A DNA stretch of 56,327 bases, taken from positions 1-56,327 of the forward strand of contig CAYXYK010000005.1 of the NCBI GenBank assembly GCA_964469335.1, written 5' to 3'. A model generated the notes under the pieces. That model was not told the origin of the DNA. It ran no database searches and saw only the letters and a program-made list of their open reading frames with translations. This DNA comes from an uncultured Candidatus Saccharibacteria bacterium. GTDB lineage: Bacteria > Patescibacteriota > Minisyncoccia > Phycocordibacterales > UBA6899. This document shows positions 1 to 56,327 of the stretch, in pieces (the first letter of the stretch is position 1; each line of letters opens with the position of its first letter). Position numbers and translations under genes: made by a program.

Positions 1-27
1 CGGATAAGACTTTTCACTCGATCATCA

Positions 28-36
28 TGTTATAAT
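28..36 (+). promoter_or_regulatory. Extended -10 box (TG-T-TATAAT) 6 nt before the htpX ATG; leaderless promoter
   Basis: TATAAT at 31-36, ATG at 43, no SD. Confidence 0.7.
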
Positions 37-42
37 CCTCCC

Positions 43-930
43 ATGGCAACCCTATATACTCACCAGTCCGAGAATGTCACAAAAACCTGGGTGTTCATCA
101 CCGGTTTTCTTGTGCTCATCATCGCGATTGGTTTCGTTTTTGCGCAGGCACTCGGAAATCCCTCGATCCTCTACGGGGCAGTCGTACTCAGTATCATCAT
201 GAATATCGGCAGTTACTGGTATAGCGACAAGCTCGTGCTTTCGATGGTACATGCCCAACCGATCGAGAAAAAAGATAATCCTGAATTGTGGAACATTGTC
301 GAAAATCTCTCGATCACCGCAGGTCTTCCGATGCCAAAACTTTATATCGTCGACGACCCGTCGCCAAATGCATTTGCGACCGGGCGGGACAAGGAACATG
401 CGGCAGTAGCGGTGCATACTGGGATACTGCGGATATTGAACAAGACCGAACTAGAGGGAGTGCTCGCCCATGAACTTTCCCATGTTGGCAATCGCGACAC
501 GCTCATCTCGACCATCGTTGTCGTGCTCGCGGGTATGGTGTCACTTCTCTCACATTGGTTCCTGCGCGCATCATTTTTCGGCGGTCGTGACCGTGAGAAT
601 AGGGCGGGGCTTGCGTTCATGTTGGTGGGTGTCGTCCTTGCTATCCTCGCGCCGATCTTCGCATCACTCATCCAACTCGCTGTTTCTAGAAAGCGTGAGT
701 TCCTTGCCGACGCATCGGGAGCACTGCTGACACGCTATCCCGAAGGACTTGCTTCTGCGCTCGAAAAGATCTCGAGTGCCGCTGTTCCGTCGACGACCGC
801 GACCAACGCGACCTCATCGCTATATTTCTCGAATCCGTTCCGCGTCGGGGTCAACATGTCTGCGCTATTCATGACCCATCCTCCTGTCGAGGAGCGTATT
901 GCCGCACTTCGTGACATGCACCTCTCCTAG
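43..930 (+). CDS. htpX: Zinc metalloprotease HtpX (M48B)
   Basis: Two N-terminal TM helices, DDPSPNAFATGRD, HELSH zinc motif, SRKREFLADASGA and THPPVEERI. Confidence 0.95.
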   Translation: MATLYTHQSENVTKTWVFITGFLVLIIAIGFVFAQALGNPSILYGAVVLSIIMNIGSYWYSDKLVLSMVHAQPIEKKDNPELWNIVENLSITAGLPMPKLYIVDDPSPNAFATGRDKEHAAVAVHTGILRILNKTELEGVLAHELSHVGNRDTLISTIVVVLAGMVSLLSHWFLRASFFGGRDRENRAGLAFMLVGVVLAILAPIFASLIQLAVSRKREFLADASGALLTRYPEGLASALEKISSAAVPSTTATNATSSLYFSNPFRVGVNMSALFMTHPPVEERIAALRDMHLS

Positions 931-947
931 AGGGGGCGGTATACTCA

Positions 948-976
948 TTGACTCGTCGTTTCTCGAGTGGTACACC
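948..976 (+). promoter_or_regulatory. Sigma70-type promoter for the small ORF at 1045
   Basis: TTGACT-17 nt-TACACC, followed by a hairpin at 978-1011 and SD AGGAG. Confidence 0.5.
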
Positions 977-1044
977 TAACATGGTTCCCCTTCAAAGAAG
1001 GGAACCATGTTCTGTTCCAATGTTCTGAAAAAAGGAGAGTGTTG

Positions 1045-1269
1045 ATGGCACAAAGGCAGCAACAACAAGTAGGGCAACTCGAAGCCATGGCCGATCAGCT
1101 GATCGGCGGCACCGGTGCTCCCGCTGGCGATGACTGTTTCTGCATGAAGCAGGTCTCGCTTGCTTCGATTGCAGGGATGGATCCGTCTCGGGTCTGCGAC
1201 TGCGCGGTGATCCGCGATGCACGAGATCCGTTCGACGTGATCTCCTCACACGAAGAAGAAGACGAATAA
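1045..1269 (+). CDS. Hypothetical 74-aa acidic protein with two CxC motifs
   Basis: SD AAAGGAG 4-8 nt before ATG 1045; own promoter and terminator. Confidence 0.6.
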   Translation: MAQRQQQQVGQLEAMADQLIGGTGAPAGDDCFCMKQVSLASIAGMDPSRVCDCAVIRDARDPFDVISSHEEEDE

Positions 1270-1337
1270 CGCCGCCGAGCATCCTCGGTAGTACTTTCCA
1301 CTCCGATTAGGCTCACAATGCCTCCTCGAAGAACGAC

Positions 1338-1365
1338 AAAGGCAGCTTACCCGGCTGCCTTTTTT
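1338..1365 (+). terminator. Intrinsic terminator
   Basis: AAAGGCAGC-ttacccg-GCTGCCTTT followed by a T tract. Confidence 0.8.
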
Positions 1366-1525
1366 GCTTCCCGCAGTATGTTATACTTTTTCCATCCAAG
1401 CGAAATGAATCCCGTTAGAAATATTCCTGTGAACATGATGAAATATCAATCTCGTTTGAATTTCTTGAAGCATATAAAATTACAAGATAGTCTCGGAAGT
1501 CTTTCGACTTCCTATTTCTAATGGG

Positions 1526-2380
1526 ATGAAAGATTTCATCGAGCACGTCCAGAAGAGTATCTATAGTCCAGAGTATTATCGCGCCATCACTGTGCGTCCG
1601 ACTTCGTATTCTTGGAAATATTACGGCAGTCTCGCACTGTTTCTTGCGGTCCTTATGACCATCGTCACCTCGCTCCCGCTCATACCACGTCTCAACACTT
1701 TTCTTGAGCGACTTCCTGAACAGGTGGCGGCATATTTCCCCGAGGAGCTCCGTGTCGACATCAGTGACGGAAGGGTCACCACCAATGTCACCGAACCGTA
1801 TTTCATCGATTTTCCCGGCAGTCCTTCACTTCAGGCGACGAGCTCTCCACTCTTGCGGCTTGCGGTGGTCGACACGAAAGCCGATATCACGCTCGATCAG
1901 TTCCGCGCGTACAACGTCGCATTCTGGCTATCTCGCGATTCAGCGATCGCACTCGACGGTGAAGAGAAACTTCGCATTGCTCCGCTCAAGGGGCTCACCG
2001 CCGTGATCGATGCCCAACACATCCGTGCGGCGATGAACGAATTACGCCCGTACTTCGTGGTGCTGACCCCGCTTCTGGTCATTCTCATATTCCTCGGCAT
2101 GTTACTTTCTTTTGTAGCCATGCTCGGTTATCTCTTGTTCGATGCGCTGCTTGTGTTCTTGTTAGGGAAGGTCATGAAGTATTCCTGGTCATATAGTGAC
2201 GCATATCACATCTCACTCCATGCAGTAACGCTCCCAGTTCTACTGAGCAGTGTATTCTACCTGCTTCCGGTCTCGGGGTTACAGTTGCCGTTCTTTTCTA
2301 CCATTCTTCTGCTTCTGGTTGTGTATGTGAATTTCAGGGGAGATACTCCAGCCCTGCCTGAGCTGAACAAAGAGGGGTAA
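1526..2380 (+). CDS. DUF1189-like membrane protein
   Basis: N-terminal TM, extracellular domain and three C-terminal TMs; SIYSPEYY and ALHAVTLP patterns. Confidence 0.7.
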   Translation: MKDFIEHVQKSIYSPEYYRAITVRPTSYSWKYYGSLALFLAVLMTIVTSLPLIPRLNTFLERLPEQVAAYFPEELRVDISDGRVTTNVTEPYFIDFPGSPSLQATSSPLLRLAVVDTKADITLDQFRAYNVAFWLSRDSAIALDGEEKLRIAPLKGLTAVIDAQHIRAAMNELRPYFVVLTPLLVILIFLGMLLSFVAMLGYLLFDALLVFLLGKVMKYSWSYSDAYHISLHAVTLPVLLSSVFYLLPVSGLQLPFFSTILLLLVVYVNFRGDTPALPELNKEG

Positions 2381-2397
2381 GAAAGTGGAGGTGATTC

Positions 2398-2482
2398 GGT
2401 CACGAGTCACTAATTCGCACTGCTCATAAGTGCTCGCGACCCCGACTCGGCACCTCGCAAAGCCTCGGTAGTGCCTCCGTCT
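2398..2482 (-). repeat. Structured repeat (GGTCGC...GTGACC family), copy downstream of tRNA-Ser
   Basis: Minus strand AGACGGAG...GAGTCGGGGTCGCGAGCACTTA...TAGTGACTCGTGACC, similar to copies at 22885, 45851, 48203 and 50252. Confidence 0.75.
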
Positions 2483-2549
2483 TTCGAATCTCTCCTCCTC
2501 ATCGTAATGGCAAATCAAAAAGACGCCTTCGCGTCCTTTTGAGCCATTG

Positions 2550-2636
2550 CGGAGGAGGAGAGATTCGAACTCTCGATGCCCTTTCGGACATGCCACCTTT
2601 CCAAGGTGGTGGAATAAACCGCTATCCGACTCCTCC
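2550..2636 (-). tRNA. tRNA-Ser(GGA)
   Basis: GGAGGAG acceptor, anticodon arm CCACC-TTGGAAA-GGTGG, long variable arm, GTTCGAATC T-loop, G discriminator, no encoded CCA. Confidence 0.97.
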
Positions 2637-2735
2637 GTGCTTCGAAAATATACCAAATAATGCCGTAAATGCACAGGTTTCCAAAAGGTGCGTATCTTTG
2701 TGTACTTTACTTCACATTCTTCTATAATGGATTCC

Positions 2736-3947
2736 ATGTCTATATTCGCTTCTGTCGGTCATGCGGCGGGCGGGAACCCCGCAGCAGTCGGAGCCGACGC
2801 ATATCAAAATGCCCTAAAGGGGCTGGGTGACCAAAGGCCCACACTCGCATTCGTGTTCTCGTCGGTCGCGTACGAGCAAGAAACCATGCTCAAAGGGGTG
2901 CAGTCTGTCGCAGGCTCAGTCCCGATCGTCGGTTGTTCGACTGCCGGAGAGATTGTCACAGACGGTCCACTTGAGACCTCGTCAGTCGCCATCATGCTCC
3001 TCGCTGCTACTCCGGAATCACTCACCGCAACGATCGGTATCGGGAACAATGCCAAAAATGACGAACGAAAGGCAGGGCAGAGTGCTGCACAGGAGGTTGT
3101 GAATCTTGTCGGAGGCAAAGAGAAGTTACGCGGCTTCATTATGCTTGCGGATGGTCTCGCGGGAAACGGTGCTGAGATCGTGCGTGGTGTACTCGACGTG
3201 CTTGGTGATCATTTTCCGGTCGTCGGTGGCTCTGCCGGTGACGATTTCAAATTCAAACAGACCTATCAGTACGGCAAGGGTTCCGTGCATACCGGTGATG
3301 TCGTCGGAGTGGGCCTTTCCGGTGACTTCGCATTCGGTATCGGCGTGAAGCATGGATGGGGAGTTCTCGGTGTCCCTTCCCGTGTCACCAGATCGAACGG
3401 GCACATCGTTCATGAGATCGACGGCAAGCCGGCAATGCAGCTTTACGAGAAATACTTCGGAGATCGCGCAAAGTCGATCAAAGAAGAGGTACTTGCGACA
3501 CTCGCCGTGTCATACCCGCTTGGAGTGAAAACCCCGGGCAGCGAAGAAGATTATCTCATTCGTGATCCGATGTTTGTCGACGAGAATGGTTCGATCACCT
3601 GCGCAGCTGAGATACCAGAAGGCTCAGAGGTTCGTATCATGATGGGGACGCGCGAAAGTGCGATCACCATGGCTACTCAGGCTGCCGAAAATGCCCGCAT
3701 TCAGCTCGGCGGGAAAACCCCGAAAGCGATACTGATCTTCAACTGCATCGCTCGCAAGAAACTGCTTGGCATGCGCGGAGGAGAGGAGATCGACGCGATC
3801 CGCAGCATCCTCGGACGCGACGTCCCCCTCATCGGTTTCTATACATATGGTGAACAGGCTCCTATCAACGGAGAGAGCCGCAACATCGAACGCTGCAATA
3901 CGGTGTTTCATAACGAGACTGTTGTCATCTACGTCATCGCAGAATAG
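2736..3947 (+). CDS. FIST N/C domain signal-transduction protein
   Basis: VGCSTAGEI, VVGGSAGDD, FNCIAR and IGFYTYGEQ motifs; start chosen 7 nt after TATAAT (2723-2728), alternative ATG at 2727. Confidence 0.9.
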   Translation: MSIFASVGHAAGGNPAAVGADAYQNALKGLGDQRPTLAFVFSSVAYEQETMLKGVQSVAGSVPIVGCSTAGEIVTDGPLETSSVAIMLLAATPESLTATIGIGNNAKNDERKAGQSAAQEVVNLVGGKEKLRGFIMLADGLAGNGAEIVRGVLDVLGDHFPVVGGSAGDDFKFKQTYQYGKGSVHTGDVVGVGLSGDFAFGIGVKHGWGVLGVPSRVTRSNGHIVHEIDGKPAMQLYEKYFGDRAKSIKEEVLATLAVSYPLGVKTPGSEEDYLIRDPMFVDENGSITCAAEIPEGSEVRIMMGTRESAITMATQAAENARIQLGGKTPKAILIFNCIARKKLLGMRGGEEIDAIRSILGRDVPLIGFYTYGEQAPINGESRNIERCNTVFHNETVVIYVIAE

Positions 3948-3992
3948 GTCGTCAAGCTTTTTCCTGGACCTCGCTATTGATATACTACGCGA

Positions 3993-4475
3993 ATGCTCTA
4001 CTTCGACGGCATCACCACTCCGCTCGGCAGACTCCATATTGTCGTATCCGACGAGGCGATCGTCCGTATCTACTTTCCTGGGGAAAAATGGACCGAGCGA
4101 TACGAGCGTACTCCGAAGCATGAACTCATCGTGCTCGCGAAGACACAGCTCGCGGAATACTTCGCCGGCGAACGCCGCAAGTTCGATCTTCCGCTCCTCT
4201 TGCAGGGTTCTGAGTTCCAGATCAAAGTGTGGAAGACCATTGCAAAGATCCCATACGGCAAGACCATTACCTATGCCGACGAAGCGAAGAAAATGAGGAA
4301 GCCTGACGCGGTCCGCGCAGTCGGAACCGCGAACGGCAAGAACCCGATTCCGATTATCATCCCATGTCACCGCATCATCCCGAAGGGTGGGGGACTCGGC
4401 GGTTACTCGGGTGGTGTCAGCCGCAAGAAACTCCTCCTCAAACTCGAGCAGCATTATTTGGGGATAAAAAAGTAG
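3993..4475 (+). CDS. ogt: Methylated-DNA--protein-cysteine methyltransferase
   Basis: GSEFQ..VW, IPYGKTITY, RAVGTANGKNP and the PCHR active site. Confidence 0.95.
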   Translation: MLYFDGITTPLGRLHIVVSDEAIVRIYFPGEKWTERYERTPKHELIVLAKTQLAEYFAGERRKFDLPLLLQGSEFQIKVWKTIAKIPYGKTITYADEAKKMRKPDAVRAVGTANGKNPIPIIIPCHRIIPKGGGLGGYSGGVSRKKLLLKLEQHYLGIKK

Positions 4476-4495
4476 TTTTAGATTTTATCTAGCAG

Positions 4496-4521
4496 AAAAC
4501 AGCTCTGTTGAGCAGTTTTTT
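4496..4521 (+). terminator. Terminator after ogt
   Basis: AAAAC-AGCTC-tgtt-GAGC-A-GTTTTTT imperfect hairpin with T tract. Confidence 0.55.
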
Positions 4522-4535
4522 ATTACTCCATAATA

Positions 4536-4564
4536 TTGACAAGTTGGCCATTATGTACTAGTAT
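4536..4564 (+). promoter_or_regulatory. Sigma70 promoter of the three-gene accessory operon
   Basis: TTGACA-17 nt-TAGTAT. Confidence 0.75.
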
Positions 4565-4677
4565 GCCTGCCGGTAGCTCATCACATCTTGTGAAAGGAAA
4601 AACGTAAGTAACGTGAAGTGAATAATGAGTTTTCTCTGGTCCGCAACGGGTATTATGCCCAGAAAGGAAGAACGCAG

Positions 4678-5583
4678 ATGGATACGACTCTCAAACTGCG
4701 AGGACAGACCCCTGTCTTCGAGATCAAGGGCGACGTCGCTCGGCCACTCGTGCCGATCGAATCACCCGAGGGCGCTGCGAAGTGGTACGAGACTGCCAAT
4801 CGCTCGATCACTGAATCGGCGAAGCAGGAACTCGACAACATCCGCAAGCAGGCGAGCGTGCGGGCCATGCTCATGGCCATCGCGACCGCTTTCGGCGGAC
4901 TCGTCGCGCTCTACCTCGCATGGCAGATCGCAACCGCGGTCGTCGGGCTCGGCATCGCCGCGCTCGGTGCCCTCGGACTGACCTGGCTCTACTTCAAGAA
5001 GGACTCGCTCCTCCTGAAGTGGCGGATCGAACGCGAAGTGGGCATCATCAAGCTCGCTGCGCTGCGTGACCGACTGGTCCTCGCAGCCAAGCAAGAAGCG
5101 CTCGAGCAGCTGAAGGCGCAGGCGGCCAAGAATCCGATTGCGACCCGACAACTGCAGGCAGAACAGCAGCGAGGCATCATCCAGCGCGCGCTCCAACGTT
5201 CGGCCAGCCTCAAGGGCAAGACCGAACGCGCTGCCGTGGCGCTCGAAGCGTACAAGGGCAAGTTTCCGGGACGTCCTCAGCCGACGATGGAACAAGAGGT
5301 CGCGTTCTATCGCGAACAGCACGACAAGATCGTGCGACTCGTGAATCAAGCCAGTGAAGACCTCAACGCCTTCGCCGCCGAGACCGAGCTGATGGAAACA
5401 CAGCTCGCGATGGCAGCGGAGGGCAAGGCCTTGGCCGAGTTCCTCGGTGCCTCCGGCGCCAACGAAGAACGCGACCGCATCCTGCGCAACTTCGCGACCT
5501 CGCAGGCAGTGACACAGTCGCAGCAGAGCATTGCCTTGCTGCAGAACGCCCTCTCGACCGACAACGTGTCGGGGAAGTTCTAA
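4678..5583 (+). CDS. Hypothetical membrane-anchored coiled-coil protein
   Basis: SD AAAGGAAG before ATG 4678, two adjacent TM helices, long Ala/Gln/Glu-rich helical C-terminal part; upstream GTG at 4618 possible. Confidence 0.75.
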   Translation: MDTTLKLRGQTPVFEIKGDVARPLVPIESPEGAAKWYETANRSITESAKQELDNIRKQASVRAMLMAIATAFGGLVALYLAWQIATAVVGLGIAALGALGLTWLYFKKDSLLLKWRIEREVGIIKLAALRDRLVLAAKQEALEQLKAQAAKNPIATRQLQAEQQRGIIQRALQRSASLKGKTERAAVALEAYKGKFPGRPQPTMEQEVAFYREQHDKIVRLVNQASEDLNAFAAETELMETQLAMAAEGKALAEFLGASGANEERDRILRNFATSQAVTQSQQSIALLQNALSTDNVSGKF

Positions 5584-5601
5584 CCCAAAGGAGAAGCACA
5601 C

Positions 5602-5874
5602 ATGAACGAAAGTCTCGGGGCTTCGAACGCCTCGTCCGTCCCTCCGGTTGCCGAGAGCCTCTCGGTGGAGCAGGGTGCGCAAGCATCCGAAGTCCGCACC
5701 AAGTGGATCATCGGCGCCGTCTTGGCAGCCCTCCTCATCGGCGGCGTGCTCGTCTTCATCCGAAGCAGCAACACTCCTGTCGAGGAAGTGCCCACCAGCA
5801 CTCAGGTCATCCCCGCTCAACCCGCGATCCCCCAACCCGCGTCCGTGCCCAAGGGCAAGGACTTCGGCTTCTGA
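5602..5874 (+). CDS. Hypothetical single-TM protein with Pro-rich tail
   Basis: SD AAAGGAG, TM WIIGAVLAALLIGGVLVFI. Confidence 0.7.
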   Translation: MNESLGASNASSVPPVAESLSVEQGAQASEVRTKWIIGAVLAALLIGGVLVFIRSSNTPVEEVPTSTQVIPAQPAIPQPASVPKGKDFGF

Positions 5875-5900
5875 TCTTCCACCCACGAAAGGAAACCCCC

Positions 5901-6962
5901 ATGAAGAAACTCACACTCTCCGTTCTCTGCATCGCCGCAAACCTCGCGATGATCGCCTCCGCCAGCGCCGCCGTCGCAGAGCCGGAACCGCCAGCGCCGC
6001 CGCCCGCAGCATGCGACATCACCTTCGCCACCGGCCCCACAGGTAAGGGCTACTCGAAGATGTACGCCAACCTCAAGGCGATGTGCCCGCAGATCCCGAT
6101 GTGCGAGAAGCCCACCGAGGGTGCGCTCGACAACTTCGGCCAGCTGAACTCCAAAGAAGCTGACATCGCGCTCGGCGACGTGTTCACTCTCCAGTCCCTG
6201 ATCCAGGGCGGCGGCGAGCAGTACAAGTCGCTCCAGGTGGTCGCGAGCCTGCACAGCAACATGCTGCACGCGGTCACGCTCTCTGGGGGCATCACGATTC
6301 CCGGCCCGATGGTGGCAGGCGAGAAGGTGAAGAATCCGAAGTACTCCAAGTACAACCCGCTCAACAAGGAACCCGAACTCATCGATGGGCCGCAGGTCCC
6401 TGGACCCGCGATCACGATCGAGATCAACAAGTTCTCTGACCTCAAGGGCAAGCCGGTGGGTGTCGTCGGTTCGGCGCAGCTGATCGGGCGCAAGCTCGAC
6501 AAGATCGCCGGGCACGGCATGCAGTTCATCGACTACGACAAGGACAGCGATGCGTTCACCGCCCTCAAGGCCGGCAAGGTCTACGGGGTACTGACGGTCG
6601 CGGCCTGGCCGCACGGCTCACTCAAGGATCTCAAGCAGAGCTCCGGCCTGCGTCTCGTGAGCTACGACCTCGCACCGACGCCGCCGATGTTCGTCACGAA
6701 GCGCGACTACAAGGGGCTCGGCCAGTACAACATCGACCTGCTCGCGGTCCCGAACGCGCTCTTCACTCGGCCGTTCACTGTCGGCGGCGAGAACGCCAAG
6801 CTGATTGCCGCGGTCAAGAGCTGCATCACGACCAACCTCGGCAAGTTCAAGGACGGCAAGTACGAGCCGGCGTGGAACGAGGTCAGTGACCTGAGCCAGA
6901 CCTACAGCCTGCCCGCGTTCGTCGGCACCGGCGGCGCCTCGGCCAAGCCGGTCAAGAAGTAA
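5901..6962 (+). CDS. TAXI-family TRAP-type solute-binding-protein-like secreted protein
   Basis: SD AAAGGA, signal peptide MKKLTLSVLC..., ATGPTGKGYS, GALDN..L..EADIAL, SDLKGKPVGV and TV..WPHG motifs; Pro-rich insert. Confidence 0.7.
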   Translation: MKKLTLSVLCIAANLAMIASASAAVAEPEPPAPPPAACDITFATGPTGKGYSKMYANLKAMCPQIPMCEKPTEGALDNFGQLNSKEADIALGDVFTLQSLIQGGGEQYKSLQVVASLHSNMLHAVTLSGGITIPGPMVAGEKVKNPKYSKYNPLNKEPELIDGPQVPGPAITIEINKFSDLKGKPVGVVGSAQLIGRKLDKIAGHGMQFIDYDKDSDAFTALKAGKVYGVLTVAAWPHGSLKDLKQSSGLRLVSYDLAPTPPMFVTKRDYKGLGQYNIDLLAVPNALFTRPFTVGGENAKLIAAVKSCITTNLGKFKDGKYEPAWNEVSDLSQTYSLPAFVGTGGASAKPVKK

Positions 6963-6987
6963 GCCTTTCACAAGAAGCACATTCCGC

Positions 6988-7025
6988 GAGCGCCAACCCC
7001 ACAAGGGCTGGCGCTCTTTTCTTTT
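6988..7025 (+). terminator. Intrinsic terminator closing the accessory operon
   Basis: GAGCGCCA...TGGCGCTC followed by TTTTCTTTT. Confidence 0.8.
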
Positions 7026-7076
7026 CCGGCGGGAACGGAACATGCGAGCCTCACGCGAATGCTTTATAATGTAGCC

Positions 7077-7490
7077 ATGCTTTCAATATCAAAGATCATC
7101 ATTCTCTATTTACTCACCATTCCGGTCTTCCTCGCCATCGATATGGCCTGGCTCGTGCTGGTCGCCCGCGGTTTCTATAAACAGCAGATGGGGAACCTCC
7201 TACGCACCGATGTCATCTGGTGGGCGGCGATCCTGTTCTACCTGCTCTTCATCGTCGGTATTCTCTATTTCGCGGTCTTGCCTGCGTATGCGACAGGGGA
7301 TTGGACTCGCGCACTTATCCTCGGTGCATTGTTCGGGTTCTTCACGTATATGACCTACGACCTCACCAACTACTCGACTACTCGCGATTGGCCGCTCCTC
7401 CTTGCTGTTGTCGACACGCTCTGGGGTACAGTACTCTCCGCGTCGGTCGCAACTGCGAGTTTCTTCATCGCCGGTAAACTTTTCTCATGA
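7077..7490 (+). CDS. DUF2177 family membrane protein
   Basis: IDMAWL, FY..QMG.LL, GALFGFFTYMTYDLTN and VVDTLWG motifs; ATG 6 nt after TATAAT. Confidence 0.9.
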   Translation: MLSISKIIILYLLTIPVFLAIDMAWLVLVARGFYKQQMGNLLRTDVIWWAAILFYLLFIVGILYFAVLPAYATGDWTRALILGALFGFFTYMTYDLTNYSTTRDWPLLLAVVDTLWGTVLSASVATASFFIAGKLFS

Positions 7491-8302
7491 ACGAGTCGCT
7501 TTTCATTCTGCTCTCCGTTCTTCCGTACGGCATCGCGATCGTGTTCGCGATAGGGCTGATAGGGTTCCTGCTCTCATTGTGGAGAAAGAACAACGGCATT
7601 GCTGATGTGCTTTATGGATGGCACTTCATCACGCTCGCAGTCGTTGCGGAACTCGTTTCATTCTCTCTCGCTTCATTCTTCGGAGGTAACCCCGCGTACT
7701 CGCTCACACTTACCGCACTGGTCTTATGTTGGGGGCTCCGACTTTCATGGCGCATTTATCGTAAGAATAAGGGGAAGCCAGAGGACTTCCGTTATGCAGC
7801 CTGGAGAGCATCATGGAAATGGTTCAAGACCAGAAGTCTCTTCCAGATCTACCTCTTGCAAGGTCTGATCGCACTTGTGATCGCCATGCCGGTCGCGCTT
7901 ACTATCATGCTTACGCCGGTGAAGATGAATCTCCCCCTGGGTCTGGGTATCGTCATCTGGCTGGTCGGATTCACGTTCGAAGCGATCGGAGACATGCAGC
8001 TCGATCGATTTATCAAAGACCCGACAAACAAAGGAAAGTTGATGAAGTCCGGACTTTGGAGTTATTCCCGCCACCCCAACTATTTCGGTGAATCTCTCGC
8101 ATGGTGGGGACTTTGGGTCGCTTCGCTCGGGGTTGCGGGAGAGATCTGGTATCTCACGCTCCTTAGCCCGCTGCTCATCACCTTCCTTCTGCTGAAGGTT
8201 TCGGGCGTACCACTCCTCGAGGCAAGGATGAGTCAGCACCCTGACTGGGCAGAGTATGTCAAAAAGACCCCCGTCCTCATCCCTCGGTTTCCGAGGAAAT
8301 AG
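7487..8302 (+). CDS. DUF1295 family (steroid 5-alpha reductase-like) membrane protein
   Basis: WGLRL, EDFRY, FEAIGD.QL and GLWSYSRHPNYFGE motifs. Confidence 0.9.
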   Translation: MNESLFILLSVLPYGIAIVFAIGLIGFLLSLWRKNNGIADVLYGWHFITLAVVAELVSFSLASFFGGNPAYSLTLTALVLCWGLRLSWRIYRKNKGKPEDFRYAAWRASWKWFKTRSLFQIYLLQGLIALVIAMPVALTIMLTPVKMNLPLGLGIVIWLVGFTFEAIGDMQLDRFIKDPTNKGKLMKSGLWSYSRHPNYFGESLAWWGLWVASLGVAGEIWYLTLLSPLLITFLLLKVSGVPLLEARMSQHPDWAEYVKKTPVLIPRFPRK

Positions 8303-8385
8303 GGAGGTACCTCCCGGATACTAGCCGCATAGCTGCACAATCCTGTATCATAGAGACTCAATAATTCATTCATCATCGAACCTAT

Positions 8386-8907
8386 ATGGAAAATCCTTAC
8401 TACACGTTCACCGTCCCAGTATTCATCAGCACACTCACCAATCTCAAGGCTATTCTTGCCAAGGGTGCCACATTCGCAAAAGAGAAAGGAATGGACGAAG
8501 CAGCACTCCTTGATGCGAAACTCGCCGACGACATGTATCCACTGATCAAACAGGTGCAGATCGCTGCGGACAATGCAAAGGGCGCTGCCGCACGACTTTC
8601 AGGAAAAGAGAATCCGAAACACGAAGACAACGAGAAGACCCTCGACGAACTCTATGCGCGCATCGACAAGACCATCGCATTCTTGCAGGAATTCACCCCG
8701 GAGGATTTCGAGGGTGCGAGTGAGCGTAAGGTCACACTCCCGTGGATGCCGGAGGGGACATACTTCGAAGCGCCTGATTACATGCACAACTTCGTGCTTG
8801 CGAACTTCTATTTCCATTACACCACCGCATACGACATCCTCCGCAGTCTTGGTGTCGTCATCGGCAAAACGGACTTCATTGGGAACATCCCGATGAAGCA
8901 GTCATAG
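8386..8907 (+). CDS. DUF1993 family protein
   Basis: LADDMYPL..QVQIA.D.AKG.AARL and NFYFHYTTAYDILR..GV.IGK.DF motifs. Confidence 0.9.
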   Translation: MENPYYTFTVPVFISTLTNLKAILAKGATFAKEKGMDEAALLDAKLADDMYPLIKQVQIAADNAKGAAARLSGKENPKHEDNEKTLDELYARIDKTIAFLQEFTPEDFEGASERKVTLPWMPEGTYFEAPDYMHNFVLANFYFHYTTAYDILRSLGVVIGKTDFIGNIPMKQS

Positions 8908-8910
8908 TCT

Positions 8911-9834
8911 ATGACCGCCGCATTAGCGATAAAGGGACTCAAGAAGACCTACGCCTCGGGTACCGTCGCACTGAAAGGGGTAGATCTCACCATCCCAAAA
9001 GGGGATTTCTTCGCGTTGCTTGGTCCGAATGGCGCCGGAAAATCGACACTCATCAACATCGTCTGCGGGCTCGTGAACAAGACTGATGGCACGGTGTACA
9101 TCGATGGACTCTCGATCGACGACAATGCACCGAAGGCGAAGATGCACGTCGGAGTAGTTCCGCAGGAATTCAACTTTGGCATCTTCGAGAAGATCATCGA
9201 CATCGTCGTGAATCAGGCGGGTTATTACGGTATTCCGAGGAAGGTGGCGATACCTCGTGCCGAGCATTACCTGAAGCAGCTTGGTCTATGGGAGAAACGT
9301 AACAATAAAGCGATGGAGCTTTCAGGTGGGATGAAGCGCCGTCTCATGATCGCTCGTGCGCTGGTGCATGATCCCGAGCTCCTGATCCTCGACGAGCCGA
9401 CCACGGGTGTCGATATCGAGCTTCGGCGTGGGATGTGGGAGTTCCTCACTGAGCTCAACAAGAGTGGTGTCACTATCATCCTCACCACGCACTATCTCGA
9501 GGAGGCCGAGCAGCTTTGCCGCAATGTCGCGATCATCAGTGGCGGTAGCATCGTTGCGGAAGGGGAGATCAAGAAGCTCCTCGCCAACATGGACGATGAG
9601 ACTTTCGTGTTCGATCTCGACAAGGACCCCGATGAGAAGCTCATTGCAGCGTTCAAGTCACATGCTGCGCACCGGCCACGCGAATCATCCCTCGAACTCA
9701 CGCTCACCAAGGCATACCCTCTGAACTCTGCGGTGCTCGAGCTGAACCGAGAGGGATATCACGTTCTGAGTCTCCGTAACAAGACCAACCGCCTCGAGGA
9801 ATTCTTCGTTAAACATACCAACAAGTCTGTATGA
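8911..9834 (+). CDS. ABC transporter ATP-binding protein (YadG-like)
   Basis: Walker A GPNGAGKS, signature LSGGMKRR, Walker B LLILDEP, H-loop TTHY. Confidence 0.93.
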   Translation: MTAALAIKGLKKTYASGTVALKGVDLTIPKGDFFALLGPNGAGKSTLINIVCGLVNKTDGTVYIDGLSIDDNAPKAKMHVGVVPQEFNFGIFEKIIDIVVNQAGYYGIPRKVAIPRAEHYLKQLGLWEKRNNKAMELSGGMKRRLMIARALVHDPELLILDEPTTGVDIELRRGMWEFLTELNKSGVTIILTTHYLEEAEQLCRNVAIISGGSIVAEGEIKKLLANMDDETFVFDLDKDPDEKLIAAFKSHAAHRPRESSLELTLTKAYPLNSAVLELNREGYHVLSLRNKTNRLEEFFVKHTNKSV

Positions 9835-10604
9835 ACCCATCACAAATGTGGACAAGCTACTACACCATCGTACGTAAAGAAGTCGTGCGACTCTTTCGTA
9901 TCTGGTCACAGACCTTTCTCCCGCCGGTGATCACCACCTCCCTCTACTTTCTGATCTTCGGGAAGTTTATCGGAAGCCAGATCGAGCCGATAGGGGATGT
10001 CACCTACATGCAGTTCATCGTCCCCGGTCTGGTGATGATGTCGGTGATCATGCAGTCATTCATGAACTCGGCGTTCACGTTCTACATGGCGAAGTTCCAG
10101 AAGACCCTTGAAGAGGTCGCCGTGTCGCCTACGCCGTATCTTATTGTGATACTCGGACATGTATCTGCTGCGGTCATCCGCGGAATGATCACCGCAGGGA
10201 TCATCCTCGGTGTTGCGCTGTTCTTCACTCCGATCCACGTCCACTCGTATCTCCTTACTGTCGTGTTCATCTTCCTTTCCGCGCTGCTGTTCGCCCTTGC
10301 TGGGCTCATCAATGGCGTGTTCGCCAACTCGTTCGATACCGTACAGATCTTCCCGACCTTCGTACTCACTCCGCTGACGTATCTTGGTGGCGTCTTCTAT
10401 TCGGTGCACCTCCTCCCGCCTATTTGGCAAACGATCTCCTACGCTAACCCGATCGTCTATATGATCAATGGCTTCCGGTACGGCCTCCTCGGTGTCAGCG
10501 ACACCAGTGTTTGGACCTCGTTCTCCGTATTGGTGGCTTTGGTGTTCGTGATGGTGTTTGCGAATTGGTATGTGTTCAAAACTGGCCGCGGCCTTAGGGC
10601 ATAA
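9831..10604 (+). CDS. ABC-2 type permease (YadH-like)
   Basis: RIWSQT.LPPVIT..LYF.IFG, YMQFIVPGL and LTPLTYLGGVFYS motifs; overlaps the ATPase stop. Confidence 0.93.
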   Translation: MNPSQMWTSYYTIVRKEVVRLFRIWSQTFLPPVITTSLYFLIFGKFIGSQIEPIGDVTYMQFIVPGLVMMSVIMQSFMNSAFTFYMAKFQKTLEEVAVSPTPYLIVILGHVSAAVIRGMITAGIILGVALFFTPIHVHSYLLTVVFIFLSALLFALAGLINGVFANSFDTVQIFPTFVLTPLTYLGGVFYSVHLLPPIWQTISYANPIVYMINGFRYGLLGVSDTSVWTSFSVLVALVFVMVFANWYVFKTGRGLRA

Positions 10605-10780
10605 TTCAACTTGAGCGACCTGCTCGTCATTCCTTCGGCAAGTCGAGTCACCATAGATGACTATGGCTTCTCGACATTACCTCAGTCCATGACTTCGCAT
10701 TTCTTCTCAATTTGAATCATGCCGTAATTGCAAGCGATATGAATCTCGCATTAGAAGATTCGCAGGTGTAGAATTATTCC

Positions 10781-11089
10781 ATGAAAAAGAAAGTTGATGA
10801 GCTAGTAACTATACCTGGGATAGGGAAGTCGCTTGCAGAAGATCTCAGGCTCATCGGGATCAGCAAGGTGCATGATCTCTCCGGGAAAGACCCGGAAAAA
10901 CTATACCGAAAGCTTGAGCAGGTGACTGGAGCGCATCAAGACCGCTGCGTGCTCTACACATTTCGCTGCGCGGTCTATTTCGCGAGCGAACAACAGCATG
11001 ATCCGGAATTACTCAAATGGTGGATGTGGTCGGATGAGCATATCTCAAAGAAAGAATTGCGTCACAAGAAAAAAACCCATATAAAATAA
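10781..11089 (+). CDS. Cdd1/pathogenicity-locus family helix-hairpin-helix protein
   Basis: IPGIGKSLAEDL HhH, DRCVLY.FRCAVYFA and LLKWW.W.D motifs. Confidence 0.85.
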   Translation: MKKKVDELVTIPGIGKSLAEDLRLIGISKVHDLSGKDPEKLYRKLEQVTGAHQDRCVLYTFRCAVYFASEQQHDPELLKWWMWSDEHISKKELRHKKKTHIK

Positions 11090-11194
11090 GGGTATATAGG
11101 CTTTCTTTCATAAAAGGCCTTTACAAACAGGGTACTTTCTGCAATGATGTGGGTGGAACAGAGCACTTGCCATCACTCCACCTCAGAGGTATCA

Positions 11195-11229
11195 GGCCCG
11201 TCACCACGAGATCGACGGGCCTTTTTTTT
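11195..11229 (+). terminator. Intrinsic terminator
   Basis: GGCCCGTC...GACGGGCC followed by T8. Confidence 0.8.
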
Positions 11230-11230
11230 A

Positions 11231-11322
11231 CCAATTTTGCCCACCGCACAGAGTGTCGGTGGCAGCAAAATTGAGTATTTCCTGAATCGTCATGAAGGGA
11301 CGATTCAGGAAGCTCCGACTTT
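11231..11322. repeat. Double-hairpin repeat, family B copy 1
   Basis: CCAATTTTGCCCACC...GGTGGCAGCAAAATTGAG then TTCCTGAATCGTC...GACGATTCAGGAA-GCTCC. Confidence 0.85.
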
Positions 11323-11570
11323 TAAGTATCTCGGCGAAAAATAGAGGACTTTCAAAATTTAGCGAAGCAACTTGAGTCTTTTACTTAGGACACATTGGTT
11401 CGCGAGTGTCATCTCGTAACGTCACTTGTTGGTCTCTCTGTCACCATTGTGTCGTAATGCTTTATCCACAGAAATACTCTTGTCGTAGAAAAATAACACG
11501 ATACTATTGTATATGAATCCTGTGGGTTCTTAGTAGCCGGTACCGTCAATGGTCCCGGCTTCTGTTTTTC

Positions 11571-11740
11571 CCAATTTTGCCCACCGCGCAAAGCGTCGGC
11601 GGCTGCAAAATTGAGGATGTCTTAAATCGCCATGTCGAGGCGATTTAAGACCCCCCCAGATTTTTCTCATTGCGCAAAGCGCAATGGTGAAAAATTGAGG
11701 ACTTCCGAAATTGCTATTGCAGAGCAATTTCGGAAGCTCA
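11571..11740. repeat. Double-hairpin repeat, family B copies 2 and 3 in tandem
   Basis: Units at 11571 and ~11658, each with a CAATTTT..AAAATTGAGG hairpin plus a second hairpin. Confidence 0.85.
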
Positions 11741-11816
11741 TTTTTTTTTGAATACTTCTGAAATTACCACAAGGCGACTTTCCTTTCGTTACCATACCCT
11801 GCTACAGTATGTTCCA

Positions 11817-12566
11817 ATGATCATGGATGCATCTGTGAATATACTCCAACTTAACATCGAGCGAGACACACATCTCGCACTCGTAGAAAACCTGCTGCGC
11901 GACAGAACCCCTGATATTGTGACCATGCAAGAAGTGTTCAGTGATGATGTCACTCGGCTTGAGTCGTGCGGCGACTATGCTTCCGCTTTTGTGTCGCTCA
12001 TGACGGATTTTCGTCCCGAATCCGGAGCAGTGAAGAAAGAGGGTTTGCTCATCATGTGGAACAAGCGTTTTTCGCTCGAGAAGAAAGAGGTGAACTTATA
12101 CTACAGTGATCCGAGGGCACATGAAGTACCGACCGGCATGCGTTCATCAAACGAAAGGGAACGCGCGCTCCTCACTGTTGTGCTCACCGAAGGCGAAAAG
12201 ACCTATCGGGTTAGTACCACACATTTCACTCGTACTCCCGATGCGCGTGTCGATGATCTGCAGCGTGCGCATTTTCGCATCATGTCGGGGCTCCTTTCCA
12301 GATACGATGATGCCCACGGTGTGATCCTGACCGGAGACTTCAATACCCCGAGAGGGGACGAATTGTACGACACTCTTGCCGCGACCTATTGTGACAATAT
12401 TCCTCCTGAGGTCGCCACGACTCTCGACCAGCGCCTCCATCGTGTGAACGGTCTCATGTACGTCGTCGACGGACTGTTCACGACGCCGAACTACAGCGTG
12501 AGTGACGTCGAAGTGATTGACGGAGTTAGTGACCACAAGGCGATCGTCGCAAAGATCACTTCGTGA
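11817..12566 (+). CDS. Endonuclease/exonuclease/phosphatase family protein
   Basis: QLNIE, DIVTMQEV, TTHF, ILTGDFN, VDGLF and SDH motifs. Confidence 0.9.
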   Translation: MIMDASVNILQLNIERDTHLALVENLLRDRTPDIVTMQEVFSDDVTRLESCGDYASAFVSLMTDFRPESGAVKKEGLLIMWNKRFSLEKKEVNLYYSDPRAHEVPTGMRSSNERERALLTVVLTEGEKTYRVSTTHFTRTPDARVDDLQRAHFRIMSGLLSRYDDAHGVILTGDFNTPRGDELYDTLAATYCDNIPPEVATTLDQRLHRVNGLMYVVDGLFTTPNYSVSDVEVIDGVSDHKAIVAKITS

Positions 12567-12602
12567 GAAATACGGAAAGTTGTACACAGATTGTCCACGT
12601 TC

Positions 12603-12689
12603 CCAATTTTGCCCACCACGCAAAGCGATGGTGGCTGCAAAATTGAGGACTTCTGAAATCGTCACGAGAAGACGATTTCAGAAGCTCCA
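12603..12689. repeat. Double-hairpin repeat, family B copy 4
   Basis: CCAATTTTGCCCACC..GGTGGCTGCAAAATTGAGGAC then TTCTGAAATCGTC..GACGATTTCAGAA-GCTCC. Confidence 0.85.
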
Positions 12690-12785
12690 AGTATCCACAT
12701 CTTATCCACGTAAAAAATAGGAGCAGGAGGTACAGGTTGTTACAATTATGACAAGCAAACGTTACCGCGTTGCGCGATTCTTTCC

Positions 12786-14789
12786 ATGAGTGACCAAGTG
12801 AGGAAAATCACCATCAATCTGCGTTCGGCTGTGAAAAAACACCCCGAAGCTGCTCCTGTGCACCATGAAGTAAAAGCGCCTCAACATCCTCCTCACGCTG
12901 AGGAGGAGAAAGTCCTCCCCGTGAAAAAAGCGGACAAGCCGCACGTGCGCGTACTCACTGCCCGTCATGCCGAAGAGAAGTCGATCCCGCTCGAAGTGGC
13001 TAAGACGCATCAGACCGCCGCGTCTCCCGTGGTACCCGTCACCCAGCATGCTGAGGCGTTGGTCCCATCAAAAATGGTGGTACCGAAGAAACCGACCCAG
13101 CTTGAGGGCGTCTCAATCGGAGCACTCTCGATCGGCTATTTTTGTATGGAAATGGGACTCGAGAGCGATGTCCCGACCTATGCGGGCGGCCTCGGCATCC
13201 TTGCTGGTGACATGATGAAAAGCTGCGCCGATCTCGACGTCCCCGTCGTCGGAGTCACCCTCTTGTACCGCAAGGGCTATTTCAAACAACGATTCGACCA
13301 CAGCGGCTGGCAGTTCGAAGAAGATGAGTTTTGGGATCCGCGAGAGCATCTGATCCCGCTCGCAAAGGAAGTCGTCGTCGAACTTGAAGGCCGAAGGGTC
13401 CACGTGCGCGCATGGATGTACAAACTCTCCGGAGCGCGAGGGAGAGTGAATCCGATTCTCTTCCTCGATACCGATATCGAAGGCAATAGCGACGACGACC
13501 GTCATCTCACTGACCGGCTCTATACCGGTGACTCGCGCTATCGACTGCTGCAGGAGGCGATCCTCGGCATCGCCGGAGTCCGGATGCTCATCGCTCTTGG
13601 TGCGACGAATATCCAGAAGTTCCACATGAACGAAGGGCATTCGGCGCTACTCACCATTGAACTCTATCGCCAGTATGCTTCCTGCGCTGAGCCGATCGAA
13701 GAGGTCCGCCGTCGTACGGTGTTCACCACCCATACGCCGGTCGCCGCAGGGCACGACATCTTCGGGCAAGACCTCGCACTCTCGGTTCTGGGTGTGCACT
13801 TCGTTCCGTCCGCTATCGAAAGTATCGTCTTCCGGAGTGGGGTCCTGCATATGACCGAACTTGCGATGCATTTCGCGGGATTCATCAACGGAGTCGCGAA
13901 ACGTCACGGAGAAGTGACTCGTCAGCTTTTCCCGGGCTACTCGATCGAATCCATCACCAACGGTGTCTATGCGGCAGGTTGGGTCGGCCCGGGCATGGCA
14001 CGCCTCTACGATCATTACCTTCCCGGCTGGAAGACCGATCCGTATTCACTTCGCTATGCGCTTTCCATTCCTACCGAAGATCTCTGGCAGGGGCACATGG
14101 ATGACAAGCGTGCGCTCATCAAGTACGTCAACGAGACGCACAATGCAGAGATGGACCCCGACGTCTTCACCATCGGTTTCGCTCGTCGTGCGACCGAGTA
14201 CAAGCGCGGCAACATGTTGTTCGCTGACGTCGAACGACTCGCGCGCATTGCAGAGAAGTCGAAGGGAATACAGATCATCTATGCCGGCAAGGCACACCCT
14301 GCAGACAACAACGGCAAACTGCTCATCCAGGAGATCATGCGCAACATGGAGCGTCTCGGTAGTAAGGTACGGTGCATCTATCTCACCAACTACGACATGA
14401 AGATGGCGAAGCGGCTGGTCGCCGGTGTCGACCTGTGGCTCAACACTCCGACGAGGCCGCAGGAAGCATCAGGAACATCAGGGATGAAGGCAGCATGTAA
14501 CGGCGTGCCACAATTCTCCATCCTCGATGGTTGGTGGATCGAAGGACACATCGAGGGAGTGACCGGCTATTCGATCGGTGCGCATCCGGAAGAAGGTGAG
14601 CGCCCGAATGCCAACTACGAGGATATCGAGGACATGTACCGCAAGCTCGAATATGTCATCCTTCCGCGTTTCGAGAACGAGCATGATCGTTGGGTCAAGA
14701 TGATGCGACAGGCGATCGCGGTGAACGGGTCGTTCTTCAATACTCATCGCATGGTCGAACAGTACGTCCTCGGGGCATATTTCAAATGA
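12786..14789 (+). CDS. glgP: Alpha-glucan (glycogen/maltodextrin) phosphorylase, GT35
   Basis: YFCMEMG, YAGGLGILAGD, HMNEGH, FTTHTPV, ITNGV, GFARRATEYKR and EASGTSGMKA (PLP lysine) motifs; ~115-aa low-complexity N-terminal extension, start uncertain. Confidence 0.95.
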   Translation: MSDQVRKITINLRSAVKKHPEAAPVHHEVKAPQHPPHAEEEKVLPVKKADKPHVRVLTARHAEEKSIPLEVAKTHQTAASPVVPVTQHAEALVPSKMVVPKKPTQLEGVSIGALSIGYFCMEMGLESDVPTYAGGLGILAGDMMKSCADLDVPVVGVTLLYRKGYFKQRFDHSGWQFEEDEFWDPREHLIPLAKEVVVELEGRRVHVRAWMYKLSGARGRVNPILFLDTDIEGNSDDDRHLTDRLYTGDSRYRLLQEAILGIAGVRMLIALGATNIQKFHMNEGHSALLTIELYRQYASCAEPIEEVRRRTVFTTHTPVAAGHDIFGQDLALSVLGVHFVPSAIESIVFRSGVLHMTELAMHFAGFINGVAKRHGEVTRQLFPGYSIESITNGVYAAGWVGPGMARLYDHYLPGWKTDPYSLRYALSIPTEDLWQGHMDDKRALIKYVNETHNAEMDPDVFTIGFARRATEYKRGNMLFADVERLARIAEKSKGIQIIYAGKAHPADNNGKLLIQEIMRNMERLGSKVRCIYLTNYDMKMAKRLVAGVDLWLNTPTRPQEASGTSGMKAACNGVPQFSILDGWWIEGHIEGVTGYSIGAHPEEGERPNANYEDIEDMYRKLEYVILPRFENEHDRWVKMMRQAIAVNGSFFNTHRMVEQYVLGAYFK

Positions 14790-14901
14790 TTTTGGGTCAT
14801 AGCATTGTTGCGTGCGTCACGAGTCGGCTCAATGTGCAGTCAGCACATCTCACCGACATCGTTCCTGCGCGCCTCGCTCTGACCTCAAAATAATTTGAAA
14901 T
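14779..14901. repeat. Long fold-back hairpin whose outer stem includes the glgP stop codon
   Basis: ATTTCAAATGATTTTGGGTCA pairs with TGACCTCAAAATAATTTGAAAT; inner stems GTCGG/CCGAC and ATGTGC/GCACAT. Confidence 0.8.
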
Positions 14902-14967
14902 AATATGTAAGTTTGCACTCGACGTCATTCCTCAGAATTTCAATAAAATATTTGCTATACTATATAT

Positions 14968-15831
14968 ATGAACGAAGCGAGTACTCAGAAGCTCATCTAT
15001 GTTGCGGTCGCGCTGATCGCGCTCACTGTCGGGATCTCGATCGCGAATATGCCGTCCGGGAAAGGGACGACTGACCCTGCATCGCTCTTTGCGACGCCGG
15101 ACGAAAGTGCCCCCTCGTGCAATGTCGCACTTATCCGACTCCATGGCGGACTCACGACCTATTACGACAGCTACTACGATCCGACCGACCCCAACGCCTA
15201 CAACCCGGGGACCATCGTCGATTCCGAATACCTTGTTTCAGAGATCGAGAATGCCGACGCATCGAGTTCTATAGAAGCCATCGTGCTCCAGGTCGACTCG
15301 ACTGGCGGGAGTCCCGTTGCGGCTGAAGAGGTCGCGAACGCGCTTCGTCGCGCCGACAAGCCGACCGTCGCACTCATCCGCGCCGAGGGGCTCTCTGCTG
15401 CATATTGGTCCGCGACCGGTGCGGATGTCATCTTCGCCGCCGAGAACGCTGAAGTCGGTTCGATCGGCGTCACTTCCTCTTACGTCGATCAAGCGAAACG
15501 CAATTCGAAAGACGGCTTCACGTTCCACTCGATCTCGACGGGTGTCTACAAGGACATGTTCAATTCCAACAAGGAACTCACCAAGGACGAAGAGCGACTC
15601 ATCCGCGAGGAGATCGCGGTCATTTTCGACAATTTCGTGAATACTGTCAGCCGCAACCGCGGACTTGCTGTCGCATCCATCACTCCGGAGCTCACTACGG
15701 GGGCACCGTTCACCGCACCGTTCGCGCTCGAGCGCGGGCTCATCGACCGTATCGGTGACAAGGAATCGGTCCGCGGTTATCTCTCCGAGATTCTCAAGAA
15801 GCCGAAACAAGAAGTCATCTATTGCCGCTGA
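14968..15831 (+). CDS. sppA: Signal peptide peptidase SppA (S49)
   Basis: N-terminal TM, VDSTGGSPVAA, SAAYWSA, VGSIGV and GVYKD motifs. Confidence 0.9.
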   Translation: MNEASTQKLIYVAVALIALTVGISIANMPSGKGTTDPASLFATPDESAPSCNVALIRLHGGLTTYYDSYYDPTDPNAYNPGTIVDSEYLVSEIENADASSSIEAIVLQVDSTGGSPVAAEEVANALRRADKPTVALIRAEGLSAAYWSATGADVIFAAENAEVGSIGVTSSYVDQAKRNSKDGFTFHSISTGVYKDMFNSNKELTKDEERLIREEIAVIFDNFVNTVSRNRGLAVASITPELTTGAPFTAPFALERGLIDRIGDKESVRGYLSEILKKPKQEVIYCR

Positions 15832-15832
15832 T

Positions 15833-16489
15833 ATGTTGTTCGCACACGAAACGCTCAAACGTGATCTCAGGAATGCTCGCCGGATACTCTGGTGGTCGTT
15901 CACGCTCGAGCTCCTCTCTGCGTCGCTCGCGGGTCTCGGTCTCTCCTATGGCGTCTATGCGCTCCTCGTCCTCGGCTTTTCGGTGACCTTACTCCTCGCA
16001 TATTACCTCCTCTTCCTCGGCTTCTCCCGACTCGCGAAGCATTTCCATGTCATGCCGCTCTTTTGGGTGTTCGTCGCGCAGATGATGTTCAGTGTCTTTT
16101 TCGCCGTCTTCGACGTGATTGAGAAACTCTCTTTCTATGGCATGGAGGACCCGTACCTCAAGATGGCGAGCAGTGTCGCACTCATTACCGGCGCTGTGCT
16201 CACATTCATGTACGGTGTCTATATCATGCGGTTCCCATACAAGAAATTCGGCGGCATCCTACTGCGCATCCGCATGGTGAACATCGCGAAAGCGTTCCTC
16301 ATGGTCGCACTCGTCTATATCGGCGCGACCGATGGTGGGGAGTATGGCAAGTCGGCACTCTTCGGCATCGTCTCGCTCGGCGCTCTTACGATGATCGTCG
16401 TTTGCAATATCTATGATTTCGTCCTTCTTGGGAAGTCACTTCGCCTCCTCGGGGGAGTGTTGCCGCATCCCGCGCCGCGTCCGTCCTAA
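15833..16489 (+). CDS. Hypothetical multi-pass membrane protein
   Basis: About six hydrophobic helices; ATG 2 nt after the sppA stop. Confidence 0.7.
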   Translation: MLFAHETLKRDLRNARRILWWSFTLELLSASLAGLGLSYGVYALLVLGFSVTLLLAYYLLFLGFSRLAKHFHVMPLFWVFVAQMMFSVFFAVFDVIEKLSFYGMEDPYLKMASSVALITGAVLTFMYGVYIMRFPYKKFGGILLRIRMVNIAKAFLMVALVYIGATDGGEYGKSALFGIVSLGALTMIVVCNIYDFVLLGKSLRLLGGVLPHPAPRPS

Positions 16490-16495
16490 GTCTCC

Positions 16496-16984
16496 ATGAA
16501 CACGTCACTTCGCACCGCACTTTTTCTCACCGCAGCTCTTGCCCTTGTGACCGTCCTCTTCGGCGCATACTTGTCGTATGCGAATGGACATCCGGTTCTC
16601 GAGCCTCGCGGGGAAGTAGCAACGGTCGCTCATCTTGTGGGTGGGACGACCACCATCGCGATCGAGTACGCGATCACTCCGGAAGCGCATGAGCGCGGAC
16701 TTTCGGGACGTGCGTCACTTGCAGAAGGGAGCGGACTCCTGTTCGTCTTCGACCGTGCTGATACTTATCAGTTCTGGATGCCGGATATGCATTTTGCGAT
16801 CGATATCATCTGGATCGGAGAGGACAAACGCATCGTCGATATCTCCGAAGGGGTCACTCCCGAGTCATATCCGACCCTGTTCCGTCCGCGCCTGCCCGCT
16901 CGCTACGTACTCGAGGTGAATGCGGGAGACACCCATAGATGGGGTTGGGGAGTCGGAACTCCGCTTTCGTTCGCGACTAATTGA
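16496..16984 (+). CDS. DUF192 family protein
   Basis: RGLSGR, GLLFVF, FWMPDMHFAIDIIWI and ARYVLEVNAG motifs. Confidence 0.92.
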   Translation: MNTSLRTALFLTAALALVTVLFGAYLSYANGHPVLEPRGEVATVAHLVGGTTTIAIEYAITPEAHERGLSGRASLAEGSGLLFVFDRADTYQFWMPDMHFAIDIIWIGEDKRIVDISEGVTPESYPTLFRPRLPARYVLEVNAGDTHRWGWGVGTPLSFATN

Positions 16985-18542
16985 ACTCGCGATCATAGAA
17001 CCTGCGCATCAGCTGTGCCGCCATGTATTCAGTGGGGGCGAAGTCGTCGGTGAGTATCGGATAGTTACTGAGATCTGCGTGCTCGACGCTCACATGGAGG
17101 GGGTACGTGCGCACTCCGTTTTTTGCGTTCGGGTCGAGCGTGCGATACTCGCCGTCGGTGCGTTCGATCGGAACATCGCTGCCCGCCAGAATGAAGTTCT
17201 GCATCATCGTCGAGGTCGATGACTCGACAGGGAACACCAGCACATGGGGGAATACCGAACGCATGGTGCGTATCTCACCGTAGAGCATCGACCCGGGGAA
17301 TTCCATGCTGCTGCCGATCACGTTCGCAAGGAAGATCCCTTGCGGCGCCAACTTCCGCTTCGCTTCCGCAAAGAATTCCTTGGTAGCCATATGGGCGGGG
17401 ACCGAGTTCATCGTATAGTACACGTCGCTGAAGATCAGGTCGTAGGTCGTCGTGCTTTCGAACAGGAACCTTCGCCCGTCAGCGATGTGTGTGCGGATAT
17501 TCGCACGCTCGGGCAGTCTGAACCATTCCGCAGCGATCCGCTCGATTCCTGGTTCGATATCGACGACGTCGATGACCGTGTCCGGCAGTTCCCGCTGCAG
17601 CAGCTTCGGCATGGTGTAGGCACCCGCTCCGATGAAGAGCGCGCGCTCCGGCTGCGCATTCGTGAGCCGATGCAGTCGATAGAAATCGGTATACGGGAAC
17701 ACCGACAGCGAATCATCACCGAGATACATGCCCGACGAAGTGGTCTTGTCCTGTACGAATAGTCGCACGGGCTTCCCGTTCATCTCTCTTTCCGTGACGG
17801 AGAGTTGTTCGTAGACACCATCTCGCACGAAGCGTACCTCACTCGCGCGATCATAGTGGCTGAACCCGTAGATGATGGATGCGATCACAACGAGGAACGC
17901 AAGATCAATGAGCCTTCTTCCTTTGTCGCGACCCTTCGCGTGCGTCGTCCTCCCGAGACTGCCGAGAAGGAGGATGCTGAGGGTGAGGATGAAGAGGATG
18001 TTCCTGATCCCGGCGTGGGGGAGGAGGATGAACCCTGTCCCGATGGCACCGACGATCGAACCGAAGGTCGACCAGAAGAACAACGAACCGATTTTGATGG
18101 AGACCTCATTTCCGTTCTTGGTCGCGAGCGCGATCGCGACCGGTGAGAGCTTGCCCATGAAATAACTCGGAAGAAAGAACATGAAGAGTGACCAGATGAC
18201 CGGTCCCGAGCGGAGCGAAAAGAAGTATCCTCCGTAGGGGAGGACCATCACCTGGATGAAGAAGAGGAGGAGCAGTGCCTCTCCGGCATGCTGGATGATC
18301 TGGTAGAACTGTTCGACATGCTGCACCTTCGCTCCTTCTTTCCCGCCGCGATAGTAGCCGAGCGAGAGCGCGCCGAGCGTCACCCCGATCACGCTCGAGA
18401 CGGTGTAGATGGTGTTTCCGTAGTATGGAGAGATGATGCGCGTCGCCGCCACCTCGACGATCAGCACCGCAGCGCCGGTAATGAAGAGGATGCACTCATA
18501 GCGGTGCCGATCCCACCAGTGCGATAGCGTTTCGCGTGTCAT
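16977..18542 (-). CDS. Fused MFS-like membrane / spermidine synthase-like SAM-dependent protein
   Basis: GAAVLIVEVAATRII.PYYG membrane part; FIGAGAY, VVDIEP, HIADGRRF, YDLIFSD and ILTDDFAP motifs; start MTRETL. Confidence 0.88.
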   Translation of the reverse strand: MTRETLSHWWDRHRYECILFITGAAVLIVEVAATRIISPYYGNTIYTVSSVIGVTLGALSLGYYRGGKEGAKVQHVEQFYQIIQHAGEALLLLFFIQVMVLPYGGYFFSLRSGPVIWSLFMFFLPSYFMGKLSPVAIALATKNGNEVSIKIGSLFFWSTFGSIVGAIGTGFILLPHAGIRNILFILTLSILLLGSLGRTTHAKGRDKGRRLIDLAFLVVIASIIYGFSHYDRASEVRFVRDGVYEQLSVTEREMNGKPVRLFVQDKTTSSGMYLGDDSLSVFPYTDFYRLHRLTNAQPERALFIGAGAYTMPKLLQRELPDTVIDVVDIEPGIERIAAEWFRLPERANIRTHIADGRRFLFESTTTYDLIFSDVYYTMNSVPAHMATKEFFAEAKRKLAPQGIFLANVIGSSMEFPGSMLYGEIRTMRSVFPHVLVFPVESSTSTMMQNFILAGSDVPIERTDGEYRTLDPNAKNGVRTYPLHVSVEHADLSNYPILTDDFAPTEYMAAQLMRRFYDREFN

Positions 18543-18646
18543 TTGAGGGGAATCATAGCACGCATTGCAAGCGATTTTCTGTACTCCGAAACAGGAAAAA
18601 AGGGACGTCAATACTATCAAAAAGTATAGTAATTATATTCGACCAT

Positions 18647-18721
18647 TTATTCACATGTGGATAGTAGTTTTCCACTAGGAAACTCCTTGATATTTCACAG
18701 TTTTCCCCGAAGTTATCCACA
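18647..18721. promoter_or_regulatory. Cluster of DnaA-box-like 9-mers upstream of nrdJ
   Basis: TTATTCACA 18647, TGTGGATAG 18656, TTATCCACA 18713. Confidence 0.5.
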
Positions 18722-18883
18722 GTTTGGAGCAGTGAAAATTGAGAGCTACAATGTGTCTACCAACGCCGTGATTTTTTACCATCTCATGATGCTGGTCGCG
18801 TGTAGAAAACTATCCAAAGAGACACTGTAGATTTGTCCTTTTGGATAGCCTTCTCGCGAATTTATTTCATTCACATTACCCAC

Positions 18884-21190
18884 ATGTCGAGCGCATCCAC
18901 ATCGAGAGCTGCCAAGGCGGTTGTCGTAAAGGCGAAAGCCGGTTCAGTATTAAAGGAGGTTCGTAAGCGCGACGGTTCAGTCGCCCCGTTCGACAAGGAA
19001 CATATCAAGAGCGCAGTCCTCCGTGCGATGCTCGCATCAGGCGAAGGAGGGGAGAAGGACGCAGATGTCGTCACTCACGCTGTCGTCAGTGCGCTTGAGA
19101 AGATCGTGAAGGGTCGCAAGGGCTATATCCCGAGCGTCGAAGAGATCCAGGACACCGCAGAAGCGGAACTCATCTACAAGAATTTCGCAAAGACCGCGAA
19201 GGGTTACATCATCTATCGCGAAGAGCACAAGAAGATCCGCGAAGTCACCGGCATCGTCCCAGAGGCGATCAAGGAGCTCGCACGTGAGTCGAAGAAATAT
19301 TTCCGCAATTCACTCGCGGAGTTCGTCTACTACCGCTCGTACTCACGCTGGATCGATCACGAACAGCGCCGCGAGACCTGGATCGAGACCGTCGACAGAT
19401 ACATGAACTTCATGCGCGAGAATCTCGACAAGAAGCTCACCGAGAAGGAGTACGACGAAGTGCGCGAGGCGATCCTTCGCCACGACGTGATGCCATCGAT
19501 GCGCCTGATGTGGGGTGCAGGCCCGGCAGCAAGGAAGACCAACGTCGTCGCGTACAACTGCTCGTTCATCGCTCCGTCGAAGCTCCGCGATTTCGGCGAG
19601 ATCATGTATCTCTCGATGTGCGGTACCGGCGTCGGCTACTCGGTCGAGTCACTCACCGTGCAGCAGCTTCCGCAGATCAAGAAGCAGACCGGCAAGGCGC
19701 ACAAAGTGCATGTGGTCGGCGACTCCAAGGAAGGTTGGGCAGATGCCTACGTCACTGGACTTGAGGCATGGTTTAACGGCGAGGACATCAAATTCGACTA
19801 CTCACAGCTTAGGCCAGCTGGTGCGCGCCTCATGACCATGGGCGGCAAATCTTCAGGCCCGCAGCCACTTGTGAATCTCATCGACTTCACTCGCGAGAAG
19901 GTATTCAAGCGCCAGGGTCGCCGCCTCTCGAACCTCGATGTCCACGATATCGTCTGTAAAATAGGTGAAGTCGTAGTGTCCGGCGGCGTAAGGCGTAGCG
20001 CACTCATCTCACTCTCAGACCTCGACGATTACGAGATGCGCCATGCCAAGGACGGACAGTTCTACGTCACCGAGCCACAGCGCATGATGGCGAACAACTC
20101 GGCCGTCTACACCCATCGCCCGTCGACTGCAGAGTTCATGGACGAATGGATAAGTTTGATGAAGTCAGGCTCAGGCGAGCGCGGTATCTTCAATCGTGGT
20201 TCACTCGAGAAGCAGATCCCGGAGCGCCGCAAGAAGACCCTGATGAAGGGGATCGACACCTGTGGTACCAACCCGTGCGGTGAGATCATCTTGAAGAGTA
20301 AGCAGTTCTGCAACCTCACCGAAGTCGTCATTCGCGCAGAGGACACCAAGCACACCCTCTTGAAGAAGATGCGCCTCGCAGCCATCCTCGGTACCTACCA
20401 GTCGACCCTCACCAACTTCAAGTATCTTTCGGCAGAGTGGAAGAAGAACTGTGAGGAAGAGCGCCTCCTTGGTGTCTCGATCACCGGCCAGTGGGACAAT
20501 CCGGAGCTCGTCCACGACCCGAAAGTCCTCGCAGACCTTCGCGACGAAGCAGTCGCCGTAAACAAGACCTATGCAAAGCGCTTCGGCATCAACCAGTCTG
20601 CAGCCGTCACCGCGGTCAAGCCTTCAGGCACTGTCTCGCAGCTCGTCGACGCATCAAGCGGTATGCACCCTCGCCACGCTCCGTACTACATCCGCCGCAT
20701 CCGCATCAGCGCCTCGGACGCACTCTTCAAGATGCTCCGCGATCAGGGCATTCCGTTCGCACCCGAAGTCGGACAGAGCGCAGAGAACGCCGTCACTTAC
20801 GTGATCGACTTCCCGGTCAAGTCTCCGAACCAAGCGGTCGTGAAGGATGACATCACCGCACTCGAGCAGCTCGTCCACTGGAAGCTCATCAAAGAGAATT
20901 ACACCGAGCACAATCCGTCCGTGACGATTTCGGTAGGGGAGAACGAATGGCTCGCCGTCGCATCATGGCTGTATGAGAACTGGGACATGGTGGGAGGACT
21001 TTCATTCCTGCCTCGCTCGGAGCACGTCTACCAGCTCGCGCCGTATGAGGAGATCACCAAGGAGAAGTATGAGGATCTCGCAAAAAGATGGGAGGATATC
21101 GATTTCTCGAAGATCGTGAGTTACGAGAAGCTGGATGAGACGCAGGGGGCGAAAGAGCTAGCCTGTGTCTCCGGCGTCTGCGAAATCTAG
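18884..21190 (+). CDS. nrdJ: Class II (adenosylcobalamin-dependent, monomeric RTPR-type) ribonucleotide reductase with N-terminal ATP cone
   Basis: ATP cone VRKRDG...FD..I, PSMRLMW.AG, GGVRRSALISLS, TNPCGEI, CNLTEV, AVKPSGTVSQL and C-terminal CVSGVCEI. Confidence 0.93.
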   Translation: MSSASTSRAAKAVVVKAKAGSVLKEVRKRDGSVAPFDKEHIKSAVLRAMLASGEGGEKDADVVTHAVVSALEKIVKGRKGYIPSVEEIQDTAEAELIYKNFAKTAKGYIIYREEHKKIREVTGIVPEAIKELARESKKYFRNSLAEFVYYRSYSRWIDHEQRRETWIETVDRYMNFMRENLDKKLTEKEYDEVREAILRHDVMPSMRLMWGAGPAARKTNVVAYNCSFIAPSKLRDFGEIMYLSMCGTGVGYSVESLTVQQLPQIKKQTGKAHKVHVVGDSKEGWADAYVTGLEAWFNGEDIKFDYSQLRPAGARLMTMGGKSSGPQPLVNLIDFTREKVFKRQGRRLSNLDVHDIVCKIGEVVVSGGVRRSALISLSDLDDYEMRHAKDGQFYVTEPQRMMANNSAVYTHRPSTAEFMDEWISLMKSGSGERGIFNRGSLEKQIPERRKKTLMKGIDTCGTNPCGEIILKSKQFCNLTEVVIRAEDTKHTLLKKMRLAAILGTYQSTLTNFKYLSAEWKKNCEEERLLGVSITGQWDNPELVHDPKVLADLRDEAVAVNKTYAKRFGINQSAAVTAVKPSGTVSQLVDASSGMHPRHAPYYIRRIRISASDALFKMLRDQGIPFAPEVGQSAENAVTYVIDFPVKSPNQAVVKDDITALEQLVHWKLIKENYTEHNPSVTISVGENEWLAVASWLYENWDMVGGLSFLPRSEHVYQLAPYEEITKEKYEDLAKRWEDIDFSKIVSYEKLDETQGAKELACVSGVCEI

Positions 21191-21311
21191 CCCATTTTCA
21201 GCGCATTACTTTGTCGCAATAAAGCGGCGACCCCATCACGGTACGAGAGTACCGCTCAGGGGTACGCCGCTTTTTGCTTCGCGTACTGCATCTGAAAATG
21301 GGCTAGATTTC
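21182..21311. repeat. Hairpin element A flanked by a perfect 20-bp inverted repeat that includes the nrdJ stop
   Basis: GAAATCTAGCCCATTTTCAG (21182-21201) and CTGAAAATGGGCTAGATTTC (21292-21311); core shared with 44400-44488. Confidence 0.88.
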
Positions 21312-21345
21312 TGGACTACTATCAGAATATAAGTAAAATTAATGT

Positions 21346-21684
21346 ATGTTATTTCAAGTAAAGACAGGAGCTTTCGAAGTCATTGATTCGGGAGTTCTTC
21401 ATGTGATTGAAGATGAGGTAACCATATTGAGATTAGGTGACGTTAGTTTTTCACTTATTTTTGAAAAAAATGATGATGGCAAACAAGCAGTAGCATTTGA
21501 GGCTTCTGATAAAAAAAATGCCAAACTCATTCTCACAAATGTGCAAGGCCCTTTAGGTTATGGAACGACAAAGCCATTTCAGGTTGGAGACAGAGACGGA
21601 AAAGGATTGTTTTTGACTTTTGTAACTAGATCCCTAAACGATACTTATCTTCGTACATTTGAATATACACTTTATACAAAATGA
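21346..21684 (+). CDS. Hypothetical protein, DUF6864-like
   Basis: EVIDSG, LGYGTTKPFQVG and FEYTLY resemble my recollection of this family; AT-rich codon usage. Confidence 0.6.
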   Translation: MLFQVKTGAFEVIDSGVLHVIEDEVTILRLGDVSFSLIFEKNDDGKQAVAFEASDKKNAKLILTNVQGPLGYGTTKPFQVGDRDGKGLFLTFVTRSLNDTYLRTFEYTLYTK

Positions 21685-21938
21685 GCAACGTTGAATTACA
21701 AGGAGATTCAAATCCGCCAGCCGGCTCGTCGATACCGGAGAAACAAGAAGATACTCGCGGGTGGTTAGCAAAGGGCGTTTTTATTCTCCTTTCATTATTT
21801 GTTTTTGCAATTTTTCTCGCCGTCGTATTTTTAGACATAACACAAGAGAAATTGACGATATTGCTGTCAGTATTTTCAGGAATTACAGGAATTCTTGGTT
21901 TTGTAATGGGTTTCTATTTTGGCCAAAATCAAAAATGA
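21681..21938 (+). CDS. Hypothetical two-TM protein
   Basis: ATGA overlap with the upstream gene; two TMs; GILGFVMGFYFG. Confidence 0.7.
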   Translation: MSNVELQGDSNPPAGSSIPEKQEDTRGWLAKGVFILLSLFVFAIFLAVVFLDITQEKLTILLSVFSGITGILGFVMGFYFGQNQK

Positions 21939-22052
21939 TCCAAGGAAATGGGCTGCCGTCTGCGAGGACGAGGAATCGGGGTCAGGCACCAATTAAATCG
22001 TAAAATGTATGGTGGGGTTTCGGGTTTGAGAGAGAGGGTATAGAGTGAATTT

Positions 22053-22346
22053 ATGGATACTGTCATCGAAATGTATTTCAAAATTCTGATATCAGTCATA
22101 ATGCTCTGCGGAGGGGTGTATGTGCTCACACACGTAAAATCACTCGCTCAACGCTTGCAGAATTCTTATATACAAAAAGCTGAGGAGTCACAAAAAGCCA
22201 CAGGGGTACTTGCCGCACTCAATCGCAGTAACCCCGAGAAGTGGAAGACACCTTACATGACGTTCATTTTTAAATTCATGGTGGCATTTTTCGGAGTGTG
22301 GTTGCTGCTCGGCATCGTTGCTGTTTTCGGTCCTATAGAACTCTGA
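22053..22346 (+). CDS. Hypothetical two-TM protein
   Basis: Hydrophobic N- and C-terminal helices. Confidence 0.6.
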   Translation: MDTVIEMYFKILISVIMLCGGVYVLTHVKSLAQRLQNSYIQKAEESQKATGVLAALNRSNPEKWKTPYMTFIFKFMVAFFGVWLLLGIVAVFGPIEL

Positions 22347-22399
22347 GTAGGCTTTGAGTCTGCCTTCACGGGGGCAGTGAGTGGGGTTATAGTTAATCC

Positions 22400-22816
22400 A
22401 TGCTTGAGCGTTCAATGGCGGCACTTATGTTGCTACTCTTGGGAATTGCAGCGGCAAACTCCCAAGGTTTTTTTCGCTATGTTCCTATTGCGGTCATGGT
22501 GCCGATTGCGTTCTGGTTCTTTGGTAAGTTATTTGAGTACCGCTTCGATACCGATAAAATAACGATAATATTCTGCACCATACTCCCGATATGGTCCATT
22601 CGGTACTCGAATATCGTGAAAGCGAATATGGTTGACCATATGCTTTGGGCAAGACCAATGTTCTCAACAACTTTCCGAAATACGTACGTCGGCCCTTATA
22701 TCGAACTTGAATTGGAACATGTTTTCTATAAGACAATTTTTATTGACCCTCCTGATAGAAAGAAATTCTTAAGTGAACTTGATCTGCACTCGCGAGCGAG
22801 TGGCAAAGTAAAATAA
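22400..22816 (+). CDS. Membrane-anchored bacterial PH-domain protein
   Basis: Two TMs, then YRFDTDKITI...IRYSNI...TIFIDPPDRKKFL..L. Confidence 0.6.
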   Translation: MLERSMAALMLLLLGIAAANSQGFFRYVPIAVMVPIAFWFFGKLFEYRFDTDKITIIFCTILPIWSIRYSNIVKANMVDHMLWARPMFSTTFRNTYVGPYIELELEHVFYKTIFIDPPDRKKFLSELDLHSRASGKVK

Positions 22817-22884
22817 ATGGAAATGCGGGCGGGGGGCATGAGTTAAGAAAAATGGAGGGAGAATTTTGGGGAATAAAAAACCAA

Positions 22885-22980
22885 GCCACAAGTCACTAGG
22901 CATATGCGGAGCAGAGCTCCTTATCTGCCAAGTGCTCCCGGCCCTGTCTCGTCGTCACAGGTGACATGACTCCGACTCGT
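22885..22980 (-). repeat. GGTCGC...GTGACC family copy not linked to a tRNA
   Basis: Minus strand GAGTCGG...GAGCACTTGG-CAGATAAGGAGCTCTGCTCCGCATATG-CCTAGTGACTTGTGGC aligns with the 48203 copy. Confidence 0.7.
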
Positions 22981-23027
22981 TTTCGTTCGGCAAAAGCAAA
23001 GCAGTTTGCTTTTGCAAATACTGAAAC

Positions 23028-23076
23028 GAAAACGCCCGAACATGTCGGGCGTTGTGGGTCTCGCGGTGGAGACGGG
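23028..23076 (-). repeat. Cassette junction type I (terminator plus GTCTC hairpin), orphan copy
   Basis: AACGCCCGAACATGTCGGGCGTTGTGGGTCTCGCGGTGGAGACGGG, near-identical to 23701 and 24517. Confidence 0.85.
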
Positions 23077-23094
23077 TGGGGAATATGTATTAGT

Positions 23095-23123
23095 TTGACG
23101 GAAGCTATATCGTATGGTAACGT
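23095..23123 (+). promoter_or_regulatory. Sigma70 promoter
   Basis: TTGACG-17 nt-TAACGT. Confidence 0.65.
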
Positions 23124-23164
23124 TTTCGTCAGTTCATAGTCCCCATTTCGCGAAAGGAATACCC

Positions 23165-23641
23165 ATGCCGAAGATCGAGTATGTGCTCTGGTGGCTCGAG
23201 GTCGCGTCACAAGAGATGCTGAGTGATCCCAAGAGCGTGCTCCACAGTCACACGCATCCGAACTACAGTGGCGGGAAACACGGTTGGGAACAGGAGATTC
23301 ATGAGATCTACTTGCACCCAGAGACCCTTGAGGAGTGGCTCTTGGCATGCGAAGTCAAGGCGACCCTCGAGGAAGCATTCAAGAGGTGCGTCGATGCCGC
23401 GCGCACCCCTCGCGACTTTTGCGGCACGTTCATCACATTCGACCCGTTCGACATCGGTGAGGTGTATCGGCTTGCGAGCTTGCTCGCGCTCCGCGACCCA
23501 CGCCATGTTGCAGCCAGCAAGGTCATGATGAATGGCTGGTGCTGCCGCCGCGGCAACTGCGCTGTCGACGATTCCTTGCTGCGACAAGTCCGCAAGGGTT
23601 TCGCTGGCTCGATGATCCCAACGAAAGAGTTCTCGTTGTGA
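23165..23641 (+). CDS. Hypothetical protein
   Basis: SD GAAAGGA before ATG 23165; own promoter; palindromic terminator at 23644-23680. Confidence 0.7.
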   Translation: MPKIEYVLWWLEVASQEMLSDPKSVLHSHTHPNYSGGKHGWEQEIHEIYLHPETLEEWLLACEVKATLEEAFKRCVDAARTPRDFCGTFITFDPFDIGEVYRLASLLALRDPRHVAASKVMMNGWCCRRGNCAVDDSLLRQVRKGFAGSMIPTKEFSL

Positions 23642-23643
23642 TC

Positions 23644-23680
23644 GTGTCCCCATCTCACGCGTGAGATGGGGACACTTTTG
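23644..23680 (+). terminator. Perfect palindromic terminator
   Basis: GTGTCCCCATCTCACG-CGTGAGATGGGGACAC-TTTTG. Confidence 0.75.
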
Positions 23681-23700
23681 TTAACTGCTGAATAAAAAAC

Positions 23701-23746
23701 GAACGCCCGAACTTGTCGGGCGTTGTGTGTCTCGCGGGGGGACGGG
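23701..23746 (-). repeat. Cassette junction type I / terminator of the 23747 gene
   Basis: AACGCCCGAACTTGTCGGGCGTTGTGTGTCTCGCGGGGGGACGGG directly after the stop. Confidence 0.85.
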
Positions 23747-24439
23747 TCAGTGGGGTGACGGGTAGTCCTTGCTCGTGAAGGCGTTGCCTGTCGCGGGGTC
23801 GACGAGGTAGAAGAAGCAGCCGTCTTCCTTGGTGCCGTCGGTCTTGGTGTAGATGAGCGGGATGCCGTCTGCATTCTTGCACGGCTCGAGCGTTGCGGGG
23901 TGGATGAGCACATCGTGCCCGAGCTCCTCGCGCCAGGTTGAGCGGGTGCGGGCGCGTTCGATGCGCGTGCCTTCGCGGAGGCCGATGCCCCAGTGATCTG
24001 CCATTGATTGAATGCCGGCGTAGTTCTTCACGAACACTTCGTCCACGATATCGGAGTGGGTCTCCCTGTTGAGTGCGATCTCCGGCGGCGTGCGCGGTTT
24101 TGCGGCGATCATCGCCACCTCGAGGGCGAGTGCGACCATGCCGGGCTCTCGGTCGAAGTGGGATGCGAGCGCGATGATGGAGTTCTTCGGGCTCGCACCG
24201 GCGCCGTGGCATTTCCACATCCAGCTGCTTGCCATCGAGATGGCACGCAGGGCGTTGTCGCCGTCGCCATCGCCATTCGAGATGAAGCTGAACCCGCCGC
24301 GCTGCATGAATGCGAACGGATTGAACTTTTCCGGCTTGATGCCAGGTGCCCAGTGCTCGTAGACGTAGATCGCATCTGCGGGGGTTGCGAATCCGCTGGC
24401 TTCACCGAAGAAAAGCATTTGCAGCAAGTTGGTACTCAT
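23747..24439 (-). CDS. Hypothetical protein
   Basis: SD GAAAGGG, strong codon bias, TTGACA at 24508-24503 upstream. Confidence 0.75.
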   Translation of the reverse strand: MSTNLLQMLFFGEASGFATPADAIYVYEHWAPGIKPEKFNPFAFMQRGGFSFISNGDGDGDNALRAISMASSWMWKCHGAGASPKNSIIALASHFDREPGMVALALEVAMIAAKPRTPPEIALNRETHSDIVDEVFVKNYAGIQSMADHWGIGLREGTRIERARTRSTWREELGHDVLIHPATLEPCKNADGIPLIYTKTDGTKEDGCFFYLVDPATGNAFTSKDYPSPH

Positions 24440-24516
24440 ATGAGGCCCTTTCCAATGAGCGAGTTGAAATTCCAAATATAGTTCTACGGTATTTCCTCAA
24501 TGTGTCAATAAAAACC

Positions 24517-24560
24517 AACGCCCCGGGTGGGGCGTTGTGGGGTCTCGCGGGGGAGACGGG
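24517..24560 (-). repeat. Cassette junction type I
   Basis: AACGCCCCGGGTGGGGCGTTGTGGGGTCTCGCGGGGGAGACGGG; T tract abuts TTGACA. Confidence 0.85.
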
Positions 24561-24676
24561 GTAAGGACACGATACATTACGATGCCTTTCCTCCGATATC
24601 CAGATGTGTTCGCCCTCCCGCTTTGCCTTGGGGATAACGTATTGGAGCTTTTTTATCGATATGAGACAGTGAAAGT

Positions 24677-25879
24677 ATGAAACAAACACTTTTTGTGCTC
24701 TTTGTGGCTTCGCTCATGTTCGCAAGTCCGTCGTTTGTTGTAGCACAAGAGGAAGTGGTTGCTGAACCAGTCATTGAGACTCAGGTTTCGGAGGAAGTAC
24801 CACCGCCGGAAATCGAAGCGAAAGGAACGCTGATCATAAAAGCAGCGTTTTCGGATGGAAGTGTTCCGCAGGAATTGCTCAATGATATGTGGTACAGAGT
24901 CTCTGATGTGTTTCAGAGTTACGACAGTCCCGCTGAATTATATAACTCCTACCGCTTTTCAGGTGAAGGGAAAGCGTTCCAACTCAGGAGGGGGATATAT
25001 AAGATCGAATATCTCAATCAAGGGAAATATCTCTATGCGTATACCAAAGATAACTGTGACAGCGTCTCCATTTTCCCTGGGTCCGTTGAGACATGCCTCT
25101 TCACGTTCGATAAAGCCAGCGGAGAGGAACGCAACGAATACGCGCTCTCCAACAGAGAAATAACCGGTTTACTCAAATTCGGCCTCTACATTCTTCTAGC
25201 GGTCATAATTGTGATATCGCTTCAGCGGTTGATAAAAAAAGCTGCTCAAAAAGCAGCAGTCATTCGCACCAGCATCCCCAAAGCTGATCAACTGCCAATA
25301 GCTGGTCCTATTTCAGAAGTCACATCTTCTGTTGAGCAGACCGCATCAGAAGTTGCTGATGCGCTGGGATCAGGCATAAAAGAGTTATTGCCGCCGGAGG
25401 CGAATGAAACACTTTCACGTTTGGCAAGCGTAGACCCAAGGCTCATTCTCACTGGTTCTGTGGTCAGTTATGTCGTGTCACTTTTCCTTCCCGCGATAAT
25501 AGAGGAGGGTGGCCAATCGATGTACGGAATCTATGTGCTCGCAGTCGGATTGTTGGGTGTGTTGTTCTTGGTCGGAATACCATGGCTTGCGAACCTGTTC
25601 TTTTTCCTTGGATTCATTGAATCTCGCGGCAAAGGAAAAGGGAATCGTTCCCCGATTGCGCTTGCCGCTCTTGCTGTCATCTTCGGACTTTCGTCGTTCA
25701 TCGTGACTGCTATTCCGTATGACTCAGGCTCTACTTCTATCGCCTACTACGGTCCAGGTTTCTATTTTTGGATCTTGGCATTCATCCTCCAGCTTTGGTA
25801 CTTCATCCTTCAGCGCAAAATGCTCAAAGGTGCCGCAGCGTCTCAAGAAAAACCCGACAGTACTTCCTCCGCTGGTTGA
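24677..25879 (+). CDS. Hypothetical exported/membrane protein
   Basis: Signal peptide, extracellular beta domain, internal TM and C-terminal 4-TM bundle. Confidence 0.75.
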   Translation: MKQTLFVLFVASLMFASPSFVVAQEEVVAEPVIETQVSEEVPPPEIEAKGTLIIKAAFSDGSVPQELLNDMWYRVSDVFQSYDSPAELYNSYRFSGEGKAFQLRRGIYKIEYLNQGKYLYAYTKDNCDSVSIFPGSVETCLFTFDKASGEERNEYALSNREITGLLKFGLYILLAVIIVISLQRLIKKAAQKAAVIRTSIPKADQLPIAGPISEVTSSVEQTASEVADALGSGIKELLPPEANETLSRLASVDPRLILTGSVVSYVVSLFLPAIIEEGGQSMYGIYVLAVGLLGVLFLVGIPWLANLFFFLGFIESRGKGKGNRSPIALAALAVIFGLSSFIVTAIPYDSGSTSIAYYGPGFYFWILAFILQLWYFILQRKMLKGAAASQEKPDSTSSAG

Positions 25880-25885
25880 TGCACA

Positions 25886-25914
25886 AACAAAAACGCCCCA
25901 GGTGGGGCGTTGTG
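25886..25914 (-). terminator. Junction type I terminator (partial copy)
   Basis: AACGCCCCAGGTGGGGCGTTGTG between convergent genes. Confidence 0.75.
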
Positions 25915-25918
25915 AGTA

Positions 25919-26668
25919 TCAGCGTTTGATGCCGAGTGCGGTGCGGACGGTGACCTTGCGCTCGATCATCCCGTCGACGAGGAAGCCTCTGCAATATGCT
26001 TCGAGCGCATCAGTTGCAGCGGCGACTCGCTCCTGTGGGATGAGGTTCCATAGGCTGACCGAGCGGAGGTAGTCCATCATCGCGGGGAGCGTGAGCCACT
26101 CGCTGACATGGACAGGGAACTCCGATACGGTATGGAATCCTCCTGCCAACAGGAGTTCTCCGGGGACGTAGTTTGCCTTCGCGTTCGGGAGCGGTCCGTC
26201 GACGAAGCACGAGAGGCAAGTGCGAAATCCCACTCGAAACTCGGTCTCGTCGTTCTTGTTCACCACCATCAAGACTCCGCTCGGGACGAGGACGCGCACG
26301 ATCTCTGCCACTGCGCGTGCGTTCGTGAACCAATGGAACGAACTGAACGCGGTCACTGCTTCGAATGACGCATCGAGGAGGGGGAGTACTTCGGTCGGCG
26401 CGGTGAGATAGATGATCGAACCATCATTCACCCGCATCGCCTCTCTCACCATCAAGGGATCGATGTCGGTGCCGATGACTTCTGCGCCCCGGGCACGTAG
26501 TTCGCGCGAGGCGATACCCGTGCCGCACCCGACGTCGAGTATTCGCGGGGTGTCTGTGTCGAAATGCTCCCACAGCCAGTCATAGACTTCGTCAGGGAAC
26601 CCGCTGCGGGCAGTGTTGTATTCGGTACTCCTTGAACCGAATTGGCCATAACCGCTTTCAATGTGCAT
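25919..26668 (-). CDS. Class I SAM-dependent methyltransferase (Methyltransf_11-like)
   Basis: YNTARSGFP, ILDVGCGTG, VIGTD, AFSSFHWF and RVLVPSG motifs; SD GAAAGGAAG. Confidence 0.9.
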   Translation of the reverse strand: MHIESGYGQFGSRSTEYNTARSGFPDEVYDWLWEHFDTDTPRILDVGCGTGIASRELRARGAEVIGTDIDPLMVREAMRVNDGSIIYLTAPTEVLPLLDASFEAVTAFSSFHWFTNARAVAEIVRVLVPSGVLMVVNKNDETEFRVGFRTCLSCFVDGPLPNAKANYVPGELLLAGGFHTVSEFPVHVSEWLTLPAMMDYLRSVSLWNLIPQERVAAATDALEAYCRGFLVDGMIERKVTVRTALGIKR

Positions 26669-26759
26669 GATCTTCCTTTCGGTAGTTGTACTGTCTGCAT
26701 CCTAAACCTCAGCTCCCCGAATAACAAGAATGTCCCGCCGGGTGGCGAGACATTCATGC

Positions 26760-26942
26760 TTAACCTTGCTCTTTTCCTTGTTTCCAAACATCGATCGGAA
26801 CGAGCGTTCCATTTGGTTGCTTGACGTATGTTGCTCGTCCGCCCCCATCCTGTTGAAGATGAGCCAAGCTCTCACCTTCGTTGAACAACCAAGAGTTACC
26901 CTCGGGGTCGCGGAATCCTCCTTCATTCTCTTCGTAAAGCAT
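26760..26942 (-). CDS. Hypothetical 60-aa protein
   Basis: MLYEENEGGFRDPEG... reads as a plausible small protein; AGGAGG lies 19-24 nt upstream, too far for a typical SD; followed by a hairpin at 26728-26755. Confidence 0.45.
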   Translation of the reverse strand: MLYEENEGGFRDPEGNSWLFNEGESLAHLQQDGGGRATYVKQPNGTLVPIDVWKQGKEQG

Positions 26943-27142
26943 ATGTTCCGGCAGTGCGCCTCCTGGTCTCTCTGGCATAGTGATTATGGTTGTATTAATC
27001 GTCCTATACGTGAAAGTATAGTACTGGTATTCCTGCAGGCAAAAATGGCACTACGAGCGGGGTGGTACATTACGAACATGCCAAAGAAAACCATCCACGA
27101 GCCATGGTAAAATACGGACAATTTATCATTAGCATCACTCAT

Positions 27143-27355
27143 ATGAAATTCGCGAAATTTATGTCAGGGTCAGCAGGGAGATCGCTGCGTGCGATCGTCG
27201 GCGCATTGCTCGTCTGGTGGGGCGTAACGATGGGAACCACAGTCGGCTACGCTGTCGCCATATTCGGACTGGTCGCGATCGCGTCAGGAGTTTTCAACTT
27301 TTGCCTGATCGCTCCGCTGCTTTCGGCACCGTTCTGGGGTAAAGACATCAAGTAG
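27143..27355 (+). CDS. DUF2892 (YgaP-like) membrane protein
   Basis: GR.LRAIVGALL...GLVAIASGVFNFCLIAPLL pattern. Confidence 0.8.
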   Translation: MKFAKFMSGSAGRSLRAIVGALLVWWGVTMGTTVGYAVAIFGLVAIASGVFNFCLIAPLLSAPFWGKDIK

Positions 27356-27526
27356 ATGGACGACAAGAAGGCGATCGAGGTGCTCAAGCAGTTGGTCGAG
27401 AAGGACTCGCTGAGTCCCGAAGAGAAAGAGGCGCTAACAACCGCGCTCGGAGTACTCATGCTCACGGTGAATGCGAGCGAGAGTTACTTGCGCCAACTCA
27501 AAGCGAAACGCGAACGGATGAGATGA
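27356..27526 (+). CDS. Hypothetical 56-aa helical protein
   Basis: MDDKKAIEVLKQLVEKDSLSPEEKEALTTALGVL...; ATG directly after the upstream TAG; not in the ORF track. Confidence 0.65.
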   Translation: MDDKKAIEVLKQLVEKDSLSPEEKEALTTALGVLMLTVNASESYLRQLKAKRERMR

Positions 27527-27565
27527 CGCTGAGACTCTTGCCTCATCTGAGATATACTGATGCTC

Positions 27566-28861
27566 ATGAATGAAGCAAAACGAGGAGAGGCTCAGTATTG
27601 GTGGAAGAACGCGACCATCTATGAGCTATACGTCGACAAATTCGCCGGTGACTTCAAGGGGCTAACGACAAAGCTCGACTACCTCGTTTCACTTGGAATA
27701 AATACGCTCCATATCCTCCCGCATTATCCGTCTCCGATGATCGATGAGGGGTATGATATCACCGACTACCGCAATGTTCGTCCTGAGCTCGGGACACTCG
27801 ATGACATGCGGGAGTGTATCGCACAGGCAAAAGCTCGCGGTATACATATCATCCTCGACATGGTACTCAACCATGTCTCTTCGCAGCACCCGTGGTTCAT
27901 TGCAGCGCGCTCATCAAAAGATGATACCAAAAGGGGATATTTCCTCTGGAGCGAAACAGGAACCGAGTACCCAGACTCGCTCAATGCGTTTCCTGACATC
28001 AAGCCATCGAACTGGATAGCCGATCCTCTCACCGGCGACTTTTATTTCGCAACTTTCTACCCCGAGCAGCCGGATCTCAACTGGGATAACCCAGAGGTCG
28101 TGGAAGGCATGCTCGCTAACATGGATTTCTGGGCTGAAATGGGAGTGGACGGATTTCGGCTCGACGCTGCTTGTTTCCTCATCAAGCGTGCCGGAACGAA
28201 TTGCAGGGGATTGCCGGAGACTCATGCGATGATCAAACGTGTCCGCAAACATCTCGATGAGAAGTACCCGCGCGGAGTTGTGCTGCTCGGGGAAGCAGCA
28301 CAAAGCATCGAAGAGACGAAAGCGTATTTCGGCGACGGGGATGAGTGTCAGTTGATGTATAATTTCCCGCTCATGGCTGAGATGTGGCTTTCATTGAAAG
28401 ATGGGAATCCTTCCGCAGCGAGACGGATGTCAGAGCTCTCAAATGGAATTCCCGAGACTTGTGAATGGGCGACCTTTGTTCGGAATCATGATGAGATCGA
28501 GCTCCGCTTTCTCGAGTCTGCCGAAGTGAGATCAGGATTGCTCGATTTTTTGGATCCTGCAAAGGAATATCTTTTCAACAAGGGTGTCGCAACATCGAAA
28601 CGTATCGCCAGTATATTCACGGATAAGAAAGATATGCTCGCTGCATTCGAACTTCTCTACGCTCTCCCTGGTGCTCCGGTCATGTATTACGGAGACGAGA
28701 TCGGAATGCGAAATCTTCCCGTTATGGTCGGCATCGTCGATACGCGAAAATATGTACGCGGCCCGTTCGACTGGGTCGAGGCAGAGAGGCAGGAGGAGGA
28801 TCCCTCTTCTTTGCTCGTTGAGGTGAGAAGAGTGATCGCGAATCGCAACACTTCTTTATAA
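27566..28861 (+). CDS. GH13 alpha-amylase family, trehalose synthase (TreS)-like
   Basis: DEGYDITDY, DMVLNHVSSQHPWF, QPDLNWDNP; catalytic GFRLDA, LLGEA and RNHDE; lacks the C-terminal beta domain. Confidence 0.88.
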   Translation: MNEAKRGEAQYWWKNATIYELYVDKFAGDFKGLTTKLDYLVSLGINTLHILPHYPSPMIDEGYDITDYRNVRPELGTLDDMRECIAQAKARGIHIILDMVLNHVSSQHPWFIAARSSKDDTKRGYFLWSETGTEYPDSLNAFPDIKPSNWIADPLTGDFYFATFYPEQPDLNWDNPEVVEGMLANMDFWAEMGVDGFRLDAACFLIKRAGTNCRGLPETHAMIKRVRKHLDEKYPRGVVLLGEAAQSIEETKAYFGDGDECQLMYNFPLMAEMWLSLKDGNPSAARRMSELSNGIPETCEWATFVRNHDEIELRFLESAEVRSGLLDFLDPAKEYLFNKGVATSKRIASIFTDKKDMLAAFELLYALPGAPVMYYGDEIGMRNLPVMVGIVDTRKYVRGPFDWVEAERQEEDPSSLLVEVRRVIANRNTSL

Positions 28862-28893
28862 AAAAGCACCCGCCGGGTGGCGGGGCTTGGGGG
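28858..28893. repeat. 36-bp direct repeat (junction type II), left copy
   Basis: ATAAAAAAGCACCCGCCGGGTGGCGGGGCTTGGGGG, identical at 29935-29970. Confidence 0.92.
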
Positions 28894-28905
28894 AAGTTGG
28901 CTTTG

Positions 28906-29340
28906 CTACGGATTCTCGCCGTAGGTCTTGAGCACTTCGATGAACGGATAGTGCTTGCCGCTGAAGGCGTAGCCTCGGATGATGTCCTTCATCCCGCGGT
29001 ATTCGTCGTCGTAACCGAAGTTGAAGGAGATGCGGTTCGACCACCACCAGTAGCGGAAGCCTTGAGTGGCGACGAACTCTCTGTACGCTTCACGCTTGAA
29101 CTCGACCAGCTTGCATCCGACATCACGCCCGCTGGTTGGCACGCACACGCGCTGTGGGGTGGTGTCGATGACCGACACCGACACCCAGGGCGCACTGATA
29201 TGCCAACCACTGTCTTGCAATGTCAGCGTTCCGTACAGCCGATTCCATGCGATGCCGGCCTCGATAGGCTCGGTGTAGTTCACGAACATGAGGTAGAAGA
29301 CGAGGATGCCTCCGACCATTGCGGCAATGAGCCGCTTCAC
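28906..29340 (-). CDS. Hypothetical TM-anchored protein, SPFH-N-like, paralog 2
   Basis: GTG start overlapping the upstream TGA; GIAWN..G..SGWH..PWV.V..ID..P..VC...CKLV.F. Confidence 0.75.
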   Translation of the reverse strand: MKRLIAAMVGGILVFYLMFVNYTEPIEAGIAWNRLYGTLTLQDSGWHISAPWVSVSVIDTTPQRVCVPTSGRDVGCKLVEFKREAYREFVATQGFRYWWWSNRISFNFGYDDEYRGMKDIIRGYAFSGKHYPFIEVLKTYGENP

Positions 29341-29837
29341 TTCGTGACCTCGTCGCTGGTGTTCTTCTTGATGATGAGGAACGGGTAGTCGGTGCCCTTG
29401 TCGTCGTACGCGTACACCTTGAGGATCTCGCAGAACTGTGTCGTGCAGCCTTGGATCCCGACGGTCGTGTTGCCCGGGCCGGCATAGTCGCCGCGGCCGT
29501 GCCACGACAGGAACAGGTCGAGACCCTTCGGGTTGAACTGAACCAGTTTGCAGTTGAGGACACGGCCGTTCGCGCTGATGCAGACCTGCATGGGGCGCAG
29601 GTCGATGGTGTCGACCTCGGTGATCAGGGGAATCGCTTTCACGTATCCGGTCCCTTCGACGAGGGTGATCTTGCCGCCGCCCCACTTGTTGAAGGCGTAG
29701 GCGAGCTGGTACGAGTCGACGTACTTGTAGCAGGCGGCGAAGTACACCAGCCCGAGAAGCGCCAGTCCCACAGCCAGGCCGATGACCCAGACCACGAGCT
29801 TCCCGAAGAAGGAAGTAGGCATTTGGACGTTATCCAT
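29337..29837 (-). CDS. Hypothetical TM-anchored protein, SPFH-N-like, paralog 1
   Basis: SD AAGGAG; shares IDLRP..VC....CKLV.F and YA...YPFL with the downstream paralog. Confidence 0.78.
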   Translation of the reverse strand: MDNVQMPTSFFGKLVVWVIGLAVGLALLGLVYFAACYKYVDSYQLAYAFNKWGGGKITLVEGTGYVKAIPLITEVDTIDLRPMQVCISANGRVLNCKLVQFNPKGLDLFLSWHGRGDYAGPGNTTVGIQGCTTQFCEILKVYAYDDKGTDYPFLIIKKNTSDEVTK

Positions 29838-29906
29838 CAAATTCTCCTTGTTGCGGTTGTGAAGTGTAACAGTAGCCAACTTTTGAAGGTGCTGTTAGCT
29901 GTTTCA

Positions 29907-29935
29907 ATTATACTATATTTTTGTTATAAAGTCAA
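29907..29935 (-). promoter_or_regulatory. Near-consensus sigma70 promoter fused to the junction terminator
   Basis: TTGACT-17 nt-TATAAT on the minus strand. Confidence 0.85.
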
Positions 29936-29970
29936 TAAAAAAGCACCCGCCGGGTGGCGGGGCTTGGGGG
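29935..29970. repeat. 36-bp direct repeat (junction type II), right copy
   Basis: Identical to 28858-28893. Confidence 0.92.
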
Positions 29971-29988
29971 GTCAACTGCAGATGACCG

Positions 29989-30624
29989 TCATTTTTCTGC
30001 GGTGGGACGATCGTTGCTTTCACCGTAGCTTCCTGTGTCTTCCGCATCGCTTTTTTCGAACAGCGAAAGTCGTGCTTCGATCGTACGGATCAGCAATTCG
30101 CGTTTTCTCGCCGCATAGAGTGCCGCGACGATCGCACGAAGGACTTCAGCAGTCTCCGCTCTGGATGAGAAACGTCTTGCGACACTCCGGTCGAGCACCA
30201 ATTCGCAGGGGATGTATTCGGGGAGCGCCTCGAAATCGCAGATGCCGCTTTCGTCGGGATAGCGGAGCAGTTCCCGGCCGATTGCATAGCGGAAGAAAGG
30301 TTCGGCGGGAAGTGGCAAGAGTGCGTCGTTGACCCAGATGACAAGTGTTCGTGAGGACTCTTGGCGGAGGACCTCGGAGGTGACAGCGACATCCCCATCG
30401 CCCACGAGCACGCACACGAGTATCTCCGTCTCCGGTGGAACCTCGGCGTTCATCGCGTTGATGAATTTCATGACAGAAGCATTCGTTGGGACTGCAACAC
30501 GCTCTCTGAACGTACACAGTTCATTGCGGGTGTCCTGGCTCATTTTTGTGGCACAGCCGAACAGGATGACAAGCAAGCACAGACCGAAAGTGCCGCGGGC
30601 AAGAACACGTATGTGCGTATGCAT
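29989..30624 (-). CDS. Putative lipoprotein, M48-like fold with degenerate zinc motif
   Basis: Lipobox LFGC; aligns with the 33368 protein but has GRELLR in place of HEFGH; SD AGGAG. Confidence 0.7.
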   Translation of the reverse strand: MHTHIRVLARGTFGLCLLVILFGCATKMSQDTRNELCTFRERVAVPTNASVMKFINAMNAEVPPETEILVCVLVGDGDVAVTSEVLRQESSRTLVIWVNDALLPLPAEPFFRYAIGRELLRYPDESGICDFEALPEYIPCELVLDRSVARRFSSRAETAEVLRAIVAALYAARKRELLIRTIEARLSLFEKSDAEDTGSYGESNDRPTAEK

Positions 30625-30714
30625 GAACTTCTCCTGGTTACGTCAAAGAAGGGACCGTCTCTCTTCATTAACTTCCTGTTCGAAAGTACTGTCAATTTTT
30701 CCACGCAAAAAAAC

Positions 30715-30739
30715 AAGCCCCGCAAATGCGGGGCTCATG
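30715..30739 (-). terminator. Junction type III terminator
   Basis: AGCCCCGCAAATGCGGGGCTCATG, near-identical at 31241. Confidence 0.8.
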
Positions 30740-30743
30740 GCTC

Positions 30744-31142
30744 TCAGGTGTGCTTTGGGGTCAAGTCGAATCCATGCGCGTCTTCGGGGTCTTCGCGCGG
30801 AGGTTTCGGCGGGTCACTTCCGGGAGCGATTGCGTACTTCCGCACTTTTGCAGTGAGTTCTCTGACGGCACGTTCGTGAATAGTGACGACGAGGATTCCT
30901 TCTCGAACCATTTCGTCGAGGATGTCGTAGAGTTCAGAGTCCGAGATCTTCGGGAGCGAGAGGATCTTCTCCAGCTCACGGTTGATCTGGAGGCACATCA
31001 ACGGTTCCGGCTGTCGATTGAGGACGTTCCAGATCGGCCGCTTGTAGAGGACCTTCTTTTCTTCGAAGAGGAGTCGTTGTGCGCGCTTGCCTTGCCAGAC
31101 GACGAGGACGATCAGCGCAATGAGTGCGAGTGCATAGAGCAT
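30744..31142 (-). CDS. Hypothetical protein: N-terminal TM plus winged-helix-like domain
   Basis: SD GAAGGAGG; IWNVL..QPEPL..LQI.REL...ISDSELYDIL.EMVREGIL...RKYAI. Confidence 0.65.
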   Translation of the reverse strand: MLYALALIALIVLVVWQGKRAQRLLFEEKKVLYKRPIWNVLNRQPEPLMCLQINRELEKILSLPKISDSELYDILDEMVREGILVVTIHERAVRELTAKVRKYAIAPGSDPPKPPREDPEDAHGFDLTPKHT

Positions 31143-31234
31143 GGTGCCTCCTTCGGGCATATTGAACAGACTGTCTGAACGCTACGTTATCCGATGGCTC
31201 GAGTCAACGACGCCCATGAGCAGCATCGATACAA

Positions 31235-31264
31235 AAAATGAGCCCCGCAGATGCGGGGCTCATG
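31235..31264 (-). terminator. Junction type III terminator
   Basis: AAAAAATGAGCCCCGCAGATGCGGGGCTCATG. Confidence 0.8.
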
Positions 31265-31277
31265 AGGTCGGAACGCT

Positions 31278-31862
31278 TCAGTTCATGACCGGTGCGAAGC
31301 TGATGTTCTTGTCTTCTTCGGAGCGCAGGTCGTCGCCGGCGATACGCTTCAGCGCCGATGTGAGTCGTTCGAGCTCTTCGATGTCGGAGAGGATCATCTT
31401 GTACGTCCTCGCGCTCTGCGGTTCCGGTTGCGTGCGGAAGGCCTGGTCCTCGGTCTTCGTCAGCATGCCGACATAGTCGATCAGCCGGTAGGTCACATGG
31501 TAGGGGACACCGGCGAAGAGCGAACCGAGGTCATCGGGGTGCTTCCGCATGAACGGGACGAGATGGGCGAATACGAACCCCTCGAACTCGCGCGACTCGC
31601 CCGGGCTCTCCGTGAGCGTCTTCAGCATCTTGCCGAGAACCTTGGTGTGGCCATCGGAGTTGATTAGCGCTTTCCCGAGGGGTTCCTGCGTTGCCAGCAG
31701 TACTGCGATGGCGAACACCGTGGTAACGAGCGGACCGATGATGACGACGAAGGTCGAGGCATCGTATCTGCTCAGCGTCGCGATCCAGATGCCCATCACG
31801 ACGATGAAGGTGAGCAGCGTGACGAGCTGTACTCGATTGAACTTCTGCAGAATGGTGTTCAT
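31278..31862 (-). CDS. Hypothetical two-TM protein
   Basis: Two N-terminal TMs, SD GGAG, promoter TTGACG-16-TAATTT. Confidence 0.75.
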   Translation of the reverse strand: MNTILQKFNRVQLVTLLTFIVVMGIWIATLSRYDASTFVVIIGPLVTTVFAIAVLLATQEPLGKALINSDGHTKVLGKMLKTLTESPGESREFEGFVFAHLVPFMRKHPDDLGSLFAGVPYHVTYRLIDYVGMLTKTEDQAFRTQPEPQSARTYKMILSDIEELERLTSALKRIAGDDLRSEEDKNISFAPVMN

Positions 31863-31996
31863 TCAGTTTCTCCGTGAGAGGTGTGCATGCTGTGGTCCGC
31901 ACAGCGCGGGTTTCCGTCCACAAATTACCACGGATACTGATTCCGTCAAACTTCGGCATGTCACATGGCCCAACGTTCTGCGTTATACTAGTACGT

Positions 31997-32953
31997 ATGA
32001 AAAAACTGTTCGCTGTCATCTGCTTCATGCTGCTCTTCCTCCCGTCACTCTCCTTGGCAGCAACCGTTCGCAACATTGAATTCCCGGTCAATGGTCCCAA
32101 CAGTTTCCGCGACGACTTCGGTGACCCACGCGGAGGAGGAACCCGTTCACACAAAGGTAACGACATCATCGCCGCAAAGATGACCCCGCTCGTCTCCACT
32201 ATCGACGGCAAAGTACTGTTTGTCGTCTCGCCGCAGCCGTCGTGGGGTTATGAGATCTGCCTGATCGATTCCGATGGGTATCAGTATGATTACCTGCATG
32301 TGAACAACGACGTCCCAGGTACTGACAACGGCAAGGGAGGGGAAGGCAACGCCTATGCACCCGGTATCATCACGGGAGCTACGGTGACCAAGGGTCAGCT
32401 CATCGGCTGGGTGGGGGACAGCGGTAATGCCGAAGACACCGTGCCGCATCTCCACTTCGAGATCCATGACCCGAGCGGCATGGCGATCGATCCATACGAC
32501 AGTTTGATTGTTGCATCAGGTCCATATCGCTCGAGCAATGACTCACGCGGTATCACTCCCGACATGCGTGCATCACTCGAGAATGTCATCGACGGACGCC
32601 CCGATGACGTCTTCAAGACAGGTCTTGATGTTGGCTCAAGTGGTGATATCGTCAGGCAGCTGCAGATCTCACTCAAGGTGCTCGGGCTTCTTCAAGCAGA
32701 TAGTGTCACAGGTTACTATGGTCCGAAGACTCGCGCCGCAGTGATGGCATTCCAGAAACGCCAAGGACTCGATCAGCTCGGCAATGTCGGTCCAAAGACT
32801 CGTGCGGCACTCAATCGCGGGCTTGCGTCCGGAGTACTTCAGGAATACAAACCGTTTTACAACGACGCCGAGAAGAAGGCGATCGAAGAAGCACAGCGCC
32901 GTGACGCCGCGGCGAAACTCGATGCGTGGAAGAAGGCGACCGGGCAACTCTAA
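31997..32953 (+). CDS. M23 family peptidase with C-terminal peptidoglycan-binding domain
   Basis: Signal peptide, HKGND and HLHFEI zinc motifs, G.SG..VRQLQ..L...TGYYGPKT..AV..FQ PG-binding motif. Confidence 0.92.
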   Translation: MKKLFAVICFMLLFLPSLSLAATVRNIEFPVNGPNSFRDDFGDPRGGGTRSHKGNDIIAAKMTPLVSTIDGKVLFVVSPQPSWGYEICLIDSDGYQYDYLHVNNDVPGTDNGKGGEGNAYAPGIITGATVTKGQLIGWVGDSGNAEDTVPHLHFEIHDPSGMAIDPYDSLIVASGPYRSSNDSRGITPDMRASLENVIDGRPDDVFKTGLDVGSSGDIVRQLQISLKVLGLLQADSVTGYYGPKTRAAVMAFQKRQGLDQLGNVGPKTRAALNRGLASGVLQEYKPFYNDAEKKAIEEAQRRDAAAKLDAWKKATGQL

Positions 32954-32961
32954 CCTACAGC

Positions 32962-32995
32962 AAAAAAGAACACTACCGGGGATTCCGGTAGTGTC
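32962..32995. terminator. Terminator between convergent genes
   Basis: ACACTACCGG/CCGGTAGTGT stem with an A tract on the left. Confidence 0.75.
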
Positions 32996-32998
32996 AAT

Positions 32999-33259
32999 TC
33001 AGAGGACGAACAGCGTCCCGCCGACAAGGATGGTGAGCGACCAGCCGAATAGCGTCGTACCGTTCACTGCGTTCGGCACCTTGTCGATGAACCTGATACG
33101 CCGCTGTTCGATCGGAACGAAATTCCATGCGAGCACGATTCCGAACAGGGTGAGGGTGAGGAGCCAGGGTATTCCGCTGTAGAGAAAGAACACGACACCG
33201 AGGAGCGAGATCACTCCGTCGAGGATACCGAAGAAGAACGAGCGCCAAGCATCGTACAT
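32999..33259 (-). CDS. Hypothetical small three-TM protein
   Basis: SD GGAGG; hydrophobic. Confidence 0.7.
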   Translation of the reverse strand: MYDAWRSFFFGILDGVISLLGVVFFLYSGIPWLLTLTLFGIVLAWNFVPIEQRRIRFIDKVPNAVNGTTLFGWSLTILVGGTLFVL

Positions 33260-33367
33260 GATGACCTCCCGAAGTGATGGAATGCTACCAACCTTATTCT
33301 TGCGTACTGCGAAAAAATGTCAAACAAAAGCCGCCGGTATGAACCGGCGGCGAGGAACTCCTGTGCG

Positions 33368-33976
33368 TCAATCGAGCGCATGAGTTTTAAGGAGATCGAT
33401 CCGTGACTTCACGAGTGCGATATCCGGTGCGTTCGCGCCCCGTGTCGTCATCAGCTTCATGACTTGTGTGAGTCCGAGCACTGCGGAGTTCTGTCCGACG
33501 ATCTTCGCCGCGAGTCGATCGATCATGTGCTCGCAGTAGAGGTAGTACCGCCGCTCGTTCTCAGGACAGCCTCCTCCGACGATGTGGTGACCGAACTCAT
33601 GCGCGATGACGAAACGCAGTGGTTCATCGTCGAGTTCGTAGAGCAGTTTTCGCTCGAACCACAGCACCAACGTTTGCTGATCCGCGTCATCGCGTATGGT
33701 CGCCGATTCCGCATACGGGAGTTTCTGGTCCGGCATGAGACAGAGAAGCACTCCTCCCTTCGGGGCATGTTGACGTACGACAGACTCGATCACCTTGATG
33801 AACTTCGGGTCTGCGTTCGGGCGTGCAGCAGAGTGTTTGACCGCTTGGCATGCGTTGAGATCACGGACTCGTTGTGCGATCGGGTCGGTACTCGATGCAC
33901 AGGAGACGATCAAGGACAGTGAAGTGATGATGGCGAGCACTGCAAGCATCGCCCGCAATATGCGAGTTGAGGCCAT
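33368..33976 (-). CDS. Putative lipoprotein zinc metalloprotease (M48/M56-like)
   Basis: Lipobox-like IVSC, LRFVIAHEFGH, E..IDRLA; SD AAGGAG. Confidence 0.78.
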   Translation of the reverse strand: MASTRILRAMLAVLAIITSLSLIVSCASSTDPIAQRVRDLNACQAVKHSAARPNADPKFIKVIESVVRQHAPKGGVLLCLMPDQKLPYAESATIRDDADQQTLVLWFERKLLYELDDEPLRFVIAHEFGHHIVGGGCPENERRYYLYCEHMIDRLAAKIVGQNSAVLGLTQVMKLMTTRGANAPDIALVKSRIDLLKTHALD

Positions 33977-34085
33977 GGATGGCTCCTTAAGGGTGAACTA
34001 GGCTAAATCTAGATAACAACAAATATTCTGATAAGTCAACAATAAAAATACCGCAGGCGAGTGACCTGCGGCAGGGTGGTGAGGC

Positions 34086-34625
34086 CTACTTCCTCTTGAG
34101 TTGTCGCCTCATGACGGCGATCACGTCTTCGTGTATTCCCGTCTTCGCAAGTGCCCCACGACGGCGAGCTGCGGCGCGGAGCTTGTCCATGCTGTCGATA
34201 CCGGCGGCAAGAAGATCGTTGGCGCACGACTCGCTGCCCAATGCGGCAAGGAAGCGACGCAGTTCTTCGAGGCCAGGGTGCTTGTGGGCCATGGAGAGCG
34301 AGTGGCTCAGCACCGCATGTACGTGTTCGCTTGCTGTGAGCCGCGATTCGAGTTCGCGAATGCGGAGTGCAAGCTTCTCACGCTCCTCTTCGCTGTGTTC
34401 GATCCGCAGTGAGAGCATCTCAGCGTCGCTGTTCACCGTGATCAGGAGTCGCATCATGAATGCGGCGAACTCCCCGGTGTCCCACATGCACTTCTCGAGC
34501 ACACAGTCGATGAGCTCGAGCTGCGAAAGTACTTCGAGGGGTCCGCGGTTCTCTCCGCATTCTGCGAGAACGCGGATGAGCAGATTGCGTGTGTGCGCAT
34601 CGCGATTTCCTGGTAGTTGGGGCAT
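34086..34625 (-). CDS. Hypothetical coiled-coil protein with SAM-like C-terminus
   Basis: SD AAGGA; heptad-rich middle region; own terminator at 34051-34071. Confidence 0.7.
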   Translation of the reverse strand: MPQLPGNRDAHTRNLLIRVLAECGENRGPLEVLSQLELIDCVLEKCMWDTGEFAAFMMRLLITVNSDAEMLSLRIEHSEEEREKLALRIRELESRLTASEHVHAVLSHSLSMAHKHPGLEELRRFLAALGSESCANDLLAAGIDSMDKLRAAARRRGALAKTGIHEDVIAVMRRQLKRK

Positions 34626-34686
34626 TATCGATCCTTCTTGGTGATGGTTGGGAACTCCAAAGCGTATTCAATACTTTTTCCTAGTA

Positions 34687-34715
34687 TTGTCAAATATGCT
34701 TTTGTAGCGTAACGT
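34687..34715 (+). promoter_or_regulatory. Promoter with a -35 shared back-to-back between strands
   Basis: TTGTCA-17-TAACGT on plus; the same bases read TTGACA on minus. Confidence 0.55.
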
Positions 34716-34751
34716 GTGGGAGGAAATTTGTTCCATCGCAAAGGAAAAGCC

Positions 34752-35036
34752 ATGCAACTCTATGATTCACTTGCCCGCACTCCCGAAGAGATCGACGCCG
34801 CTCTCTCAAAGGACGGTGCCATCTTGGCACTCGACGTGAGTCAGTTCGTCGTAGTTGCCACTCCTTCCGGCATCATGCTTCAGCTACGAAGCCTCGACCC
34901 GGGGCTTCCGATCGCGATCCCTACAAACGCACTCCGCATCATGCTCCCGCACGAAGACCGGTTCACTCCACCACCGCCGGAAGCAGTCCGCTTCGCCGTC
35001 AGTGACCATGTTCGCGTCTGTGGCACCAGTTGCTGA
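34752..35036 (+). CDS. Hypothetical protein
   Basis: SD AAGGA; terminator GAGCACCCC/GGTGCTC-GTTTTTT at 35041-35067. Confidence 0.65.
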   Translation: MQLYDSLARTPEEIDAALSKDGAILALDVSQFVVVATPSGIMLQLRSLDPGLPIAIPTNALRIMLPHEDRFTPPPPEAVRFAVSDHVRVCGTSC

Positions 35037-35111
35037 TCATGAGCACCCCAAGGGGTGCTCGTTTTTTATATCCGTAGGGCGAGTGATATACTGAGCATTC
35101 ATCATCACCCT

Positions 35112-35561
35112 ATGCAACAAGCACAACATCCAGAAAAAAGATTCGTGATACGTTCACGCGCGGTCATCATGCACGAAGACAAGTTGCTCCTTGTTCGGCA
35201 TCCGCATCGTCCCGAGTCGCTCGTGCTTCCCGGTGGGCACCTTGAGTGGGGAGAAGACCCGCGCGAGTGTCTCAGGCGCGAGTTGGTCGAGGAGCTCGGT
35301 ATCGAACCGATCCTCGGACGGCTGTTGTATGTGAATACCTTCATGGACGGGAACAAGCAGTTATTCGAATTCTTCATCGAGGTCACGAATGGAAAGGAGT
35401 ATCGTGATGCGGACGCATATATCGGCATCATGACAAAAGAACTTGCCGAGGTGCTGTGGGTCACGCACGATGTCGATGCGCGCATTCTTCCGCTCGGATT
35501 CGCAAAAGACTTCCGCGAAGGGAAGCTCATCCGTGATGAGACCAGGTTCATCGACGGCTAA
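35112..35561 (+). CDS. NUDIX hydrolase
   Basis: Nudix box PGGHLEWGEDPRECLRRELVEELG. Confidence 0.92.
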   Translation: MQQAQHPEKRFVIRSRAVIMHEDKLLLVRHPHRPESLVLPGGHLEWGEDPRECLRRELVEELGIEPILGRLLYVNTFMDGNKQLFEFFIEVTNGKEYRDADAYIGIMTKELAEVLWVTHDVDARILPLGFAKDFREGKLIRDETRFIDG

Positions 35562-35670
35562 GTAGCAATGTCGTGGGGAGGTAGCCGAGAAGAAACAAGT
35601 AATGATAAAATATGAAGGTGATATGAAGGTCATATGAACCTCAGATATATAAGTTAACTTCAGATTTTTT

Positions 35671-36129
35671 ATGGACGAACAGAATACCAATCAGGCGAAC
35701 ACCGGTGCAGAAGCACAACCCGCTGCTCCGCAGCAGTCCGCACAGGACGACCTCAAGAAGGTCGCGGACCGCGCAAAGGCAGCTGCGACCGGTTTCGATT
35801 TCATGAGACTCTTCGTCGGCAGAGTCGATGCGACGAACTTTCTCTATTCCGTGATCATCGGCGTCGTTGCTGGAGCGGTACTGAGTATGATCCCCGTCAT
35901 CGGCTGGATCATCTCGATCGGACTTGCCGTACTCGGTGTCGGCATGAGTGTTCGCCGACTTCACGATATCAACGTGACCGGTTGGGCATCGATCGCGCTC
36001 TTCATTCCGGTACTCGGTTTGCTCGGCGTGATCTATCTGTGCTGGAAACACGGAGATGTCGGATCGAATCAGTACGGCGGTGTGCCTGATCCGAAGCGCG
36101 ACGTCTTCAAGGCGATCCTCAACACCTAG
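35671..36129 (+). CDS. DUF805 family membrane protein
   Basis: FVGR, VRRLHDINVTGW and G.NQYG..P motifs. Confidence 0.92.
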   Translation: MDEQNTNQANTGAEAQPAAPQQSAQDDLKKVADRAKAAATGFDFMRLFVGRVDATNFLYSVIIGVVAGAVLSMIPVIGWIISIGLAVLGVGMSVRRLHDINVTGWASIALFIPVLGLLGVIYLCWKHGDVGSNQYGGVPDPKRDVFKAILNT

Positions 36130-36151
36130 TCAGTAGAAAAATGGTTCATGA

Positions 36152-36178
36152 AGAAAGCCGCCCGAGGGCGGCTTTTCT
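36152..36178. terminator. Bidirectional terminator
   Basis: AGAAAGCCGCCC-GA-GGGCGGCTTTTCT. Confidence 0.8.
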
Positions 36179-36194
36179 GTCCAGCGAGCAGAGC

Positions 36195-36335
36195 TCAGTG
36201 GAACAGGCGGGTGGCGACGGCGATCAAGATGATCGAGCCGGCCATGGAGAGGATCGCGGTACGCGACCAGTTCACGCTCATGGACAGGAACGAGGTGTGG
36301 CAGGCGATGACGGTCTGGCGGCGGGCTTGGCGCAT
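36195..36335 (-). CDS. Hypothetical 46-aa protein with C-terminal TM
   Basis: SD AAGGAG; promoter TTGACT-17-TAATGT; terminator at 36152; not in the ORF track. Confidence 0.6.
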   Translation of the reverse strand: MRQARRQTVIACHTSFLSMSVNWSRTAILSMAGSIILIAVATRLFH

Positions 36336-36373
36336 GGCAGCTCCTTGGCTGGTTGAAAGAAGGGTACCTCACT

Positions 36374-36402
36374 ACATTACCATAAATACTTAATATAGTC
36401 AA
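36374..36402 (-). promoter_or_regulatory. Sigma70 promoter
   Basis: TTGACT-17 nt-TAATGT. Confidence 0.7.
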
Positions 36403-36417
36403 GTATTTTGTTCCAAC

Positions 36418-36445
36418 AAAAAACCGCCCGGGTGGGCGGTTTTTT
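36418..36445 (-). terminator. Intrinsic terminator
   Basis: AAAAAACCGCCC-GGGT-GGGCGGTTTTTT. Confidence 0.8.
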
Positions 36446-36462
36446 CGAAGGGCTGAAGGATG

Positions 36463-36810
36463 TCAGCGCGGCAGGTCGTGGACGTTGTAGACGCGCCGGT
36501 TCGAGCGGCGGGTGATGAGCGTGATCGCACGCCTGCGTTCGTTCTGGTTGCGAACCAGCGCGGGGTGCAGCAGCCATCGCGACGTCTCGCGCAAGTGCCG
36601 GATGAACTCCTCGGCGCAGCCATCGGGATTGCCGGCGACATGGGCGATCACTTCTTCGATCGCATCGTCGATGCGGATGCTGCCGGCAATCAGGCGCTGG
36701 CCGATCTCGTGTCTGAACTCGCAGAACTTCTTCGGGGGCTCTTTTGCCGCTTGGGGGTGAAAGCCGCGGTGCGCGGCAGGCTTCTCTTGTCGTGCGGTCG
36801 CGAATGACAT
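36463..36810 (-). CDS. Hypothetical protein
   Basis: SD GAAGGAG; promoter TTGACT-17-AACAAT at 36893-36865. Confidence 0.7.
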   Translation of the reverse strand: MSFATARQEKPAAHRGFHPQAAKEPPKKFCEFRHEIGQRLIAGSIRIDDAIEEVIAHVAGNPDGCAEEFIRHLRETSRWLLHPALVRNQNERRRAITLITRRSNRRVYNVHDLPR

Positions 36811-36930
36811 CGATGCTCCTTCTTTCTTCGGTTGTGGTTACGGGCGGGGAACAACTAATCGTCTATTGTTCATGAGTTCAAAATGAAAGTCAAGAGAAAA
36901 AACTACCGCCCGAATCTCGGGCGGTAAGGA

Positions 36931-37197
36931 TCAGATAGGGACGAGTTCGATGCTGATCGAGTTGAATACTGCTTCGTGTACGGCGGCGATATCGGCAGCC
37001 GGAACGAAAACCGGGAAGCGGCGATACTTCGGGTGAGCTTGCGAAACGTCGATTGCACCGCCGAATTCGTTGTAGACCAGGGTGCCGCGTCGTTTTCGGG
37101 TGTAGGGGATCTTGCCGTAGACGCACTCGTCAGAATAGCAGAGCAGGGCCTCTCCCGGACGAGTCTCGGGGTGGATGAAAGGGGTGCGGGTATTCAT
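36931..37197 (-). CDS. Hypothetical protein (HPE...KR.G..Y...G...PVFV family), paralog 2
   Basis: SD AAGGAG; promoter TTGACA-16-TACCAT; terminator at 36904-36926. Confidence 0.75.
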   Translation of the reverse strand: MNTRTPFIHPETRPGEALLCYSDECVYGKIPYTRKRRGTLVYNEFGGAIDVSQAHPKYRRFPVFVPAADIAAVHEAVFNSISIELVPI

Positions 37198-37313
37198 CAG
37201 AACTCCTTGCGAAGTGAAGGGGACCATCTGAGTAAAATGGTACTCTCGCGCGAAAGGGTGTCAATCAAAACGCCACCCCGGTTGGTGTAGGGTGGCGCAG
37301 AGGCGAAGCTGCT

Positions 37314-37580
37314 TCAGTCGGACGGTGCAAGCGGGACCAAAAGCCCCTTTCCTTGCCGATCCTCGAATTCTTCTCGGCTGACGAAGACCGGAACCAGTCG
37401 CTGTTCAGGGATCGTTCCGCCCTGCGGGATCTGCTCACCGCCTTGGTCGTAGCAGATTTGACCTTCGTACTTCATATTCCAGTCGAGCCGACGGAACGCA
37501 CTTCTCGGCATGTTGCCGATGAATACGTAGCCGTCCGGACACTCGGGGTGGATGAGCTTGATGTGCAGGTCCTTGTTCAT
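37314..37580 (-). CDS. Hypothetical protein (HPE...PVFV family), paralog 1
   Basis: SD GAAGGAG; promoter TTGACA-16-TAATCT; terminator at 37271-37297. Confidence 0.75.
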   Translation of the reverse strand: MNKDLHIKLIHPECPDGYVFIGNMPRSAFRRLDWNMKYEGQICYDQGGEQIPQGGTIPEQRLVPVFVSREEFEDRQGKGLLVPLAPSD

Positions 37581-37632
37581 GAGCACTCCTTCGGTGGGTT
37601 GTTCTTTGCTGAGATTACAATGGAATTCTTGA

Positions 37633-37660
37633 TTGTCAAATTTGTCTTTTTTGCTATACT
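37633..37660 (+). promoter_or_regulatory. rnpB promoter
   Basis: TTGTCA-16-TATACT with extended TG. Confidence 0.7.
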
Positions 37661-37669
37661 CCATTTGCC

Positions 37670-38007
37670 CTGCATTGGGCAGTCGCCGTCGATCTATAAC
37701 ATCGACGGAGGAAAGTCTGAACTCCCACTCTGTATAAGAGTTAAGAGGGTAGTGGGCAATTCCCATCGTCCGCAAGGATAGAGGTGCGAGCAGAGACGCT
37801 TCAGACGAAAGAACGAAGCATCCGTCGCAAGGTGGATGAGTCCTCATGGCAACATGAGGGGTGAAACGGCTAAATCCTTACTCGGGTGCAAGGCCGTGCC
37901 TTCCGCAAGGAGGGAGTGCCGCTTGAGCGTGTCGGTAACGATGCGCCTAGATAAATGACTGCACAGGATGCGTAAGTATCCGGACAGAATTCGGCTTATA
38001 GATGCAG
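37670..38007 (+). ncRNA. rnpB: RNase P RNA
   Basis: GAGGAAAGTC, GGTGAAACGG, ACAGAATTCGGCTTAT P4 motifs; P1 CTGCAT/ATGCAG. Confidence 0.96.
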
Positions 38008-38279
38008 AGCGCATGAAAGAACCACCCAAAAGGTGGTTCTTTCTCGATATTTTTTATCACGAAAACATGATGGTTGGCATCATCTCAGATTTATTGTGAA
38101 ATTTATGAATTGTGCACATTTTTCACACGATTTCATCCCGTACACATGTTATACTCTATGGGCTAAAACTCTTTTGGAGGAAGAGCGATATTTGCAAACG
38201 CGTTCGTGGATGAGAATATTTTTTCGTTCACGCACGAGACTGCAGTGTTCGATTTATTATAGGTATTCAATAGTTATTT

Positions 38280-40790
38280 ATGGAAGAACAACAACAAGAA
38301 GTCACTGTGCAGGAAAAGTCCGGAGGTGTCGCAAAAATGCTCCTCAGCAAAGTCGCCGGACACAAGATATTTTCGGATTCGGTGCTGAAATGGCTGTTGC
38401 TAGGAATAGCTTTTCTGCTCCCAGTATTCTTCGTTCCGGGGACTACGGTCGCACCAGAGTTCTCGAAGATGATCCTTCTGGAGGTCGTCGTCCTGTTCGG
38501 AACCTTCGCGTGGGCATTAAGTAGGCTTCGCGATGGACGCGTGATCCTCCCGAAGAGCTTCCTCCTTGTCGTCGCAGCACTCCTTGTCGTCGTGTTCATC
38601 GTTTCCGCGCTGCTTTCTCCGGCTCCGATCGTGTCGTTCTTCGGTTCAGGGTATGACATCGGGACGGTGAATACCTTCATTGTGCTCTTCCTCCTCATGT
38701 TCCTCTCCTCGAGTCTGTTCACAGACCGCAACAGGATACTTTCGCTCTATATCGCATTCCTCCTTTCCTCCGTCTTGATCATTGTCTACCAGCTCCTTCG
38801 TCGTGTATTCGGAGCAGATTTCCTCACCATGGGAGGAACATTCACATCGGCGGTCGCAACTCCGGTAGGAAAGTGGAACGACTTCGCCTCTCTCATCGGC
38901 GCACTGGAGATCCTTGTGCTCTCTACGCTCTACTTCTTCCCACAGAACAAGACCATTCGTATTCCCGCATACATATTATTCTTCGCGGGGTTGTTCTTCC
39001 TCCTGCTCATCGATTTCACCGTACTATGGATGATGCTCATCGTCTTTGTCGGCGGACTCATCGCGCTTTCTATCTATGAAGGAGAAGTTTCACATAAGCG
39101 CTTGGCTCACGAAGCTGCCGCAGAAGGTCGTGAACATAAACACAAAGCTGTCCACAAGCGTATGGCCTCGCATCTTCCTGCACTCGCAACCCTGCTTCTT
39201 GTCGTTTCACTCATCTATGGAACAGGTCTCTCGACCACACAGTGGGGAAAGAACAACGCGACGATTGCCACTTGGGTCAGTTCAGCGCTCAAGGCCTCGC
39301 CATACTCTGAAGTTGTGCTCACTCCGAAAACAACCTATGAGGTTGTTGCTGGGACACTCAAGGATTCGCCCGTCTTCGGTACAGGTCCGAACCGCTTCGC
39401 TTCAAGTTTCCTCGTCCACAAGTCATCGGACATGAATCGTACTCCGTTCTGGGATACCGCATTCGATTTTGGCCTCGGACGCATCCCTACGTACTTCGGT
39501 ACGACCGGCATCGCTGGTATGGTGCTGTGGTTCGCCTTCATTCTGCTGCTTCTCGTGAAGGCACGCTACATCAAGCGTTTGTTTCAAAAAGACCGCATCG
39601 CCGCTTACCTCGCATTCTCACTCTTTGTGCTGACACTCTACTTCTGGGGTCTTGCGTTCTTCTATCTTCCGAACATCTCGATATTCGCACTTGCGTTCAT
39701 CTTCGCCGGTGCACTCATCGCTTTCCTCTCGGGCGAAGGAGTCGTGAAGCATCTCGACGTGAAATTCGAAGAGAGTGCCCGCGCTTCATTCGTATTCACT
39801 CCGATCATCATCGTACTCCTCATCGGAACGGTCGCAGGTTCCTACATGCTCTATCGCCAGGTGTCGTCACTCGTTGCGTATCATGATGCGCAGCTCGCGA
39901 TCGCGGCAAGCAACGTCGACCAGGCTGAAGCCGCACTCAAGCGCGCGAACGATCTTTCCAGTCGGGATATTTACCTGCGCTCGCTTTCGAATGTCGCACT
40001 GCTTCGCCTCACACAGCTCGCAGGACAGCAACTTCCGCAGGCGGAATTTCAGGCAAAAGCGAATCAGCTCATCGCCGACGCGCGCATCAACGCTGAGGAT
40101 GCGGTGAAGCTCGACCCGACAAACTTCGAGAACTACCTTCAGCTTGGTGGTGTGTACGATACGCTCGGCTCGCTTGGTATTCAGGGCACGACCGATCCGG
40201 CGCGCCAGAACTACCAGCAGGCACTCCTTCTCAATCCGAAGAGTCCTCGCGTGTTGTTCACCATGGCACGACTCGAATACCTTGCCAACGATCATGCCAA
40301 AGCTAAGGAATATCTTGGACGCGCACTCGCAGAGCGTCCGAACTATCTCGAAGCGGTCTCGTTCCTCGTCCAGCTCGACCTTCAGGACAAGAATCCCGAA
40401 GATGCGATCGCCGCACTCAAACTTTCTATCGCAGCCGAGCCCACCAACTTCCTGCTCCACTTCGCTCTAGGGTACCTCCAGTATGCGAAGCGCGACTATG
40501 CGTCAGCGATCCCCGAATTCGAGGGTGCAGTCATCCTCAATCCTGTCTACGCAGATGCGAAGTACTTCCTTGGTCTATCGTACTATCGTGTCAATCGTAC
40601 AGCTGAAGCGGTGCAACAGTTCACCGATGTACAGACGCTCAATCCGGACAACAAGGATGTCACCAAGATACTCTCGAACATCAAAGCAGGACGTGATCCG
40701 TTCGATGCTGGGTATGTCGCGCCGACACAGCCAGTCTCGGATGCGCTCAAGGACCTCAATAAGGGGACACCTGCCAAAACGACGAATTAG
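38280..40790 (+). CDS. Multi-TM (O-antigen ligase/Wzy_C-like) protein with C-terminal TPR repeats
   Basis: About 12 TMs, PVFGTGPNRF motif, several TPR helix pairs. Confidence 0.8.
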   Translation: MEEQQQEVTVQEKSGGVAKMLLSKVAGHKIFSDSVLKWLLLGIAFLLPVFFVPGTTVAPEFSKMILLEVVVLFGTFAWALSRLRDGRVILPKSFLLVVAALLVVVFIVSALLSPAPIVSFFGSGYDIGTVNTFIVLFLLMFLSSSLFTDRNRILSLYIAFLLSSVLIIVYQLLRRVFGADFLTMGGTFTSAVATPVGKWNDFASLIGALEILVLSTLYFFPQNKTIRIPAYILFFAGLFFLLLIDFTVLWMMLIVFVGGLIALSIYEGEVSHKRLAHEAAAEGREHKHKAVHKRMASHLPALATLLLVVSLIYGTGLSTTQWGKNNATIATWVSSALKASPYSEVVLTPKTTYEVVAGTLKDSPVFGTGPNRFASSFLVHKSSDMNRTPFWDTAFDFGLGRIPTYFGTTGIAGMVLWFAFILLLLVKARYIKRLFQKDRIAAYLAFSLFVLTLYFWGLAFFYLPNISIFALAFIFAGALIAFLSGEGVVKHLDVKFEESARASFVFTPIIIVLLIGTVAGSYMLYRQVSSLVAYHDAQLAIAASNVDQAEAALKRANDLSSRDIYLRSLSNVALLRLTQLAGQQLPQAEFQAKANQLIADARINAEDAVKLDPTNFENYLQLGGVYDTLGSLGIQGTTDPARQNYQQALLLNPKSPRVLFTMARLEYLANDHAKAKEYLGRALAERPNYLEAVSFLVQLDLQDKNPEDAIAALKLSIAAEPTNFLLHFALGYLQYAKRDYASAIPEFEGAVILNPVYADAKYFLGLSYYRVNRTAEAVQQFTDVQTLNPDNKDVTKILSNIKAGRDPFDAGYVAPTQPVSDALKDLNKGTPAKTTN

Positions 40791-40808
40791 TTCGTCCTGG
40801 CAACCGAT

Positions 40809-42512
40809 ATGGTTGAGCGCCTCCTCAAAATGTTCAATAGAGAATGGAGCGGCCTGCATGAGGCCGCCTTTCTCTTGGCGGGAACTGCATTTTTCTCGCA
40901 GGCACTCGGCTTAGTTCGCGATCGTCTGCTTGCTCATCGATTCGGAGCAGGGGAGCAGCTCGACATCTATTACGCGGCATTTCGGATCCCTGACCTCATT
41001 TATGCGTCGGTCGCCTCGTTCGTCGCAGTGACCGTGCTGATCCCGTTTCTTCTGGAGCGGATGGACCAAGGAGAAAAGAAGGCGGGGAAGGTAGGAGAAA
41101 TAGAAGGGGCGAAGAAATTTGTGAATTCGATCTTCACCTCATTCGTACTGATGATGCTTGCCGCTTCGACGCTCGTCTATTTTCTGATCCCGGAGTGGGG
41201 GCATGCGATCGTCCCCGGATTCAGCGGCACGGCTTATGACGAGTATGTCCTCCTGACCCGTATCCTGCTCCTCTCACCGTTCCTGCTCGGTATCTCAAAC
41301 CTCTTCGGCAGTGTTACACAGTCACTTCGGCGGTTCTTCGTTTTCGCGGCAGGTCCGATCCTCTATAACCTCGGCATCATCATCGGTATCATCTTCTTGT
41401 TACCCAAGTATGGGCTTGTCGGCGTCGTCATCGGTGTCGTGTTTGGTGCCGTGCTCCATCTATCGATCCAGCTCCCTGTGCTCATCAGCGAACACATCGT
41501 TCCGCGCATCACCTTTTCCGTAAATTGGTATGACGTGAAGCGGGTCGTGATGCTTTCGATCCCTCGTACGATCGCACTCTCGGCGACACAGATCGCCACC
41601 ATCGTCTTGGTCCAGTTCGCTTCGAAGATCGAGGTCGGCTCTATCGCCGTCTTCACATTGGCGATGAATTTGCAGAGTATACCGCTCTCGATCGTGGGAA
41701 TGAGCTATTCGGTCGCAGCTTTCCCGACACTCGCAAAACTTTGGACAGGAGGGAACAAAGAACAGTTCGCTCACCAAATTGCGGTCGCCACTCGCCACAT
41801 CATGTTCTGGTCGTTCCCAGCGATCATACTTTTCATCGTACTTCGTGCCCAGATCGTCCGCACCATACTCGGGACCGGCGCATTCGATTGGACGGCGACC
41901 CGCCTGACCGCTGCGGCACTTGCGCTGTTCGCGATCTCGGTCGTCGCACAGAATCTTGTCCTCCTCTATACCCGAGCCTTCTATGCGATGGGGAAGACCA
42001 AGTTGCCACTTTGGGCCAATCTCTTTGGCGGCGTAGTCATCATTCTCATCTCATCGTTCTTGCTATCGCTCTATGACACACACCCGGTGTTCAGATATTT
42101 CGCCGAGACACTCTTACGTGTCGAGGATATCCGCGGTACGAAGATCCTGATGCTTCCTTTAGGCTACTCGCTCGGAATGATCCTCAACGTTACGATCCTC
42201 TTGTTCATTCTACGCGGGATCTTTTCAGATCTGTTCATCAAGGTGAAGAAAGCGTTCCTGCATAGCTTCTCATCGTCGGTCCTGCTTGGTTTCGTCTCCT
42301 ATCATTCGTTGCAGGCATTCGCACTTATTCTCGACCTCAATACCTTCTTGGGTATTTTCCTCCAAGGGGTATTCTCCGGAGCGATAGGGCTTCTCGCTTG
42401 GGTGTTCTTCCTTCGCCTGATGGAGAACGAGGAAATGGTCGAGATCTGGAATTCTTTGCATCATAAGTTCTGGAAGAAAGCCCCGATCGCTACCGAGGTA
42501 GAGAGTTTCTAG
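40809..42512 (+). CDS. murJ: Lipid II flippase MurJ (MviN)
   Basis: SQALGLVRDRLLA..FG.G..LDIYYAAFRIPD, AGPILYN and FPTLA motifs. Confidence 0.93.
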   Translation: MVERLLKMFNREWSGLHEAAFLLAGTAFFSQALGLVRDRLLAHRFGAGEQLDIYYAAFRIPDLIYASVASFVAVTVLIPFLLERMDQGEKKAGKVGEIEGAKKFVNSIFTSFVLMMLAASTLVYFLIPEWGHAIVPGFSGTAYDEYVLLTRILLLSPFLLGISNLFGSVTQSLRRFFVFAAGPILYNLGIIIGIIFLLPKYGLVGVVIGVVFGAVLHLSIQLPVLISEHIVPRITFSVNWYDVKRVVMLSIPRTIALSATQIATIVLVQFASKIEVGSIAVFTLAMNLQSIPLSIVGMSYSVAAFPTLAKLWTGGNKEQFAHQIAVATRHIMFWSFPAIILFIVLRAQIVRTILGTGAFDWTATRLTAAALALFAISVVAQNLVLLYTRAFYAMGKTKLPLWANLFGGVVIILISSFLLSLYDTHPVFRYFAETLLRVEDIRGTKILMLPLGYSLGMILNVTILLFILRGIFSDLFIKVKKAFLHSFSSSVLLGFVSYHSLQAFALILDLNTFLGIFLQGVFSGAIGLLAWVFFLRLMENEEMVEIWNSLHHKFWKKAPIATEVESF

Positions 42513-42582
42513 ATATTCGTCAGAAAAATCGTTCCACGCTCGATTTTCGGGGTTCTATGCTAGTATAGAACCCACAACAGTC

Positions 42583-44385
42583 ATGGACCGGAAACACATA
42601 AGGAATTTCAGTATTATCGCCCATATTGACCACGGAAAATCGACCCTCGCGGATCGGCTTCTTGAGATCACCCACACCATCGAAAAGCGCAAGATGCAGG
42701 AGCAAGTACTCGACTCGATGGAGCTCGAGCGCGAGCGCGGTATCACTATTAAGATGCAGCCGGTACGGATGAGCTACAAGAAAGGGGATGAAGAGTACCT
42801 GATCAACCTGATCGACACCCCGGGGCATATCGATTTTTCCTACGAAGTCTCTCGTGCGCTGAACGCGGTCGAAGGAACACTGCTCTTGGTGGATTCGACT
42901 CAGGGCGTGCAGGCACAGACGCTCACCACGCTCCAGATGGCGCGAGAGCATGGCCTCACCATCATCCCAGTACTCTCGAAGATCGATTCACCGCTCGCGC
43001 GCGTGGACGAAGTGCGGGACGAGATCGTCTCGCTCCTCAAAGTGGATCCGAGCGAAGTGATGCTTGTCTCCGGACGTACCGGCGAAGGAGTCCCAGAGTT
43101 GCTTGACGAGATAGTGAGGCGCATTCCTCCACCATCTGAGGAATTTGCCGGCACCAAGAGTGCCCGCGCGCTTATTTTCGATTTTTCATACTCCAACCAC
43201 CGTGGTGTCATCCTTTATGTGCGCGTGCTCGACGGAAGTGTGAAGAAAGGAAGTGAACTCATCTTCCTCGGCGCAAAAGAGAAGTTCTTTGCGGTCGAGG
43301 TGGGATATTTCGCCCCCGCACAGACCGAGAAGAACGAACTCATGGCAGGAGAGATCGGATACATCGTCTCCGGGATCAAACGTCCGGGAGTCGCGGGTGT
43401 TGGTGATACGGTCACCGTGTTCAAAGAGCAGCTACCAGCTCTTCCCGGCTATGCAAAGCCAAGGCCGGTGGTATGGGCTTCGGTCTTTCCGGAGAGTCAG
43501 GATGATCTTTCGATGTTGCGCCAAGCACTTGAGCGATTGCAGCTTTCGGATTCATCGCTGACGTTCGAAGAGGAGGCATCCGGAAATCTCGGCCGCGGAT
43601 TCCGTTGCGGTTTTCTCGGTATGCTCCATCTTGAGATCATCACTGAACGATTGAAACGCGAATTCGATCTCGAGCTCGTCGTCACCACTCCGACTATCAC
43701 GTATGAAATTACCCACAAACAGACCAAGGAGGTCGACATCATCTACTCTCCCGCGCTCTTTCCCGATGATGCGTTCATCGCATCAGTCCGTGAGCCATGG
43801 ATCGATGGAGAGATCATTCTCCCGCCCGATTACGTCGGTCCGGTCAATCAGCTCCTGTACGAACATGAAGCTGAGTCCGGCAATACCGACATCTTCGGAG
43901 AGAATCGTTTCAAGGTGGAGTTCAAGATGCCGCTACGAGAACTCATGCGTGGATTCTTCGATAAGCTGAAATCGGTTTCATCCGGTTTCGCGAGTCTCTC
44001 GTATGAGCTCGGCGGGTTTCGAGACGCCGAAGTAACCCGTATGGACATTCTCGTGAATGATGAGCCGGTGTCCGCATTCTCTCGCGTCGTATCCAAACGC
44101 CGCGCACAGGAGGAAGGGGAGGCAGCAGTGAAGAAACTCGCCAAGGCGATGCCTCGTCAGATGATCGTCGTGAAGATGCAGGCAAAAGTGATGGGCAAGA
44201 TCATCTCCTCAGAACGCCTCTCTGCACTCAAAAAGGACGTCACTGGATATCTCTATGGAGGAGACATCACCCGCAAAATGAAGCTGCGCGAGAAGCAAAA
44301 GAAAGGAAAGAAGAAGATGCAGGAGATGGGGAATGTGAATATTCCGCAGGATGTGTTTGTCGCCATGATCCGCCCCGATGAATAA
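42583..44385 (+). CDS. lepA: Translation elongation factor 4 (LepA)
   Basis: IRNFSIIAHIDHGKSTLADRLL, ERERGITIK, DTPGHIDF, GFRCGFLGMLH and K.KLREKQK.GKKKM motifs. Confidence 0.98.
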   Translation: MDRKHIRNFSIIAHIDHGKSTLADRLLEITHTIEKRKMQEQVLDSMELERERGITIKMQPVRMSYKKGDEEYLINLIDTPGHIDFSYEVSRALNAVEGTLLLVDSTQGVQAQTLTTLQMAREHGLTIIPVLSKIDSPLARVDEVRDEIVSLLKVDPSEVMLVSGRTGEGVPELLDEIVRRIPPPSEEFAGTKSARALIFDFSYSNHRGVILYVRVLDGSVKKGSELIFLGAKEKFFAVEVGYFAPAQTEKNELMAGEIGYIVSGIKRPGVAGVGDTVTVFKEQLPALPGYAKPRPVVWASVFPESQDDLSMLRQALERLQLSDSSLTFEEEASGNLGRGFRCGFLGMLHLEIITERLKREFDLELVVTTPTITYEITHKQTKEVDIIYSPALFPDDAFIASVREPWIDGEIILPPDYVGPVNQLLYEHEAESGNTDIFGENRFKVEFKMPLRELMRGFFDKLKSVSSGFASLSYELGGFRDAEVTRMDILVNDEPVSAFSRVVSKRRAQEEGEAAVKKLAKAMPRQMIVVKMQAKVMGKIISSERLSALKKDVTGYLYGGDITRKMKLREKQKKGKKKMQEMGNVNIPQDVFVAMIRPDE

Positions 44386-44506
44386 CACAAGATTCTGACG
44401 CATTGCTTTGTCGCAATACGGCGGCGACCCCATCACAATACAGGAGTACTGCTCAGGGGTACGCCGCCTTTTGCTTCGCGCACTGCATTCATAATCTTTT
44501 GTTATT
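44381..44506. repeat. Hairpin element A, second copy, flanked by a 14-bp inverted repeat that includes the lepA stop
   Basis: AATAACACAAGATT (44381-44394) and AATCTTTTGTTATT (44493-44506); core similar to 21202-21291. Confidence 0.85.
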
Positions 44507-44559
44507 GGCGTGAGAAGGGTAGAAAGTAGTAAAAATATTGCTCGTTTTGGTACATATGA

Positions 44560-44598
44560 AAAACCGCTCGGCACACTGGGGTGTGCGCGAGCGGCGGT
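44560..44598 (-). terminator. Terminator of the 44610 gene
   Basis: CCGCTCG-GCACAC-tggg-GTGTGC-GCGAGCGG with a T tract on the minus strand. Confidence 0.7.
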
Positions 44599-44609
44599 GT
44601 CAGGGGGGG

Positions 44610-44936
44610 CTACAGAGCGCCGAGCATCCACTCTGTCGGTGCGAAACCGATCGCTCCACGCATGATGATCATCTCGAGTGCGGCGTCTTCGGTCGGGGTC
44701 TCGGTCGCAAGACGCGCTGCGTGGAGCAGCTTCTTGACGGCTTCCTCGCCAGGGTAGAAGAGGCGGTTCGGCCTCTTGTGTCGTGCAGCCGAGCGTTCTT
44801 CGGTGAACGCCATCCAGTAGCGGATCAGCACGAAGTATGTCAGCTTGAGCGCCTCGTCTTTCTCGACCGCTCGGGTGAGGGCCGGGAGGGCAAGGAGGAA
44901 AACCTCCGAATTGGTTCCGTCGGGTTTCGATGGCAT
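44610..44936 (-). CDS. Hypothetical protein
   Basis: SD AGGAG; flanked by terminators. Confidence 0.65.
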   Translation of the reverse strand: MPSKPDGTNSEVFLLALPALTRAVEKDEALKLTYFVLIRYWMAFTEERSAARHKRPNRLFYPGEEAVKKLLHAARLATETPTEDAALEMIIMRGAIGFAPTEWMLGAL

Positions 44937-45049
44937 GTGTGCTCCTGTGTTGCTGGGAAAGAGTCCCGAAAAAGCGTAACACTAAATCCCATAAAAACAA
45001 ATCCCGACGGAGATTTCTCTCCGCCGGGATATTGTGATCAGGAAGCTGA

Positions 45050-45166
45050 TTATTCGAAGAACGGGGTGATGTAGAGGGCCACCATCGAAAAGGCGATGAA
45101 GACCACAATCACTCCCCATACTGCGTTCATGAGCTTCTTATGCTTCTTGTTTCTGAGGAATAGCAT
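45050..45166 (-). CDS. Small basic single-TM protein (38 aa)
   Basis: MLFLRNKKHKKLMNAVWGVIVVFIAFSMVALYITPFFE; terminator hairpin at 45000-45032; not in the ORF track. Confidence 0.6.
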   Translation of the reverse strand: MLFLRNKKHKKLMNAVWGVIVVFIAFSMVALYITPFFE

Positions 45167-45231
45167 GGTTTTTCTTGGGTAGTTCGGATAGTTATATTTC
45201 TTGACCGAATGCGCTGTAGTATACTATAGAC

Positions 45232-45642
45232 ATGCTCCGCGCGCTAGATTTCAGAGAAAGGACCCGAATTCGTCGTTTTGTCTATGCAAAACCGACCATT
45301 TTAGCGATGTTCGTCTTGTCGCTTCTCTCTCTGCATGGCGCATGGGGAATGTATCTGAAAAGCAAGGAAGCGCTTGCGAACAGGGACAAGGCGGTACTGG
45401 AAGCCAATGTGCTCATGGCTCATCAGCAAGAACTTCATGCAGATATCGGCAAACTTTCTTCCGACCGTGGGCAAGAAGAAGAGATACGCAACAGATTCAT
45501 GGTTGCGAAAGACGGTGAAAAAGTTATCATAGTATCCGAACCGGACGATGAAGTGCTGCATAGCGTCACGGTCGATGACAACAATCAGACCAGCACACTC
45601 ATCGACAGGTTCAAGGCAGCAGTCGGTTTGTCAGGCAATTAA
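45232..45642 (+). CDS. Septum formation initiator (FtsB/DivIC-like)
   Basis: TM, coiled coil, L.SDRGQEEEIRNRFMVAKDGEKVIIV motif. Confidence 0.8.
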   Translation: MLRALDFRERTRIRRFVYAKPTILAMFVLSLLSLHGAWGMYLKSKEALANRDKAVLEANVLMAHQQELHADIGKLSSDRGQEEEIRNRFMVAKDGEKVIIVSEPDDEVLHSVTVDDNNQTSTLIDRFKAAVGLSGN

Positions 45643-45645
45643 ATT

Positions 45646-45719
45646 GCGAGATTAGTTTAGTGGCAGAACTAGTGCTTCCCAAGCATTGGGCGGGAGTTCG
45701 ATTCTCCCATCTCGCACCA
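45646..45719 (+). tRNA. tRNA-Gly(CCC)
   Basis: GCGAGAT/ATCTCGC acceptor, AGTGC-TTCCCAA-GCATT, GTTCGATTC, encoded CCA. Confidence 0.97.
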
Positions 45720-45850
45720 AAACAAAAACCGGCAGGGAAGCCGTTTTTTGTTTTGGTGCGAGAAGCAAAGTGCCTGCGCACTTTGCGTGGGAGAATCGAA
45801 GCCCTTCTCCGTTATTTGTGAAGAATTATTATTCTGAGCAAATCGGAAAG

Positions 45851-45902
45851 AGGTACTGAAGCTGTAAGCTTCGATTCCGCATTTGCTTAGTGACTTGTGA
45901 CC
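45851..45902 (+). repeat. Partial GTGACC-family copy
   Basis: GAAGC..GCTTC hairpin followed by CTTAGTGACTTGTGACC. Confidence 0.6.
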
Positions 45903-46105
45903 AAAACGAGACTCAAAGAGCGCCCTGCGGCGCTCTTTGTATGGGGAAATCAAAAAACTTTCCGTATTCGTGGGAAGCTCGGCATCGAGCAAAACACCAA
46001 AAGTGTACAAAAGCGACAAACTTCAATTTCTCATTATCCTTTGTCCCATATGGCTATTTTGGCGGCATCACACAAACCCCATTTGTTCATGGTAAAATCA
46101 TGCAT

Positions 46106-46723
46106 ATGCTTGAGAAAATAAAACAAAACCCATCATTATTCGTAGGTTTCGCGATTCCAGTGTTCATGGTGCTTTTCATCGCAGGGGTGATCTATGTGCC
46201 CCAACTTTGGAATAGTACGCCACCACCGCAGTACGATTTCGTTTATGCGACCGGCGAGGGAGTGATCTATCCTTCCTATGGCGCAGGATACTACTCTTAC
46301 CCCTATGCCGCGAATGGCGCGCGACTCAAATACGTCTATCGTGTCGTGGACGGCAAGATCGTCAAAGAGGAACCTGAGCTCGATCAACCTGCGGCGATGA
46401 AGACTGCACCTTCGATATCTCCGACTGTTGTCGTTGATATCGAGCCGAAGTTTTTCCGCTTCCACGTCAGTGATGGCACGAGTGAAGCACTCAACGCCAC
46501 ATCGGCAATGCAGCTTTCGCTCGACACGAATGCGAAAAGTCCGGACGGATATGAGCTCGTGAGAGGTAATTACAATGGAGGGGAATTCTTCCCGTTCTAT
46601 TATGGAGGGTCAGGTGACTATTACAGTAAATATCTCAAGCGGGGAAGTTTTGCGAAAAAGATCGAACTGAATCTCCCGCAGAATTACTATGGCGAGTATT
46701 TCCTCGGCTGGGTAGCGAAATAA
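46106..46723 (+). CDS. Hypothetical single-TM exported protein
   Basis: TM then P.P.YDFVYA and SPDGYEL motifs; Tyr/Gly-rich. Confidence 0.75.
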   Translation: MLEKIKQNPSLFVGFAIPVFMVLFIAGVIYVPQLWNSTPPPQYDFVYATGEGVIYPSYGAGYYSYPYAANGARLKYVYRVVDGKIVKEEPELDQPAAMKTAPSISPTVVVDIEPKFFRFHVSDGTSEALNATSAMQLSLDTNAKSPDGYELVRGNYNGGEFFPFYYGGSGDYYSKYLKRGSFAKKIELNLPQNYYGEYFLGWVAK

Positions 46724-46724
46724 T

Positions 46725-47711
46725 ATGGAAAAGACACTTCTTATCGAAAGTCTCCGCAGTGCACTTCGGGATGGCACCGTCACTGAAAAGGAACTCCGCT
46801 CACTCTTAAGTGGGGATGGGGCGCCGATCACTGATCATGCCGTTTCCGATCACCGTGTGACACTTTCAGATGTGCTGTATTACGTAGGCGGGGGAATCGT
46901 TTTCATCGGCATCGGCATCTTCGCAGCGAATCACTGGGAAGACATGGGTAGCGCGATGCGCATCTTCGTCACCCTCGGGTTAGGAATCGCATCGTTCATT
47001 TCTGCCGTTTTACTCACGAAGAGCGGGAAAATGGATCGCCTCCCGGATGCACTACACCTCGTTGCCGGACTACTTATCCCCGGTGGAGTATTCGTCACAC
47101 TCGACGAATTGGGCTTCCGGGGCGGTTCGTGGGGGCCGGGGCTTATCTTCTTGGGCTTCACGCTGCTTTACCTGCTTGCGTATCTGTTCTACCGGCGCGG
47201 AGTCCTGGCGCTGTTCGGGGTGCTCTACGGCACATTTGCGACGCTACTCCTCTCTTCAGCGGTCATTGGCGACTTGCCGGTATTCAGTGGGGATAAATTC
47301 GCTGCATATCGCATTTTAGGCCTTGGAGCTGCATATCTTTTCCTCGCTTACGGTATGGTAGAAACGCGACTCCGGCCACTTGCATGGTGGCTGTACGGAT
47401 CAGGCTCTCTCGCTGTGCTATCTGCGGCGCTATGGCTTTCCGGCTGGAAGCCCGAGCAGTCGATGTTCTGGGAACTATCCTACCCGCTCTACGTTTTCGG
47501 CGCGATGTTCATCTCTACGAAATTGAAGTCACGGGCGATGTTGTTCTTCGGGGCTGTATTTCTCGTTGGGTACATCTTCAAGATTACCGCGGAGTACTTC
47601 CAAGACAGTCTTAGTTGGCCACTTCTCCTCATTCTCGCCGGTTTTCTCTTGATGGGAGTAGGGTACCTTACGTTCTACCTGAACAAGAGATACCTCAAGG
47701 CAGTGAACTAA
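46725..47711 (+). CDS. DUF2157-like multi-TM protein
   Basis: VLYYVGGGIVFIGIGIFAANHWEDM motif; about 9 TMs. Confidence 0.8.
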   Translation: MEKTLLIESLRSALRDGTVTEKELRSLLSGDGAPITDHAVSDHRVTLSDVLYYVGGGIVFIGIGIFAANHWEDMGSAMRIFVTLGLGIASFISAVLLTKSGKMDRLPDALHLVAGLLIPGGVFVTLDELGFRGGSWGPGLIFLGFTLLYLLAYLFYRRGVLALFGVLYGTFATLLLSSAVIGDLPVFSGDKFAAYRILGLGAAYLFLAYGMVETRLRPLAWWLYGSGSLAVLSAALWLSGWKPEQSMFWELSYPLYVFGAMFISTKLKSRAMLFFGAVFLVGYIFKITAEYFQDSLSWPLLLILAGFLLMGVGYLTFYLNKRYLKAVN

Positions 47712-47827
47712 CCTCGGTAACTTTGCGGTGCCATAGGGTCTATAGATCACCCTCTTTTTTAGTCGGTGGGGTGTGTGCTACAATAGCATCATCAAAGAGC
47801 ATAATTATCCGGTTAATTCTCATTACC

Positions 47828-48073
47828 ATGAAACCAGTCGCAATCTACACAACAGAGACATGCAGTTACTGCAAACTCGCAAAAGAGTTCTTCCAGAAGA
47901 ACAACGTTCAGTATCAGGAATTCAACGTCGGCACCGATCTTGAGAAACGTCAGGAAATGATCGAGAAGAGCGGACAGATGGGAGTCCCGGTCATCACCAT
48001 CGACGGAGAAGTTGTCGTCGGTTTCAATAAGCCTCGACTCCAAGAACTCCTCGGCGTTGTTGAGACAGCATAA
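47828..48073 (+). CDS. Glutaredoxin-like protein (NrdH/YruB family)
   Basis: YT..TCSYC and SGQMGVPVI.I.G..VVGF motifs. Confidence 0.92.
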   Translation: MKPVAIYTTETCSYCKLAKEFFQKNNVQYQEFNVGTDLEKRQEMIEKSGQMGVPVITIDGEVVVGFNKPRLQELLGVVETA

Positions 48074-48136
48074 AGTTGCATCGTTGTCTGCAAAGACCTA
48101 TTATGACAAAAGCTCACTCCGGTGAGTTTTTGTTTT

Positions 48137-48313
48137 GCCCCCATAGTTTAATGGATAGGAATCAATCGAGACTCAAAATGTGGAACATTTTGCGATTGAT
48201 TCGACCGGAGCTATGCCGAGGTATTACGAGGCGCGAGGTGGGGTCGCAAGCACTTAGTAGATGAGAAGCTTTGCTTCGAATATACTTAGTGACTAGTGAC
48301 CAGCTCCGTCCTA
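48137..48313 (+). pseudogene. Interrupted 5' half-copy of tRNA-Arg
   Basis: GCCCCCATAGTTTAATGGATAG (48137-48158), ~142-nt structured insert, then CAGCTCCGTCCTA (48301-48313). Confidence 0.7.
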
Positions 48314-48338
48314 GTGAAATGCATAAGTACGAAAATTT

Positions 48339-48413
48339 GCCCCTATAGTTCAATGGATAGAACAGCTCCGTCCTAAGGAGTAGATGTAGGTTCGATTCCC
48401 GCTGGGGGCACCA
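48339..48413 (+). tRNA. tRNA-Arg(CCT)
   Basis: GCCCCTA/TGGGGGC acceptor, GCTCC-GTCCTAA-GGAGT anticodon arm, encoded CCA; G32 and one T-stem mismatch. Confidence 0.9.
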
Positions 48414-48843
48414 TATGAAATAACAGCCTTTTGGCTGTTATTTCATATGGTGCCCCAAACAAGCAGACTACTCTGCTTCGTGCGGGAATCGAAAGGGTTT
48501 TCATTATCGAGTCATCGAGATTGAAAACCACCCGCGGCGGTTGCCGAGATTCCCGCTGGGGGCACAAGTCAGACACAAAACCTTCCCTGCGGAAGGTTTT
48601 GTGCTACTTGTGAGCCGCAGCGATGTTTCGCCAGCAGGCGAAACCGCGAGGTGGGGTCGCGGAAATCCCAGCGCGACGGCGATGGGATTATCCGTGACCC
48701 ATACTCCCAATGCCATACAATCTCTTTCGCTGTAGGTACGTTTTCCAGAGAGTCTCTTCGCGGAAATCCCAACGCGACGGTGAGAAAGTTATCCGTGACC
48801 AAGGTGACCCACATACACCACCTGCGGCGGTAGCCGAGATTCC
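48414..48843. repeat. Nested repeat cluster downstream of tRNA-Arg
   Basis: Inverted tRNA 3' copy (48448-48493), direct copy GATTCCCGCTGGGGGCAC (48548-48565), repeat pairs 48658/48759 and 48527/48817. Confidence 0.85.
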
Positions 48844-48913
48844 TCTCACATTGCTTCTTCCCGCGTTGAATGTATGATATCCGCAGTCCATCGTTATTTG
48901 AAAGGGGATTCAC

Positions 48914-49855
48914 GTGACCCAAAAAAGACCAGGCCTGCCTGCGGTCAGGACACAAGTTGCGGCATTCGGAACCTCCGTTTTTGCGCCATCTCAGGATGTG
49001 TTTGGGGAGAATGCGAGCGAATGGGCGAGACGAGTCCTCCTTCGCGTTCCCACTGGATCCGCTGTCGAGATGGCACTCTCCCTCGTCAGCCTCGTCGGTG
49101 TTCGCTATGTCCGCGAATTGCTTGCGCAAGCGATATTGATGAAGAAAATCGGTCGATGTGATCTCGAACAACTGTACCTCTCGCAGCGTGACGAAGTATT
49201 TGCCGAACTTCCACTCGTCACGCTCGAATTCCTTGCGTCGATCAACTCTGACGGAGTGCAGATCTTCACCCTCGAAGACCTGCACCAGCTCGAAGCGAAG
49301 CGACATGGGGACGTCGATACCATGCGGCACGTACCGTACGAGCGCGATCTGTCCTATTTCCTGTTCGATGAAGAGCGCCGCAGGACGGTATCCACGGAGG
49401 TCCTTACGCGCTGGGGTGACAACCTTCAAGGCCGTGACATGAACATGCTTGCTGTCATCGATGTCGAGCTGATAAAGAGAAAGGTCCGTAGGCTTTCCCA
49501 GGGCGACATCGGACACCGACTGAAAGTCGCTGCGAAGCAGGACCCGAAAGGGAACGCTGTGCGGGTCTATCTCGAGCTCCTGTTCTCAAGGTCCGCGAGA
49601 AAAGGAAGCGTCCGGTCTGAGGTCGTCAGTGTGCTGCTTGAGATGCTGTCGCCCGCAGAGCGGACCGGAAAGATCGATTTCACAGCGGCAAGCGAAGTCT
49701 TCAAGTTCTATGTCAACAACCCGCTCATCCCGCTCGAAGATCGTGAATGGGTCATCAGGGAGATCACCCAGTATTGCAACGCATTCGCCAGTCATTACCT
49801 GCGGTTCGTCGAAGAGGGCGTCAACGAGAACCCTTTTCGTACTAGGCGGTCGTGA
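48914..49855 (+). CDS. Hypothetical helical protein
   Basis: GTG start with SD GAAAGGGG; long open frame; terminator-like hairpin at 49874-49906. Confidence 0.7.
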   Translation: MTQKRPGLPAVRTQVAAFGTSVFAPSQDVFGENASEWARRVLLRVPTGSAVEMALSLVSLVGVRYVRELLAQAILMKKIGRCDLEQLYLSQRDEVFAELPLVTLEFLASINSDGVQIFTLEDLHQLEAKRHGDVDTMRHVPYERDLSYFLFDEERRRTVSTEVLTRWGDNLQGRDMNMLAVIDVELIKRKVRRLSQGDIGHRLKVAAKQDPKGNAVRVYLELLFSRSARKGSVRSEVVSVLLEMLSPAERTGKIDFTAASEVFKFYVNNPLIPLEDREWVIREITQYCNAFASHYLRFVEEGVNENPFRTRRS

Positions 49856-49920
49856 CCTATCCATGTGCGCTCGGAACGGTGGCTTTGTGTCACCGTTCTT
49901 TTTTTTGCTATAATCATCAT

Positions 49921-50211
49921 ATGACCGAACAATTCGACTATGACAAGATCGATGAGATACTCGACCTTACTCGCGAGAACAATCGTATCTTGCGCACCAT
50001 GCACCGAAGAATGCTGTGGAGCCAGATCTTCACCTTCATATACTGGCTGGTCATCCTTGGTATCGCCGGTTGGTCATATTATTTCTTGCAGCCGTATTTG
50101 ACCAAGTATCTCAATAGTTATGAGACGATCATGAACGCCCTTGATACCATGGATCAGGGTGGAAAAGCCTTGCCGTCGAATCTCCAGGGACTTCTCGATA
50201 AGGTGAGGTAA
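49921..50211 (+). CDS. Hypothetical single-TM protein
   Basis: L.RENN.ILR.MHR...W..I...YW..I pattern; ATG 6 nt after TATAAT. Confidence 0.8.
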   Translation: MTEQFDYDKIDEILDLTRENNRILRTMHRRMLWSQIFTFIYWLVILGIAGWSYYFLQPYLTKYLNSYETIMNALDTMDQGGKALPSNLQGLLDKVR

Positions 50212-50251
50212 AAAAGAAAAATCGCACGTTCGGCATTACCTCAATAGGGTT

Positions 50252-50330
50252 GGTTCAAGTTGCAAACTCGCTGAGCTCGTAAGTACTTGCGACCCGACTC
50301 GCCGCCTCGAAGACTCGGCATGCTCCGTCT
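50252..50330 (-). repeat. GTGACC-family copy downstream of tRNA-Phe
   Basis: Minus strand AGACGGAGCATGCCGAG...GAGTCGGGTCGCAAGTACTTA...CTTGAACC. Confidence 0.75.
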
Positions 50331-50403
50331 TTCAACCCTTTGTAAACTTTCAGTTTTCATCCTCGGCACCAAAAGAAAAAATCCCATATGGGATTTTTTC
50401 TTT

Positions 50404-50479
50404 TGGTGCCGAGGACCAGGGTTGAACTGGTGACCCCTCGCTCTTCAGGCGAATGCTCTACCAACTGAGCTACCTCGGC
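50404..50479 (-). tRNA. tRNA-Phe(GAA)
   Basis: GCCGAGG acceptor, TCGC-CTGAAGA-GCGA anticodon arm, GTTCAACC T-loop, encoded CCA. Confidence 0.97.
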
Positions 50480-50634
50480 AAATTTTCGTATTCTGCTCAA
50501 AACGTAAACCCAGTGATGCTTTGATGTTATCTACCAAAACAGCTACCTCGGCATTCTTGGGTGCCTTGCAAGGATATCAGATTAAGCCAATTTTTCAAGC
50601 TCAGACTGAGTTGACCAATACTCGATAACTCTTT

Positions 50635-51153
50635 CTACTGTATAGACTTCACTTTGAGCTCCTGTGTCCGAGCAACATCGAGCTTCGGGAGCCTTATGAT
50701 CAAGAGTCCGTATTTTTCGACCGCCTCGGCTCCTTCGGTATCCACTTCGTACGGAAGCTCGATCACGCGCGAGAATGATCCCCAGTAGAGTTCGCGAGAG
50801 ATATAGTGTTCTTCCGGAATACCTTGCGGTGCGTTGCGCTTACCTCTAATGGTGACGCTATTTCTGGTGATAGATATATGCAGATTCTCGGGAGTTACCC
50901 CGGCGATCATTCCCTGAAGTACGAGTTCGTTGTCCGACTCATAGATGTCGACTGCAAGTCCCGGCTCCTCATCTTCCTCGTCATCTTCATATACCTCTAC
51001 CTCTTGTTCTGCTTCCTCATCACGTACCTCTACTTTATTGTCATAGCGCTGTGCGGGGCGTGAGCGGGGTGCTTCTTCTTCGAACGAGTGCTCGTCAGTG
51101 ACCACTTGGGTCCCCGTGAGTCGTTCAAGGAAAGACTGTTTTCTTGGTGTCAT
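50635..51153 (-). CDS. Hsp20/alpha-crystallin small heat-shock protein
   Basis: LAVDIYE, LHISIT, RELYWGSFSRVIELP and GLLIIRLPK motifs. Confidence 0.92.
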   Translation of the reverse strand: MTPRKQSFLERLTGTQVVTDEHSFEEEAPRSRPAQRYDNKVEVRDEEAEQEVEVYEDDEEDEEPGLAVDIYESDNELVLQGMIAGVTPENLHISITRNSVTIRGKRNAPQGIPEEHYISRELYWGSFSRVIELPYEVDTEGAEAVEKYGLLIIRLPKLDVARTQELKVKSIQ

Positions 51154-51905
51154 GATAGATATGATTTACGAGGAATAATGATTCTTCCAGTATGCGGATG
51201 TTCAACGTGGCTTCGGGGCGCCATTCGCTTGATCTTCTCACATACGAGTAAAAGTCCGAGAATGAAGGTCCATAGACCAATGAATATTTCGTACAGATAA
51301 GACCCCTCGCTCACAATTATAGAGAAGTTGAATGTCGTGTGCAATACGATGGCGGCCAAAAGTCCGACGAATAGCCAGACCCGTTTTTCCCACTTCTCTG
51401 CATAGTACGAAAGCGCGATAGCGACACCGACCGTTCCACTTGCTGCAACGTGTAGTAGTGTGGCTCCAATGAAGCGAAAATCGCCGAGGAGCACTGTTGC
51501 CAAGGCATCACCTGAGCCGAGCGGATTGATCAAGAACATGGTATTTTCGAGCGCGGAGAACCCTAGCGCGATCGTGATCAGGTAGACCACACCGTCAATT
51601 GGCTCATCGAAATACTTGCTTTTCAGAGCAACGATGTAGATTCCGAGGAATTTCAGAGTTTCCTCGGTAATAGCCCAAAAAGTGAGCAAGGTGAGGTCAT
51701 TCGCGCTGAGATTTGCTGCTATGAACTTCTCGATCGGGTATGCGGATGCGGTTGCGAGCATTCCGACCAGGAAGGCAAGTATCAAGAGTCCGCGTGGCTC
51801 AGGATGAAGGTCATCTTCCTTGAGCCAAAACCATAACCAGAACACCGTCGGGAGTATCCCGCCAAGGAGGGCGAAGAACACCATTGTCGGTGTTAGATCA
51901 TGCAT
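51150..51905 (-). CDS. prsW: PrsW family intramembrane metalloprotease
   Basis: EPRGL, ITEETLK, ALGFSALEN, LLH and LHTTFN motifs. Confidence 0.9.
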   Translation of the reverse strand: MHDLTPTMVFFALLGGILPTVFWLWFWLKEDDLHPEPRGLLILAFLVGMLATASAYPIEKFIAANLSANDLTLLTFWAITEETLKFLGIYIVALKSKYFDEPIDGVVYLITIALGFSALENTMFLINPLGSGDALATVLLGDFRFIGATLLHVAASGTVGVAIALSYYAEKWEKRVWLFVGLLAAIVLHTTFNFSIIVSEGSYLYEIFIGLWTFILGLLLVCEKIKRMAPRSHVEHPHTGRIIIPRKSYLS

Positions 51906-54043
51906 CAATGTTTAGGCCACGGGGCGATGATAAGGGACTCATGTCGATCAGGGAGCGATTGCCAGATCTCTTCGGTGATGAACGGCATGAAGGGATGAAG
52001 GATGACCACGCTTCGCTCTAATAGAGTATACAACATTAGCTGTGCCGAGCGCTTATCAGTTTCATCGCTCGAAGTGAGACGTGCCTTATTTTCCTCGAGG
52101 ATCTTGTCGGCGAAGGTGTTCCATACATAGTGGTAGATCTTTTCTGCCGCGAGATAGAAACGGTAGTTTTCCATGTCTGTCGTGATGTCTTTCGTCATTT
52201 CGTCGAGTTCATTCACTATCGCTCGGTCGTTCTCATTCAACGTCGCTTTCTTGATGCTCCCCATGTCGTCATATGTAGAAGAGAGTACAAAGCGGGTGAT
52301 ATTCCAAAGTTTATTTGCGAAGAGCTTGTATGCTTTGATCTTGTCTTCACGAAGGGCGAGGTCGGACCCCGGTGTATTTCCGATGATGAGTCCCATGCGG
52401 AGCGCATCTGTTCCGTATTTTTCCGTCAGGTCGAGTGGATTCACCACATTGCCTTTGCTCTTGCTCATCTTCTTTCCCTGAGCGTCGTTCACAAGTCCAT
52501 GGAGGTACACAGTGTGGAACGGTGCCTTTTTTGTCAGGTAGAGACTAAAGATGATCATGCGCGGTACCCAGATGAATATAAGATCGTGCCCTGTCTCCAT
52601 GACATCGGTGGGGAAGTATGTCGAGAAATCCTTTCCATCTGGGTACCCAGTCGTCAGAAGTGGCCATTGTCCCGAAGAGAACCAGGTGTCGAACGTATCA
52701 GTATCTTTACGCATCGGCTTCTTGCATGTAGGGCAGGATGGAGCAGCGTCGCCGACGGAAGCGGCGTCAGTATTACACTCATCACAGAGCCATGCGGGTA
52801 TCGGTATCCCCCAGACGATTTGCCTCGACACATTCCAGTCGATAGTGTTCTCCATCCAGTGGCGGAATATCTTCTCGTAGTTATCTGGGATGAATCGCAC
52901 CTCTCCTTTATCAACAGACGCAAGTGCCATTTCTGCGAGAGGTTTCATTTTTACGAACCATTGGTCTTTCACTTGGGGCTCGATTGCAGCATTGCATTTA
53001 TAGCACCGTTTCACTGCGTTGGTATATTTTTCGTCGGTTTTTACCAGTAGTCCTTTTGCGTTCAGTTTTTCGACAATTTTCTCTCTCGCTTCTTTGATGT
53101 TCACCCCGGCGAACTCTCCAGCAATAGGCAAGAGCTTCCCACGCCAGTCGATGATCTGCTCGACATCGAGGTTGTGTCTCTTCGCTATCTCAAAGTCAAT
53201 TTGTGAATGCCATGGAGTGATCGTCATGACTCCTGAGCCGAATTCCATTTCTACTGCACTGTCTTTGATGACAGTGGCAGTGATAGGGCCATTGATCCAC
53301 TCAAGGTCGATTTTCTGTCCATGTGAATATTCCGCATAACGTTTATCATCAGGATGCATCACGACATACTTATCACCAAACTTGGTTTCGGGGCGCACGG
53401 TTCCGATAGTGAATGGTCCGTATTTGAAATAGTAGAAGGGCGTGACTTCTTCGACACTCACTGTCTCAAGCTCAGAAAGGGAAGTTTGGTGTTTGGGACA
53501 CCAATTGATCGTACGTTTTCCTCTGTATGCAAGCCCATCAGTGTGCATCTTTACGAAAGTATCCTGAACCTTAGTAACGATTTCTGGTTCGAGTGTAAAG
53601 CGTTCACGTGACCAATCACACGATGCACCGAGTTGTTTGACCTGGGCTTCCATGTTTGCCTTGTTCATGATGGTGAAGTCATAGATCTCTTTGTAGAGAT
53701 CTTTCGGGTCCATTCCGAAACGTGAACGACCTTCTTTTTCTAGTTTCTTTTCGTAGACGACTTGTGTTTCGAATCCCGCGTGGTCAGCTCCAGGGATCCA
53801 CAGCGCGCGGTATCCTTGCATGCGCTTAAAACGAGTCATGATGTCTTCGAGAGTTATGAACAGTGCATGTCCGGCGTGAAGGTTCCCGTTTGCATTCGGT
53901 GGAGGCATGACGATCGTGAATGGCTTCTTCTCTGAGTTCTCTGGCAGGTTGTCTGGATTGAAATAGCCTGAATCAAGCCAGAATTGGTAGATCCGGTTTT
54001 CGGTATCTCCAGGTTTGTATGGGGATAAAAACTTTTCGTGCAT
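51905..54043 (-). CDS. valS: Valine--tRNA ligase (short form)
   Basis: MPPPNANGNLHAGHA, DHAGFETQ, LG.SCDWSRERFTL, DWNVSRQIVWG, DTWFSS and KMSKSKGN motifs. Confidence 0.97.
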   Translation of the reverse strand: MHEKFLSPYKPGDTENRIYQFWLDSGYFNPDNLPENSEKKPFTIVMPPPNANGNLHAGHALFITLEDIMTRFKRMQGYRALWIPGADHAGFETQVVYEKKLEKEGRSRFGMDPKDLYKEIYDFTIMNKANMEAQVKQLGASCDWSRERFTLEPEIVTKVQDTFVKMHTDGLAYRGKRTINWCPKHQTSLSELETVSVEEVTPFYYFKYGPFTIGTVRPETKFGDKYVVMHPDDKRYAEYSHGQKIDLEWINGPITATVIKDSAVEMEFGSGVMTITPWHSQIDFEIAKRHNLDVEQIIDWRGKLLPIAGEFAGVNIKEAREKIVEKLNAKGLLVKTDEKYTNAVKRCYKCNAAIEPQVKDQWFVKMKPLAEMALASVDKGEVRFIPDNYEKIFRHWMENTIDWNVSRQIVWGIPIPAWLCDECNTDAASVGDAAPSCPTCKKPMRKDTDTFDTWFSSGQWPLLTTGYPDGKDFSTYFPTDVMETGHDLIFIWVPRMIIFSLYLTKKAPFHTVYLHGLVNDAQGKKMSKSKGNVVNPLDLTEKYGTDALRMGLIIGNTPGSDLALREDKIKAYKLFANKLWNITRFVLSSTYDDMGSIKKATLNENDRAIVNELDEMTKDITTDMENYRFYLAAEKIYHYVWNTFADKILEENKARLTSSDETDKRSAQLMLYTLLERSVVILHPFMPFITEEIWQSLPDRHESLIIAPWPKH

Positions 54044-54159
54044 ACTGCGAATTGTAGCATTTTTTCTGCCTTTATGAAGATGCGGTGTTACCTCGGTATT
54101 CGATGTCCTTTATAGATTTGGCTTAACAGCATTACCGTTGAGAAAATTATAAAGGACAC

Positions 54160-54189
54160 TTTAAAGGACATGAAGAAATGTCCTTTAAA
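54160..54189. promoter_or_regulatory. 12-6-12 perfect inverted repeat (operator-like or recombination-site-like)
   Basis: TTTAAAGGACAT-gaagaa-ATGTCCTTTAAA, with an extra direct half-site TAAAGGACA at 54150. Confidence 0.45.
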
Positions 54190-54423
54190 TGGCTTGGTTG
54201 AGCGGCTACACGATAAACCACATATTGACTATTTGTAAAGTTTTGGTAGTATGATCAGTGAATTCACTTGTAGTTCTCTTCGTCAGAAACAATCGCAAGC
54301 CTCATTGTTTTTCCGTGGTTCATGCTCTCTCAATTTCTTTGGAGTGCATGATTTATTTACGCAAAAATTATTTTTAGCAGTCAATTATCAGCATCTCTCT
54401 CGTTATTAATCATCGCAAAAATT

Positions 54424-56327
54424 ATGAAAACCAACATCTTCACTTCGGTCAATAAAAAAGGTTTCGGTCACACAGTACTCGGGGTATTCCTGATGCTTTC
54501 ACTCGTGCTCCAGAACGCGGCATATGTACAATATGCTTTCGCAAACACCACCGAGGAAAGCTCGTCAGCAGTAGAGACGAGCATTGTCGTGGCGTCGAAC
54601 GATACTTCTACTGAAGAGCATGTGTCGCTTCAGACTGAAGAAAAGCATGACTCTGATGAGCACTCGAACGAGGGTGAGCGCGGAGAGAAGGAGGCGGTGC
54701 GACATGATGATGCCGACAGCGAAGAGCGTGGGGAAAAGCATGATGAAGAGCATGCTTCATCCCTCGGCGAGCATCATGATAGCGATGAAGACAACAACAA
54801 CGACGATGAGAACCATCACGTCGGAACGATCAAGGACATCTTCCACGGCATGAACGGTGCAAAGCCTGCCGTCACCATCGTTGCGCAAAAGGTCGTCTGT
54901 TCAGACGAATCGAAGCTTCCGAATTGGGGGCTCGGCGGTCCGGATATCACCGCACAAACTGCGACAGATTATGTCGCGTCGCACCCTGGCTGCGTCCTCA
55001 CTCCTGACTGGAAGTTCCAGTGGGGATTCTCCGGAGTGAAGGATCTCGGTGGCAGCTTCATCGGTGAAGCAGACGGATCGAAGGGAATCGGCTCGAACAC
55101 CGGTAGTGGACTTTCGGACTGGAAGACATTCGGTCCGAGTGATGCTAGCGGGGTTGCGACTGTGAAGGTATACGACCTTCAGGGTTCACCGAAGATATGG
55201 GTGCGCGAAGTCATGAAGGACGGCTATGTCCCGTTCAGCTATGACCCTGCACATCCGGTCAACGACAATCCGGTAAGCGCGGAGATGTACTGCAACTCTG
55301 ACGTACTCAATTATGATAACTATGACTTCATTGCGAATCCTTCACTTGGAGCAACCTACCACTGTGTTGCCTTCAATGCTGCGAAATCGGTAGTCCCTCC
55401 TCCTGTTGTGGTCAGCGCAAGCTGTCCTTTCACCGCGGCGACCGGTACCTATGTCGTCAATTATGGTACTGCTCGCAGCATCATCTCCAGCGGCAGTCAT
55501 GCTGATGCCAATGTCACCAAAGACATCAATATCCCAGTAGGTACCTATGAGGTATCGCTCTTCTCATATGATACTTCGGCGACTCGAAGCACTGAAACCC
55601 AGCCGAATGAGAAGTGGTACCTCCGGATTCATAATGGAACGACGCTGATCTCGACCTCAAGTGCGATCGGAGATCTTGCGGATAATGTCACCGAAGCATC
55701 GCGCACACAGTATGTCGGTGATGTCGTACTCAGTACCCCCGCCACGATGGTCATGGCGAAACACGCTGCTTGGCCTGACACCTCTTCGACGAACGCGCTC
55801 TATCCCGTATGTGCACAGCTCAAACTGAAGACCACTCCGGTCAACCAGGCTCCGGTTATCACTGTTGTCGGTGAGAACCCGCTCACGATCGTTCAGAATA
55901 CTGTCTTCACTGACCCAGGAGCGACCGCATTCGATCTCGAAGACGGAACCATCACTCCTGTAGCGACAGGCACTGTAAACTCATCAGTCATCGGTTCATA
56001 CGTCATTACGTACACCGCCACTGACTCGAAGGGCGCCACAGCGACCCCGAAGACGCGCACCGTGAACGTCGTGCCGCAGGGAGGCGGTTGCACCTCGAAC
56101 TGCACTGCGACTAACACCGCTCCGGTCATTACCGTCATTGGTCTGAACCCGCTCACGATCGTTCAGAATACTGTCTTCATTGACCCAGGAGCGACCGCAT
56201 TCGATCTCGAAGACGGAACCATCACTCCTGTCGCAACTGGGACCGTGAATACTGCTGCAACCGGCACATATATCATTACGTACACCGCCACTGACTCGAA
56301 GGGCGCCACAGCGACCCCGAAGACGCG
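54424..56327 (+). CDS. Large secreted surface protein with DUF5011/HYR-like Ig repeats (3' end runs off the window)
   Basis: Frame open from ATG 54424 to the window end; N-terminal TM/signal; His/Asp/Glu-rich linker; APVITVVGENP...F.DPGATAFD.EDG...Y.ITYTATDSKG repeats; missing from the ORF track because no stop is present. Confidence 0.88.
   Translation, partial: MKTNIFTSVNKKGFGHTVLGVFLMLSLVLQNAAYVQYAFANTTEESSSAVETSIVVASNDTSTEEHVSLQTEEKHDSDEHSNEGERGEKEAVRHDDADSEERGEKHDEEHASSLGEHHDSDEDNNNDDENHHVGTIKDIFHGMNGAKPAVTIVAQKVVCSDESKLPNWGLGGPDITAQTATDYVASHPGCVLTPDWKFQWGFSGVKDLGGSFIGEADGSKGIGSNTGSGLSDWKTFGPSDASGVATVKVYDLQGSPKIWVREVMKDGYVPFSYDPAHPVNDNPVSAEMYCNSDVLNYDNYDFIANPSLGATYHCVAFNAAKSVVPPPVVVSASCPFTAATGTYVVNYGTARSIISSGSHADANVTKDINIPVGTYEVSLFSYDTSATRSTETQPNEKWYLRIHNGTTLISTSSAIGDLADNVTEASRTQYVGDVVLSTPATMVMAKHAAWPDTSSTNALYPVCAQLKLKTTPVNQAPVITVVGENPLTIVQNTVFTDPGATAFDLEDGTITPVATGTVNSSVIGSYVITYTATDSKGATATPKTRTVNVVPQGGGCTSNCTATNTAPVITVIGLNPLTIVQNTVFIDPGATAFDLEDGTITPVATGTVNTAATGTYIITYTATDSKGATATPKT
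55849..56327 (+). repeat. Intragenic tandem repeat, 270-nt period
   Basis: Units start at 55849 and 56119 with long identical stretches. Confidence 0.9.

Follow-up and report, generated by a model that had tools for sequence, protein, structure and literature searches.

Mirrored gene 3' ends as closing stems of small hairpin elements in an uncultured Candidatus Saccharibacteria bacterium

Seven genes on a contig of an uncultured Candidatus Saccharibacteria bacterium, each followed by an inverted copy of its own 3' end, are part of a genome-wide pattern of dozens of elements. The mirrored ends form the stems that close small elements, which are non-coding and fold strongly and include what are here called family A and the type 1, 2, and 3 modules. 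We propose, with roughly even confidence, that these are non-autonomous hairpin elements whose insertion, or immediate hairpin-primed fold-back synthesis, produces an inverted duplication of the upstream flank, the pairing being maintained later.

Results

Mirrored gene ends in the window

The window is the whole stretch of 56,327 nt that was analysed. All seven mirrored ends listed in a first-pass annotation of it, those of four tRNA genes and of nrdJ, lepA, and a glgP-like gene, were verified (Table 1), and the gene identities in the window were confirmed with Pfam. The left arm of the nrdJ element spans the TAG stop and the last two codons, and its two arms match at 20 of 20 positions; the lepA arms, read off the sequence, match at 16 of 19 with the TAA included, and those of the glgP-like gene are 17 nt long and 94% identical. 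The lepA core is 89% identical to the nrdJ core. A fourth protein-gene copy in the window, absent from the initial list, follows an ABC-2 permease gene and has arms of about 21 nt and a core of about 90 nt.

Table 1. Host genes and element parts in the window
Feature	Position	Strand	Basis
tRNA-Ser(GGA) host gene, no encoded CCA	2549..2636	-	ARAGORN, Rfam tRNA
tRNA-Ser trailer, terminator-like hairpin part	2501-2548 of 2483..2548	-	
tRNA-Ser inverted copy of T-loop, T-stem, and acceptor 3' strand	2483-2500 vs 2552-2569	-	18/18 match
tRNA-Ser type-2 module (AGACGGAGG ... GAGTCGGGGTCGCGAG ... GTGACC), then short sense T-arm copy (GAATCACCTCC)	2385..2482	-	
Family A element 3' of ABC-2 permease gene (9831-10604)	10594..10727	.	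nhmmer; model R1, 114 bits; Pfam
Family A element 3' of glycogen-phosphorylase-like gene	14778..14902	.	model R1, 39.5 bits
Glycogen-phosphorylase-like element, arms including TGA stop, core between	14778-14794 / 14886-14902	.	
Family A (subtype A2) element 3' of nrdJ	21182..21311	.	orthologous sites compared
nrdJ element, arms; core	21182-21201 / 21292-21311; 21202-21291	.	
Family A (A2) element 3' of lepA, core 44399-44488	44380..44507	.	orthologous sites compared
tRNA-Gly(CCC) host gene	45646..45719	+	ARAGORN
tRNA-Gly trailer	45710..45882	+	
tRNA-Gly palindrome around terminator, 24-nt arms	45710-45733 / 45740-45763	+	
tRNA-Gly small conserved hairpin; then antisense T-arm	45764-45787; 45788-45800	+	
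tRNA-Gly type-1 module, closed by sense T-arm copy	within 45710..45882	+	
tRNA-Arg(CCT) host gene	48339..48413	+	ARAGORN
tRNA-Arg trailer	48405..48565	+	
tRNA-Arg palindrome (48405-48456), 24-nt arms	48405-48428 / 48433-48456	+	
tRNA-Arg small hairpin, then antisense T-arm (position given), then type-3 module	48481-48492	+	
tRNA-Arg 18-nt direct copy of tRNA 3' end	48548-48565	+	
tRNA-Phe(GAA) host gene	50404..50479	-	ARAGORN
tRNA-Phe trailer	50236..50415	-	
tRNA-Phe perfect palindrome without spacer, 28-nt arms	50360-50387 / 50388-50415	-	
tRNA-Phe small hairpin, antisense T-arm (position given), then type-2 module	50331-50338	-	

The whole-genome scan proposed in the first-pass annotation demonstrated that mirrored ends exceed chance. 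Downstream of 23 of the 47 tRNA and tmRNA genes, an inverted copy that is exact over 10 nt or more lies within 300 nt, as against none in the same scan with upstream, reversed, and shuffled controls. Of 1210 ORF ends, 24 have a stop-anchored inverted arm that is exact over 12 nt or more, as against 0-3 in four controls. Family A lies behind at least 56 protein genes. An assembly fold-back artefact is ruled out, since orthologous sites in independently assembled genomes share the architecture but have species-specific arms.

Structure and placement of family A

Family A is non-coding, and its conserved core, a hairpin of about 90 nt, is closed by locus-specific arms; compensatory changes occur at 29 of the 36 base pairs of its covariance model, which detects 54 copies in this genome (32 with nhmmer). 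Ahead of the core is a T-rich run that ends in G(G/A) (consensus AAATTTGG), and on its far side the core is followed by an inverted copy of the 17-19 nt or so that precede it. Because the core starts 3-19 nt past the stop codon in 45 of 49 cases, the left arm usually holds the stop and the last codons, the stop being inside the arm or at its edge. Orientation follows the upstream gene wherever a long ORF precedes the copy, and TGA stops are scarce (4 of 49, compared with 33% genome-wide).

Arm length, on which the first-pass annotation did not remark, is nearly constant at about 17-19 bp, and the outer edge is sharp. In 63 elements, ungapped pairing stays at about 0.65-0.8 out to position 15, falls to 0.51 at position 16 and 0.41 at position 17, and is at background (about 0.25) from position 18; the median gapped length is 17. 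The base in the right arm tracks the identity of the stop, C accompanying TAG in 9 of 9 cases and T accompanying TAA in 17 of 19. The inner 8 nt or so follow the loose consensus given above, a stretch that is host sequence according to the empty allele at one orthologous site (locus 18, below), and the outer 10 nt or so are locus-specific everywhere. Comparison of arms across loci upholds the initial proposal that they are derived from the host and are not fixed terminal inverted repeats. Arm mismatches comprise 12 G-T, 24 A-C, and 90 other pairs, a single recurring C-T pair making up 49 of the latter.

The strand antisense to the upstream gene folds better (mean MFE -57.3 versus -44.7 in this genome), and this holds for 16 of 16 copies in the relative G004 (G-U pairs, 46 versus 7). 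Replication or transcription would be expected to expose the other strand. The 5' arm is T-rich and the 3' arm A-rich, with no trailing T-run, and the unpaired segments of the sense strand are rich in pyrimidines. No antisense promoter was found at a fixed distance from family A.

Family A in related genomes

Family A is a real, structured, lineage-limited family. Its covariance model finds 2-48 copies per genome in the 28 other genomes of the Lloydbacteria family; among 32 other families of the same order, five have 1-4 weak matches and 27 have none. In G004 the cores are up to 97.6% identical, and the arms are nonetheless locus-specific.

Empty and filled sites, whose alignment had been suggested at the outset, were compared at 40 orthologous gene ends in three near relatives, and core and arms were found to arrive together. 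A script scored 18 ends as filled and 22 as empty; by eye, two of the 22 look like gapped filled sites, so that each class holds about 20. Core and arm are both present at every filled site, where the arms measure about 13-20 nt and the spacing 89-99 nt. Both are absent from empty sites, and the 22 scored as empty show no inverted repeat around the stop above control level. At locus 18, the empty allele of G003 keeps the host sequence TAATCTATTTTCAGG, and at the matching point G000 and G010 carry the core and a 17-19-nt inverted copy of the upstream flank. Judged from such alignments, the new arm is the exact reverse complement of adjacent sequence and is missing from the ancestral allele, as expected of template switching.

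Mirroring of the nrdJ stop (score of at least 10) was detected at 5 of 80 loci, all of them Lloydbacteria-family records, and in no controls; nrdJ ends outside this family are neither mirrored nor palindromic. Within the set of relatives examined, the nrdJ site is filled in 15 of 18. The same gene ends bear different core subtypes at different offsets, with arms matching their own flank, and these are apparently independent insertions; the nrdJ site of G019 holds an element nested next to another that is older. The orthologous elements of G026 and G028 differ by a compensated change in the outer arm and keep shared inner mismatches, which points to selection on the folded structure and not to a purely mutational origin.

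Trailers of tRNA genes

The type 1, 2, and 3 modules occur behind tRNA and tmRNA genes, and their cores are unlike family A. The mirrored copy in these trailers is as first described, but the simple layout of a hairpin followed by that copy did not hold, as the trailers run from the terminator through the antisense acceptor strand, a small conserved hairpin, the antisense T-arm, and the module to the sense copy. That the module is followed by a direct copy of the tRNA end had gone unremarked. The first hairpin after each tRNA resembles a terminator, and plain terminator hairpins after tRNA genes are extended to perfect palindromes of 24-28 nt. Behind tRNA-Phe the inverted copy, as read off the sequence, starts beyond the T-run of the terminator, so that most tRNA-Phe transcripts probably never contain it.

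The cores found at tRNA genes come from other families than those at protein genes, and the strand that gives the better fold, taken relative to the host gene, is the opposite one in the two groups; a single mechanism for both, as suggested initially, was not established. The region of the tRNA-Ser type-2 module folds better on the tRNA strand (-49.9) than on the other (-47.2). One orphan module carries an arm that is antisense to tRNA-His, a gene 27 kb away, and the module's own left flank is unmirrored.

Candidate enzymes

The search for HUH/RAYT and reverse transcriptase genes advised in the first-pass annotation tied no enzyme to the elements among the Y1 transposases and reverse transcriptases examined in genomes of the family. 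Y1_Tnp (HUH-type Y1 transposase) has no match in this genome or in G026; Y1 transposase genes are common in relatives, where they are flanked by their own, different repeats, and a search with model R1 near RAYT-like genes of relatives found nothing. Of the 29 family genomes, all of which carry family A, only 12 have a reverse transcriptase (RVT_1); for this lack of co-occurrence, a retron or other reverse-transcriptase-dependent element was rejected. The hairpin nuclease SbcD is absent from 29 of 29 family genomes, the control search being positive in 13 of 14 well-known genomes; this is in keeping with a tolerance of palindromes and with the insertion proposed below.

Discussion

The analysis shows conserved families and how many copies each has, a fixed length of the arms, armless empty sites, differing cores and offsets at the same gene ends (taken as independent insertions), and compensatory arm changes; the biochemical mechanism, the acting enzyme, and any benefit to the cell are inferred. 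The core would arrive as a self-folding single strand. Its hairpin would bring the 3' end of the core to the upstream flank and prime fold-back (template-switch) synthesis, by which this flank would be copied over a fixed distance, and joining of the new strand to the downstream DNA would leave a target duplication that is inverted, not direct. The arm pairing would be kept afterwards by selection or by further template switching, which is known to create and maintain hairpin arms (PMC8794818). At tRNA genes the same rule may act repeatedly, first at the terminator hairpin and then at the module, which would land after the antisense T-loop motif TTCGAA, and the order of tRNA end, terminator, inverted copy, module, and sense copy would result. 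Empty sites without, and filled sites with, core and arm fit the second of the original suggestions, an insertion copying its target in inverted orientation, or else template switching at the hairpin directly upon insertion. The mechanism does not account for the bias toward the first 19 nt after the stop, for the strictness of orientation, or for the scarcity of TGA; the preference for an antisense-strand fold, the orphan tRNA-His-antisense module without mirroring of its left flank, the compensated arm change between G026 and G028, and the result that no enzyme was tied to the elements also speak against it.

It is unlikely, in our estimate, that the elements are instead functional cis-acting RNA structures in 3' UTRs and tRNA trailers, with the core bound by a shared factor and the closing helix under selection. 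Such structures could serve 3' end protection, RNase III-type processing, or the sensing of terminating ribosomes, which would melt the stem holding the stop codon. The covariation in the core, the stop within 19 nt of it in nearly all copies, the compensatory arm changes with persisting mismatches in G026 and G028, and the high occupancy of the nrdJ site all agree with this explanation, and in several species the element sits between the stop and a canonical terminator and must therefore be part of the sense RNA. However, about half of the orthologous sites are empty in near relatives, a single genus spans copy numbers from 2 to 48, and the cores at one site vary in subtype and offset. Moreover, the antisense strand folds better, the unpaired sense segments are pyrimidine-rich, and the arm mismatches are mostly non-wobble. 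The RNA roles initially proposed are likewise not established, given the position of the tRNA-Phe inverted copy beyond the terminator T-run.

A gradual history, in which an armless core is inserted and its arms grow by ordinary replication template switching at strong hairpins in a lineage devoid of palindrome-removing nucleases, seems to us quite improbable. The family-wide absence of SbcD and the extended terminator hairpins of tRNA genes are in agreement with it, as is the finding that stems can be created and repaired by template switching (PMC8794818). Yet the arms are held tightly to one length and end sharply, arm quality and length are uncorrelated with a proxy for core age (rho of -0.04 and 0.15), and young copies that are armless or short-armed were not seen in G004.

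Still more doubtful are folded single-stranded recombination sites, that is, a small circle that already carries the target and its inverted copy, folds as a mimic of a double-stranded target, and enters the genome through the action of a site-specific recombinase. A crossover within the tRNA end would give the observed order of end, terminator, inverted copy, module, and direct copy; the copied block runs from the T-loop to the tRNA 3' end, the classical identity block of tRNA-targeting integrases; and conserved asymmetric positions make the fold strand-specific. But more than 80 copies would each have to bring along arms that fit a different target, young copies combine near-identical cores with unrelated arms, no direct repeat of the target was seen by eye at protein-gene copies, and no recombinase is tied to the elements. 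Finally, insertion into the centre of pre-existing gene-end palindromes, in the way that IS1397 uses REP units (IS1397 and IS110/IS1111-type elements insert into palindrome loops), would make the arms old host sequence, different per locus as observed, but is hardly credible, being largely refuted by the 22 empty-scored sites and by the non-palindromic nrdJ ends outside the family.

We could not match the footprint to any described mobile-element or RNA family compared here, in line with the first-pass remark that no named system has this signature; in Rfam, neither the whole window at the gathering score nor four element regions at permissive thresholds gave an element match, RtT included. 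REP, BIME, and REPIN sequences are similarly short, abundant, non-coding intergenic hairpins, mostly just 3' of genes and strand-specific, their copy number varies widely in relatives, the same slots hold different versions across species, and RAYT-like genes are common in the clade. REP units, however, are wholly conserved palindromes of 20-40 nt that copy no neighbouring gene end, whereas here a conserved core of about 90 nt is closed by 17-19 host-derived bp; with no Y1_Tnp in the genome and other repeats around the RAYT-like genes of relatives, a REP/REPIN-RAYT system was rejected. The ends of IS200/IS605 elements and of PATEs, which derive from these and lack an ORF, are single-strand hairpins, subterminal and recognised by a Y1 transposase; insertion is 3' of a short motif, a fixed tetra- or pentanucleotide, without direct target duplication, and a short internal guide-flank pairing sets the cleavage site. 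Our elements have a strand-specific hairpin and a loose target motif, with no linked cognate transposase and no separate left and right end hairpins. The known guide-flank pairing covers 4-5 nt in fixed sequence, whereas the elements described here mirror 17-19 nt of flank afresh at each site and follow the neighbouring gene in orientation (at least one copy, at C3:142534, runs against the main gene direction of its contig).

MITEs (Correia, ERIC, RUP) are comparable in size and fold-back potential and are also non-coding and intergenic, but carry family-wide terminal inverted repeats and direct target duplications. Here the outer 10 nt or so differ at every locus, the target duplication is inverted, and no consistent direct repeat was seen by eye outside the arms of 16 young G004 copies; a MITE was therefore rejected. 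The attC and CTX-phi attP hairpins are imperfect palindromes of 60-140 nt with asymmetric positions that fold opposite the coding strand, and attC sites directly follow an ORF, often overlapping its stop; all these features recur in our elements. In attC, however, the base boxes are conserved and the centre is variable, whereas here the centre is conserved and the base variable, and the hosts are housekeeping genes and tRNAs, not cassettes. An integron attC was rejected because the R''/L'' and L'/R' boxes (RYYYAAC ... GTTRRRY) are missing at the locus-specific stem base. The RtT repeats of the E. coli tyrT operon (Rfam RF00391) are also folded, lie behind a tRNA gene, and contain copies of its 3' end, but these are direct only, whereas inverted copies are present here as well. 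An intrinsic terminator was rejected for family A, which has no trailing T-run and is followed by canonical terminators in G010, G026, and G028. Template-switch quasi-palindromes share the perfect inverted copies beside hairpins and one-step compensatory changes (PMC8794818), but are described as sporadic mutations and not as a regular, fixed-length companion of a repeated element family.

Returning to insertion with an inverted target duplication, we put forward, tentatively, that the elements may represent an undescribed class of prokaryotic mobile elements, whose insertion yields an inverted target duplication of a fixed length of about 18 bp that clamps each copy to the 3' end of its host gene, and that the clamp has a use. 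If so, a self-made, locus-specific helix would hold each copy to a stop codon or to the T-arm and acceptor strand of a tRNA, and would couple the folding of the element to translation termination or tRNA-end processing. A useful clamp would explain the persistence of the pairing after speciation and the position of the stop codon, which the arm can nearly always reach.

Results

Mirrored gene ends

The first-pass annotation reported an inverted copy of the gene's own 3' end after tRNA-Ser, -Gly, -Arg, and -Phe, nrdJ, lepA, and glgP; all seven copies were found where it had placed them, and its identification of the proteins (class II ribonucleotide reductase, LepA, and a glycogen-phosphorylase-like product) was upheld by Pfam. 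The observation is correct, and understated. With the last 26 nt of each gene as the query, an exact inverted match of 10 nt or longer was found in the 300 nt downstream for 23 of the 47 tRNA and tmRNA genes of the studied genome; the controls (upstream, reversed, and shuffled) had none. At 24 of 1210 greedy ORFs the stop anchors an inverted arm that is exact over 12 nt or more, as opposed to 0-3 in four controls, so that the frequency is above chance for both classes of genes. An assembly fold-back artefact is rejected, since the architecture is conserved across genomes. The studied genome is streamlined, at 1.28 Mb in 8 contigs, and the window is C5:1-56327. Roughly 0.5% of this genome consists of the elements, which are attached to housekeeping gene ends and to about half of the tRNA genes. 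Rfam identified only tRNAs and RNase P RNA, both in a gathering scan of the window and in permissive scans of four element regions.

Features located in the window
Feature	Window coordinates	Strand	Source
tRNA genes (4)			
Family A copy	10605-10715		covariance model R1
Family A copy	14785-14894		covariance model R1
RNase P RNA, bacterial class A	37667-38014	+	Rfam, 122.7 bits

Conserved core behind protein genes

Stop-anchored repeats with a spacing of ~90-110 nt have a common core, which defines the family of hairpin elements following protein genes (family A). The genome under study contains 32 copies by nhmmer and 54 by the family A covariance model R1 (E <= 0.01). In an alignment of 25 copies the consensus fold has 36 pairs, 29 of them with compensatory changes; the nrdJ and lepA cores form a diverged subtype with a mutual identity of 89%. 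Where a long upstream ORF is present, it sets the orientation of the copy, and the core begins 3-19 nt past the stop in 45 of 49 cases. Replication strand was rejected as the cause of orientation: copies mostly follow the local majority gene direction, and at least one of them, at C3:142534, is opposite to the main gene direction of its contig. The stop codons are TAA in 26, TAG in 19, and TGA in 4 cases (471, 338, and 402, respectively, in greedy ORFs genome-wide); TGA is thus far rarer before family A (4/49) than in greedy ORFs generally (~33%), and TAG is over-represented.

The strand antisense to the upstream gene folds better, with a mean MFE of -57.3 versus -44.7 (28 copies); the same holds for 16 of 16 copies in the related genome G004, where G-U pairs number 46 versus 7. 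Each family A element has roughly three G-U pairs, about two of them at two conserved positions, and for this reason the strand asymmetry may serve recognition and need not mean that there is an antisense RNA. An antisense promoter at a fixed distance was not found, as no position up to 100 nt upstream of the antisense start carries a -10-like hexamer in at least 6 of 56 copies, and the one promoter-like match beside the glgP element is no more than chance would give. Canonical terminators lie downstream of the element in several species, and hence the sense transcript must include it.

Arms of fixed length

The core is closed by two arms, the left one usually including the stop and last codons of the gene and the right one being its inverted copy. 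In 63 elements from two genomes, ungapped pairing, counted outward from the core, stays at ~0.65-0.8 to position 15, then falls to 0.51 at position 16 and 0.41 at position 17, reaching background from position 18; with gaps allowed, the median arm length is 17, and most copies have 14-21. The inner ~8 nt are loosely conserved, as AAATTTGG ahead of the core and CCAAATTT behind it, and the outer ~10 nt are specific to each locus. The right arm tracks the identity of the stop codon, with TAG paired to C in all 9 cases and TAA to T in 17 of 19. Wobble pairs are a minority of the arm mismatches. The orthologous lepA elements of two relatives, G026 and G028, have near-identical cores and common inner mismatches, and their outer arms are TTAGACTT/AAGTCTAA and TTAAACTT/AAGTTTAA, respectively, a compensated change after speciation. 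Similar paired arm changes are seen in the nrdJ element between the genome under study and its relative G019.

Empty and filled sites

For 22 gene ends filled in the genome under study, 40 orthologous ends, from 19 of the 22, were located in three near relatives. The script scored 18 as filled and 22 as empty; by eye, two of the 22 look like gapped filled sites, giving about 20 each. Filled sites have arms of ~13-20 nt spaced by 89-99 nt, and at empty sites inverted repeats are not above the control level. At locus 18, the empty allele of G003 reads TAATCTATTTTCAGG and continues into the downstream flank; the studied genome and G010 have the homologous ...CTATTTTGG, followed by the core and then by 17-19 nt that repeat the upstream flank in inverted orientation. 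It follows that the T-rich stretch ahead of the core belongs to the host and that the right arm is new over its entire length. At loci 6, 7, 8, and 16 both the core and its offset vary between species, with matching arms each time. Insertion into pre-existing palindromes is rejected by the empty sites, together with the unmirrored nrdJ ends outside the family. In the empty lepA site of G003 (L145), TTTGTTATTG stands 5 nt past the stop, and the same 10-mer is the outer right arm in the genome under study; a lost element may have left it behind, or it may hint at right-to-left copying.

Distribution and turnover

Each of the 28 other genomes of the bacterial family contains 2-48 R1 copies; in the rest of the order, with 32 families covered, five genomes have 1-4 weak matches and 27 have none. 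In G004, cores are up to 97.6% identical, and their arms are full-length but unrelated. A family A-type core directly follows the nrdJ stop in 15 of 18 relatives; its subtype is discordant with nrdJ similarity, and each right arm mirrors the stop region of its own species. Outside the bacterial family nrdJ ends are not mirrored, a score of at least 10 being reached at only 5 of 80 loci, all in Lloydbacteria-family records (controls, 0). The lepA site is filled in about 15 of 27 species and empty in the remainder.

The nrdJ 3' flank of G019 contains two family A elements in tandem (L028, G019:C46:14100-14440). The outer element is the older, and its arms match those of the G012 element; the younger is inserted on the inside, with the nrdJ stop on one side and the left arm of the older on the other, and TTAA is repeated at their junction. 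In the lepA 3' flanks of G016 (L154) and G006 (L156), a reverse-oriented element is located about 40 nt past lepA, and its arms hold the stop of the convergent neighbour gene, so that the mirror rule is obeyed from the other side.

Trailers of tRNA and tmRNA genes

The common order behind a tRNA gene is a terminator hairpin, often a perfect palindrome extending into the acceptor end; the antisense acceptor strand; a small conserved hairpin (AGCAAGYGC-CTGCG-GCRCTTGCGT); the T-stem and loop in antisense, with TTCGAA as the exact end; a folded module of one of three types; and a sense copy of the T-arm, which at times continues through the acceptor strand. In these modules the tRNA strand folds slightly to clearly better. 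The tmRNA locus (C1:345700-345936, minus strand) has the same layout as the tRNA genes, with a terminator, the antisense 3' end, and a type-2 module. TGG is missing from the inverted copy of genes that do not encode CCA, and thus this copy came from DNA or a precursor, not from mature tRNA.

Family A and the type-2 tRNA module have common short motifs (GAAAGACG.AG and GAGCAGTGCG), which are not collinear. Some family A copies also sit after ...TTCGA. The antisense T-loop may accordingly be simply a preferred landing motif, the right arm of the module mirroring its left side as in family A. The mirror rule is broken by an orphan type-2 module (C1:118290-118500, minus strand), whose 19-nt arm is antisense to tRNA-His; the tRNA-His gene is 27 kb away (C1:145846-145922). 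The module is preceded by a tRNA-like 3' end (TCTGAACTCACCCCGATAGCGACCCA) and then a terminator, and a second antisense T-arm copy stands after it. A different repeated terminator-like module occupies an AT-richer stretch at 11600-12690 of the window, where three near-identical hairpins with 14-nt arms (CTTCYGAAATYGYC) and a 7-nt loop are each followed by CCTCAATTTT.

Candidate enzymes

Of the 28 family relatives, 27 have Y1 transposase (Y1_Tnp) genes, and there are none in the genome under study or in G026. Those of the relatives are RAYT-like, 220-240 aa long, and have their own flanking inverted repeats (e.g., GGGGACAG..CCCC). The Y1 transposase was rejected as the mobiliser, being absent from the studied genome and having its own repeats in relatives, as was the reverse transcriptase, which is patchy (12 of 29 family genomes). 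In a fuzzy search for autonomous parents by paired end motifs, chance matches swamped the output. SbcD, a hairpin/palindrome nuclease (TIGR00619), was found in 0 of 29 family genomes and in 13 of 14 control genomes; its absence would let long palindromes persist.

Discussion

The data are best fitted by a model of mobile, non-autonomous hairpin cores in which the upstream flank is duplicated over a fixed length, in inverted orientation, when a core arrives, and arm pairing is maintained afterwards. A domesticated RNA role is possible, as are a folded recombination site similar to attC or CTX and gradual template switching. Literature searches found no description of such elements, nor of an inverted target duplication as an insertion footprint, and two recent preprints on non-coding RNA do not mention Patescibacteria/CPR, stop codons, or palindromes. 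The new observations are a family of elements behind protein genes, the constant length of their arms, the match between right arm and stop codon, and the comparison of empty and filled sites.

The textbook footprint of transposition is a direct target duplication. A regular inverted duplication of fixed length, as proposed here for the mobile cores, would indicate a different joining chemistry, for example hairpin-primed copying or an unknown enzyme, and would allow simple recognition of such elements in other genomes. Since they abut housekeeping genes and about half of the tRNA genes, the elements likely influence how 3' ends form, how operons are expressed, or how stable the genome is in their host, a member of the uncultured Patescibacteria/CPR, in which gene regulation is almost unknown.

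Follow-up and report, generated by a model that had tools for sequence, protein, structure and literature searches.

Genetic elements that integrate into tRNA genes reportedly fall into sublocation classes, at the anticodon loop, the T-loop and the 3' end, a scheme of 2002 attributed to Williams. Folded single strands serve as recombination sites in integron attC and in the attP(+) of the CTX phage, where structure is conserved over sequence and one of the two strands folds. The CTX attP imitates dif, and CTX and other Xer-exploiting elements encode no enzyme in cis. In E. coli, the non-coding RtT/rttR repeats (Rfam RF00391) lie behind tyrT-tyrV, and every unit closes with a copy of the tRNA 3' end; RtT is not known to carry a mirror arm or to occur outside one operon.

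The window analyzed here, a stretch of 56,327 nucleotides from an uncultured Patescibacteria genome, carries dispersed GGTCGC...GTGACC repeats, which are genuine copies of a DNA module that is conserved, folds tightly, contains no gene and occurs behind tRNA genes in the ultra-small Patescibacteria.

The core family, its distribution and its fold

The repeats form the two-hairpin core (~85-135 nt) of a multi-copy family with ~20 copies in the 1.28-Mb host genome (G000; nhmmer, model R1). As proposed in the first-pass annotation, we searched related CPR genomes, and 56 of 61 relatives, as well as 32 of 37 genera, proved to carry the core family. The core motif gave 111 exact matches, of which nearly all came from Paceibacterota MAGs; IMG/VR yielded none. 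Its invariant nucleotides are retained across an order and beyond. No core matched Rfam, permissive thresholds included, and no description was found in Rfam or in the literature searched. Genome-wide, cores typically lie 54-62 nt (range 22-83) after a tRNA or tmRNA gene and in the same orientation, and the link to tRNA trailers first noticed in the window is thus confirmed across the genome. The core is shared behind at least 35 tRNA species and tmRNA; some copies stand instead at the terminators of protein genes, and one lies upstream of a gene for a recombinase.

All seven stretches originally listed for the window are present and related, several of them with revised limits (Table 1). Those at 2398-2482(-) and 48203-48301(+) are full cores as first drawn, and the one given as 22885-22980 ends at 22977. 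The segment 48647-48699(+) belongs to the family, but merely as the 3' hairpin of an 87-nt variant core, 48613-48699(+). Within 45851-45902(+), the family is represented by the 3' remnant at 45879-45902, whereas 45801-45878 is the core of another cassette type. The stretch 50252-50330(-) is a related but decayed copy, whose ortholog in the sister genome G003 is intact.

The core is built of two hairpins at a junction, and its helix is irregular, with an invariant G.T pair, a bulged A and a T.T mismatch. Among 123 distinct core copies, 96.5% of pair cells were canonical compared to 78% in shuffles, and double compensatory changes were seen in 19 of 20 pairs, values that were matched in 0 of 500 shuffles; when the pairing partners were slid by 1-3 columns, just 30-42% of cells could pair. 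The covariation initially described for the closing stem and for an internal hairpin is real and forms part of this general pattern, which also includes locus-specific variable hairpins. Moreover, G.T outnumbers A.C by 184:15 (72:15 without the invariant pair), indicating that the core fold is selected on the tRNA-sense strand, and the sense strand folds 8-11 kcal/mol better than its opposite. The fold z of the non-decayed cores in the window ranges from -2.9 to -7.4. Taken together, these results show that selection maintains the core structure on the sense strand.

Target-matched arms and the order of insertion

In tRNA sense, a full unit of ~150-250 nt runs from the tRNA 3' end (T, the tRNA from position 57 to the gene end) through a terminator-like hairpin, a mirror arm (M), the core and T* to the native trailer. 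M comprises 17-22 nt and is the reverse complement of the same tRNA from T54 onward, i.e. of the T-loop-to-acceptor strand; T* is a second, direct copy of the tRNA end, namely the displaced old 3' end. The hairpin, followed by a T-run, is found between tRNA and core in essentially every unit, and a mirror lies 47-123 nt downstream in ~26 of 47 tRNA and tmRNA genes. The boundary of M is fixed to the nucleotide at T54, and the unit junctions fall in the conserved T-loop (TTCGAA) common to all tRNAs. M and the complement of T share 94% identity, and the mismatches between M and T (10 G.T versus 16 A.C) show no wobble bias, which argues that the arms are templated DNA; they copy the genomic trailer and not the post-transcriptional CCA. 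The arms thus prove to be plain DNA copies of each target.

Table 1. Positions of core copies, frames and associated tRNA genes in the window.
Feature	Positions	Strand	Evidence and remarks
T*, decayed direct copy of tRNA-Ser 3' end, GAATCACCTCCAC	2385-2397	-	
Core copy A	2398-2482	-	R1 99.5 bits; 5' hairpin AGACGGAG...GAGTC; 3' hairpin GGTCGCGAG...CTCGTGACC; MFE -36.3 kcal/mol, z -3.2; opposite strand -27.5
Copy A mirror arm	2483-2500	-	Exact 18-nt reverse complement of tRNA-Ser(GGA) positions 54-71 (window 2552-2569)
Terminator-like hairpin with T-run between tRNA-Ser and mirror arm	2506-2548	-	Read from sequence; missed by a simple terminator scan because the A-run/T-run is counted into the stem
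tRNA-Ser(GGA), gene bearing copy A	2549-2636	-	ARAGORN, Rfam
Core copy B, intergenic, not at a tRNA, after a terminator hairpin	22885-22977	-	R1 82 bits; z -2.85
Copy B frame (next three rows)	22978-23053	-	
Copy B mirror arm CGAACGAAAACG	22978-22989	-	Mirrors terminator 23023-23053
Copy B small hairpin	22990-23015	-	
Copy B terminator with T-tract CGTTTTCGTTTC	23023-23053	-	
tRNA-Gly(CCC)	45646-45719	+	
tRNA-Gly frame: palindrome, small hairpin, mirror	45710-45800	+	Repeat search
Terminator palindrome including tRNA-Gly 3' end	45710-45763	+	Repeat search
Small hairpin behind tRNA-Gly	45764-45787	+	
tRNA-Gly T-arm mirror TGGGAGAATCGAA	45788-45800	+	
'Type I' core, different cassette family	45801-45878	+	Recurrence behind ~13 tRNAs
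Copy C, 3' remnant of GTGACC-family core	45879-45902	+	nhmmer, repeat search
Region preceding copy D: tRNA-Arg pseudo-copy and hairpin	48137-48200	+	Layout conserved in sister genome G003
Pseudo-copy of tRNA-Arg positions 1-25	48137-48160	+	
Hairpin preceding copy D	48161-48200	+	
Core copy D	48203-48301	+	R1 91.7 bits; z -3.2; 5' end GACCGGAGCT mirrors the following anticodon-arm copy
Direct copy of tRNA-Arg(CCU) anticodon arm, AGCTCCGTCCTA, flanking copy D	48302-48313	+	
tRNA-Arg(CCU)	48339-48413	+	
Newer unit behind tRNA-Arg (next four rows)	48405-48547	+	Repeat search
52-nt perfect palindrome with tRNA-Arg end	48405-48456	+	Repeat search
Small hairpin, newer tRNA-Arg unit	48457-48482	+	
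T-arm mirror, newer tRNA-Arg unit	48483-48493	+	
'Type III' core, newer tRNA-Arg unit	48494-48547	+	
Displaced old tRNA-Arg 3' end	48548-48565	+	17/17 identical to gene
Own, different terminator of the displaced tRNA-Arg end	48566-48612	+	
Core copy E, 87-nt variant	48613-48699	+	R1 34.6 bits; closing stem GGTCGCGGA...TCCGTGACC; MFE -54 kcal/mol, z -7.4
Copy F, partial duplicate of copy E 3' hairpin	48758-48800	+	84% identical; repeat search
Core copy G, 3' hairpin decayed	50252-50330	-	R1 60 bits; z +0.49
Copy G frame: mirror, hairpin, palindrome	50331-50415	-	Repeat search
T-arm mirror, copy G frame	50331-50340	-	
Small hairpin, copy G frame	50341-50359	-	
56-nt palindrome, copy G frame	50360-50415	-	Repeat search
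Palindrome left arm, starting with acceptor mirror	50360-50371	-	
Palindrome right arm, tRNA-Phe 3' end	50404-50415	-	
tRNA-Phe(GAA)	50404-50479	-	

The two copies of the tRNA end are unequally preserved, M averaging 12.9/14 and T* 10.9/14 (p = 6e-6), which shows that T* decays while M and core persist. In the host genome, 7 of 11 cores were intact with T* decayed to chance level. The test indicating that cores remain intact once T* has decayed is biased in that high-scoring cores alone were sampled. A young unit adopts a Y-shaped fold with an 18-bp M:T* helix (-70 kcal/mol, z -9). The frame is shared by at least three to five core families that are unrelated to one another, among them the 'type I' core (long hairpin, GTACTG, short hairpin), which recurs behind ~13 tRNAs of the host genome.

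In sister species, cores that are 93% identical lie behind tRNA-Leu(GAG) and tRNA-Ser(UGA), and likewise behind tRNA-Lys(UUU) and tRNA-Ser(GGA), each with arms matching its own tRNA. The nearest-neighbor core was found in the same genome for 14 copies (3.2 expected), and tandem and nested copies occur, including tandem units of 199 nt. Across the genus, the tRNA-Phe and tRNA-Ser(GGA) loci are empty or carry different cores, and orthologous copies persist between species, for example at tRNA-Phe and at copy D in the host genome and G003. The native trailer TTTGTTTGGAAG directly follows tRNA-Ser(GGA) in three species without a full cassette there, and follows the distal T* in G004. In 20 of 23 young units, the terminator or trailer after T* differs from that after T; in some units T and terminator are duplicated exactly (52 nt in L031; 3 of 23 young units). 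These arrangements show that new units enter beside the tRNA, pushing older units and the native trailer outward. An orphan copy (C1:118318-118445) has kept its tRNA-His arm (19/21) and is now separated from tRNA-His by a 27-kb serine-recombinase island. Arms also match non-tRNA targets, namely terminators and a recombinase leader, for which an empty site can be seen in G000. In one empty/filled pair (G002), the terminator retained by the empty allele is the proximal and not the distal one.

Competing explanations for the cassettes

No dedicated cassette enzyme was found among the enzyme families tested. The 96%-complete host genome had no match to PF01797 (Y1 TnpA/RAYT) or PF07282 (TnpB), with control genomes positive, and no IS110-type enzyme was found in it; a retron-like RT occurs in only 2 of 61 genomes. 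The sole tyrosine recombinase is Xer-like, and no evidence links either this enzyme or the four large serine recombinases found to the cassettes.

The first-pass annotation had considered a non-autonomous element, a view that fits the same core behind different tRNAs, presence and absence within the genus, tandem and nested copies, and the lack of any gene inside. We tentatively favor a non-autonomous integrative element that would insert as a folded single strand using host functions. Such a cassette would reside at the 3' ends of tRNA and tmRNA genes, and now and then at ordinary terminators, in Paceibacteria-type Patescibacteria. Its mobile form may be a single-stranded dumbbell, in which the T:M stem would imitate the duplex of the target gene's 3' end, capped on one side by the terminator hairpin and on the other by the core. 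By analogy with CTX phage attP and integron attC, entry could proceed by one-strand exchange within T and then be fixed by replication, and a host or trans-acting enzyme recognizing the irregular core helix might serve as catalyst. Several findings speak against this reading. Neither an excised or circular form nor a catalyst was observed; a fixed-arm dumbbell alone does not explain how arms are re-matched at a new tRNA, so an additional step would be needed, for instance mismatch correction, copy-choice or core swapping; unrelated cores in one frame argue for a core-independent mechanism; a G.T:A.C ratio of ~5:1 is typical of RNA structures and less expected for DNA hairpins; and the empty G002 allele would require a secondary deletion.

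The RNA-like G.T excess, together with sense-strand selection and covariation reaching into locus-specific hairpins, would rather be expected of a functional trailer RNA. In this view, read-through or an unrecognized promoter would yield a transcript of M-core(-T*) in tRNA sense, and the cassettes would persist through their benefit to the host. The RNA could clamp the tRNA 3' half in precursors, or take on a Y shape with an M:T* helix that copies the acceptor/T-stem minihelix, so that RNase P, 3' nucleases and the CCA enzyme would mature it. Intact cores beside a decayed T*, orthologs kept between species and the stable young-unit fold fit this explanation, as does the displaced native terminator after T*, which would provide a proper 3' end. 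We nevertheless regard it as rather unlikely. A terminator-like hairpin with a T-run intervenes between tRNA and M, a scan for sigma-70-like promoters in front of the cores found none, and the M:T mismatches and the decay of T* imply that neither helix involving M looks RNA-selected. Loci that are empty or differently occupied within one genus, unrelated cores in the same frame, and copies at protein-gene terminators and before a recombinase gene also count against it. The ncRNA co-transcribed with tRNAs that had been suggested at first is doubtful, although the G.T excess shows the sense strand to be the folded one, so that an RNA role retains some probability. Improbable, in our view, is a nucleic-acid-guided system analogous to IS110 bridge RNA, TnpB omega RNA or CRISPR guides, with the core as scaffold and M as the guide by which an unlinked effector finds a complementary tRNA-gene end, or any other matching sequence, and inserts or acts there. 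One scaffold with at least 36 different arms, each matching the neighboring tRNA or tmRNA, guide-like arm length, the exact boundary, non-tRNA targets and the retained tRNA-His arm of the orphan would suit it; however, TnpB, IS110-type and Y1 enzymes are absent and RT is rare, unrelated cores sharing the arm logic would call for several effectors, the guide adjoins a target already hit, arms decay like neutral DNA, and an arm templated at insertion explains the same data.

We give slightly less weight still to a passive by-product of replication, whereby forks would stall and switch template at palindromic terminators, copy the tRNA end in fold-back fashion and then jump by microhomology via the conserved T-loop. 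The outcome would be inverted-plus-direct triplications and strongly folded inserts shuffled from locus to locus, with neither a dedicated enzyme nor a function. The T-hairpin-mirror-T layout is that of an inverted triplication, and junctions in the one sequence common to all tRNAs, exact T-plus-terminator duplications, tandem 199-nt units, mirrors of the genomic trailer, several cores in one frame and the failure to find an enzyme all agree with it. Invariant nucleotides kept across an order and beyond, as well as covariation and strand asymmetry, point instead to selection on the core itself; the different terminator after T* in most young units indicates that these are not simple local triplications, and the occupancy of ~26/47 genes with nucleotide-precise boundaries is hard to reach by accident. 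The REP/PATE-like membership first suggested, i.e. a REP/REPIN or IS200/IS605-derived element mobilized by RAYT/TnpA, or else an orphan TnpB omega RNA, seems very improbable. The cassette is indeed short, structured, multi-copy, intergenic, located at gene 3' ends and orientation-specific, but the proposed search for a RAYT or TnpA gene came back negative, as did those for TnpB and in Rfam, and REP and IS200/IS605 elements are not known to copy their target both inverted and directly, unlike the mirror arm-core-direct copy layout seen here.

Comparison with known systems

REP/REPIN elements with RAYT and IS200/IS605 PATEs resemble the cassettes in being short, palindromic, extragenic, multi-copy, non-autonomous and located at gene ends; the cassettes differ in their target-matched arms, their tRNA specificity and a genome devoid of RAYT, TnpA and TnpB. 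IS110 bridge RNA and TnpB omega RNA likewise combine an unvarying folded scaffold with a short stretch that can pair with the target of insertion, yet the defining proteins are absent here, the arm behaves as templated DNA and several unrelated scaffolds occupy the frame. RtT likewise comprises non-coding units behind a tRNA gene with a copy of its 3' end, and the cores had no match to RF00391 even at E <= 10.

Similar in layout are the elements that integrate into tRNA and tmRNA genes (attL/attR direct repeats), where the insert lies between one complete tRNA gene and a displaced, partial 3' copy and regenerates the tRNA end, newcomers insert beside the tRNA, and tmRNA genes serve as targets too; such elements are also known to accrete in tandem and to leave integrase-less 'cis-mobilisable' remnants. 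The cassettes differ in measuring only ~150-250 nt without a gene or integrase, in their extra inverted target copy, in using one core for at least 35 tRNAs and in occupying some non-tRNA terminators. Compared to attC and attP(+), they show no IntI-type integrase and no sign of Xer acting, target a tRNA end instead of attI or dif, carry arms that vary per copy and hold no cargo gene. With these sites they share structure conserved over sequence, the folding of one strand and the lack of a cis-encoded enzyme; the core helix is similarly irregular, in that one mismatch is invariant, one base is bulged and the terminal hairpin varies, and the T:M stem would imitate a duplex target much as CTX attP does.

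The core, its fold and its distribution

All seven stretches that the first-pass annotation had grouped as a dispersed GGTCGC...GTGACC family are present in the window and related to one another; small corrections apply to the copies at 48647-48699, 45851 and 50252-50330 (see the table). A profile built from four of the copies matched 16 places (nhmmer) in the 1.28-Mb, eight-contig genome that holds the window (G000), and a covariance model of the core (R1, built on alignment A1 of 13 copies) matched 23. The association with tRNAs seen earlier was recovered as well: nearly all copies lie downstream of a tRNA or tmRNA gene and on the same strand, typically at a distance of 54-62 nt (range 22-83).

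Core copies, inserts, enzymes and other repeats in the window and in G000. Positions are those of the window unless a contig of G000 (C1 to C4) is named.
Feature	Position	Strand	Remark
Variant core copy (87 nt)	48613-48699		3' hairpin at 48647-48699
"45851" copy	45879-45902		family membership limited to this stretch
Decayed core copy	50252-50330		fold z +0.49
"Type I" insert	45801-45878		behind tRNA-Gly(CCC)
"Type III" insert	48494-48547		behind tRNA-Arg(CCU)
tRNA-Arg(CCU), proximal unit	48405-48547
tRNA-Arg(CCU), old 3' end (perfect) plus own terminator	48548-48612
Pseudo-copy of tRNA-Arg(CCU) positions 1-37	48137-48313		upstream of the real gene; holds copy D
Terminator family starting CGAGA(C/T)TCAAAGAGCNCCC...	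45903-45940; 48170-48195; C1:177736-177780; C2:53364-53405		behind several tRNAs and cassettes
Orphan core copy	C1:118318-118445		arm matches tRNA-His, 19/21
Orphan cassette	C4:3350-3800		matches tRNA-Gln(CUG)
Retron-like reverse transcriptase	C3:131579-132733	-	best PADLOC model RT_outgroup
Four large serine recombinase genes	C1:161622-163280, 131764-133503, 403889-405214, 144317-145879		open frames of two antisense into tRNA-Arg(GCG) and tRNA-His 3' ends; first flanked by inverted repeats of ~105 nt
90-nt repeat	21182-21311; 44399-44488		89% identical; a perfect inverted repeat of 20 nt (21182-21201 / 21292-21311) frames the first copy
99-nt two-hairpin intergenic repeat	11225-11323; 11565-11663; 12597-12695		three copies, 73-77% identical
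Terminator hairpin, then GTGGGTCTCGCGGTGGAGACGGG	23031-23076; 23702-23740; 24510-24560		three occurrences
36-nt terminators	28858-28893; 29935-29970		two, identical
270-nt tandem repeat	55833-56327		85% identical; within a long open frame (54424-56325) at the window end

The core folds into two hairpins. At the base of the 5' hairpin are 3 bp, GAC/GTC, that covary (GGC/GCC, GCC/GGC); its stem is variable. The 3' hairpin is closed by the helix GGTC-G-N-GAG / CTC-N-T-GACC and is marked by a G.T that is invariant (112 of 118 copies), one bulged A, a T.T mismatch within an ACTTAG/CTTAGT helix, and an apical hairpin that varies. The pairing figures come from an alignment of 127 matches (123 distinct, from ~50 genomes) whose fitting to the model flatters them; the slid and shuffled controls were made on the same alignment. 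Canonical pairs fill 96.5% of pair cells, compared to 78% after shuffling and 30-42% with the partners slid; double compensatory changes affect 19 of the 20 core pairs (410 cells), and 0 of 500 shuffles reached any observed pairing measure. In the core, G.T and T.G pairs outnumber A.C and C.A pairs by 184:15 (72:15 minus the invariant pair), and the strand with the tRNA sense folds 8-11 kcal/mol better than its complement; the core fold is therefore selected on the tRNA-sense strand. The same asymmetry and fold energies rule out, for the GGTCGC...GTGACC core, an antisense-strand gene for a tRNA-like minihelix.

Cores were found in 56 of 61 relatives, representing 32 of the 37 genera of the order, at 1-29 copies per genome, and, with stricter filters, in 26 of 401 genomes drawn evenly from the phylum. 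An exact 20-base core motif occurs in 111 stretches of the species-representative genome set, nearly all in MAGs labelled Paceibacterota/Parcubacteria (Lloyd-, Yonath-, Kaiser-, Taylor-, Zambryski- and Nomurabacteria); this motif is absent from IMG/VR, and the core is without match in phage and plasmid collections. Searching Rfam at gathering and at permissive thresholds (up to E <= 10) returned tRNAs, RNase P and hairpin noise only, with no family matching any copy, and RtT RNA (RF00391) gave no match at E <= 10 within 2200-2700 and 45600-50500 of the window. No description of such elements was found in the literature searched in full text.

The frame of copied tRNA ends

Reading the trailers of all 47 tRNA and tmRNA genes of G000 revealed a recurrent frame in which the tRNA is followed by a hairpin with an A-run and a T-run, a mirror arm (M, the reverse complement of the 3' strand of that tRNA), an insert, and a displaced direct copy (T*) of the tRNA 3' end (T). 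The hairpin is called terminator-like by eye; a simple promoter/terminator scan, which cannot score A/T-clamped hairpins, was uninformative. A mirror of the T-loop and T-stem stands behind ~26 of the 47 genes and is perfect (12/12) behind 19 of these; M invariably ends at the complement of T54, and T* invariably starts at position 57. The insert is either the core or a member of at least two other folded families, here "type I" and "type III", of which "type I" follows ~13 tRNAs in G000; further insert types occur in relatives, within D-loop or variable-loop copies. No gene lies within the units. A hammerhead reading of the CTGA...GAAA motif of "type I" was rejected, position 9 being other than A (by eye) and Rfam giving no match.

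Two variant layouts were observed alongside. Copy D, one of the seven window copies, carries an arm that mirrors the anticodon arm, not the T-loop, a layout that is also conserved in G003, a sister genome. At 7 of 8 positions the canonical core start AGACGGAG agrees with the complement of the tRNA-Arg(CCU) anticodon arm, which may be chance. At five tRNA-Phe loci of relatives (L037, L041, L044, L046 and L047 of G019, G016, G012, G015 and G011, respectively), other inserts occupy D-loop or variable-loop positions of second, partial tRNA-Phe copies, which lie 3' of the intact tRNA-Phe as direct duplications without a mirror arm.

At genes that do not encode CCA, the mirror arm runs on into the genomic trailer; its template was therefore DNA or a primary transcript and not mature tRNA. 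Over 828 positions, M and T mismatch as G.T 10 times and as A.C 16 times. As this leaves no wobble bias, the arms, unlike the core, behave as templated DNA. Among 67 first-position cassettes, M matched positions 57-70 better than did T* (mean 12.9/14 vs 10.9/14; paired Wilcoxon p = 6e-6), a comparison giving a slight advantage to the mirror, which was allowed one split for a small hairpin. The match of T* is bimodal in these cassettes, 21 being perfect and the others near chance; survivors with a decayed T* are expected, because perfect direct repeats invite deletion. The core is intact in units with a decayed T* in a sample that was picked by core score, and in 7 of 11 such units in an unbiased census of G000.

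Entry beside tRNA genes and movement between them

Window copy A belongs to tRNA-Ser(GGA). At this gene, a TTTGTTTGGAAG-like trailer lies directly 3' of the tRNA in three species without a full cassette, and in the relative G004 it lies after the distal T*, past a new terminator, mirror and core. In young units, defined as first-position cassettes with T* at least 16/17 identical (n = 23 among those examined), the sequence after T* differs from that after T in 20, often with a second, different terminator, and T plus trailer is exactly duplicated in 3. In the window, tRNA-Arg(CCU) is trailed first by the proximal unit, next by an old 3' end that is still perfect and has a terminator of its own, and last by an older core, the 87-nt variant copy. 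From these layouts it follows that the units enter adjoining the tRNA, carrying a terminator-like hairpin with them and displacing the previous end. The arrangement is that looked for in a tRNA-att integrative element, with a complete tRNA and a displaced direct 3' copy flanking the insert and the native flank after the distal copy; the entry of the units follows the logic of attL/attR at tRNA genes, for which PMC9897764 gives the general rule. The positions of the trailers rule out insertion after the native terminator for tRNA-Ser(GGA) and most young units. One allele pair of the relative G002 is an exception, the empty allele retaining the proximal terminator, and secondary deletion is the only explanation that we can offer for it. 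Synteny alignment of empty G000 tRNA loci with filled relatives was prevented by the divergence of the flanks.

Two orphan copies in G000 fit entry beside a tRNA. The arm of one matches tRNA-His, whose gene is 27 kb off, beyond an island with large serine recombinase genes; the other, on contig C4, matches tRNA-Gln(CUG), which is on contig C1. Islands of at least 14-27 kb appear to part tRNA-His and tRNA-Gln(CUG) from old cassettes.

Cores that are 93% identical, variable hairpins included, stand behind tRNA-Leu(GAG) in G014 and tRNA-Ser(UGA) in G010, and again behind tRNA-Lys(UUU) in G004 and tRNA-Ser(GGA) in G007, and in both pairs the arms match the local tRNA. The nearest relative of a copy lies behind another tRNA of the same genome in 14 cases (3.2 expected; maximum 10 in 500 shuffles) and behind the same tRNA of another genome in 4 (2.2 expected). 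Five genomes of the genus have an empty tRNA-Phe locus; in others the locus holds different core subtypes or tandem copies. Tandem units of 199 nt occur in G012. Taken together, the core is structured and selected on one strand, the arms are copied from each target with junctions precise to the nucleotide, the units enter beside tRNAs and contain no gene, and cores move between tRNAs.

Enzymes, mechanism and known systems

The first-pass annotation had offered two readings, a REP/PATE-like element and an RNA co-transcribed with tRNAs. The former label does not apply, as RAYT, TnpA and TnpB are lacking in G000 and no Rfam family matches any copy: the Y1 HUH domain (PF01797) of RAYT and IS200/IS605 TnpA has 0 matches in G000 and matches in 6 of 14 control genomes, and TnpB (PF07282) is missing from the 96%-complete G000. 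The IS110-type DEDD recombinase (PF01548) likewise has 0 matches in G000. The single retron-like reverse transcriptase of G000 recurs only in G010 among the 61 relatives, and reverse transcription in its retron, group II intron and tRNA-primed forms was rejected, with such an enzyme in 2 of 61 genomes vs cores in 56, and with mirrors that copy the genomic trailer and not CCA. The recombinases encoded by G000 comprise a single Xer-like enzyme of the tyrosine type and four of the large serine type. Two of the latter have open frames that run antisense into tRNA 3' ends, those of tRNA-Arg(GCG) and tRNA-His. No link between the cassettes and the Xer-like recombinase, the reverse transcriptase or the serine recombinases was found. 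One core in G016 is inserted upstream of a large serine recombinase gene, at a site that is seen empty in G000.

By analogy with CTX attP and integron attC, the most economical mechanism we propose would be integration of a folded single strand, in which the T:M stem would mimic the target duplex and the core could serve as the recognition module for a host enzyme. Three points sit uneasily with such integration: the re-matching of the arms once a core reaches a new tRNA, the presence of unrelated cores in the same frame, and the RNA-like wobble ratio of the core. Its rivals are a functional trailer RNA, a guide-type system and passive template switching; an RNA co-transcribed with the tRNA is weakened by the terminator-like hairpin that separates tRNA and core.

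Should our reading hold, over half of the tRNA genes in many ultra-small bacteria would bear a type of mobile or structured element for which no description was found, one that rebuilds the tRNA end, supplies a terminator of its own and contains the address of its target as a mirror image. For annotation, the units are a source of tRNA fragments and palindromes in Patescibacteria MAGs, and of breaks in their assembly; for tRNA biology, they bear on how tRNA genes end and terminate in these genomes; and for mobile-DNA biology, they would represent a gene-less element with its target specificity written in a short exchangeable arm. Either as a folded-strand recombination substrate or as a structured RNA class, they would be new.

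With folded single-stranded DNA sites of the attC and CTX attP type, the core shares a strand-specific fold with conserved irregularities. The known targets of the arms comprise at least 35 tRNA species, tmRNA, terminators and a recombinase leader. It is conceivable, although we consider it improbable, that Patescibacteria harbour a programmable insertion module without a protein gene, in which a constant folded core and an exchangeable "address" hairpin of 17-22 nt would, with a putative trans-acting enzyme, insert beside any matching sequence. Were this the case, the module would constitute a new class of nucleic-acid-addressed DNA insertion, unlike CRISPR-associated transposons, TnpB and the IS110 bridge systems.

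Follow-up and report, generated by a model that had tools for sequence, protein, structure and literature searches.

The class II ribonucleotide reductase gene nrdJ is followed, in the 56,327-nucleotide stretch of DNA analysed here (the window), by a long inverted repeat that takes in the end of the coding sequence itself. This raises the question of what kind of element the repeat is, and how two matching arms came to lie on either side of it. In the initial annotation it was regarded as a non-autonomous mobile element or structured RNA marking an insertion hotspot. The data presented below are best explained if this repeat, element A, belongs to a large and old family of imperfectly palindromic repeats found in Paceibacteria-type CPR bacteria.

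Structure of element A

The nrdJ gene (18884–21190, + strand) was assigned from the open reading frame (ORF) list and its translation, with the first ATG of the ORF as start. It ends ...ACVSGVCEI-TAG, and its exact 768-amino acid product, with ATP-cone and RNR domains, is on record. Element A lies on the same strand. Its left arm, GAAATCTAGCCCATTTTCAG (21182–21201), spans the final two codons of nrdJ with its stop codon (GAA-ATC-TAG) plus 11 nt of 3' untranslated region (UTR), and is followed by a core of 90 nt, CGCATTAC...CTGCAT (21202–21291), that matches both the family HMM and the family covariance model. Within the core an apical stem-loop, GGTAC-GAGA-GTACC (21240–21253), is flanked by conserved unpaired ATCAC and GCTCA. 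The right arm, CTGAAAATGGGCTAGATTTC (21292–21311), is the reverse complement of the left, with the stop codon mirrored as CTA and the codons as GATTTC. The arms therefore form the perfect 20-nt inverted repeat, including the last nrdJ codons and TAG, that had been described initially, with a spacing of 90 nt, and the whole 130-nt copy is predicted to fold into a single rod hairpin of −83.4 kcal/mol as against −41.5 ± 3.5 kcal/mol for shuffled sequences (z = −12). The AT-rich DNA reported downstream was also confirmed (38–47% GC at 21400–23000 vs 55–60% in nrdJ); its first gene, a DUF6864 gene (21346–21684, + strand) recognized by Pfam match and composition, lies outside the element and is given as context.

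Element A belongs to a large repeat family

A core of about 88 nt had been reported to recur after lepA (42583–44385, + strand; an ORF with LepA domains whose exact product is found on 14 public contigs), and a second copy was indeed present at 44381–44506 (+ strand; left arm 44381–44398, core 44399–44488, right arm 44489–44506; 86.7 bits with the covariance model). Its 90-nt core begins 13 nt past the stop codon and is identical to the nrdJ core at 80 of 90 positions (89%); both cores have a GC-rich stem followed by TTTTTGCTT. The arms, AATAACACAAGATTCTGA and TCATAATCTTTTGTTATT, take in the lepA TAA and are imperfect, with 16 of 18 positions paired. In strain-level contigs from at least five public samples the nrdJ and lepA copies were fixed, and unchanged but for one SNP at the apex. 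A genome-wide BLAST search with the core, as had been suggested, detected only two copies and is misleading as a copy count. The family was uncovered through a census of inverted repeats with spacers of about 90 nt followed by a profile search, which gave 67 copies (nhmmer) or 81 copies (covariance model) in the 1.28-Mb Ca. Lloydbacteria genome. Copies within one genome are highly diverged and the family is recognizable by profile only. Two further copies in the window were found in this way, bringing the number there to four. The third, of another subfamily, follows an ABC-transporter permease-like gene (10594–10727, + strand; core 10616–10705; 88.4 bits) and has 22-nt arms with three mismatches. 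The fourth follows a glycogen-phosphorylase-like gene (14778–14902, + strand; core 14795–14885; 83.4 bits), and its 17-nt arm reaches 9 nt into the coding sequence (TATTTCAAA-TGA).

The family was present in all 22 genomes of the genus, with 6–86 copies each. Of 111 families sampled across the order, 34 had it (about 30%). The ends of the core are conserved (CG... and ...CAT), but the most conserved part across genomes is the apical region, where T56, A57, A66, C70 and T71 are nearly invariant; conserved nucleotides within the stems comprise T-N-C/G-N-A and an RTAC apex. No match to Rfam reached the gathering score in the window, a permissive search giving only one chance match (E = 2.1), and a full-text literature search returned no paper describing such repeats in CPR bacteria. 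The 90-base repeat family appears to have been undescribed so far.

Copies are placed and oriented by genes

Copies are located 6–27 nt past the stop codon of a co-oriented gene. Among the 57 copies whose arm measures 10 nt or more, 51 are preceded by an ORF of at least 100 codons in the same orientation. Copy orientation switches with gene strand several times in one contig and tracks genes rather than the replication arm. Most copies lie between ordinary housekeeping genes, with the next same-strand gene mostly starting 40–100 nt beyond the copy. Since they are found after the stop codon and in gene direction, copies are presumably transcribed as part of the 3' UTR. The interval from stop codon to core was paired at 91% of positions compared with 24–38% in register-shift controls. 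A T-rich motif ending in G (TTTNGG) usually lies before the core, and the sense strand contains fewer stop codons than expected (68 vs 122 ± 8). The proposed role as marker of an insertion hotspot was not upheld, as DNA of less than 45% GC lies downstream of only 3 of 67 copies, compared with 6.4% of 1-kb windows overall. A general rule by which all hairpins of this genome begin at a stop codon was likewise rejected, ordinary perfect hairpins starting 0–30 nt past stop codons with no peak.

The right arm mirrors the native gene end

Mirrored flanks proved to be general: nearly all copies have a locus-specific arm of about 17–18 nt. In an unbiased set from the same genome the modal length was 16–19 nt, and arms of at least 20 nt were found in only 2 of 67 copies; among 59 copies from 20 congeners the arm was 18 nt in 22 and 17 nt in 12. 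Arm length was independent of the position of the stop codon. The inner 6–7 nt (ATTTNGG/CCNAAAT) are semi-conserved, and the outer 10–12 nt are locus-specific with a recurring weak consensus, AAACTTTCA. Arms are AT-rich and have no U-tract.

Comparison of gene ends between relatives indicates which arm came first. The ends of FtsE (...YIL*), NrdJ (...CEI*), PilB (...NIV*) and GlgP (...YFK*) are conserved in genomes without the element at that site, G002 in the case of GlgP, and yet are mirrored to the right of their own copies. For nrdJ, where this comparison had been proposed, CEI* is kept in relatives with and without element A and GAR-ATH-TAR is conserved at gene ends lacking it, showing the left arm to be native. 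Right arms in turn track species-specific synonymous and stop-codon changes. The nrdJ end here reads ATC-TAG-C, mirrored as GAT, CTA and G, where that of the relative L019 reads ATT-TAA-T, and the right arm mirrors all three of these differences from the orthologous copy; an ATT vs ATC difference in ftsE is mirrored likewise. On this sequence comparison the left arm is the gene's native end, of which the right arm is a copy in reverse complement. Between nrdJ and lepA only the core is shared, their arms being unrelated, and an arm must therefore be made at each site; the unit copied between sites is the core of about 90 nt alone, and the lepA copy derives from an nrdJ-type core. The inversion of the flanks extends further than any target site of the TA, TAA or YTAR type, and direct target duplication was rejected on that ground: at lepA (AATAAC.../...GTTATT), smc, ftsE and glgP they are reverse complements and not direct repeats, although a hidden palindromic TA is still compatible with them. 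TAG-containing copies are likewise perfectly mirrored and not directly duplicated.

Conservation and turnover of copies

Orthologous copies were 90% and 96% identical where synonymous sites were 34% and 48% identical, and the corresponding values for nrdJ were 76% and 46%. Conservation of some copies exceeds that of the essential genes upstream of them. That identity of 90–96% is retained while synonymous sites are saturated indicates purifying selection on these copies. Other copies turn over. Many sites occupied in this genome are empty in five congeners and some hold another subfamily; L019 has the same subfamily at nrdJ, and the lepA site is empty or differently occupied in congeners. At orthologous empty sites in the five congeners (ftsW, pilB, adk-like, pilM and smc) there was no palindrome at the stop codon. 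Among congeners and metagenomes no empty site was found close enough in sequence to tell addition of the right arm from overwriting; no empty nrdJ site was found in the metagenome search, and a degenerate search with the nrdJ end gave no relative closer than 85%. No single model as yet covers both the strong conservation of some copies and the replacement of others at the same site.

Fold, covariation and strand

Covariation across the family is massive, with 86.9% of cells paired and 562 double-sided changes vs 173 in shuffled alignments, in keeping with the structured element proposed initially. It occurs almost without G-U intermediates, mismatches in the arms are not wobble-biased, and an RNA-wobble test on copies from this genome and its relatives gave no signal for the sense strand. 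Predicted folding of the core favours the antisense over the sense strand (−37 vs −29 kcal/mol), in 53 of 56 copies of this genome and 57 of 59 in relatives. Sense RNA may be the working form; the lack of a sense-strand wobble preference fits a form working at the level of DNA or of the antisense strand at least as well.

Candidate partner proteins

Y1 transposase genes (PF01797) were found in 21 of the 22 genus genomes, at 1–12 each, but the genome studied here (95.8% complete) had no match despite its 81 copies. When 20 congener Y1 loci (±1.5 kb) were searched with the covariance model, copies lay near only one, at about 470 nt. No TnpB domain or TnpB/Cas12f-type gene was found in the 22 genomes. 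A reverse transcriptase domain (RVT_1) was present in 11 of 22 genomes and in none of those with 54–64 copies, and the only 82-amino acid GIY-YIG gene (contig C4:26169–26417) had neither a copy nor an inverted repeat around it. By these searches no transposase, reverse transcriptase or TnpB tracks the family. The term non-autonomous mobile element holds in so far as the repeat is gene-less, with a shared core and locus-specific arms, and has been copied to new sites (6–86 copies, with empty sites in congeners).

Discussion

We consider, at a probability of about 0.5, that element A is a palindromic repeat that has been copied to new sites and is maintained by selection in the 3' UTR, and that its basal stem was formed by fold-back (template-switch) DNA synthesis. 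A core of about 90 nt (CG...CAT) would be copied in gene direction to a site 6–27 nt past a stop codon and, during or after its arrival, about 17–18 nt of upstream DNA would be copied backwards onto the downstream side. The DNA so copied would be whatever was present, that is 3' UTR, stop codon and sometimes the last codons. The most likely route is fold-back or intrastrand template-switch synthesis with the hairpin itself as primer, which would produce a perfect Watson-Crick basal stem different at each locus, and copies, arms included, would afterwards be held by purifying selection. Template switching is able to create, repair and extend perfect stems (PMC8794818), and such quasipalindrome mutations are also the subject, at least in part, of PMC5941160 and PMC13100816. 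The signature expected of it is present here: neighbouring sequence is copied as a perfect reverse complement up to a sharp boundary, and compensatory changes are clustered, covering several bases in one step with Watson-Crick pairing and no G-U intermediates. These features are a mutational signature rather than proof of the process. Template-switch events in the literature are sporadic, whereas here the same event of about 18 nt is seen in essentially every copy across an order, and the sharp arm length suggests a molecular ruler, not obviously supplied by simple replication slippage. That arms are kept under selection implies that the complete hairpin is needed, by the host or for the element's own persistence. 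Our best guess is that it may serve as an mRNA 3'-end module protecting or processing the upstream message, like REP and ERIC-type repeats.

Several known repeats resemble the family in part. REP and REPIN sequences, the latter concept reportedly due to Bertels and Rainey, occur as large numbers of short, nearly identical palindromes that share a conserved 5' tetranucleotide, and the RAYT gene is flanked by its own copies. Like them, the present repeat is a high-copy, gene-less, intergenic imperfect palindrome of about 100 nt with a long hairpin, found at gene ends and presumably transcribed with the gene, in a genus that has Y1 HUH genes. It differs in that copies are highly diverged with ends CG.../...CAT, strictly post-stop in one orientation and with an arm of about 18 nt copied from their own flank, in a genome without Y1, while congener Y1 genes are not flanked by the element. 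Hairpin MITEs in 3' UTRs (ERIC/IRU, Correia/NEMIS, RUP) are similar in size, lack of genes, long RNA hairpin and presumed co-transcription with neighbours, and in probably influencing the fate of the mRNA. In MITEs every copy carries the same terminal inverted repeats, and the target is duplicated directly over a short stretch, often TA; here the inner 6–7 nt of the arms are semi-conserved and the outer 10–12 nt locus-specific but for the weak consensus, the flank is duplicated inverted, and no parent IS was seen. Rickettsia palindromic elements are likewise dispersed palindromic repeats of a reduced genome with no known transposase and a stop-poor sense strand, but they typically lie in frame inside genes, whereas 51 of 57 copies here lie past the stop codon.

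We think it unlikely that the family is the remnant of a selfish REPIN- or PATE-like single-stranded DNA transposon, whose folded strand, probably the antisense, would be moved by a Y1 HUH transposase in trans, gene-end position and orientation reflecting surviving insertions only. The Y1 genes of nearly all congeners, the better-folding antisense strand, the conserved stem nucleotides, the resemblance of TTTNGG to a target motif and the wide range in copy number are consistent with it. The absence of Y1 from a genome with 81 copies, the single congener Y1 locus of 20 with a copy nearby, an orientation set by genes, and conservation of orthologous copies far beyond neutral sites argue against it. 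So does the inverted flank duplication, as known HUH transposition makes, to our knowledge, no flank duplication; together with the absence of Y1 here and of TnpB from all 22 genomes, this also separates the family from IS200/IS605 PATEs. A conserved scaffold with a sharply bounded, strictly Watson-Crick, locus-specific stretch of about 18 nt that is conserved with its target could alternatively be a guide directing a nuclease or recombinase to its own empty site, a form of homing like that of OMEGA/TnpB RNAs, or the folded strand could be an attC-like recombination site. Integron attC sites, in which the complementary (bottom) strand folds better, share that preference with the repeat, as well as co-oriented placement at ORF 3' ends, structure conserved above sequence and conserved unpaired bases. 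We regard both forms of this idea as very improbable, given that none of the 22 genomes has a TnpB/Cas12f-type gene, that searches for Y1 transposase, GIY-YIG, reverse transcriptase and TnpB identified no partner protein, that upstream genes are housekeeping genes and not cassettes in arrays, that inspection revealed no R'/R'' sites or bounding GTTRRRY or RYYYAAC boxes, and that a transcribed 'guide' would be tied up in pairing with the left arm.

The arms could also predate the core, which would have inserted into the tip of a gene-end palindrome or terminator hairpin, much as IS1397 inserts into REP units. Several copies of this genome can be read as a stop-centred palindrome with duplicated TAA or TGA, and long perfect palindromes exist at its tRNA 3' ends; the orthologous empty sites without a palindrome lead us to reject this as a general explanation, and the constant arm length whatever the local sequence, the lack of a U-tract, the perfectly mirrored TAG copies and the variable start of ordinary hairpins make it very improbable. 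Little more credible is a family of intrinsic, or U-tract-less, terminators alike by common descent. Copies do occupy positions typical of terminators, the next same-strand gene starting mostly 40–100 nt beyond, and the nrdJ and lepA cores do combine a GC-rich stem with a U-tract. This combination is confined to those two, the family consensus having none; in the relatives L021 and L027 canonical terminators lie beyond the element, and a terminator would have no need of a locus-specific 18-bp base reaching into coding sequence. Nor do 67–81 copies fit the alternative named at the outset, only two copies of an ancient fixed terminator.

If fold-back synthesis is the origin of the arms, the family would offer many natural replicates of the process by which template switching produces long perfect stems, and perhaps an instance of a repeat spreading with no transposase. 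It is conceivable, though we hold it doubtful, that it represents a new kind of repeat, whose arrival entails inverted rather than direct duplication of a fixed upstream flank of about 18 nt by hairpin-primed copy-back integration with no dedicated transposase, and which the host keeps as a gene-end signal in a strictly Watson-Crick, possibly single-stranded DNA or antisense, form. In the annotation of Paceibacteria genomes the family is a strong pointer to true stop codons and to the orientation of genes, and a trap for gene callers and assemblers. Although genomes of CPR bacteria are very small, about 80 copies of a single hairpin account for roughly 0.7% of this one, and if that hairpin is a gene-end signal it would point to a level of mRNA 3'-end handling not recognized before in this uncultured phylum.

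Element A belongs to a large family of hairpin repeats

The repeat following nrdJ consists of a 90-nt core flanked by GAAATCTAGCCCATTTTCAG (21182-21201) and its exact reverse complement (21292-21311), with the end of nrdJ, GAA-ATC-TAG, inside the left arm. A second core at 44399-44488, 13 nt past the lepA stop codon, is identical to the nrdJ core at 80/90 positions and has imperfect arms of its own that contain the lepA TAA. Arms, core, nrdJ end and lepA recurrence were thus confirmed as described in the initial annotation. The full-length nrdJ element is predicted to fold into a single rod-like hairpin (-83.4 kcal/mol, z = -12 versus shuffles), and the predicted fold of the lepA copy has -56.6 kcal/mol (z = -4.4). 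Rfam contained no family matching Element A. In public contigs representing this population in at least five samples both copies are fixed, the sole strain-level difference being an apex SNP of the lepA copy at 44449, where the window and one other sample carry C and five other assemblies carry T, the base that re-forms an A-U pair of the apical stem.

A BLAST search of the own genome (1.28 Mb, 8 contigs) with the core matched the nrdJ and lepA copies alone, consistent with the recurrence reported, but profile searches revealed far more. A census of perfect inverted repeats in this genome showed a marked surplus of pairs 87-93 nt apart, and the sequences between such pairs were mutually alignable. 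A profile built from 20 cores detected 67 copies at E < 1e-3, and R1, a covariance model of core and arms built from 46 copies, detected 81, with exactly four in the window (10600-10721, 14780-14900, 21186-21307 at nrdJ and 44383-44504 at lepA). Every one of the 22 species genomes of the genus was positive, with 6-86 copies each, as were 34/111 sampled families of the order; copies of distant families have in common the ends CG.ACT.CTTCGTTGC ... GCGCCTCG.AT.GCAT and the apex. Some congeners carry direct tandems of two or three copies (L240, G017:C45:5700-9200, at 2378-2759; L006, G010:C42), the second copy having no clear arm of its own.

Copies are placed behind stop codons and mirror their upstream flank

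Gene contexts were based on ORFs rather than curated annotation. Among the 57 copies whose arm measures 10 nt or more, 51 lie behind a co-oriented ORF (100 codons or longer) that stops 3-34 nt before the core (modes 17, 14 and 9 nt). Stop-to-core positions are 91% paired with the right arm, versus 24-38% in register-shift controls; 18 copies pair all three bases of the stop codon and 21 pair two of the three (controls at most 1/51). Ordinary perfect hairpins after ORFs start 0 to 30 nt past the stop with no peak, indicating that stop-codon anchoring is peculiar to the Element A family. Element strand changes with gene strand repeatedly inside single contigs (+ + - + + + - - - along contig C2), so orientation tracks transcription and not replication arm. 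The distance from right arm to the next same-strand gene start is usually 40-100 nt, and canonical terminators lie downstream of the element at loci L021 and L027 of relatives. Given this placement, this spacing and these terminators, the family is a 3'-UTR repeat and in general not the terminator.

Comparison of the nrdJ 3' end with element-free relatives, as suggested in the initial annotation, showed that the NrdJ C-terminus ...CEI* is kept in dozens of element-free CPR genomes; congeners with empty sites likewise keep FtsE ...YIL*, PilB ...NIV* and GlgP ...YFK*. Since these gene ends persist where the element is absent, the left arm is native sequence. The right arm mirrors the terminal codons, at ftsE as TACATTCTC-TAG-TTATTTG / CAAATAA-CTA-GAGAATGTA and at glgP as the mirror of TATTTCAAA-TGA. 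At nrdJ, our genome has ATC-TAG-C and locus L019 of a relative ATT-TAA-T, with all three differences mirrored in the right arms; at ftsE, the ATT of our genome and the ATC of G002 and G012 both have their mirror in the respective right arm.

Arm length is nearly constant and independent of the stop codon. Its mode in the own genome is 16-19 nt, with 20 nt reached by 2/67 arms only, and among 59 copies from 20 congeners, a sample biased to high-scoring copies, arms of 18 nt (22), 17 nt (12), 16 nt (10) and 19 nt (5) were observed. Where the core lies 9 nt past the stop the arm reaches 9 nt into coding sequence; at 17-18 nt it begins at the stop and at 22-30 nt beyond it. The nrdJ codons and TAG are therefore included through an approximately 18-nt copy made near a stop codon, and their presence does not indicate recognition of the stop codon itself. 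In the own genome, 6/9 TAA/TGA copies with an arm past the stop are mismatched precisely at its second base (window 14778-14902 and 10594-10727; C3:150213, C3:113250, C1:368872 and C6:11938), the right arm itself then reading TAA or TGA in sense orientation, while TAG copies and four comparable copies in relatives are perfectly mirrored.

The nrdJ and lepA copies have cores 89% identical and unrelated arms; the L019 nrdJ site holds the same core subfamily as ours, and at the lepA site G002 and G012 lack an element and G008 has another occupant. These observations suggest that the core is the copied unit, that the lepA arm was made on site and that the nrdJ copy looks the older of the two.

Conservation, turnover and strand properties

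The covariation expected of a structured hairpin was present, the consensus rod having 86.9% paired cells (53.5% in shuffles, 35-43% in slid registers) and 562 double-sided changes where shuffles had 173. Hardly any one-sided (G-U) states occur, and the complementarity therefore resembles copied DNA. Arm mismatches show no wobble bias (G-U-type versus A-C-type 7 versus 23 in the own genome, 11 versus 20 in relatives); in most of them the right arm has lost a G on its sense strand. The core sense strand is C-rich (32% C, 21% G) and short of stop codons (68 versus 122 +/- 8 in dinucleotide shuffles). Its predicted fold has -29 kcal/mol, versus -37 kcal/mol for the antisense, which folds better in 53/56 own copies and in 57/59 from relatives, the latter biased to high-scoring copies. 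The difference may mean that the element works in antisense or single-stranded-DNA form, or that G is disfavoured on the message.

Among six congeners, 8/16 sites examined were filled in the own genome only (adk-like, C1_329557, pilM, pilB, ftsW, glgP, C4_155261 and smc), with a 5' remnant of the element persisting at smc in G002. The rpoC, ftsE and nrdJ sites are filled in several species, often with differing core subfamilies. Where the same subfamily occupies the same site conservation is very high: orthologous copies are 90% identical between G010 and G015 (synonymous sites 34%) and 96% between G013 and G008 (48%), and our nrdJ copy is 76% identical to that of L019 (four-fold sites 46%). 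The G010/G015 pair shares one left-arm sequence, with a single private mismatch in either right arm, indicating that the arm predates the split and has since been kept. Together these comparisons suggest that the entire hairpin is under purifying selection, with occasional gain, loss and replacement. A metagenome search for an empty nrdJ site and a degenerate nrdJ-end search found no near-identical empty site. Some congeners carry another hairpin family, shorter than Element A (AAGGTCGGNCC ... GGNCCGACCTT), in the same post-stop position, at nrdJ (L014, L018) and at the ftsE and rpoC sites of G021 (L125, L143), its outer arms likewise extending to the stop codon.

Other repeats are present in the window. 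All three of its tRNA genes are followed by a long perfect palindrome (45710-45763, 48405-48456, 50360-50415) with arms of 19-28 nt, the left arm containing the 3' acceptor strand of the tRNA together with CCA; the pattern recurs at further tRNA genes of the own genome (e.g. GGGCACCATAAGAAAAAACCGCTT) and resembles terminator stems that have grown backwards into the tRNA. A separate repeat of approximately 99 nt (TTTTTNCCAATTTTGCCCACC...) has three copies 73-77% identical (11225-11323, 11565-11663, 12597-12695), each with internal hairpins. A tandem repeat of 270-nt period (55833-56327; 225-nt copies 85% identical) is interrupted by the window end, and a run of N follows in the contig.

Mobility, origin and putative function

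The initial annotation had regarded the element as marking an insertion hotspot. An AT-rich block of small genes (21346-23000, 38-47% GC) does start 35 nt past the nrdJ copy, its first gene encoding a DUF6864 protein and the remainder lacking a Pfam match, and the region downstream of nrdJ differs in every relative examined. Across the family, however, no such trend was seen, DNA below 45% GC lying downstream of 3/67 copies only, versus 6.4% of all 1-kb windows, and the hotspot was rejected. Nor was a protein partner found among the four types sought. A Y1 HUH transposase is absent from the own genome and found in 21/22 congeners, with an element near 1/20 of their Y1 loci; TnpB was detected in 0/22 genomes; reverse transcriptase occurs in 11/22, unrelated to copy number; and the single small GIY-YIG gene shows no association. 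The Y1 (IS200/RAYT-like) genes of the genus are of two kinds, with open frames of approximately 146-159 and 220-240 aa (e.g. L243, G011:C23:17800-21200).

Judged from sequence, Element A is a copied repeat, and its basal stem reproduces the flank as a reverse complement. The basal stem of each copy would have been produced through fold-back or template-switch DNA synthesis off that flank, to our knowledge the only process described that gives such products. Synthesis of this kind yields reverse-complement products (PMC8794818). It leaves the approximately 18-nt ruler unaccounted for. Conservation suggests that the hairpin is needed in full, and our best guess is a putative mRNA 3'-end role.

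Follow-up and report, generated by a model that had tools for sequence, protein, structure and literature searches.

The interval between nrdJ and rnpB in this genome is, in our cautious judgement, probably a hotspot for insertions that lacks mobile elements and has grown by the terminator-linked insertion of cassettes, an accretion zone and not an active platform. The comparisons presented here demonstrate the architecture of the interval, its growth, a relation of one terminator module per gained unit, and the occurrence of one unit in two slots. A sequence-only reading of the window (the whole stretch of DNA analysed, 56,327 nucleotides) had proposed gene capture and shuffling at positions 23028-37660, and this proposal was supported in part, with the nrdJ-rnpB gap found to gather self-contained promoter-gene-terminator units without an integrase. 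Coordinates of the features are given in Table 1.

The host genome was identified as that of Candidatus Lloydbacteria, an ultra-small bacterium of the CPR, and the contig is chromosomal, carrying nrdJ, rnpB, MurJ, LepA and tRNAs. Approximately 28 self-contained genes lie between the two housekeeping genes, of which nrdJ is present in 34 of 41 relatives. The gap measures 16.5 kb here, approximately 0.2 kb in many Paceibacterota (including L050, L052, L053, L058 and L113), 1.1 kb in L056, and 2.7, 3.8, 6.1, 7.5 and 8.8 kb in congeners, thus spanning 0.2 to 16.5 kb among related genomes with differing gene sets. Between conspecific strains that are otherwise 99% identical, the 3’ end of nrdJ (20431-21158) was found to diverge by approximately 6%. 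This tract and a second one at 22450-22882 (divergences of 6-8% for the two together) may reflect recombination in the flank, as predicted by the hotspot model (PMC5635113).

Table 1. Features of the nrdJ-rnpB interval (positions counted from the first letter of the window).
Feature	Coordinates	Strand	Evidence or remarks
nrdJ, class II ribonucleotide reductase, conserved left anchor	18833..21190	+	Pfam ATP-cone, RNR_Alpha, Ribonuc_red_lgC, RNR-II_ins_dom
Low-GC islet of four small genes: DUF6864/phrog_32866 gene, then three membrane proteins	21346..22816	+	Pfam, PHROG matches
Strain-specific small element, ~150-162 nt	22885..23046		Between hairpin and T tract of type I copy A
Type I copy A, ancestral copy	23031..23076	-	Minus-strand gene no longer before it; single orthologous copy, same flank, in G010
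158-aa gene with own 14-bp-stem terminator (23644-23675)	23165..23675	+	Between type I copies A and B; L022/L024 gene call
Type I copy B	23702..23746	-	Terminator of 230-aa gene
230-aa gene, function unassigned	23747..24439	-	GC3 0.81; promoter TTGACA at 24508
Type I copy C	24516..24561	-	In divergent promoter region; T tract abuts -35 box at 24508
400-aa multi-pass membrane protein	24677..25879	+	Between type I copies C and D
Type I copy D, hairpin only	25892..25914	-	Terminator of methyltransferase gene
SAM-dependent methyltransferase	25919..26668	-	Common to G010, 64% aa identity
Block: 72-aa gene (-), YgaP-like TM (+), 56-aa gene (+), alpha-amylase family enzyme (+)	26760..28861		Missing from G010
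Type II downstream copy	28858..28893	-	36/36 identical to upstream copy
Two-gene unit: 166-aa gene and 144-aa paralogue, conserved leader	28906..29934	-	Promoter TTGACT-17-TATAAT at 29935
Type II upstream copy, ancestral position	29935..29970	-	Terminator of lipoprotein gene
Lipoprotein, 211 aa	29989..30624	-	Paralogue of 33368-33976
Type III copy 1	30708..30739	-	
138-aa protein, N-terminal TM	30744..31160	-	Weak PadR-like match; between type III copies
Type III copy 2	31233..31264	-	
194-aa membrane protein	31278..31862	-	Not in G010's interval
Secreted M23 peptidase with PG-binding domain	31997..32953	+	Common to G010 (81% aa) and G019
Three monocistronic units: 86-aa TM protein, 202-aa HExxH lipoprotein, 179-aa protein	32999..34625	-	Terminators 32970-32994, 33330-33351, 34051-34072
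102-aa gene, NUDIX hydrolase, DUF805 membrane protein	34728..36129	+	
46-aa hydrophobic peptide gene and 115-aa gene	36154..36926	-	Three successive terminators
Tandem paralogues, 88 aa each, 29% identical, units adjoining rnpB	36931..37580	-	No other unit is shared as widely in the genus as the second paralogue
rnpB, RNase P RNA, bacterial class A, conserved right anchor	37667..38014	+	Rfam RF00010, 122.7 bits

Horizontal transfer hotspots that lie between conserved core genes and lack mobile elements have been described (Oliveira et al. 2017, PMC5635113), as have the minimal mobile elements of Neisseria (Saunders and Snyder 2002, described in PMC3787668). The present interval shares with both a content that varies between the same conserved flanking genes and the lack of an integrase or transposase, and possible signs of homologous recombination in the flanks point the same way. 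In those models crossovers occur in the flanking core genes and whole blocks are replaced, whereas here insertion appears internal, unit by unit and at several positions with the local terminator duplicated, a pattern that is not part of those models.

Using gene calls from conspecific contigs together with ORF scoring, 24 genes were counted within 23028-37660, fifteen on the minus strand and nine on the plus strand, in place of the roughly 14 orphan genes, almost all on the minus strand, that had been read from the sequence. The set is also not mostly orphan: Pfam matches were obtained for at least six genes (SAM methyltransferase, alpha-amylase, M23 peptidase with a PG-binding domain, NUDIX, DUF805 and YgaP-like TM), and a seventh is weakly PadR-like. 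The 166-aa “orphan” protein has more than 150 homologues in Patescibacteria, where it is widespread, yet its gene was found in only 4 of the 22 genomes of the genus. The suggested bias towards membrane proteins was borne out, with a hydrophobic segment in 17 of 28 proteins and a lipobox in two. GC3 varies between units from 0.23 to 0.94, indicating a mosaic composition; the islet at the left end (GC 35-44%, GC3 0.23-0.50), which lies inside the interval but outside the coordinates first read, is not present in the interval of the closest relative (G010).

All 12 of the minus-strand TTGAC boxes listed in the sequence-only reading were located at the coordinates given there, and minus-strand TTGAC words in 23028-37660 fall predominantly (15 of 19) in the 16% of the region that is non-coding (binomial p = 3e-9). 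The proposed order of hairpin and T tract followed by TTGAC applies, within approximately 30 nt, to nine boxes (24508, 29935, 30695, 31207, 33323, 34039, 36402, 36893 and 37264) but not to the three at 31949, 34693 and 37639, which lie in divergent promoter regions without a terminator. The density of strict terminator hairpins is 1.02 per kb in this region and 0.21 per kb over the remaining genome (Poisson p = 7e-7), and TTGAC follows a strict terminator within 20 nt in 6 of 15 cases here compared to 13 of 260 outside the region (Fisher p = 1.6e-4); the region having been chosen for showing these features, both tests are post hoc. With few exceptions, the units each carry a TTGAC box, in many cases followed 16-17 nt later by TAnnnT, and a separate Shine-Dalgarno site, these sites being strong ahead of most minus-strand genes, as had been noted. 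The units are in this respect autonomous promoter-ORF-terminator units inserted between pre-existing genes, as are phage morons; morons differ in not being defined by shared flanking repeats, and no prophage setting was found here. The terminator-then-promoter junctions may represent ordinary insulation of independently expressed, co-directional genes.

An array of small genes in the same orientation with a palindromic repeat behind each also recalls an integron-like array of the CALIN type (attC clusters without an integrase), where the co-oriented genes are unrelated and element similarity is highest within one array, while the match of the M23/PG-binding peptidase to endolysin PHROGs could be taken as a trace of a decayed prophage or island. 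Such an origin is extremely improbable, being already contradicted by the features tested. No integron integrase (IntI) adjoins the array, the sole tyrosine recombinase match of the genome (PF00589) lying on another contig (C1:230989), and no mobility gene was revealed when the proteins of the region were scanned against Pfam and PHROG, in agreement with the integrase-free description. PHROG scans gave no phage signature, with no structural, replication or integration genes and no prophage context. The repeats here, 23-46-nt perfect GC hairpins with T tracts, are set apart by description from attC sites, which are imperfect palindromes of 57-141 nt with R''/L''-L'/R' boxes. Integron cassettes are mostly promoterless, depend on a common Pc promoter and are inserted at one end, whereas nearly every unit here has a promoter of its own and the insertion points relative to related genomes are scattered along the array.

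Neighbouring units had been described as sharing junction sequences of types I, II and III. These types are real, although the shared part is a terminator module from which the promoter is excluded. The module, 23-46 nt in total, combines a GC hairpin and its T tract with a C-rich spacer that separates the hairpin from the stop codon; identity ends abruptly at both sides, and the promoters share consensus only. Type I is present in four copies, type II in two (36/36 identical) and type III in two (91% identical), with none elsewhere in the genome. The copies are direct, same-strand repeats that bracket units of either gene orientation. Two further types appear older and have kept their stems but not their loops, namely type IV (the similar pair at 33330-33351 and 34051-34072) and type V (a shared CCGCCC...GGGCGG stem at 36154-36175, 36420-36443 and 36904-36926), the first hairpin of type V being identical in G010.

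In G010, modules I and II are present as one copy each at matching sites. Type I increases from that one copy to four here, which enclose three additional genes lying in both orientations, and type II from one copy behind the lipoprotein gene to two, bracketing the extra two-gene unit, while type III occurs in this genome only, on two genes that G010 lacks. The extra module copies relative to G010 amount to one per gained unit, where the polarity (gain here as opposed to loss in G010) is deduced from the shortness of the ancestral spacer and from a single outgroup for each module. If the module is duplicated upon insertion, the resident gene and the newcomer will end in the same terminator. 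The methyltransferase gene of G010 ends in a different terminator. The three monocistronic units at 32999..34625 keep their order in G010, with a protein identity of only 31-53% and junction DNA that is 65-71% identical.

Tandem duplication in place of a gene with its terminator, followed by fast divergence of the proteins while selection kept the hairpins, could likewise multiply modules. It would agree with the three paralogue pairs of the array (25-29% identity, two of them adjacent), with small-gene orthologues in G010 that are 16-53% identical at the protein level compared to 57-79% for the junctions, and with the retention of stems in types IV and V. We regard this explanation as improbable. 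The genes bracketed by type I copies include plus-strand ones and one for a Rossmann-fold methyltransferase, and the proteins associated with type II are a lipoprotein and a representative of an unrelated family widespread in Patescibacteria, so that the proteins served by each of these types already show unrelated folds. Furthermore, the complete identity of the type II pair extends through loop and spacer beside wholly dissimilar flanks, unlike co-duplicated sequence.

The array is not unique, since other arrays of the same kind are present in this genome. Local same-strand families on unrelated genes (C6, C3, C1) account for 27 of its 275 terminators, each family having 2-7 copies confined to one neighbourhood, and a stem word is common to 19 of 113 pairs of adjacent same-strand terminators compared to 2.5% of random pairs (p = 1e-10). 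Alternatively, modules might spread alone, as REP/MITE-like elements or by local gene conversion, independently of gene insertion. Different families have a common design not seen in single-copy terminators, which would favour this reading. A C-rich 5’ tract was found in 15 of 27 family members compared to 9 of 248 single-copy terminators, and a CC[AC]CAAG-like word, a motif defined post hoc, in four of eight families compared to 3 of 248 singles. In this strain, moreover, the tail of one terminator has received an insertion of another small element (that at 22885..23046, which is not in conspecific contigs L022 and L024 and has partial relatives at 45876-45899, 48241-48298 and C1:345758-345822). 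REP and REPIN sequences, like the modules, are short GC-rich palindromes just past stop codons that can act as terminators. Independent spread is nevertheless quite unlikely: no RAYT/Y1 transposase was detected genome-wide (PF01797), the copies are strictly local and not dispersed over the genome, and they are single hairpins in one orientation, without target duplications and with a sequence particular to each array. In addition, the increase in copies over G010 equals the number of gained units exactly, and type I copies A and C are not at gene 3’ ends. Similar modules could also arise by gene conversion between neighbouring terminators, a point against the accretion explanation preferred here.

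The closest precedent for a shuffling platform is provided by PeSL (promoter-early stem-loop) cassettes in the hyperplastic regions of T4-type phages (Arbiol et al. 2010, PMC2839356; Comeau et al. 2014, PMC4122927). As in those regions, small genes of mostly unknown function occupy a variable region, each framed by a GC-rich stem-loop terminator directly before a sigma-70-type promoter, with repeated elements bracketing single genes and no dedicated recombinase known. The setting here differs in being a cellular CPR chromosome, and the repeat families are local and lineage-specific. The composite layout of promoter and stem-loop is present at 9 of 12 promoters, only the terminator part being repeated in sequence.

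An active platform of this kind, in which modules are working handles and units excise as circles by recombination between flanking modules, re-insert at any module and are exchanged often in the population, is considered unlikely, if less so than the other alternatives. The documented PeSL precedent (PMC2839356), the bracketing of units of either orientation by direct repeats and the identical type II pair are in its favour, as is the hairpin top of type I copy A, which differs between conspecific strains and matches other copies. A change of slot also favours it: in L120 (81% identical) the two-gene unit occupies another slot of the array, where unit and promoter follow the flank of type I copy A with homology beginning at the -35 box. 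Genes shared with congeners keep the same order, those in common with G010 and G003 being colinear. In L032 (93% identical), a 1105-nt Logan contig, type II modules bound the two-gene unit at both ends with the same 30 nt, a form that a cyclic path in the graph or a unit flanked by repeats would produce; these ends are also explicable if a repeat collapsed at k = 31.

Among conspecifics, the anticipated gain, loss or reordering of cassettes was not observed, as strains from at least ten samples (99.2-100% identical) share one gene order throughout 23047-45694, every unit being present and in place, and no empty site, circle or presence/absence polymorphism at a module was seen among conspecific contigs. 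PeSL regions are marked by element-bounded indels and by mini-circles that arise when flanking elements recombine; no such indels were seen between near-identical strains, while at the species level the gained units are bracketed by modules. The only strain-level replacement (L024, known from one, possibly chimeric, contig) breaks at 26856, inside the 72-aa ORF, and a recombination tract with 5.7% divergence between strains (29215-29967) ends in a type II module on one side only. The modules were not found in IMG/VR phage contigs or in metagenome contigs of other organisms, and no donor pool with the same handles was found in these searches.

Accretion by insertion, the explanation preferred here, would proceed as follows. 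A unit comprises one or two ORFs with a Shine-Dalgarno site, preceded by a sigma-70-type promoter and closed by an intrinsic terminator. Its insertion may take place at the hairpin modules, through template switching or recombination over short homologies; the cell's housekeeping recombination functions would act on DNA acquired from relatives, and the module would be duplicated whenever a new unit is placed beside an existing terminator. One point against this explanation is that 23-46 nt of homology lies close to the minimum for RecA-type recombination. Gained units carry a copy of the neighbour's terminator, and in this the recombinase-free hotspot resembles PeSL regions without displaying active shuffling. 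The process would be slow, leaving the array essentially fixed within the species, while over species-level time a once nearly empty spacer may have been filled by self-contained transcription units.

The interval between nrdJ and rnpB lies in the window, contig C5 of a 1.28-Mb genome in eight contigs. Gene calls on conspecific contigs together with codon scoring identified twenty-four genes in 23028-37660, fifteen on the minus strand and nine on the plus strand, where the sequence-only reading had counted about fourteen, almost all on the minus strand. It had also described them as orphans; however, six carry Pfam domains (SAM methyltransferase, alpha-amylase, M23 peptidase with a PG-binding domain, NUDIX, DUF805 and a YgaP-like TM), and the 166-aa protein has more than 150 homologues among the Patescibacteria. 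A seventh gene gave a weak PadR-like match. Three paralogue pairs were found in the array, and GC3 was found to vary between units from 0.23 to 0.94. The suspected membrane bias of the gene set is real, since 17 of the 28 proteins of the whole nrdJ-rnpB interval possess a hydrophobic segment and two possess lipoboxes.

Immediately 3' of nrdJ, four small plus-strand genes form a low-GC islet (21346-22816, 35-44% GC) that the corresponding interval of the closest relative species (G010) lacks; its first gene gave matches to DUF6864 and phrog_32866. At 36195-36335, a gene for a 46-aa hydrophobic peptide (GC3 0.94) has a terminator hairpin identical to that in G010 (contig L001, 7494-7640), with the peptide sequence being almost entirely different.

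All twelve minus-strand TTGAC (-35) boxes proposed for the array were recovered at their stated positions. The stretch 23028-37660 contains 19 minus-strand TTGAC words, 15 of which were located in its non-coding 16% (p = 3e-9, which like the other enrichment p-values for the region is post hoc, the region having been picked for its look). Nine of the twelve boxes follow a GC hairpin and T tract within approximately 30 nt, and those at 31949, 34693 and 37639 lie in divergent promoter regions. Using a strict hairpin-plus-T-tract finder, terminator density was determined to be 1.02 per kb in the region versus 0.21 per kb elsewhere, the region being the 15-kb segment of the genome densest in terminators. 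A TTGAC within 20 nt after the terminator was found for 6 of 15 terminators in the region versus 13 of 260 elsewhere. Strong Shine-Dalgarno sites precede most minus-strand genes.

The junction sequences of types I, II and III previously described between cassettes are real and confined to this neighbourhood, although alignments with their flanks showed the repeat to be a terminator without the promoter. Type I has four copies (A to D), type II has two that are identical at 36 of 36 positions and type III has two at 91% identity, with none being found elsewhere in the genome. Identity begins in a C-rich spacer shortly 3' of the stop codon, continues across the hairpin and T tract, and ends abruptly, leaving the promoter outside the repeated module. 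Just one of the two type II copies is followed by a TTGAC. Two older sets of terminators retain their stems and not their loops (see table). Copies A and C of type I have no minus-strand gene ahead of them, and their placement therefore cannot be explained by selection for a gene-end terminator.

Coordinates of the interval's anchors, its repeated terminators and other local terminator families (window coordinates unless a contig is given)
Feature	Position	Remarks
nrdJ	18833-21190	left anchor of interval
rnpB	37667-38014	right anchor; Rfam RF00010
Type I module, copies A-D	23031-23076, 23702-23746, 24516-24561, 25892-25914	
Two-gene unit	28906-29934 (-)	promoter at 29935
Type II module, two copies	28858-28893, 29935-29970	
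Type III module, two copies	30708-30739, 31233-31264	
Older terminator pair	33330-33351 with 34051-34072	
Three CCGCCC...GGGCGG hairpins	36154, 36420, 36904	
45-nt module, six copies	C6:33022-37308	L037
38-nt module, seven copies	C3:215916-232280	L038
Terminator pairs	C3:139717/140421, C3:134568/135092, C1:117620/118276	

A repeat of approximately 90 nt (88% identical, same orientation) was also identified directly after the stop codons of nrdJ (21202-21291) and lepA (44399-44488), and is a second kind of gene-end element.

Several known types of element were considered and rejected. An integron or CALIN was discounted as IntI is absent, promoters are found within the cassettes and the repeated sequences are terminators, and a REP/RAYT system was discounted as the genome contains no Y1 transposase and the copies are local. 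Types I to III do not belong to a genome-wide repeat family, being restricted to the neighbourhood of the array. PHROG scans revealed no prophage in the interval, returning generic peptidase/endolysin-domain matches and one family of unknown function, and a prophage or moron island was thus also rejected. The single tyrosine recombinase of the genome is located on another contig.

Comparison across species showed that nrdJ and rnpB are approximately 0.2 kb apart in several Paceibacterota (contigs L050, L052, L053, L058 and L113) and 1.1 kb apart in L056. Gaps of 2.7, 3.8, 6.1, 7.5 and 8.8 kb were found in congeners and one of 16.5 kb in the present genome, and the array has therefore grown within a once nearly empty spacer. 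Gene content between these same flanking genes is variable across relatives. In G010 (nrdJ 92% amino acid identity), the genes shared with the array are colinear, these being the methyltransferase, a lipoprotein, M23, the 86-aa, 202-aa, 179-aa and 102-aa proteins, NUDIX, DUF805 and two 88-aa proteins, with unit-sized block differences at at least three places. G010 has a single type I module, which occupies the orthologous site and shares its GGGGAATAAAAAAC flank, versus four in the present genome, where they bracket three extra genes in both orientations. Likewise, it has a single type II module, behind the lipoprotein gene, versus two that here bracket the extra two-gene unit. In this comparison type III is found only in the present genome, on two genes missing from G010. 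Module copy number follows gene gain relative to G010. Tandem duplication with fast divergence may account for some of the older terminator pairs but cannot explain types I and II, while autonomous spread of the modules fits poorly with the finding of one copy per gained unit. Small proteins of the array share 16-53% identity with those of G010, compared to 64-83% for the enzymes and the 88-aa pair and 57-79% for junction DNA, and are thus evolving very fast.

The two-gene unit, consisting of promoter, leader, 166-aa gene and 144-aa paralogue, has a scattered distribution in the genus, being present in 4 of 22 genomes. Type II modules bound it at both ends in a 93%-identical relative (L032), with one variant base common to both ends. 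In an 81%-identical relative (L120, SRR25490534), the unit comes after a 60-nt flank with 90% identity to 22823-22883, which in the present genome lies beside type I copy A, and homology to the unit begins at its -35 box. The unit therefore occupies different array slots in related lineages, and its slot boundary is the terminator/promoter seam. A 74%-identical relative possesses the unit with a different terminator and no flanking repeats, and thus the type II ends were acquired locally.

The L032 contig (Logan SRR21621038, 1105 nt) contains exactly the two-gene unit, and its two ends carry an identical 30-nt stretch of type II module. The contig could reflect collapse of a flanking repeat, a tandem copy or a circle. 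The leader of the unit (29838-29934, AGCTAACAGCACCTT...GTTGGCTACTGTT) is kept in relatives down to 74% identity (upstream regions of L033, L034 and L120) and may be a structured 5' UTR. The 60-nt block downstream of copy A is non-coding, and its identity in L120 compares with only 81% for coding DNA there; it is also conserved in the conspecific contig L022, standing out beside a tract 8% divergent between strains.

Within the species, contigs of at least ten samples (JGI and Logan, 99.2-100% identity) were colinear with the window over 23047-45694. Samples containing the species include JGI 3300045330, 3300045348 and 3300045354, SRR12487046, DRR685536 and SRR23702465. The gain, loss or reordering of cassettes that a shuffling platform implies was not seen among these strains, and no cassette-level shuffling is seen at the within-species time scale. 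Strains do differ in an element of approximately 150-162 nt at 22885-23046, inserted in type I copy A so as to separate its hairpin from its T tract. The element occurs in the strain of the window only and is missing from conspecific contigs L022 and L024. Its appearance is that of a small mobile element with terminator tails as its targets. Partial relatives of it were observed at 45876-45899 and 48241-48298, near tRNA-Gly and tRNA-Arg, and at C1:345758-345822, 140 nt behind a terminator. At its top, the copy A hairpin resembles copy B in the strain of the window and copies C and D in other strains. A tract with 5.7% divergence between strains (29215-29967) starts within the 144-aa gene and has one end in the upstream type II module, and tracts with 6-8% divergence cover the 3' end of nrdJ and 22450-22882, with 0-1 differences over 23047-26500. 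Such divergent tracts beside near-identical DNA suggest that homologous recombination with divergent relatives is common.

On contig L024 (JGI 3300045348), all window sequence beyond 26856, a breakpoint inside a 72-aa ORF, is swapped for DNA of 43% GC. This variant segment, represented by a single contig, may be foreign DNA that was inserted or an artefact of chimeric assembly; a search for its other end gave no result. L024:1-1522 encodes a 173-aa coiled-coil/Cys-rich protein, found on that contig alone, and proteins of 153 and 111 aa.

When the 275 terminators of the genome were compared all against all, further local same-strand families emerged on genes without detectable relationship (see table). 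Module families make up about 10% of the genome's terminators. A shared stem word of at least 6 nt was found in 19 of 113 adjacent same-strand terminator pairs versus 2.5% of distant pairs (p = 1e-10). A C-rich 5' tract (CCCC between stop codon and hairpin) was present in 15 of 27 family terminators versus 9 of 248 single-copy ones, and four of eight families possess a CC[AC]CAAG-like word, a motif defined post hoc, in the 5' flank or loop. The nrdJ-rnpB loci of relatives yielded no local terminator families at E <= 1e-4, with one weaker pair in G010 falling short of this threshold. In the arrays on contigs C6 and C3, small minus-strand genes that are unrelated to one another all terminate in near-identical modules of 38-45 nt, the sequence of which differs array by array. 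An exact-protein look-up for strain variants of the C6 array gave no match, and the 373-aa gene flanking it is patchy in the genus and therefore unusable as a conserved anchor. Regarding a phage donor, the type III, C6 and C3 module patterns had no matches in IMG/VR, and the type II pattern matched one unrelated chance terminator and no related site among JGI metagenome contigs.

Mobile-element-free hotspots and minimal mobile elements have been described previously (Oliveira et al., PMC5635113, and PMC3787668, respectively), and the best-supported reading of the nrdJ-rnpB interval is that it is a mobile-element-free hotspot. It would have grown stepwise, with autonomous transcription units being inserted next to existing terminators and the terminator module being duplicated at every insertion step. 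We infer the insertion mechanism, which may have been recombination over short homologies, the integration of a circle carrying a module, or template switching at hairpins. The proposed analogy to the PeSL (promoter-early stem-loop) regions of phages (PMC2839356, PMC4122927) is apt in that their layout matches that of the array. The array differs from PeSL regions in that the stem-loop alone is repeated and a cellular chromosome is the host; element-bounded indels were not seen between near-identical genomes.

It is possible, though on balance unlikely, that CPR/Patescibacteria build integron-like arrays without a recombinase, by terminator-targeted insertion that copies a module of C-tract, hairpin and T-tract, with the terminator families left as traces of a general accretion mechanism. 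Insertion of each new self-contained gene would take place at an intrinsic terminator and would itself copy the specialised module, possibly by template switching at the hairpin or by short-homology integration of module-bearing DNA. If so, every cassette would arrive already insulated. The C-rich terminator module, if a specific insertion signal, would represent a new kind of genome-plasticity element and a practical marker for accessory-gene arrays in metagenomes.

The genomes of CPR bacteria are tiny and contain few mobile elements that can be recognised, which raises the question of how these bacteria gain accessory genes. The growth of the nrdJ-rnpB spacer can be traced from empty to 28 genes, with a duplicated terminator left by each gain, and these duplications provide a tangible and testable trace of gene gain without a recombinase, carrying the PeSL concept over from phages to cellular chromosomes. 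Membrane proteins, lipoproteins and cell-wall enzymes are abundant in the cargo, and its small proteins evolve very fast, as is expected at the surface of a host-attached bacterium.
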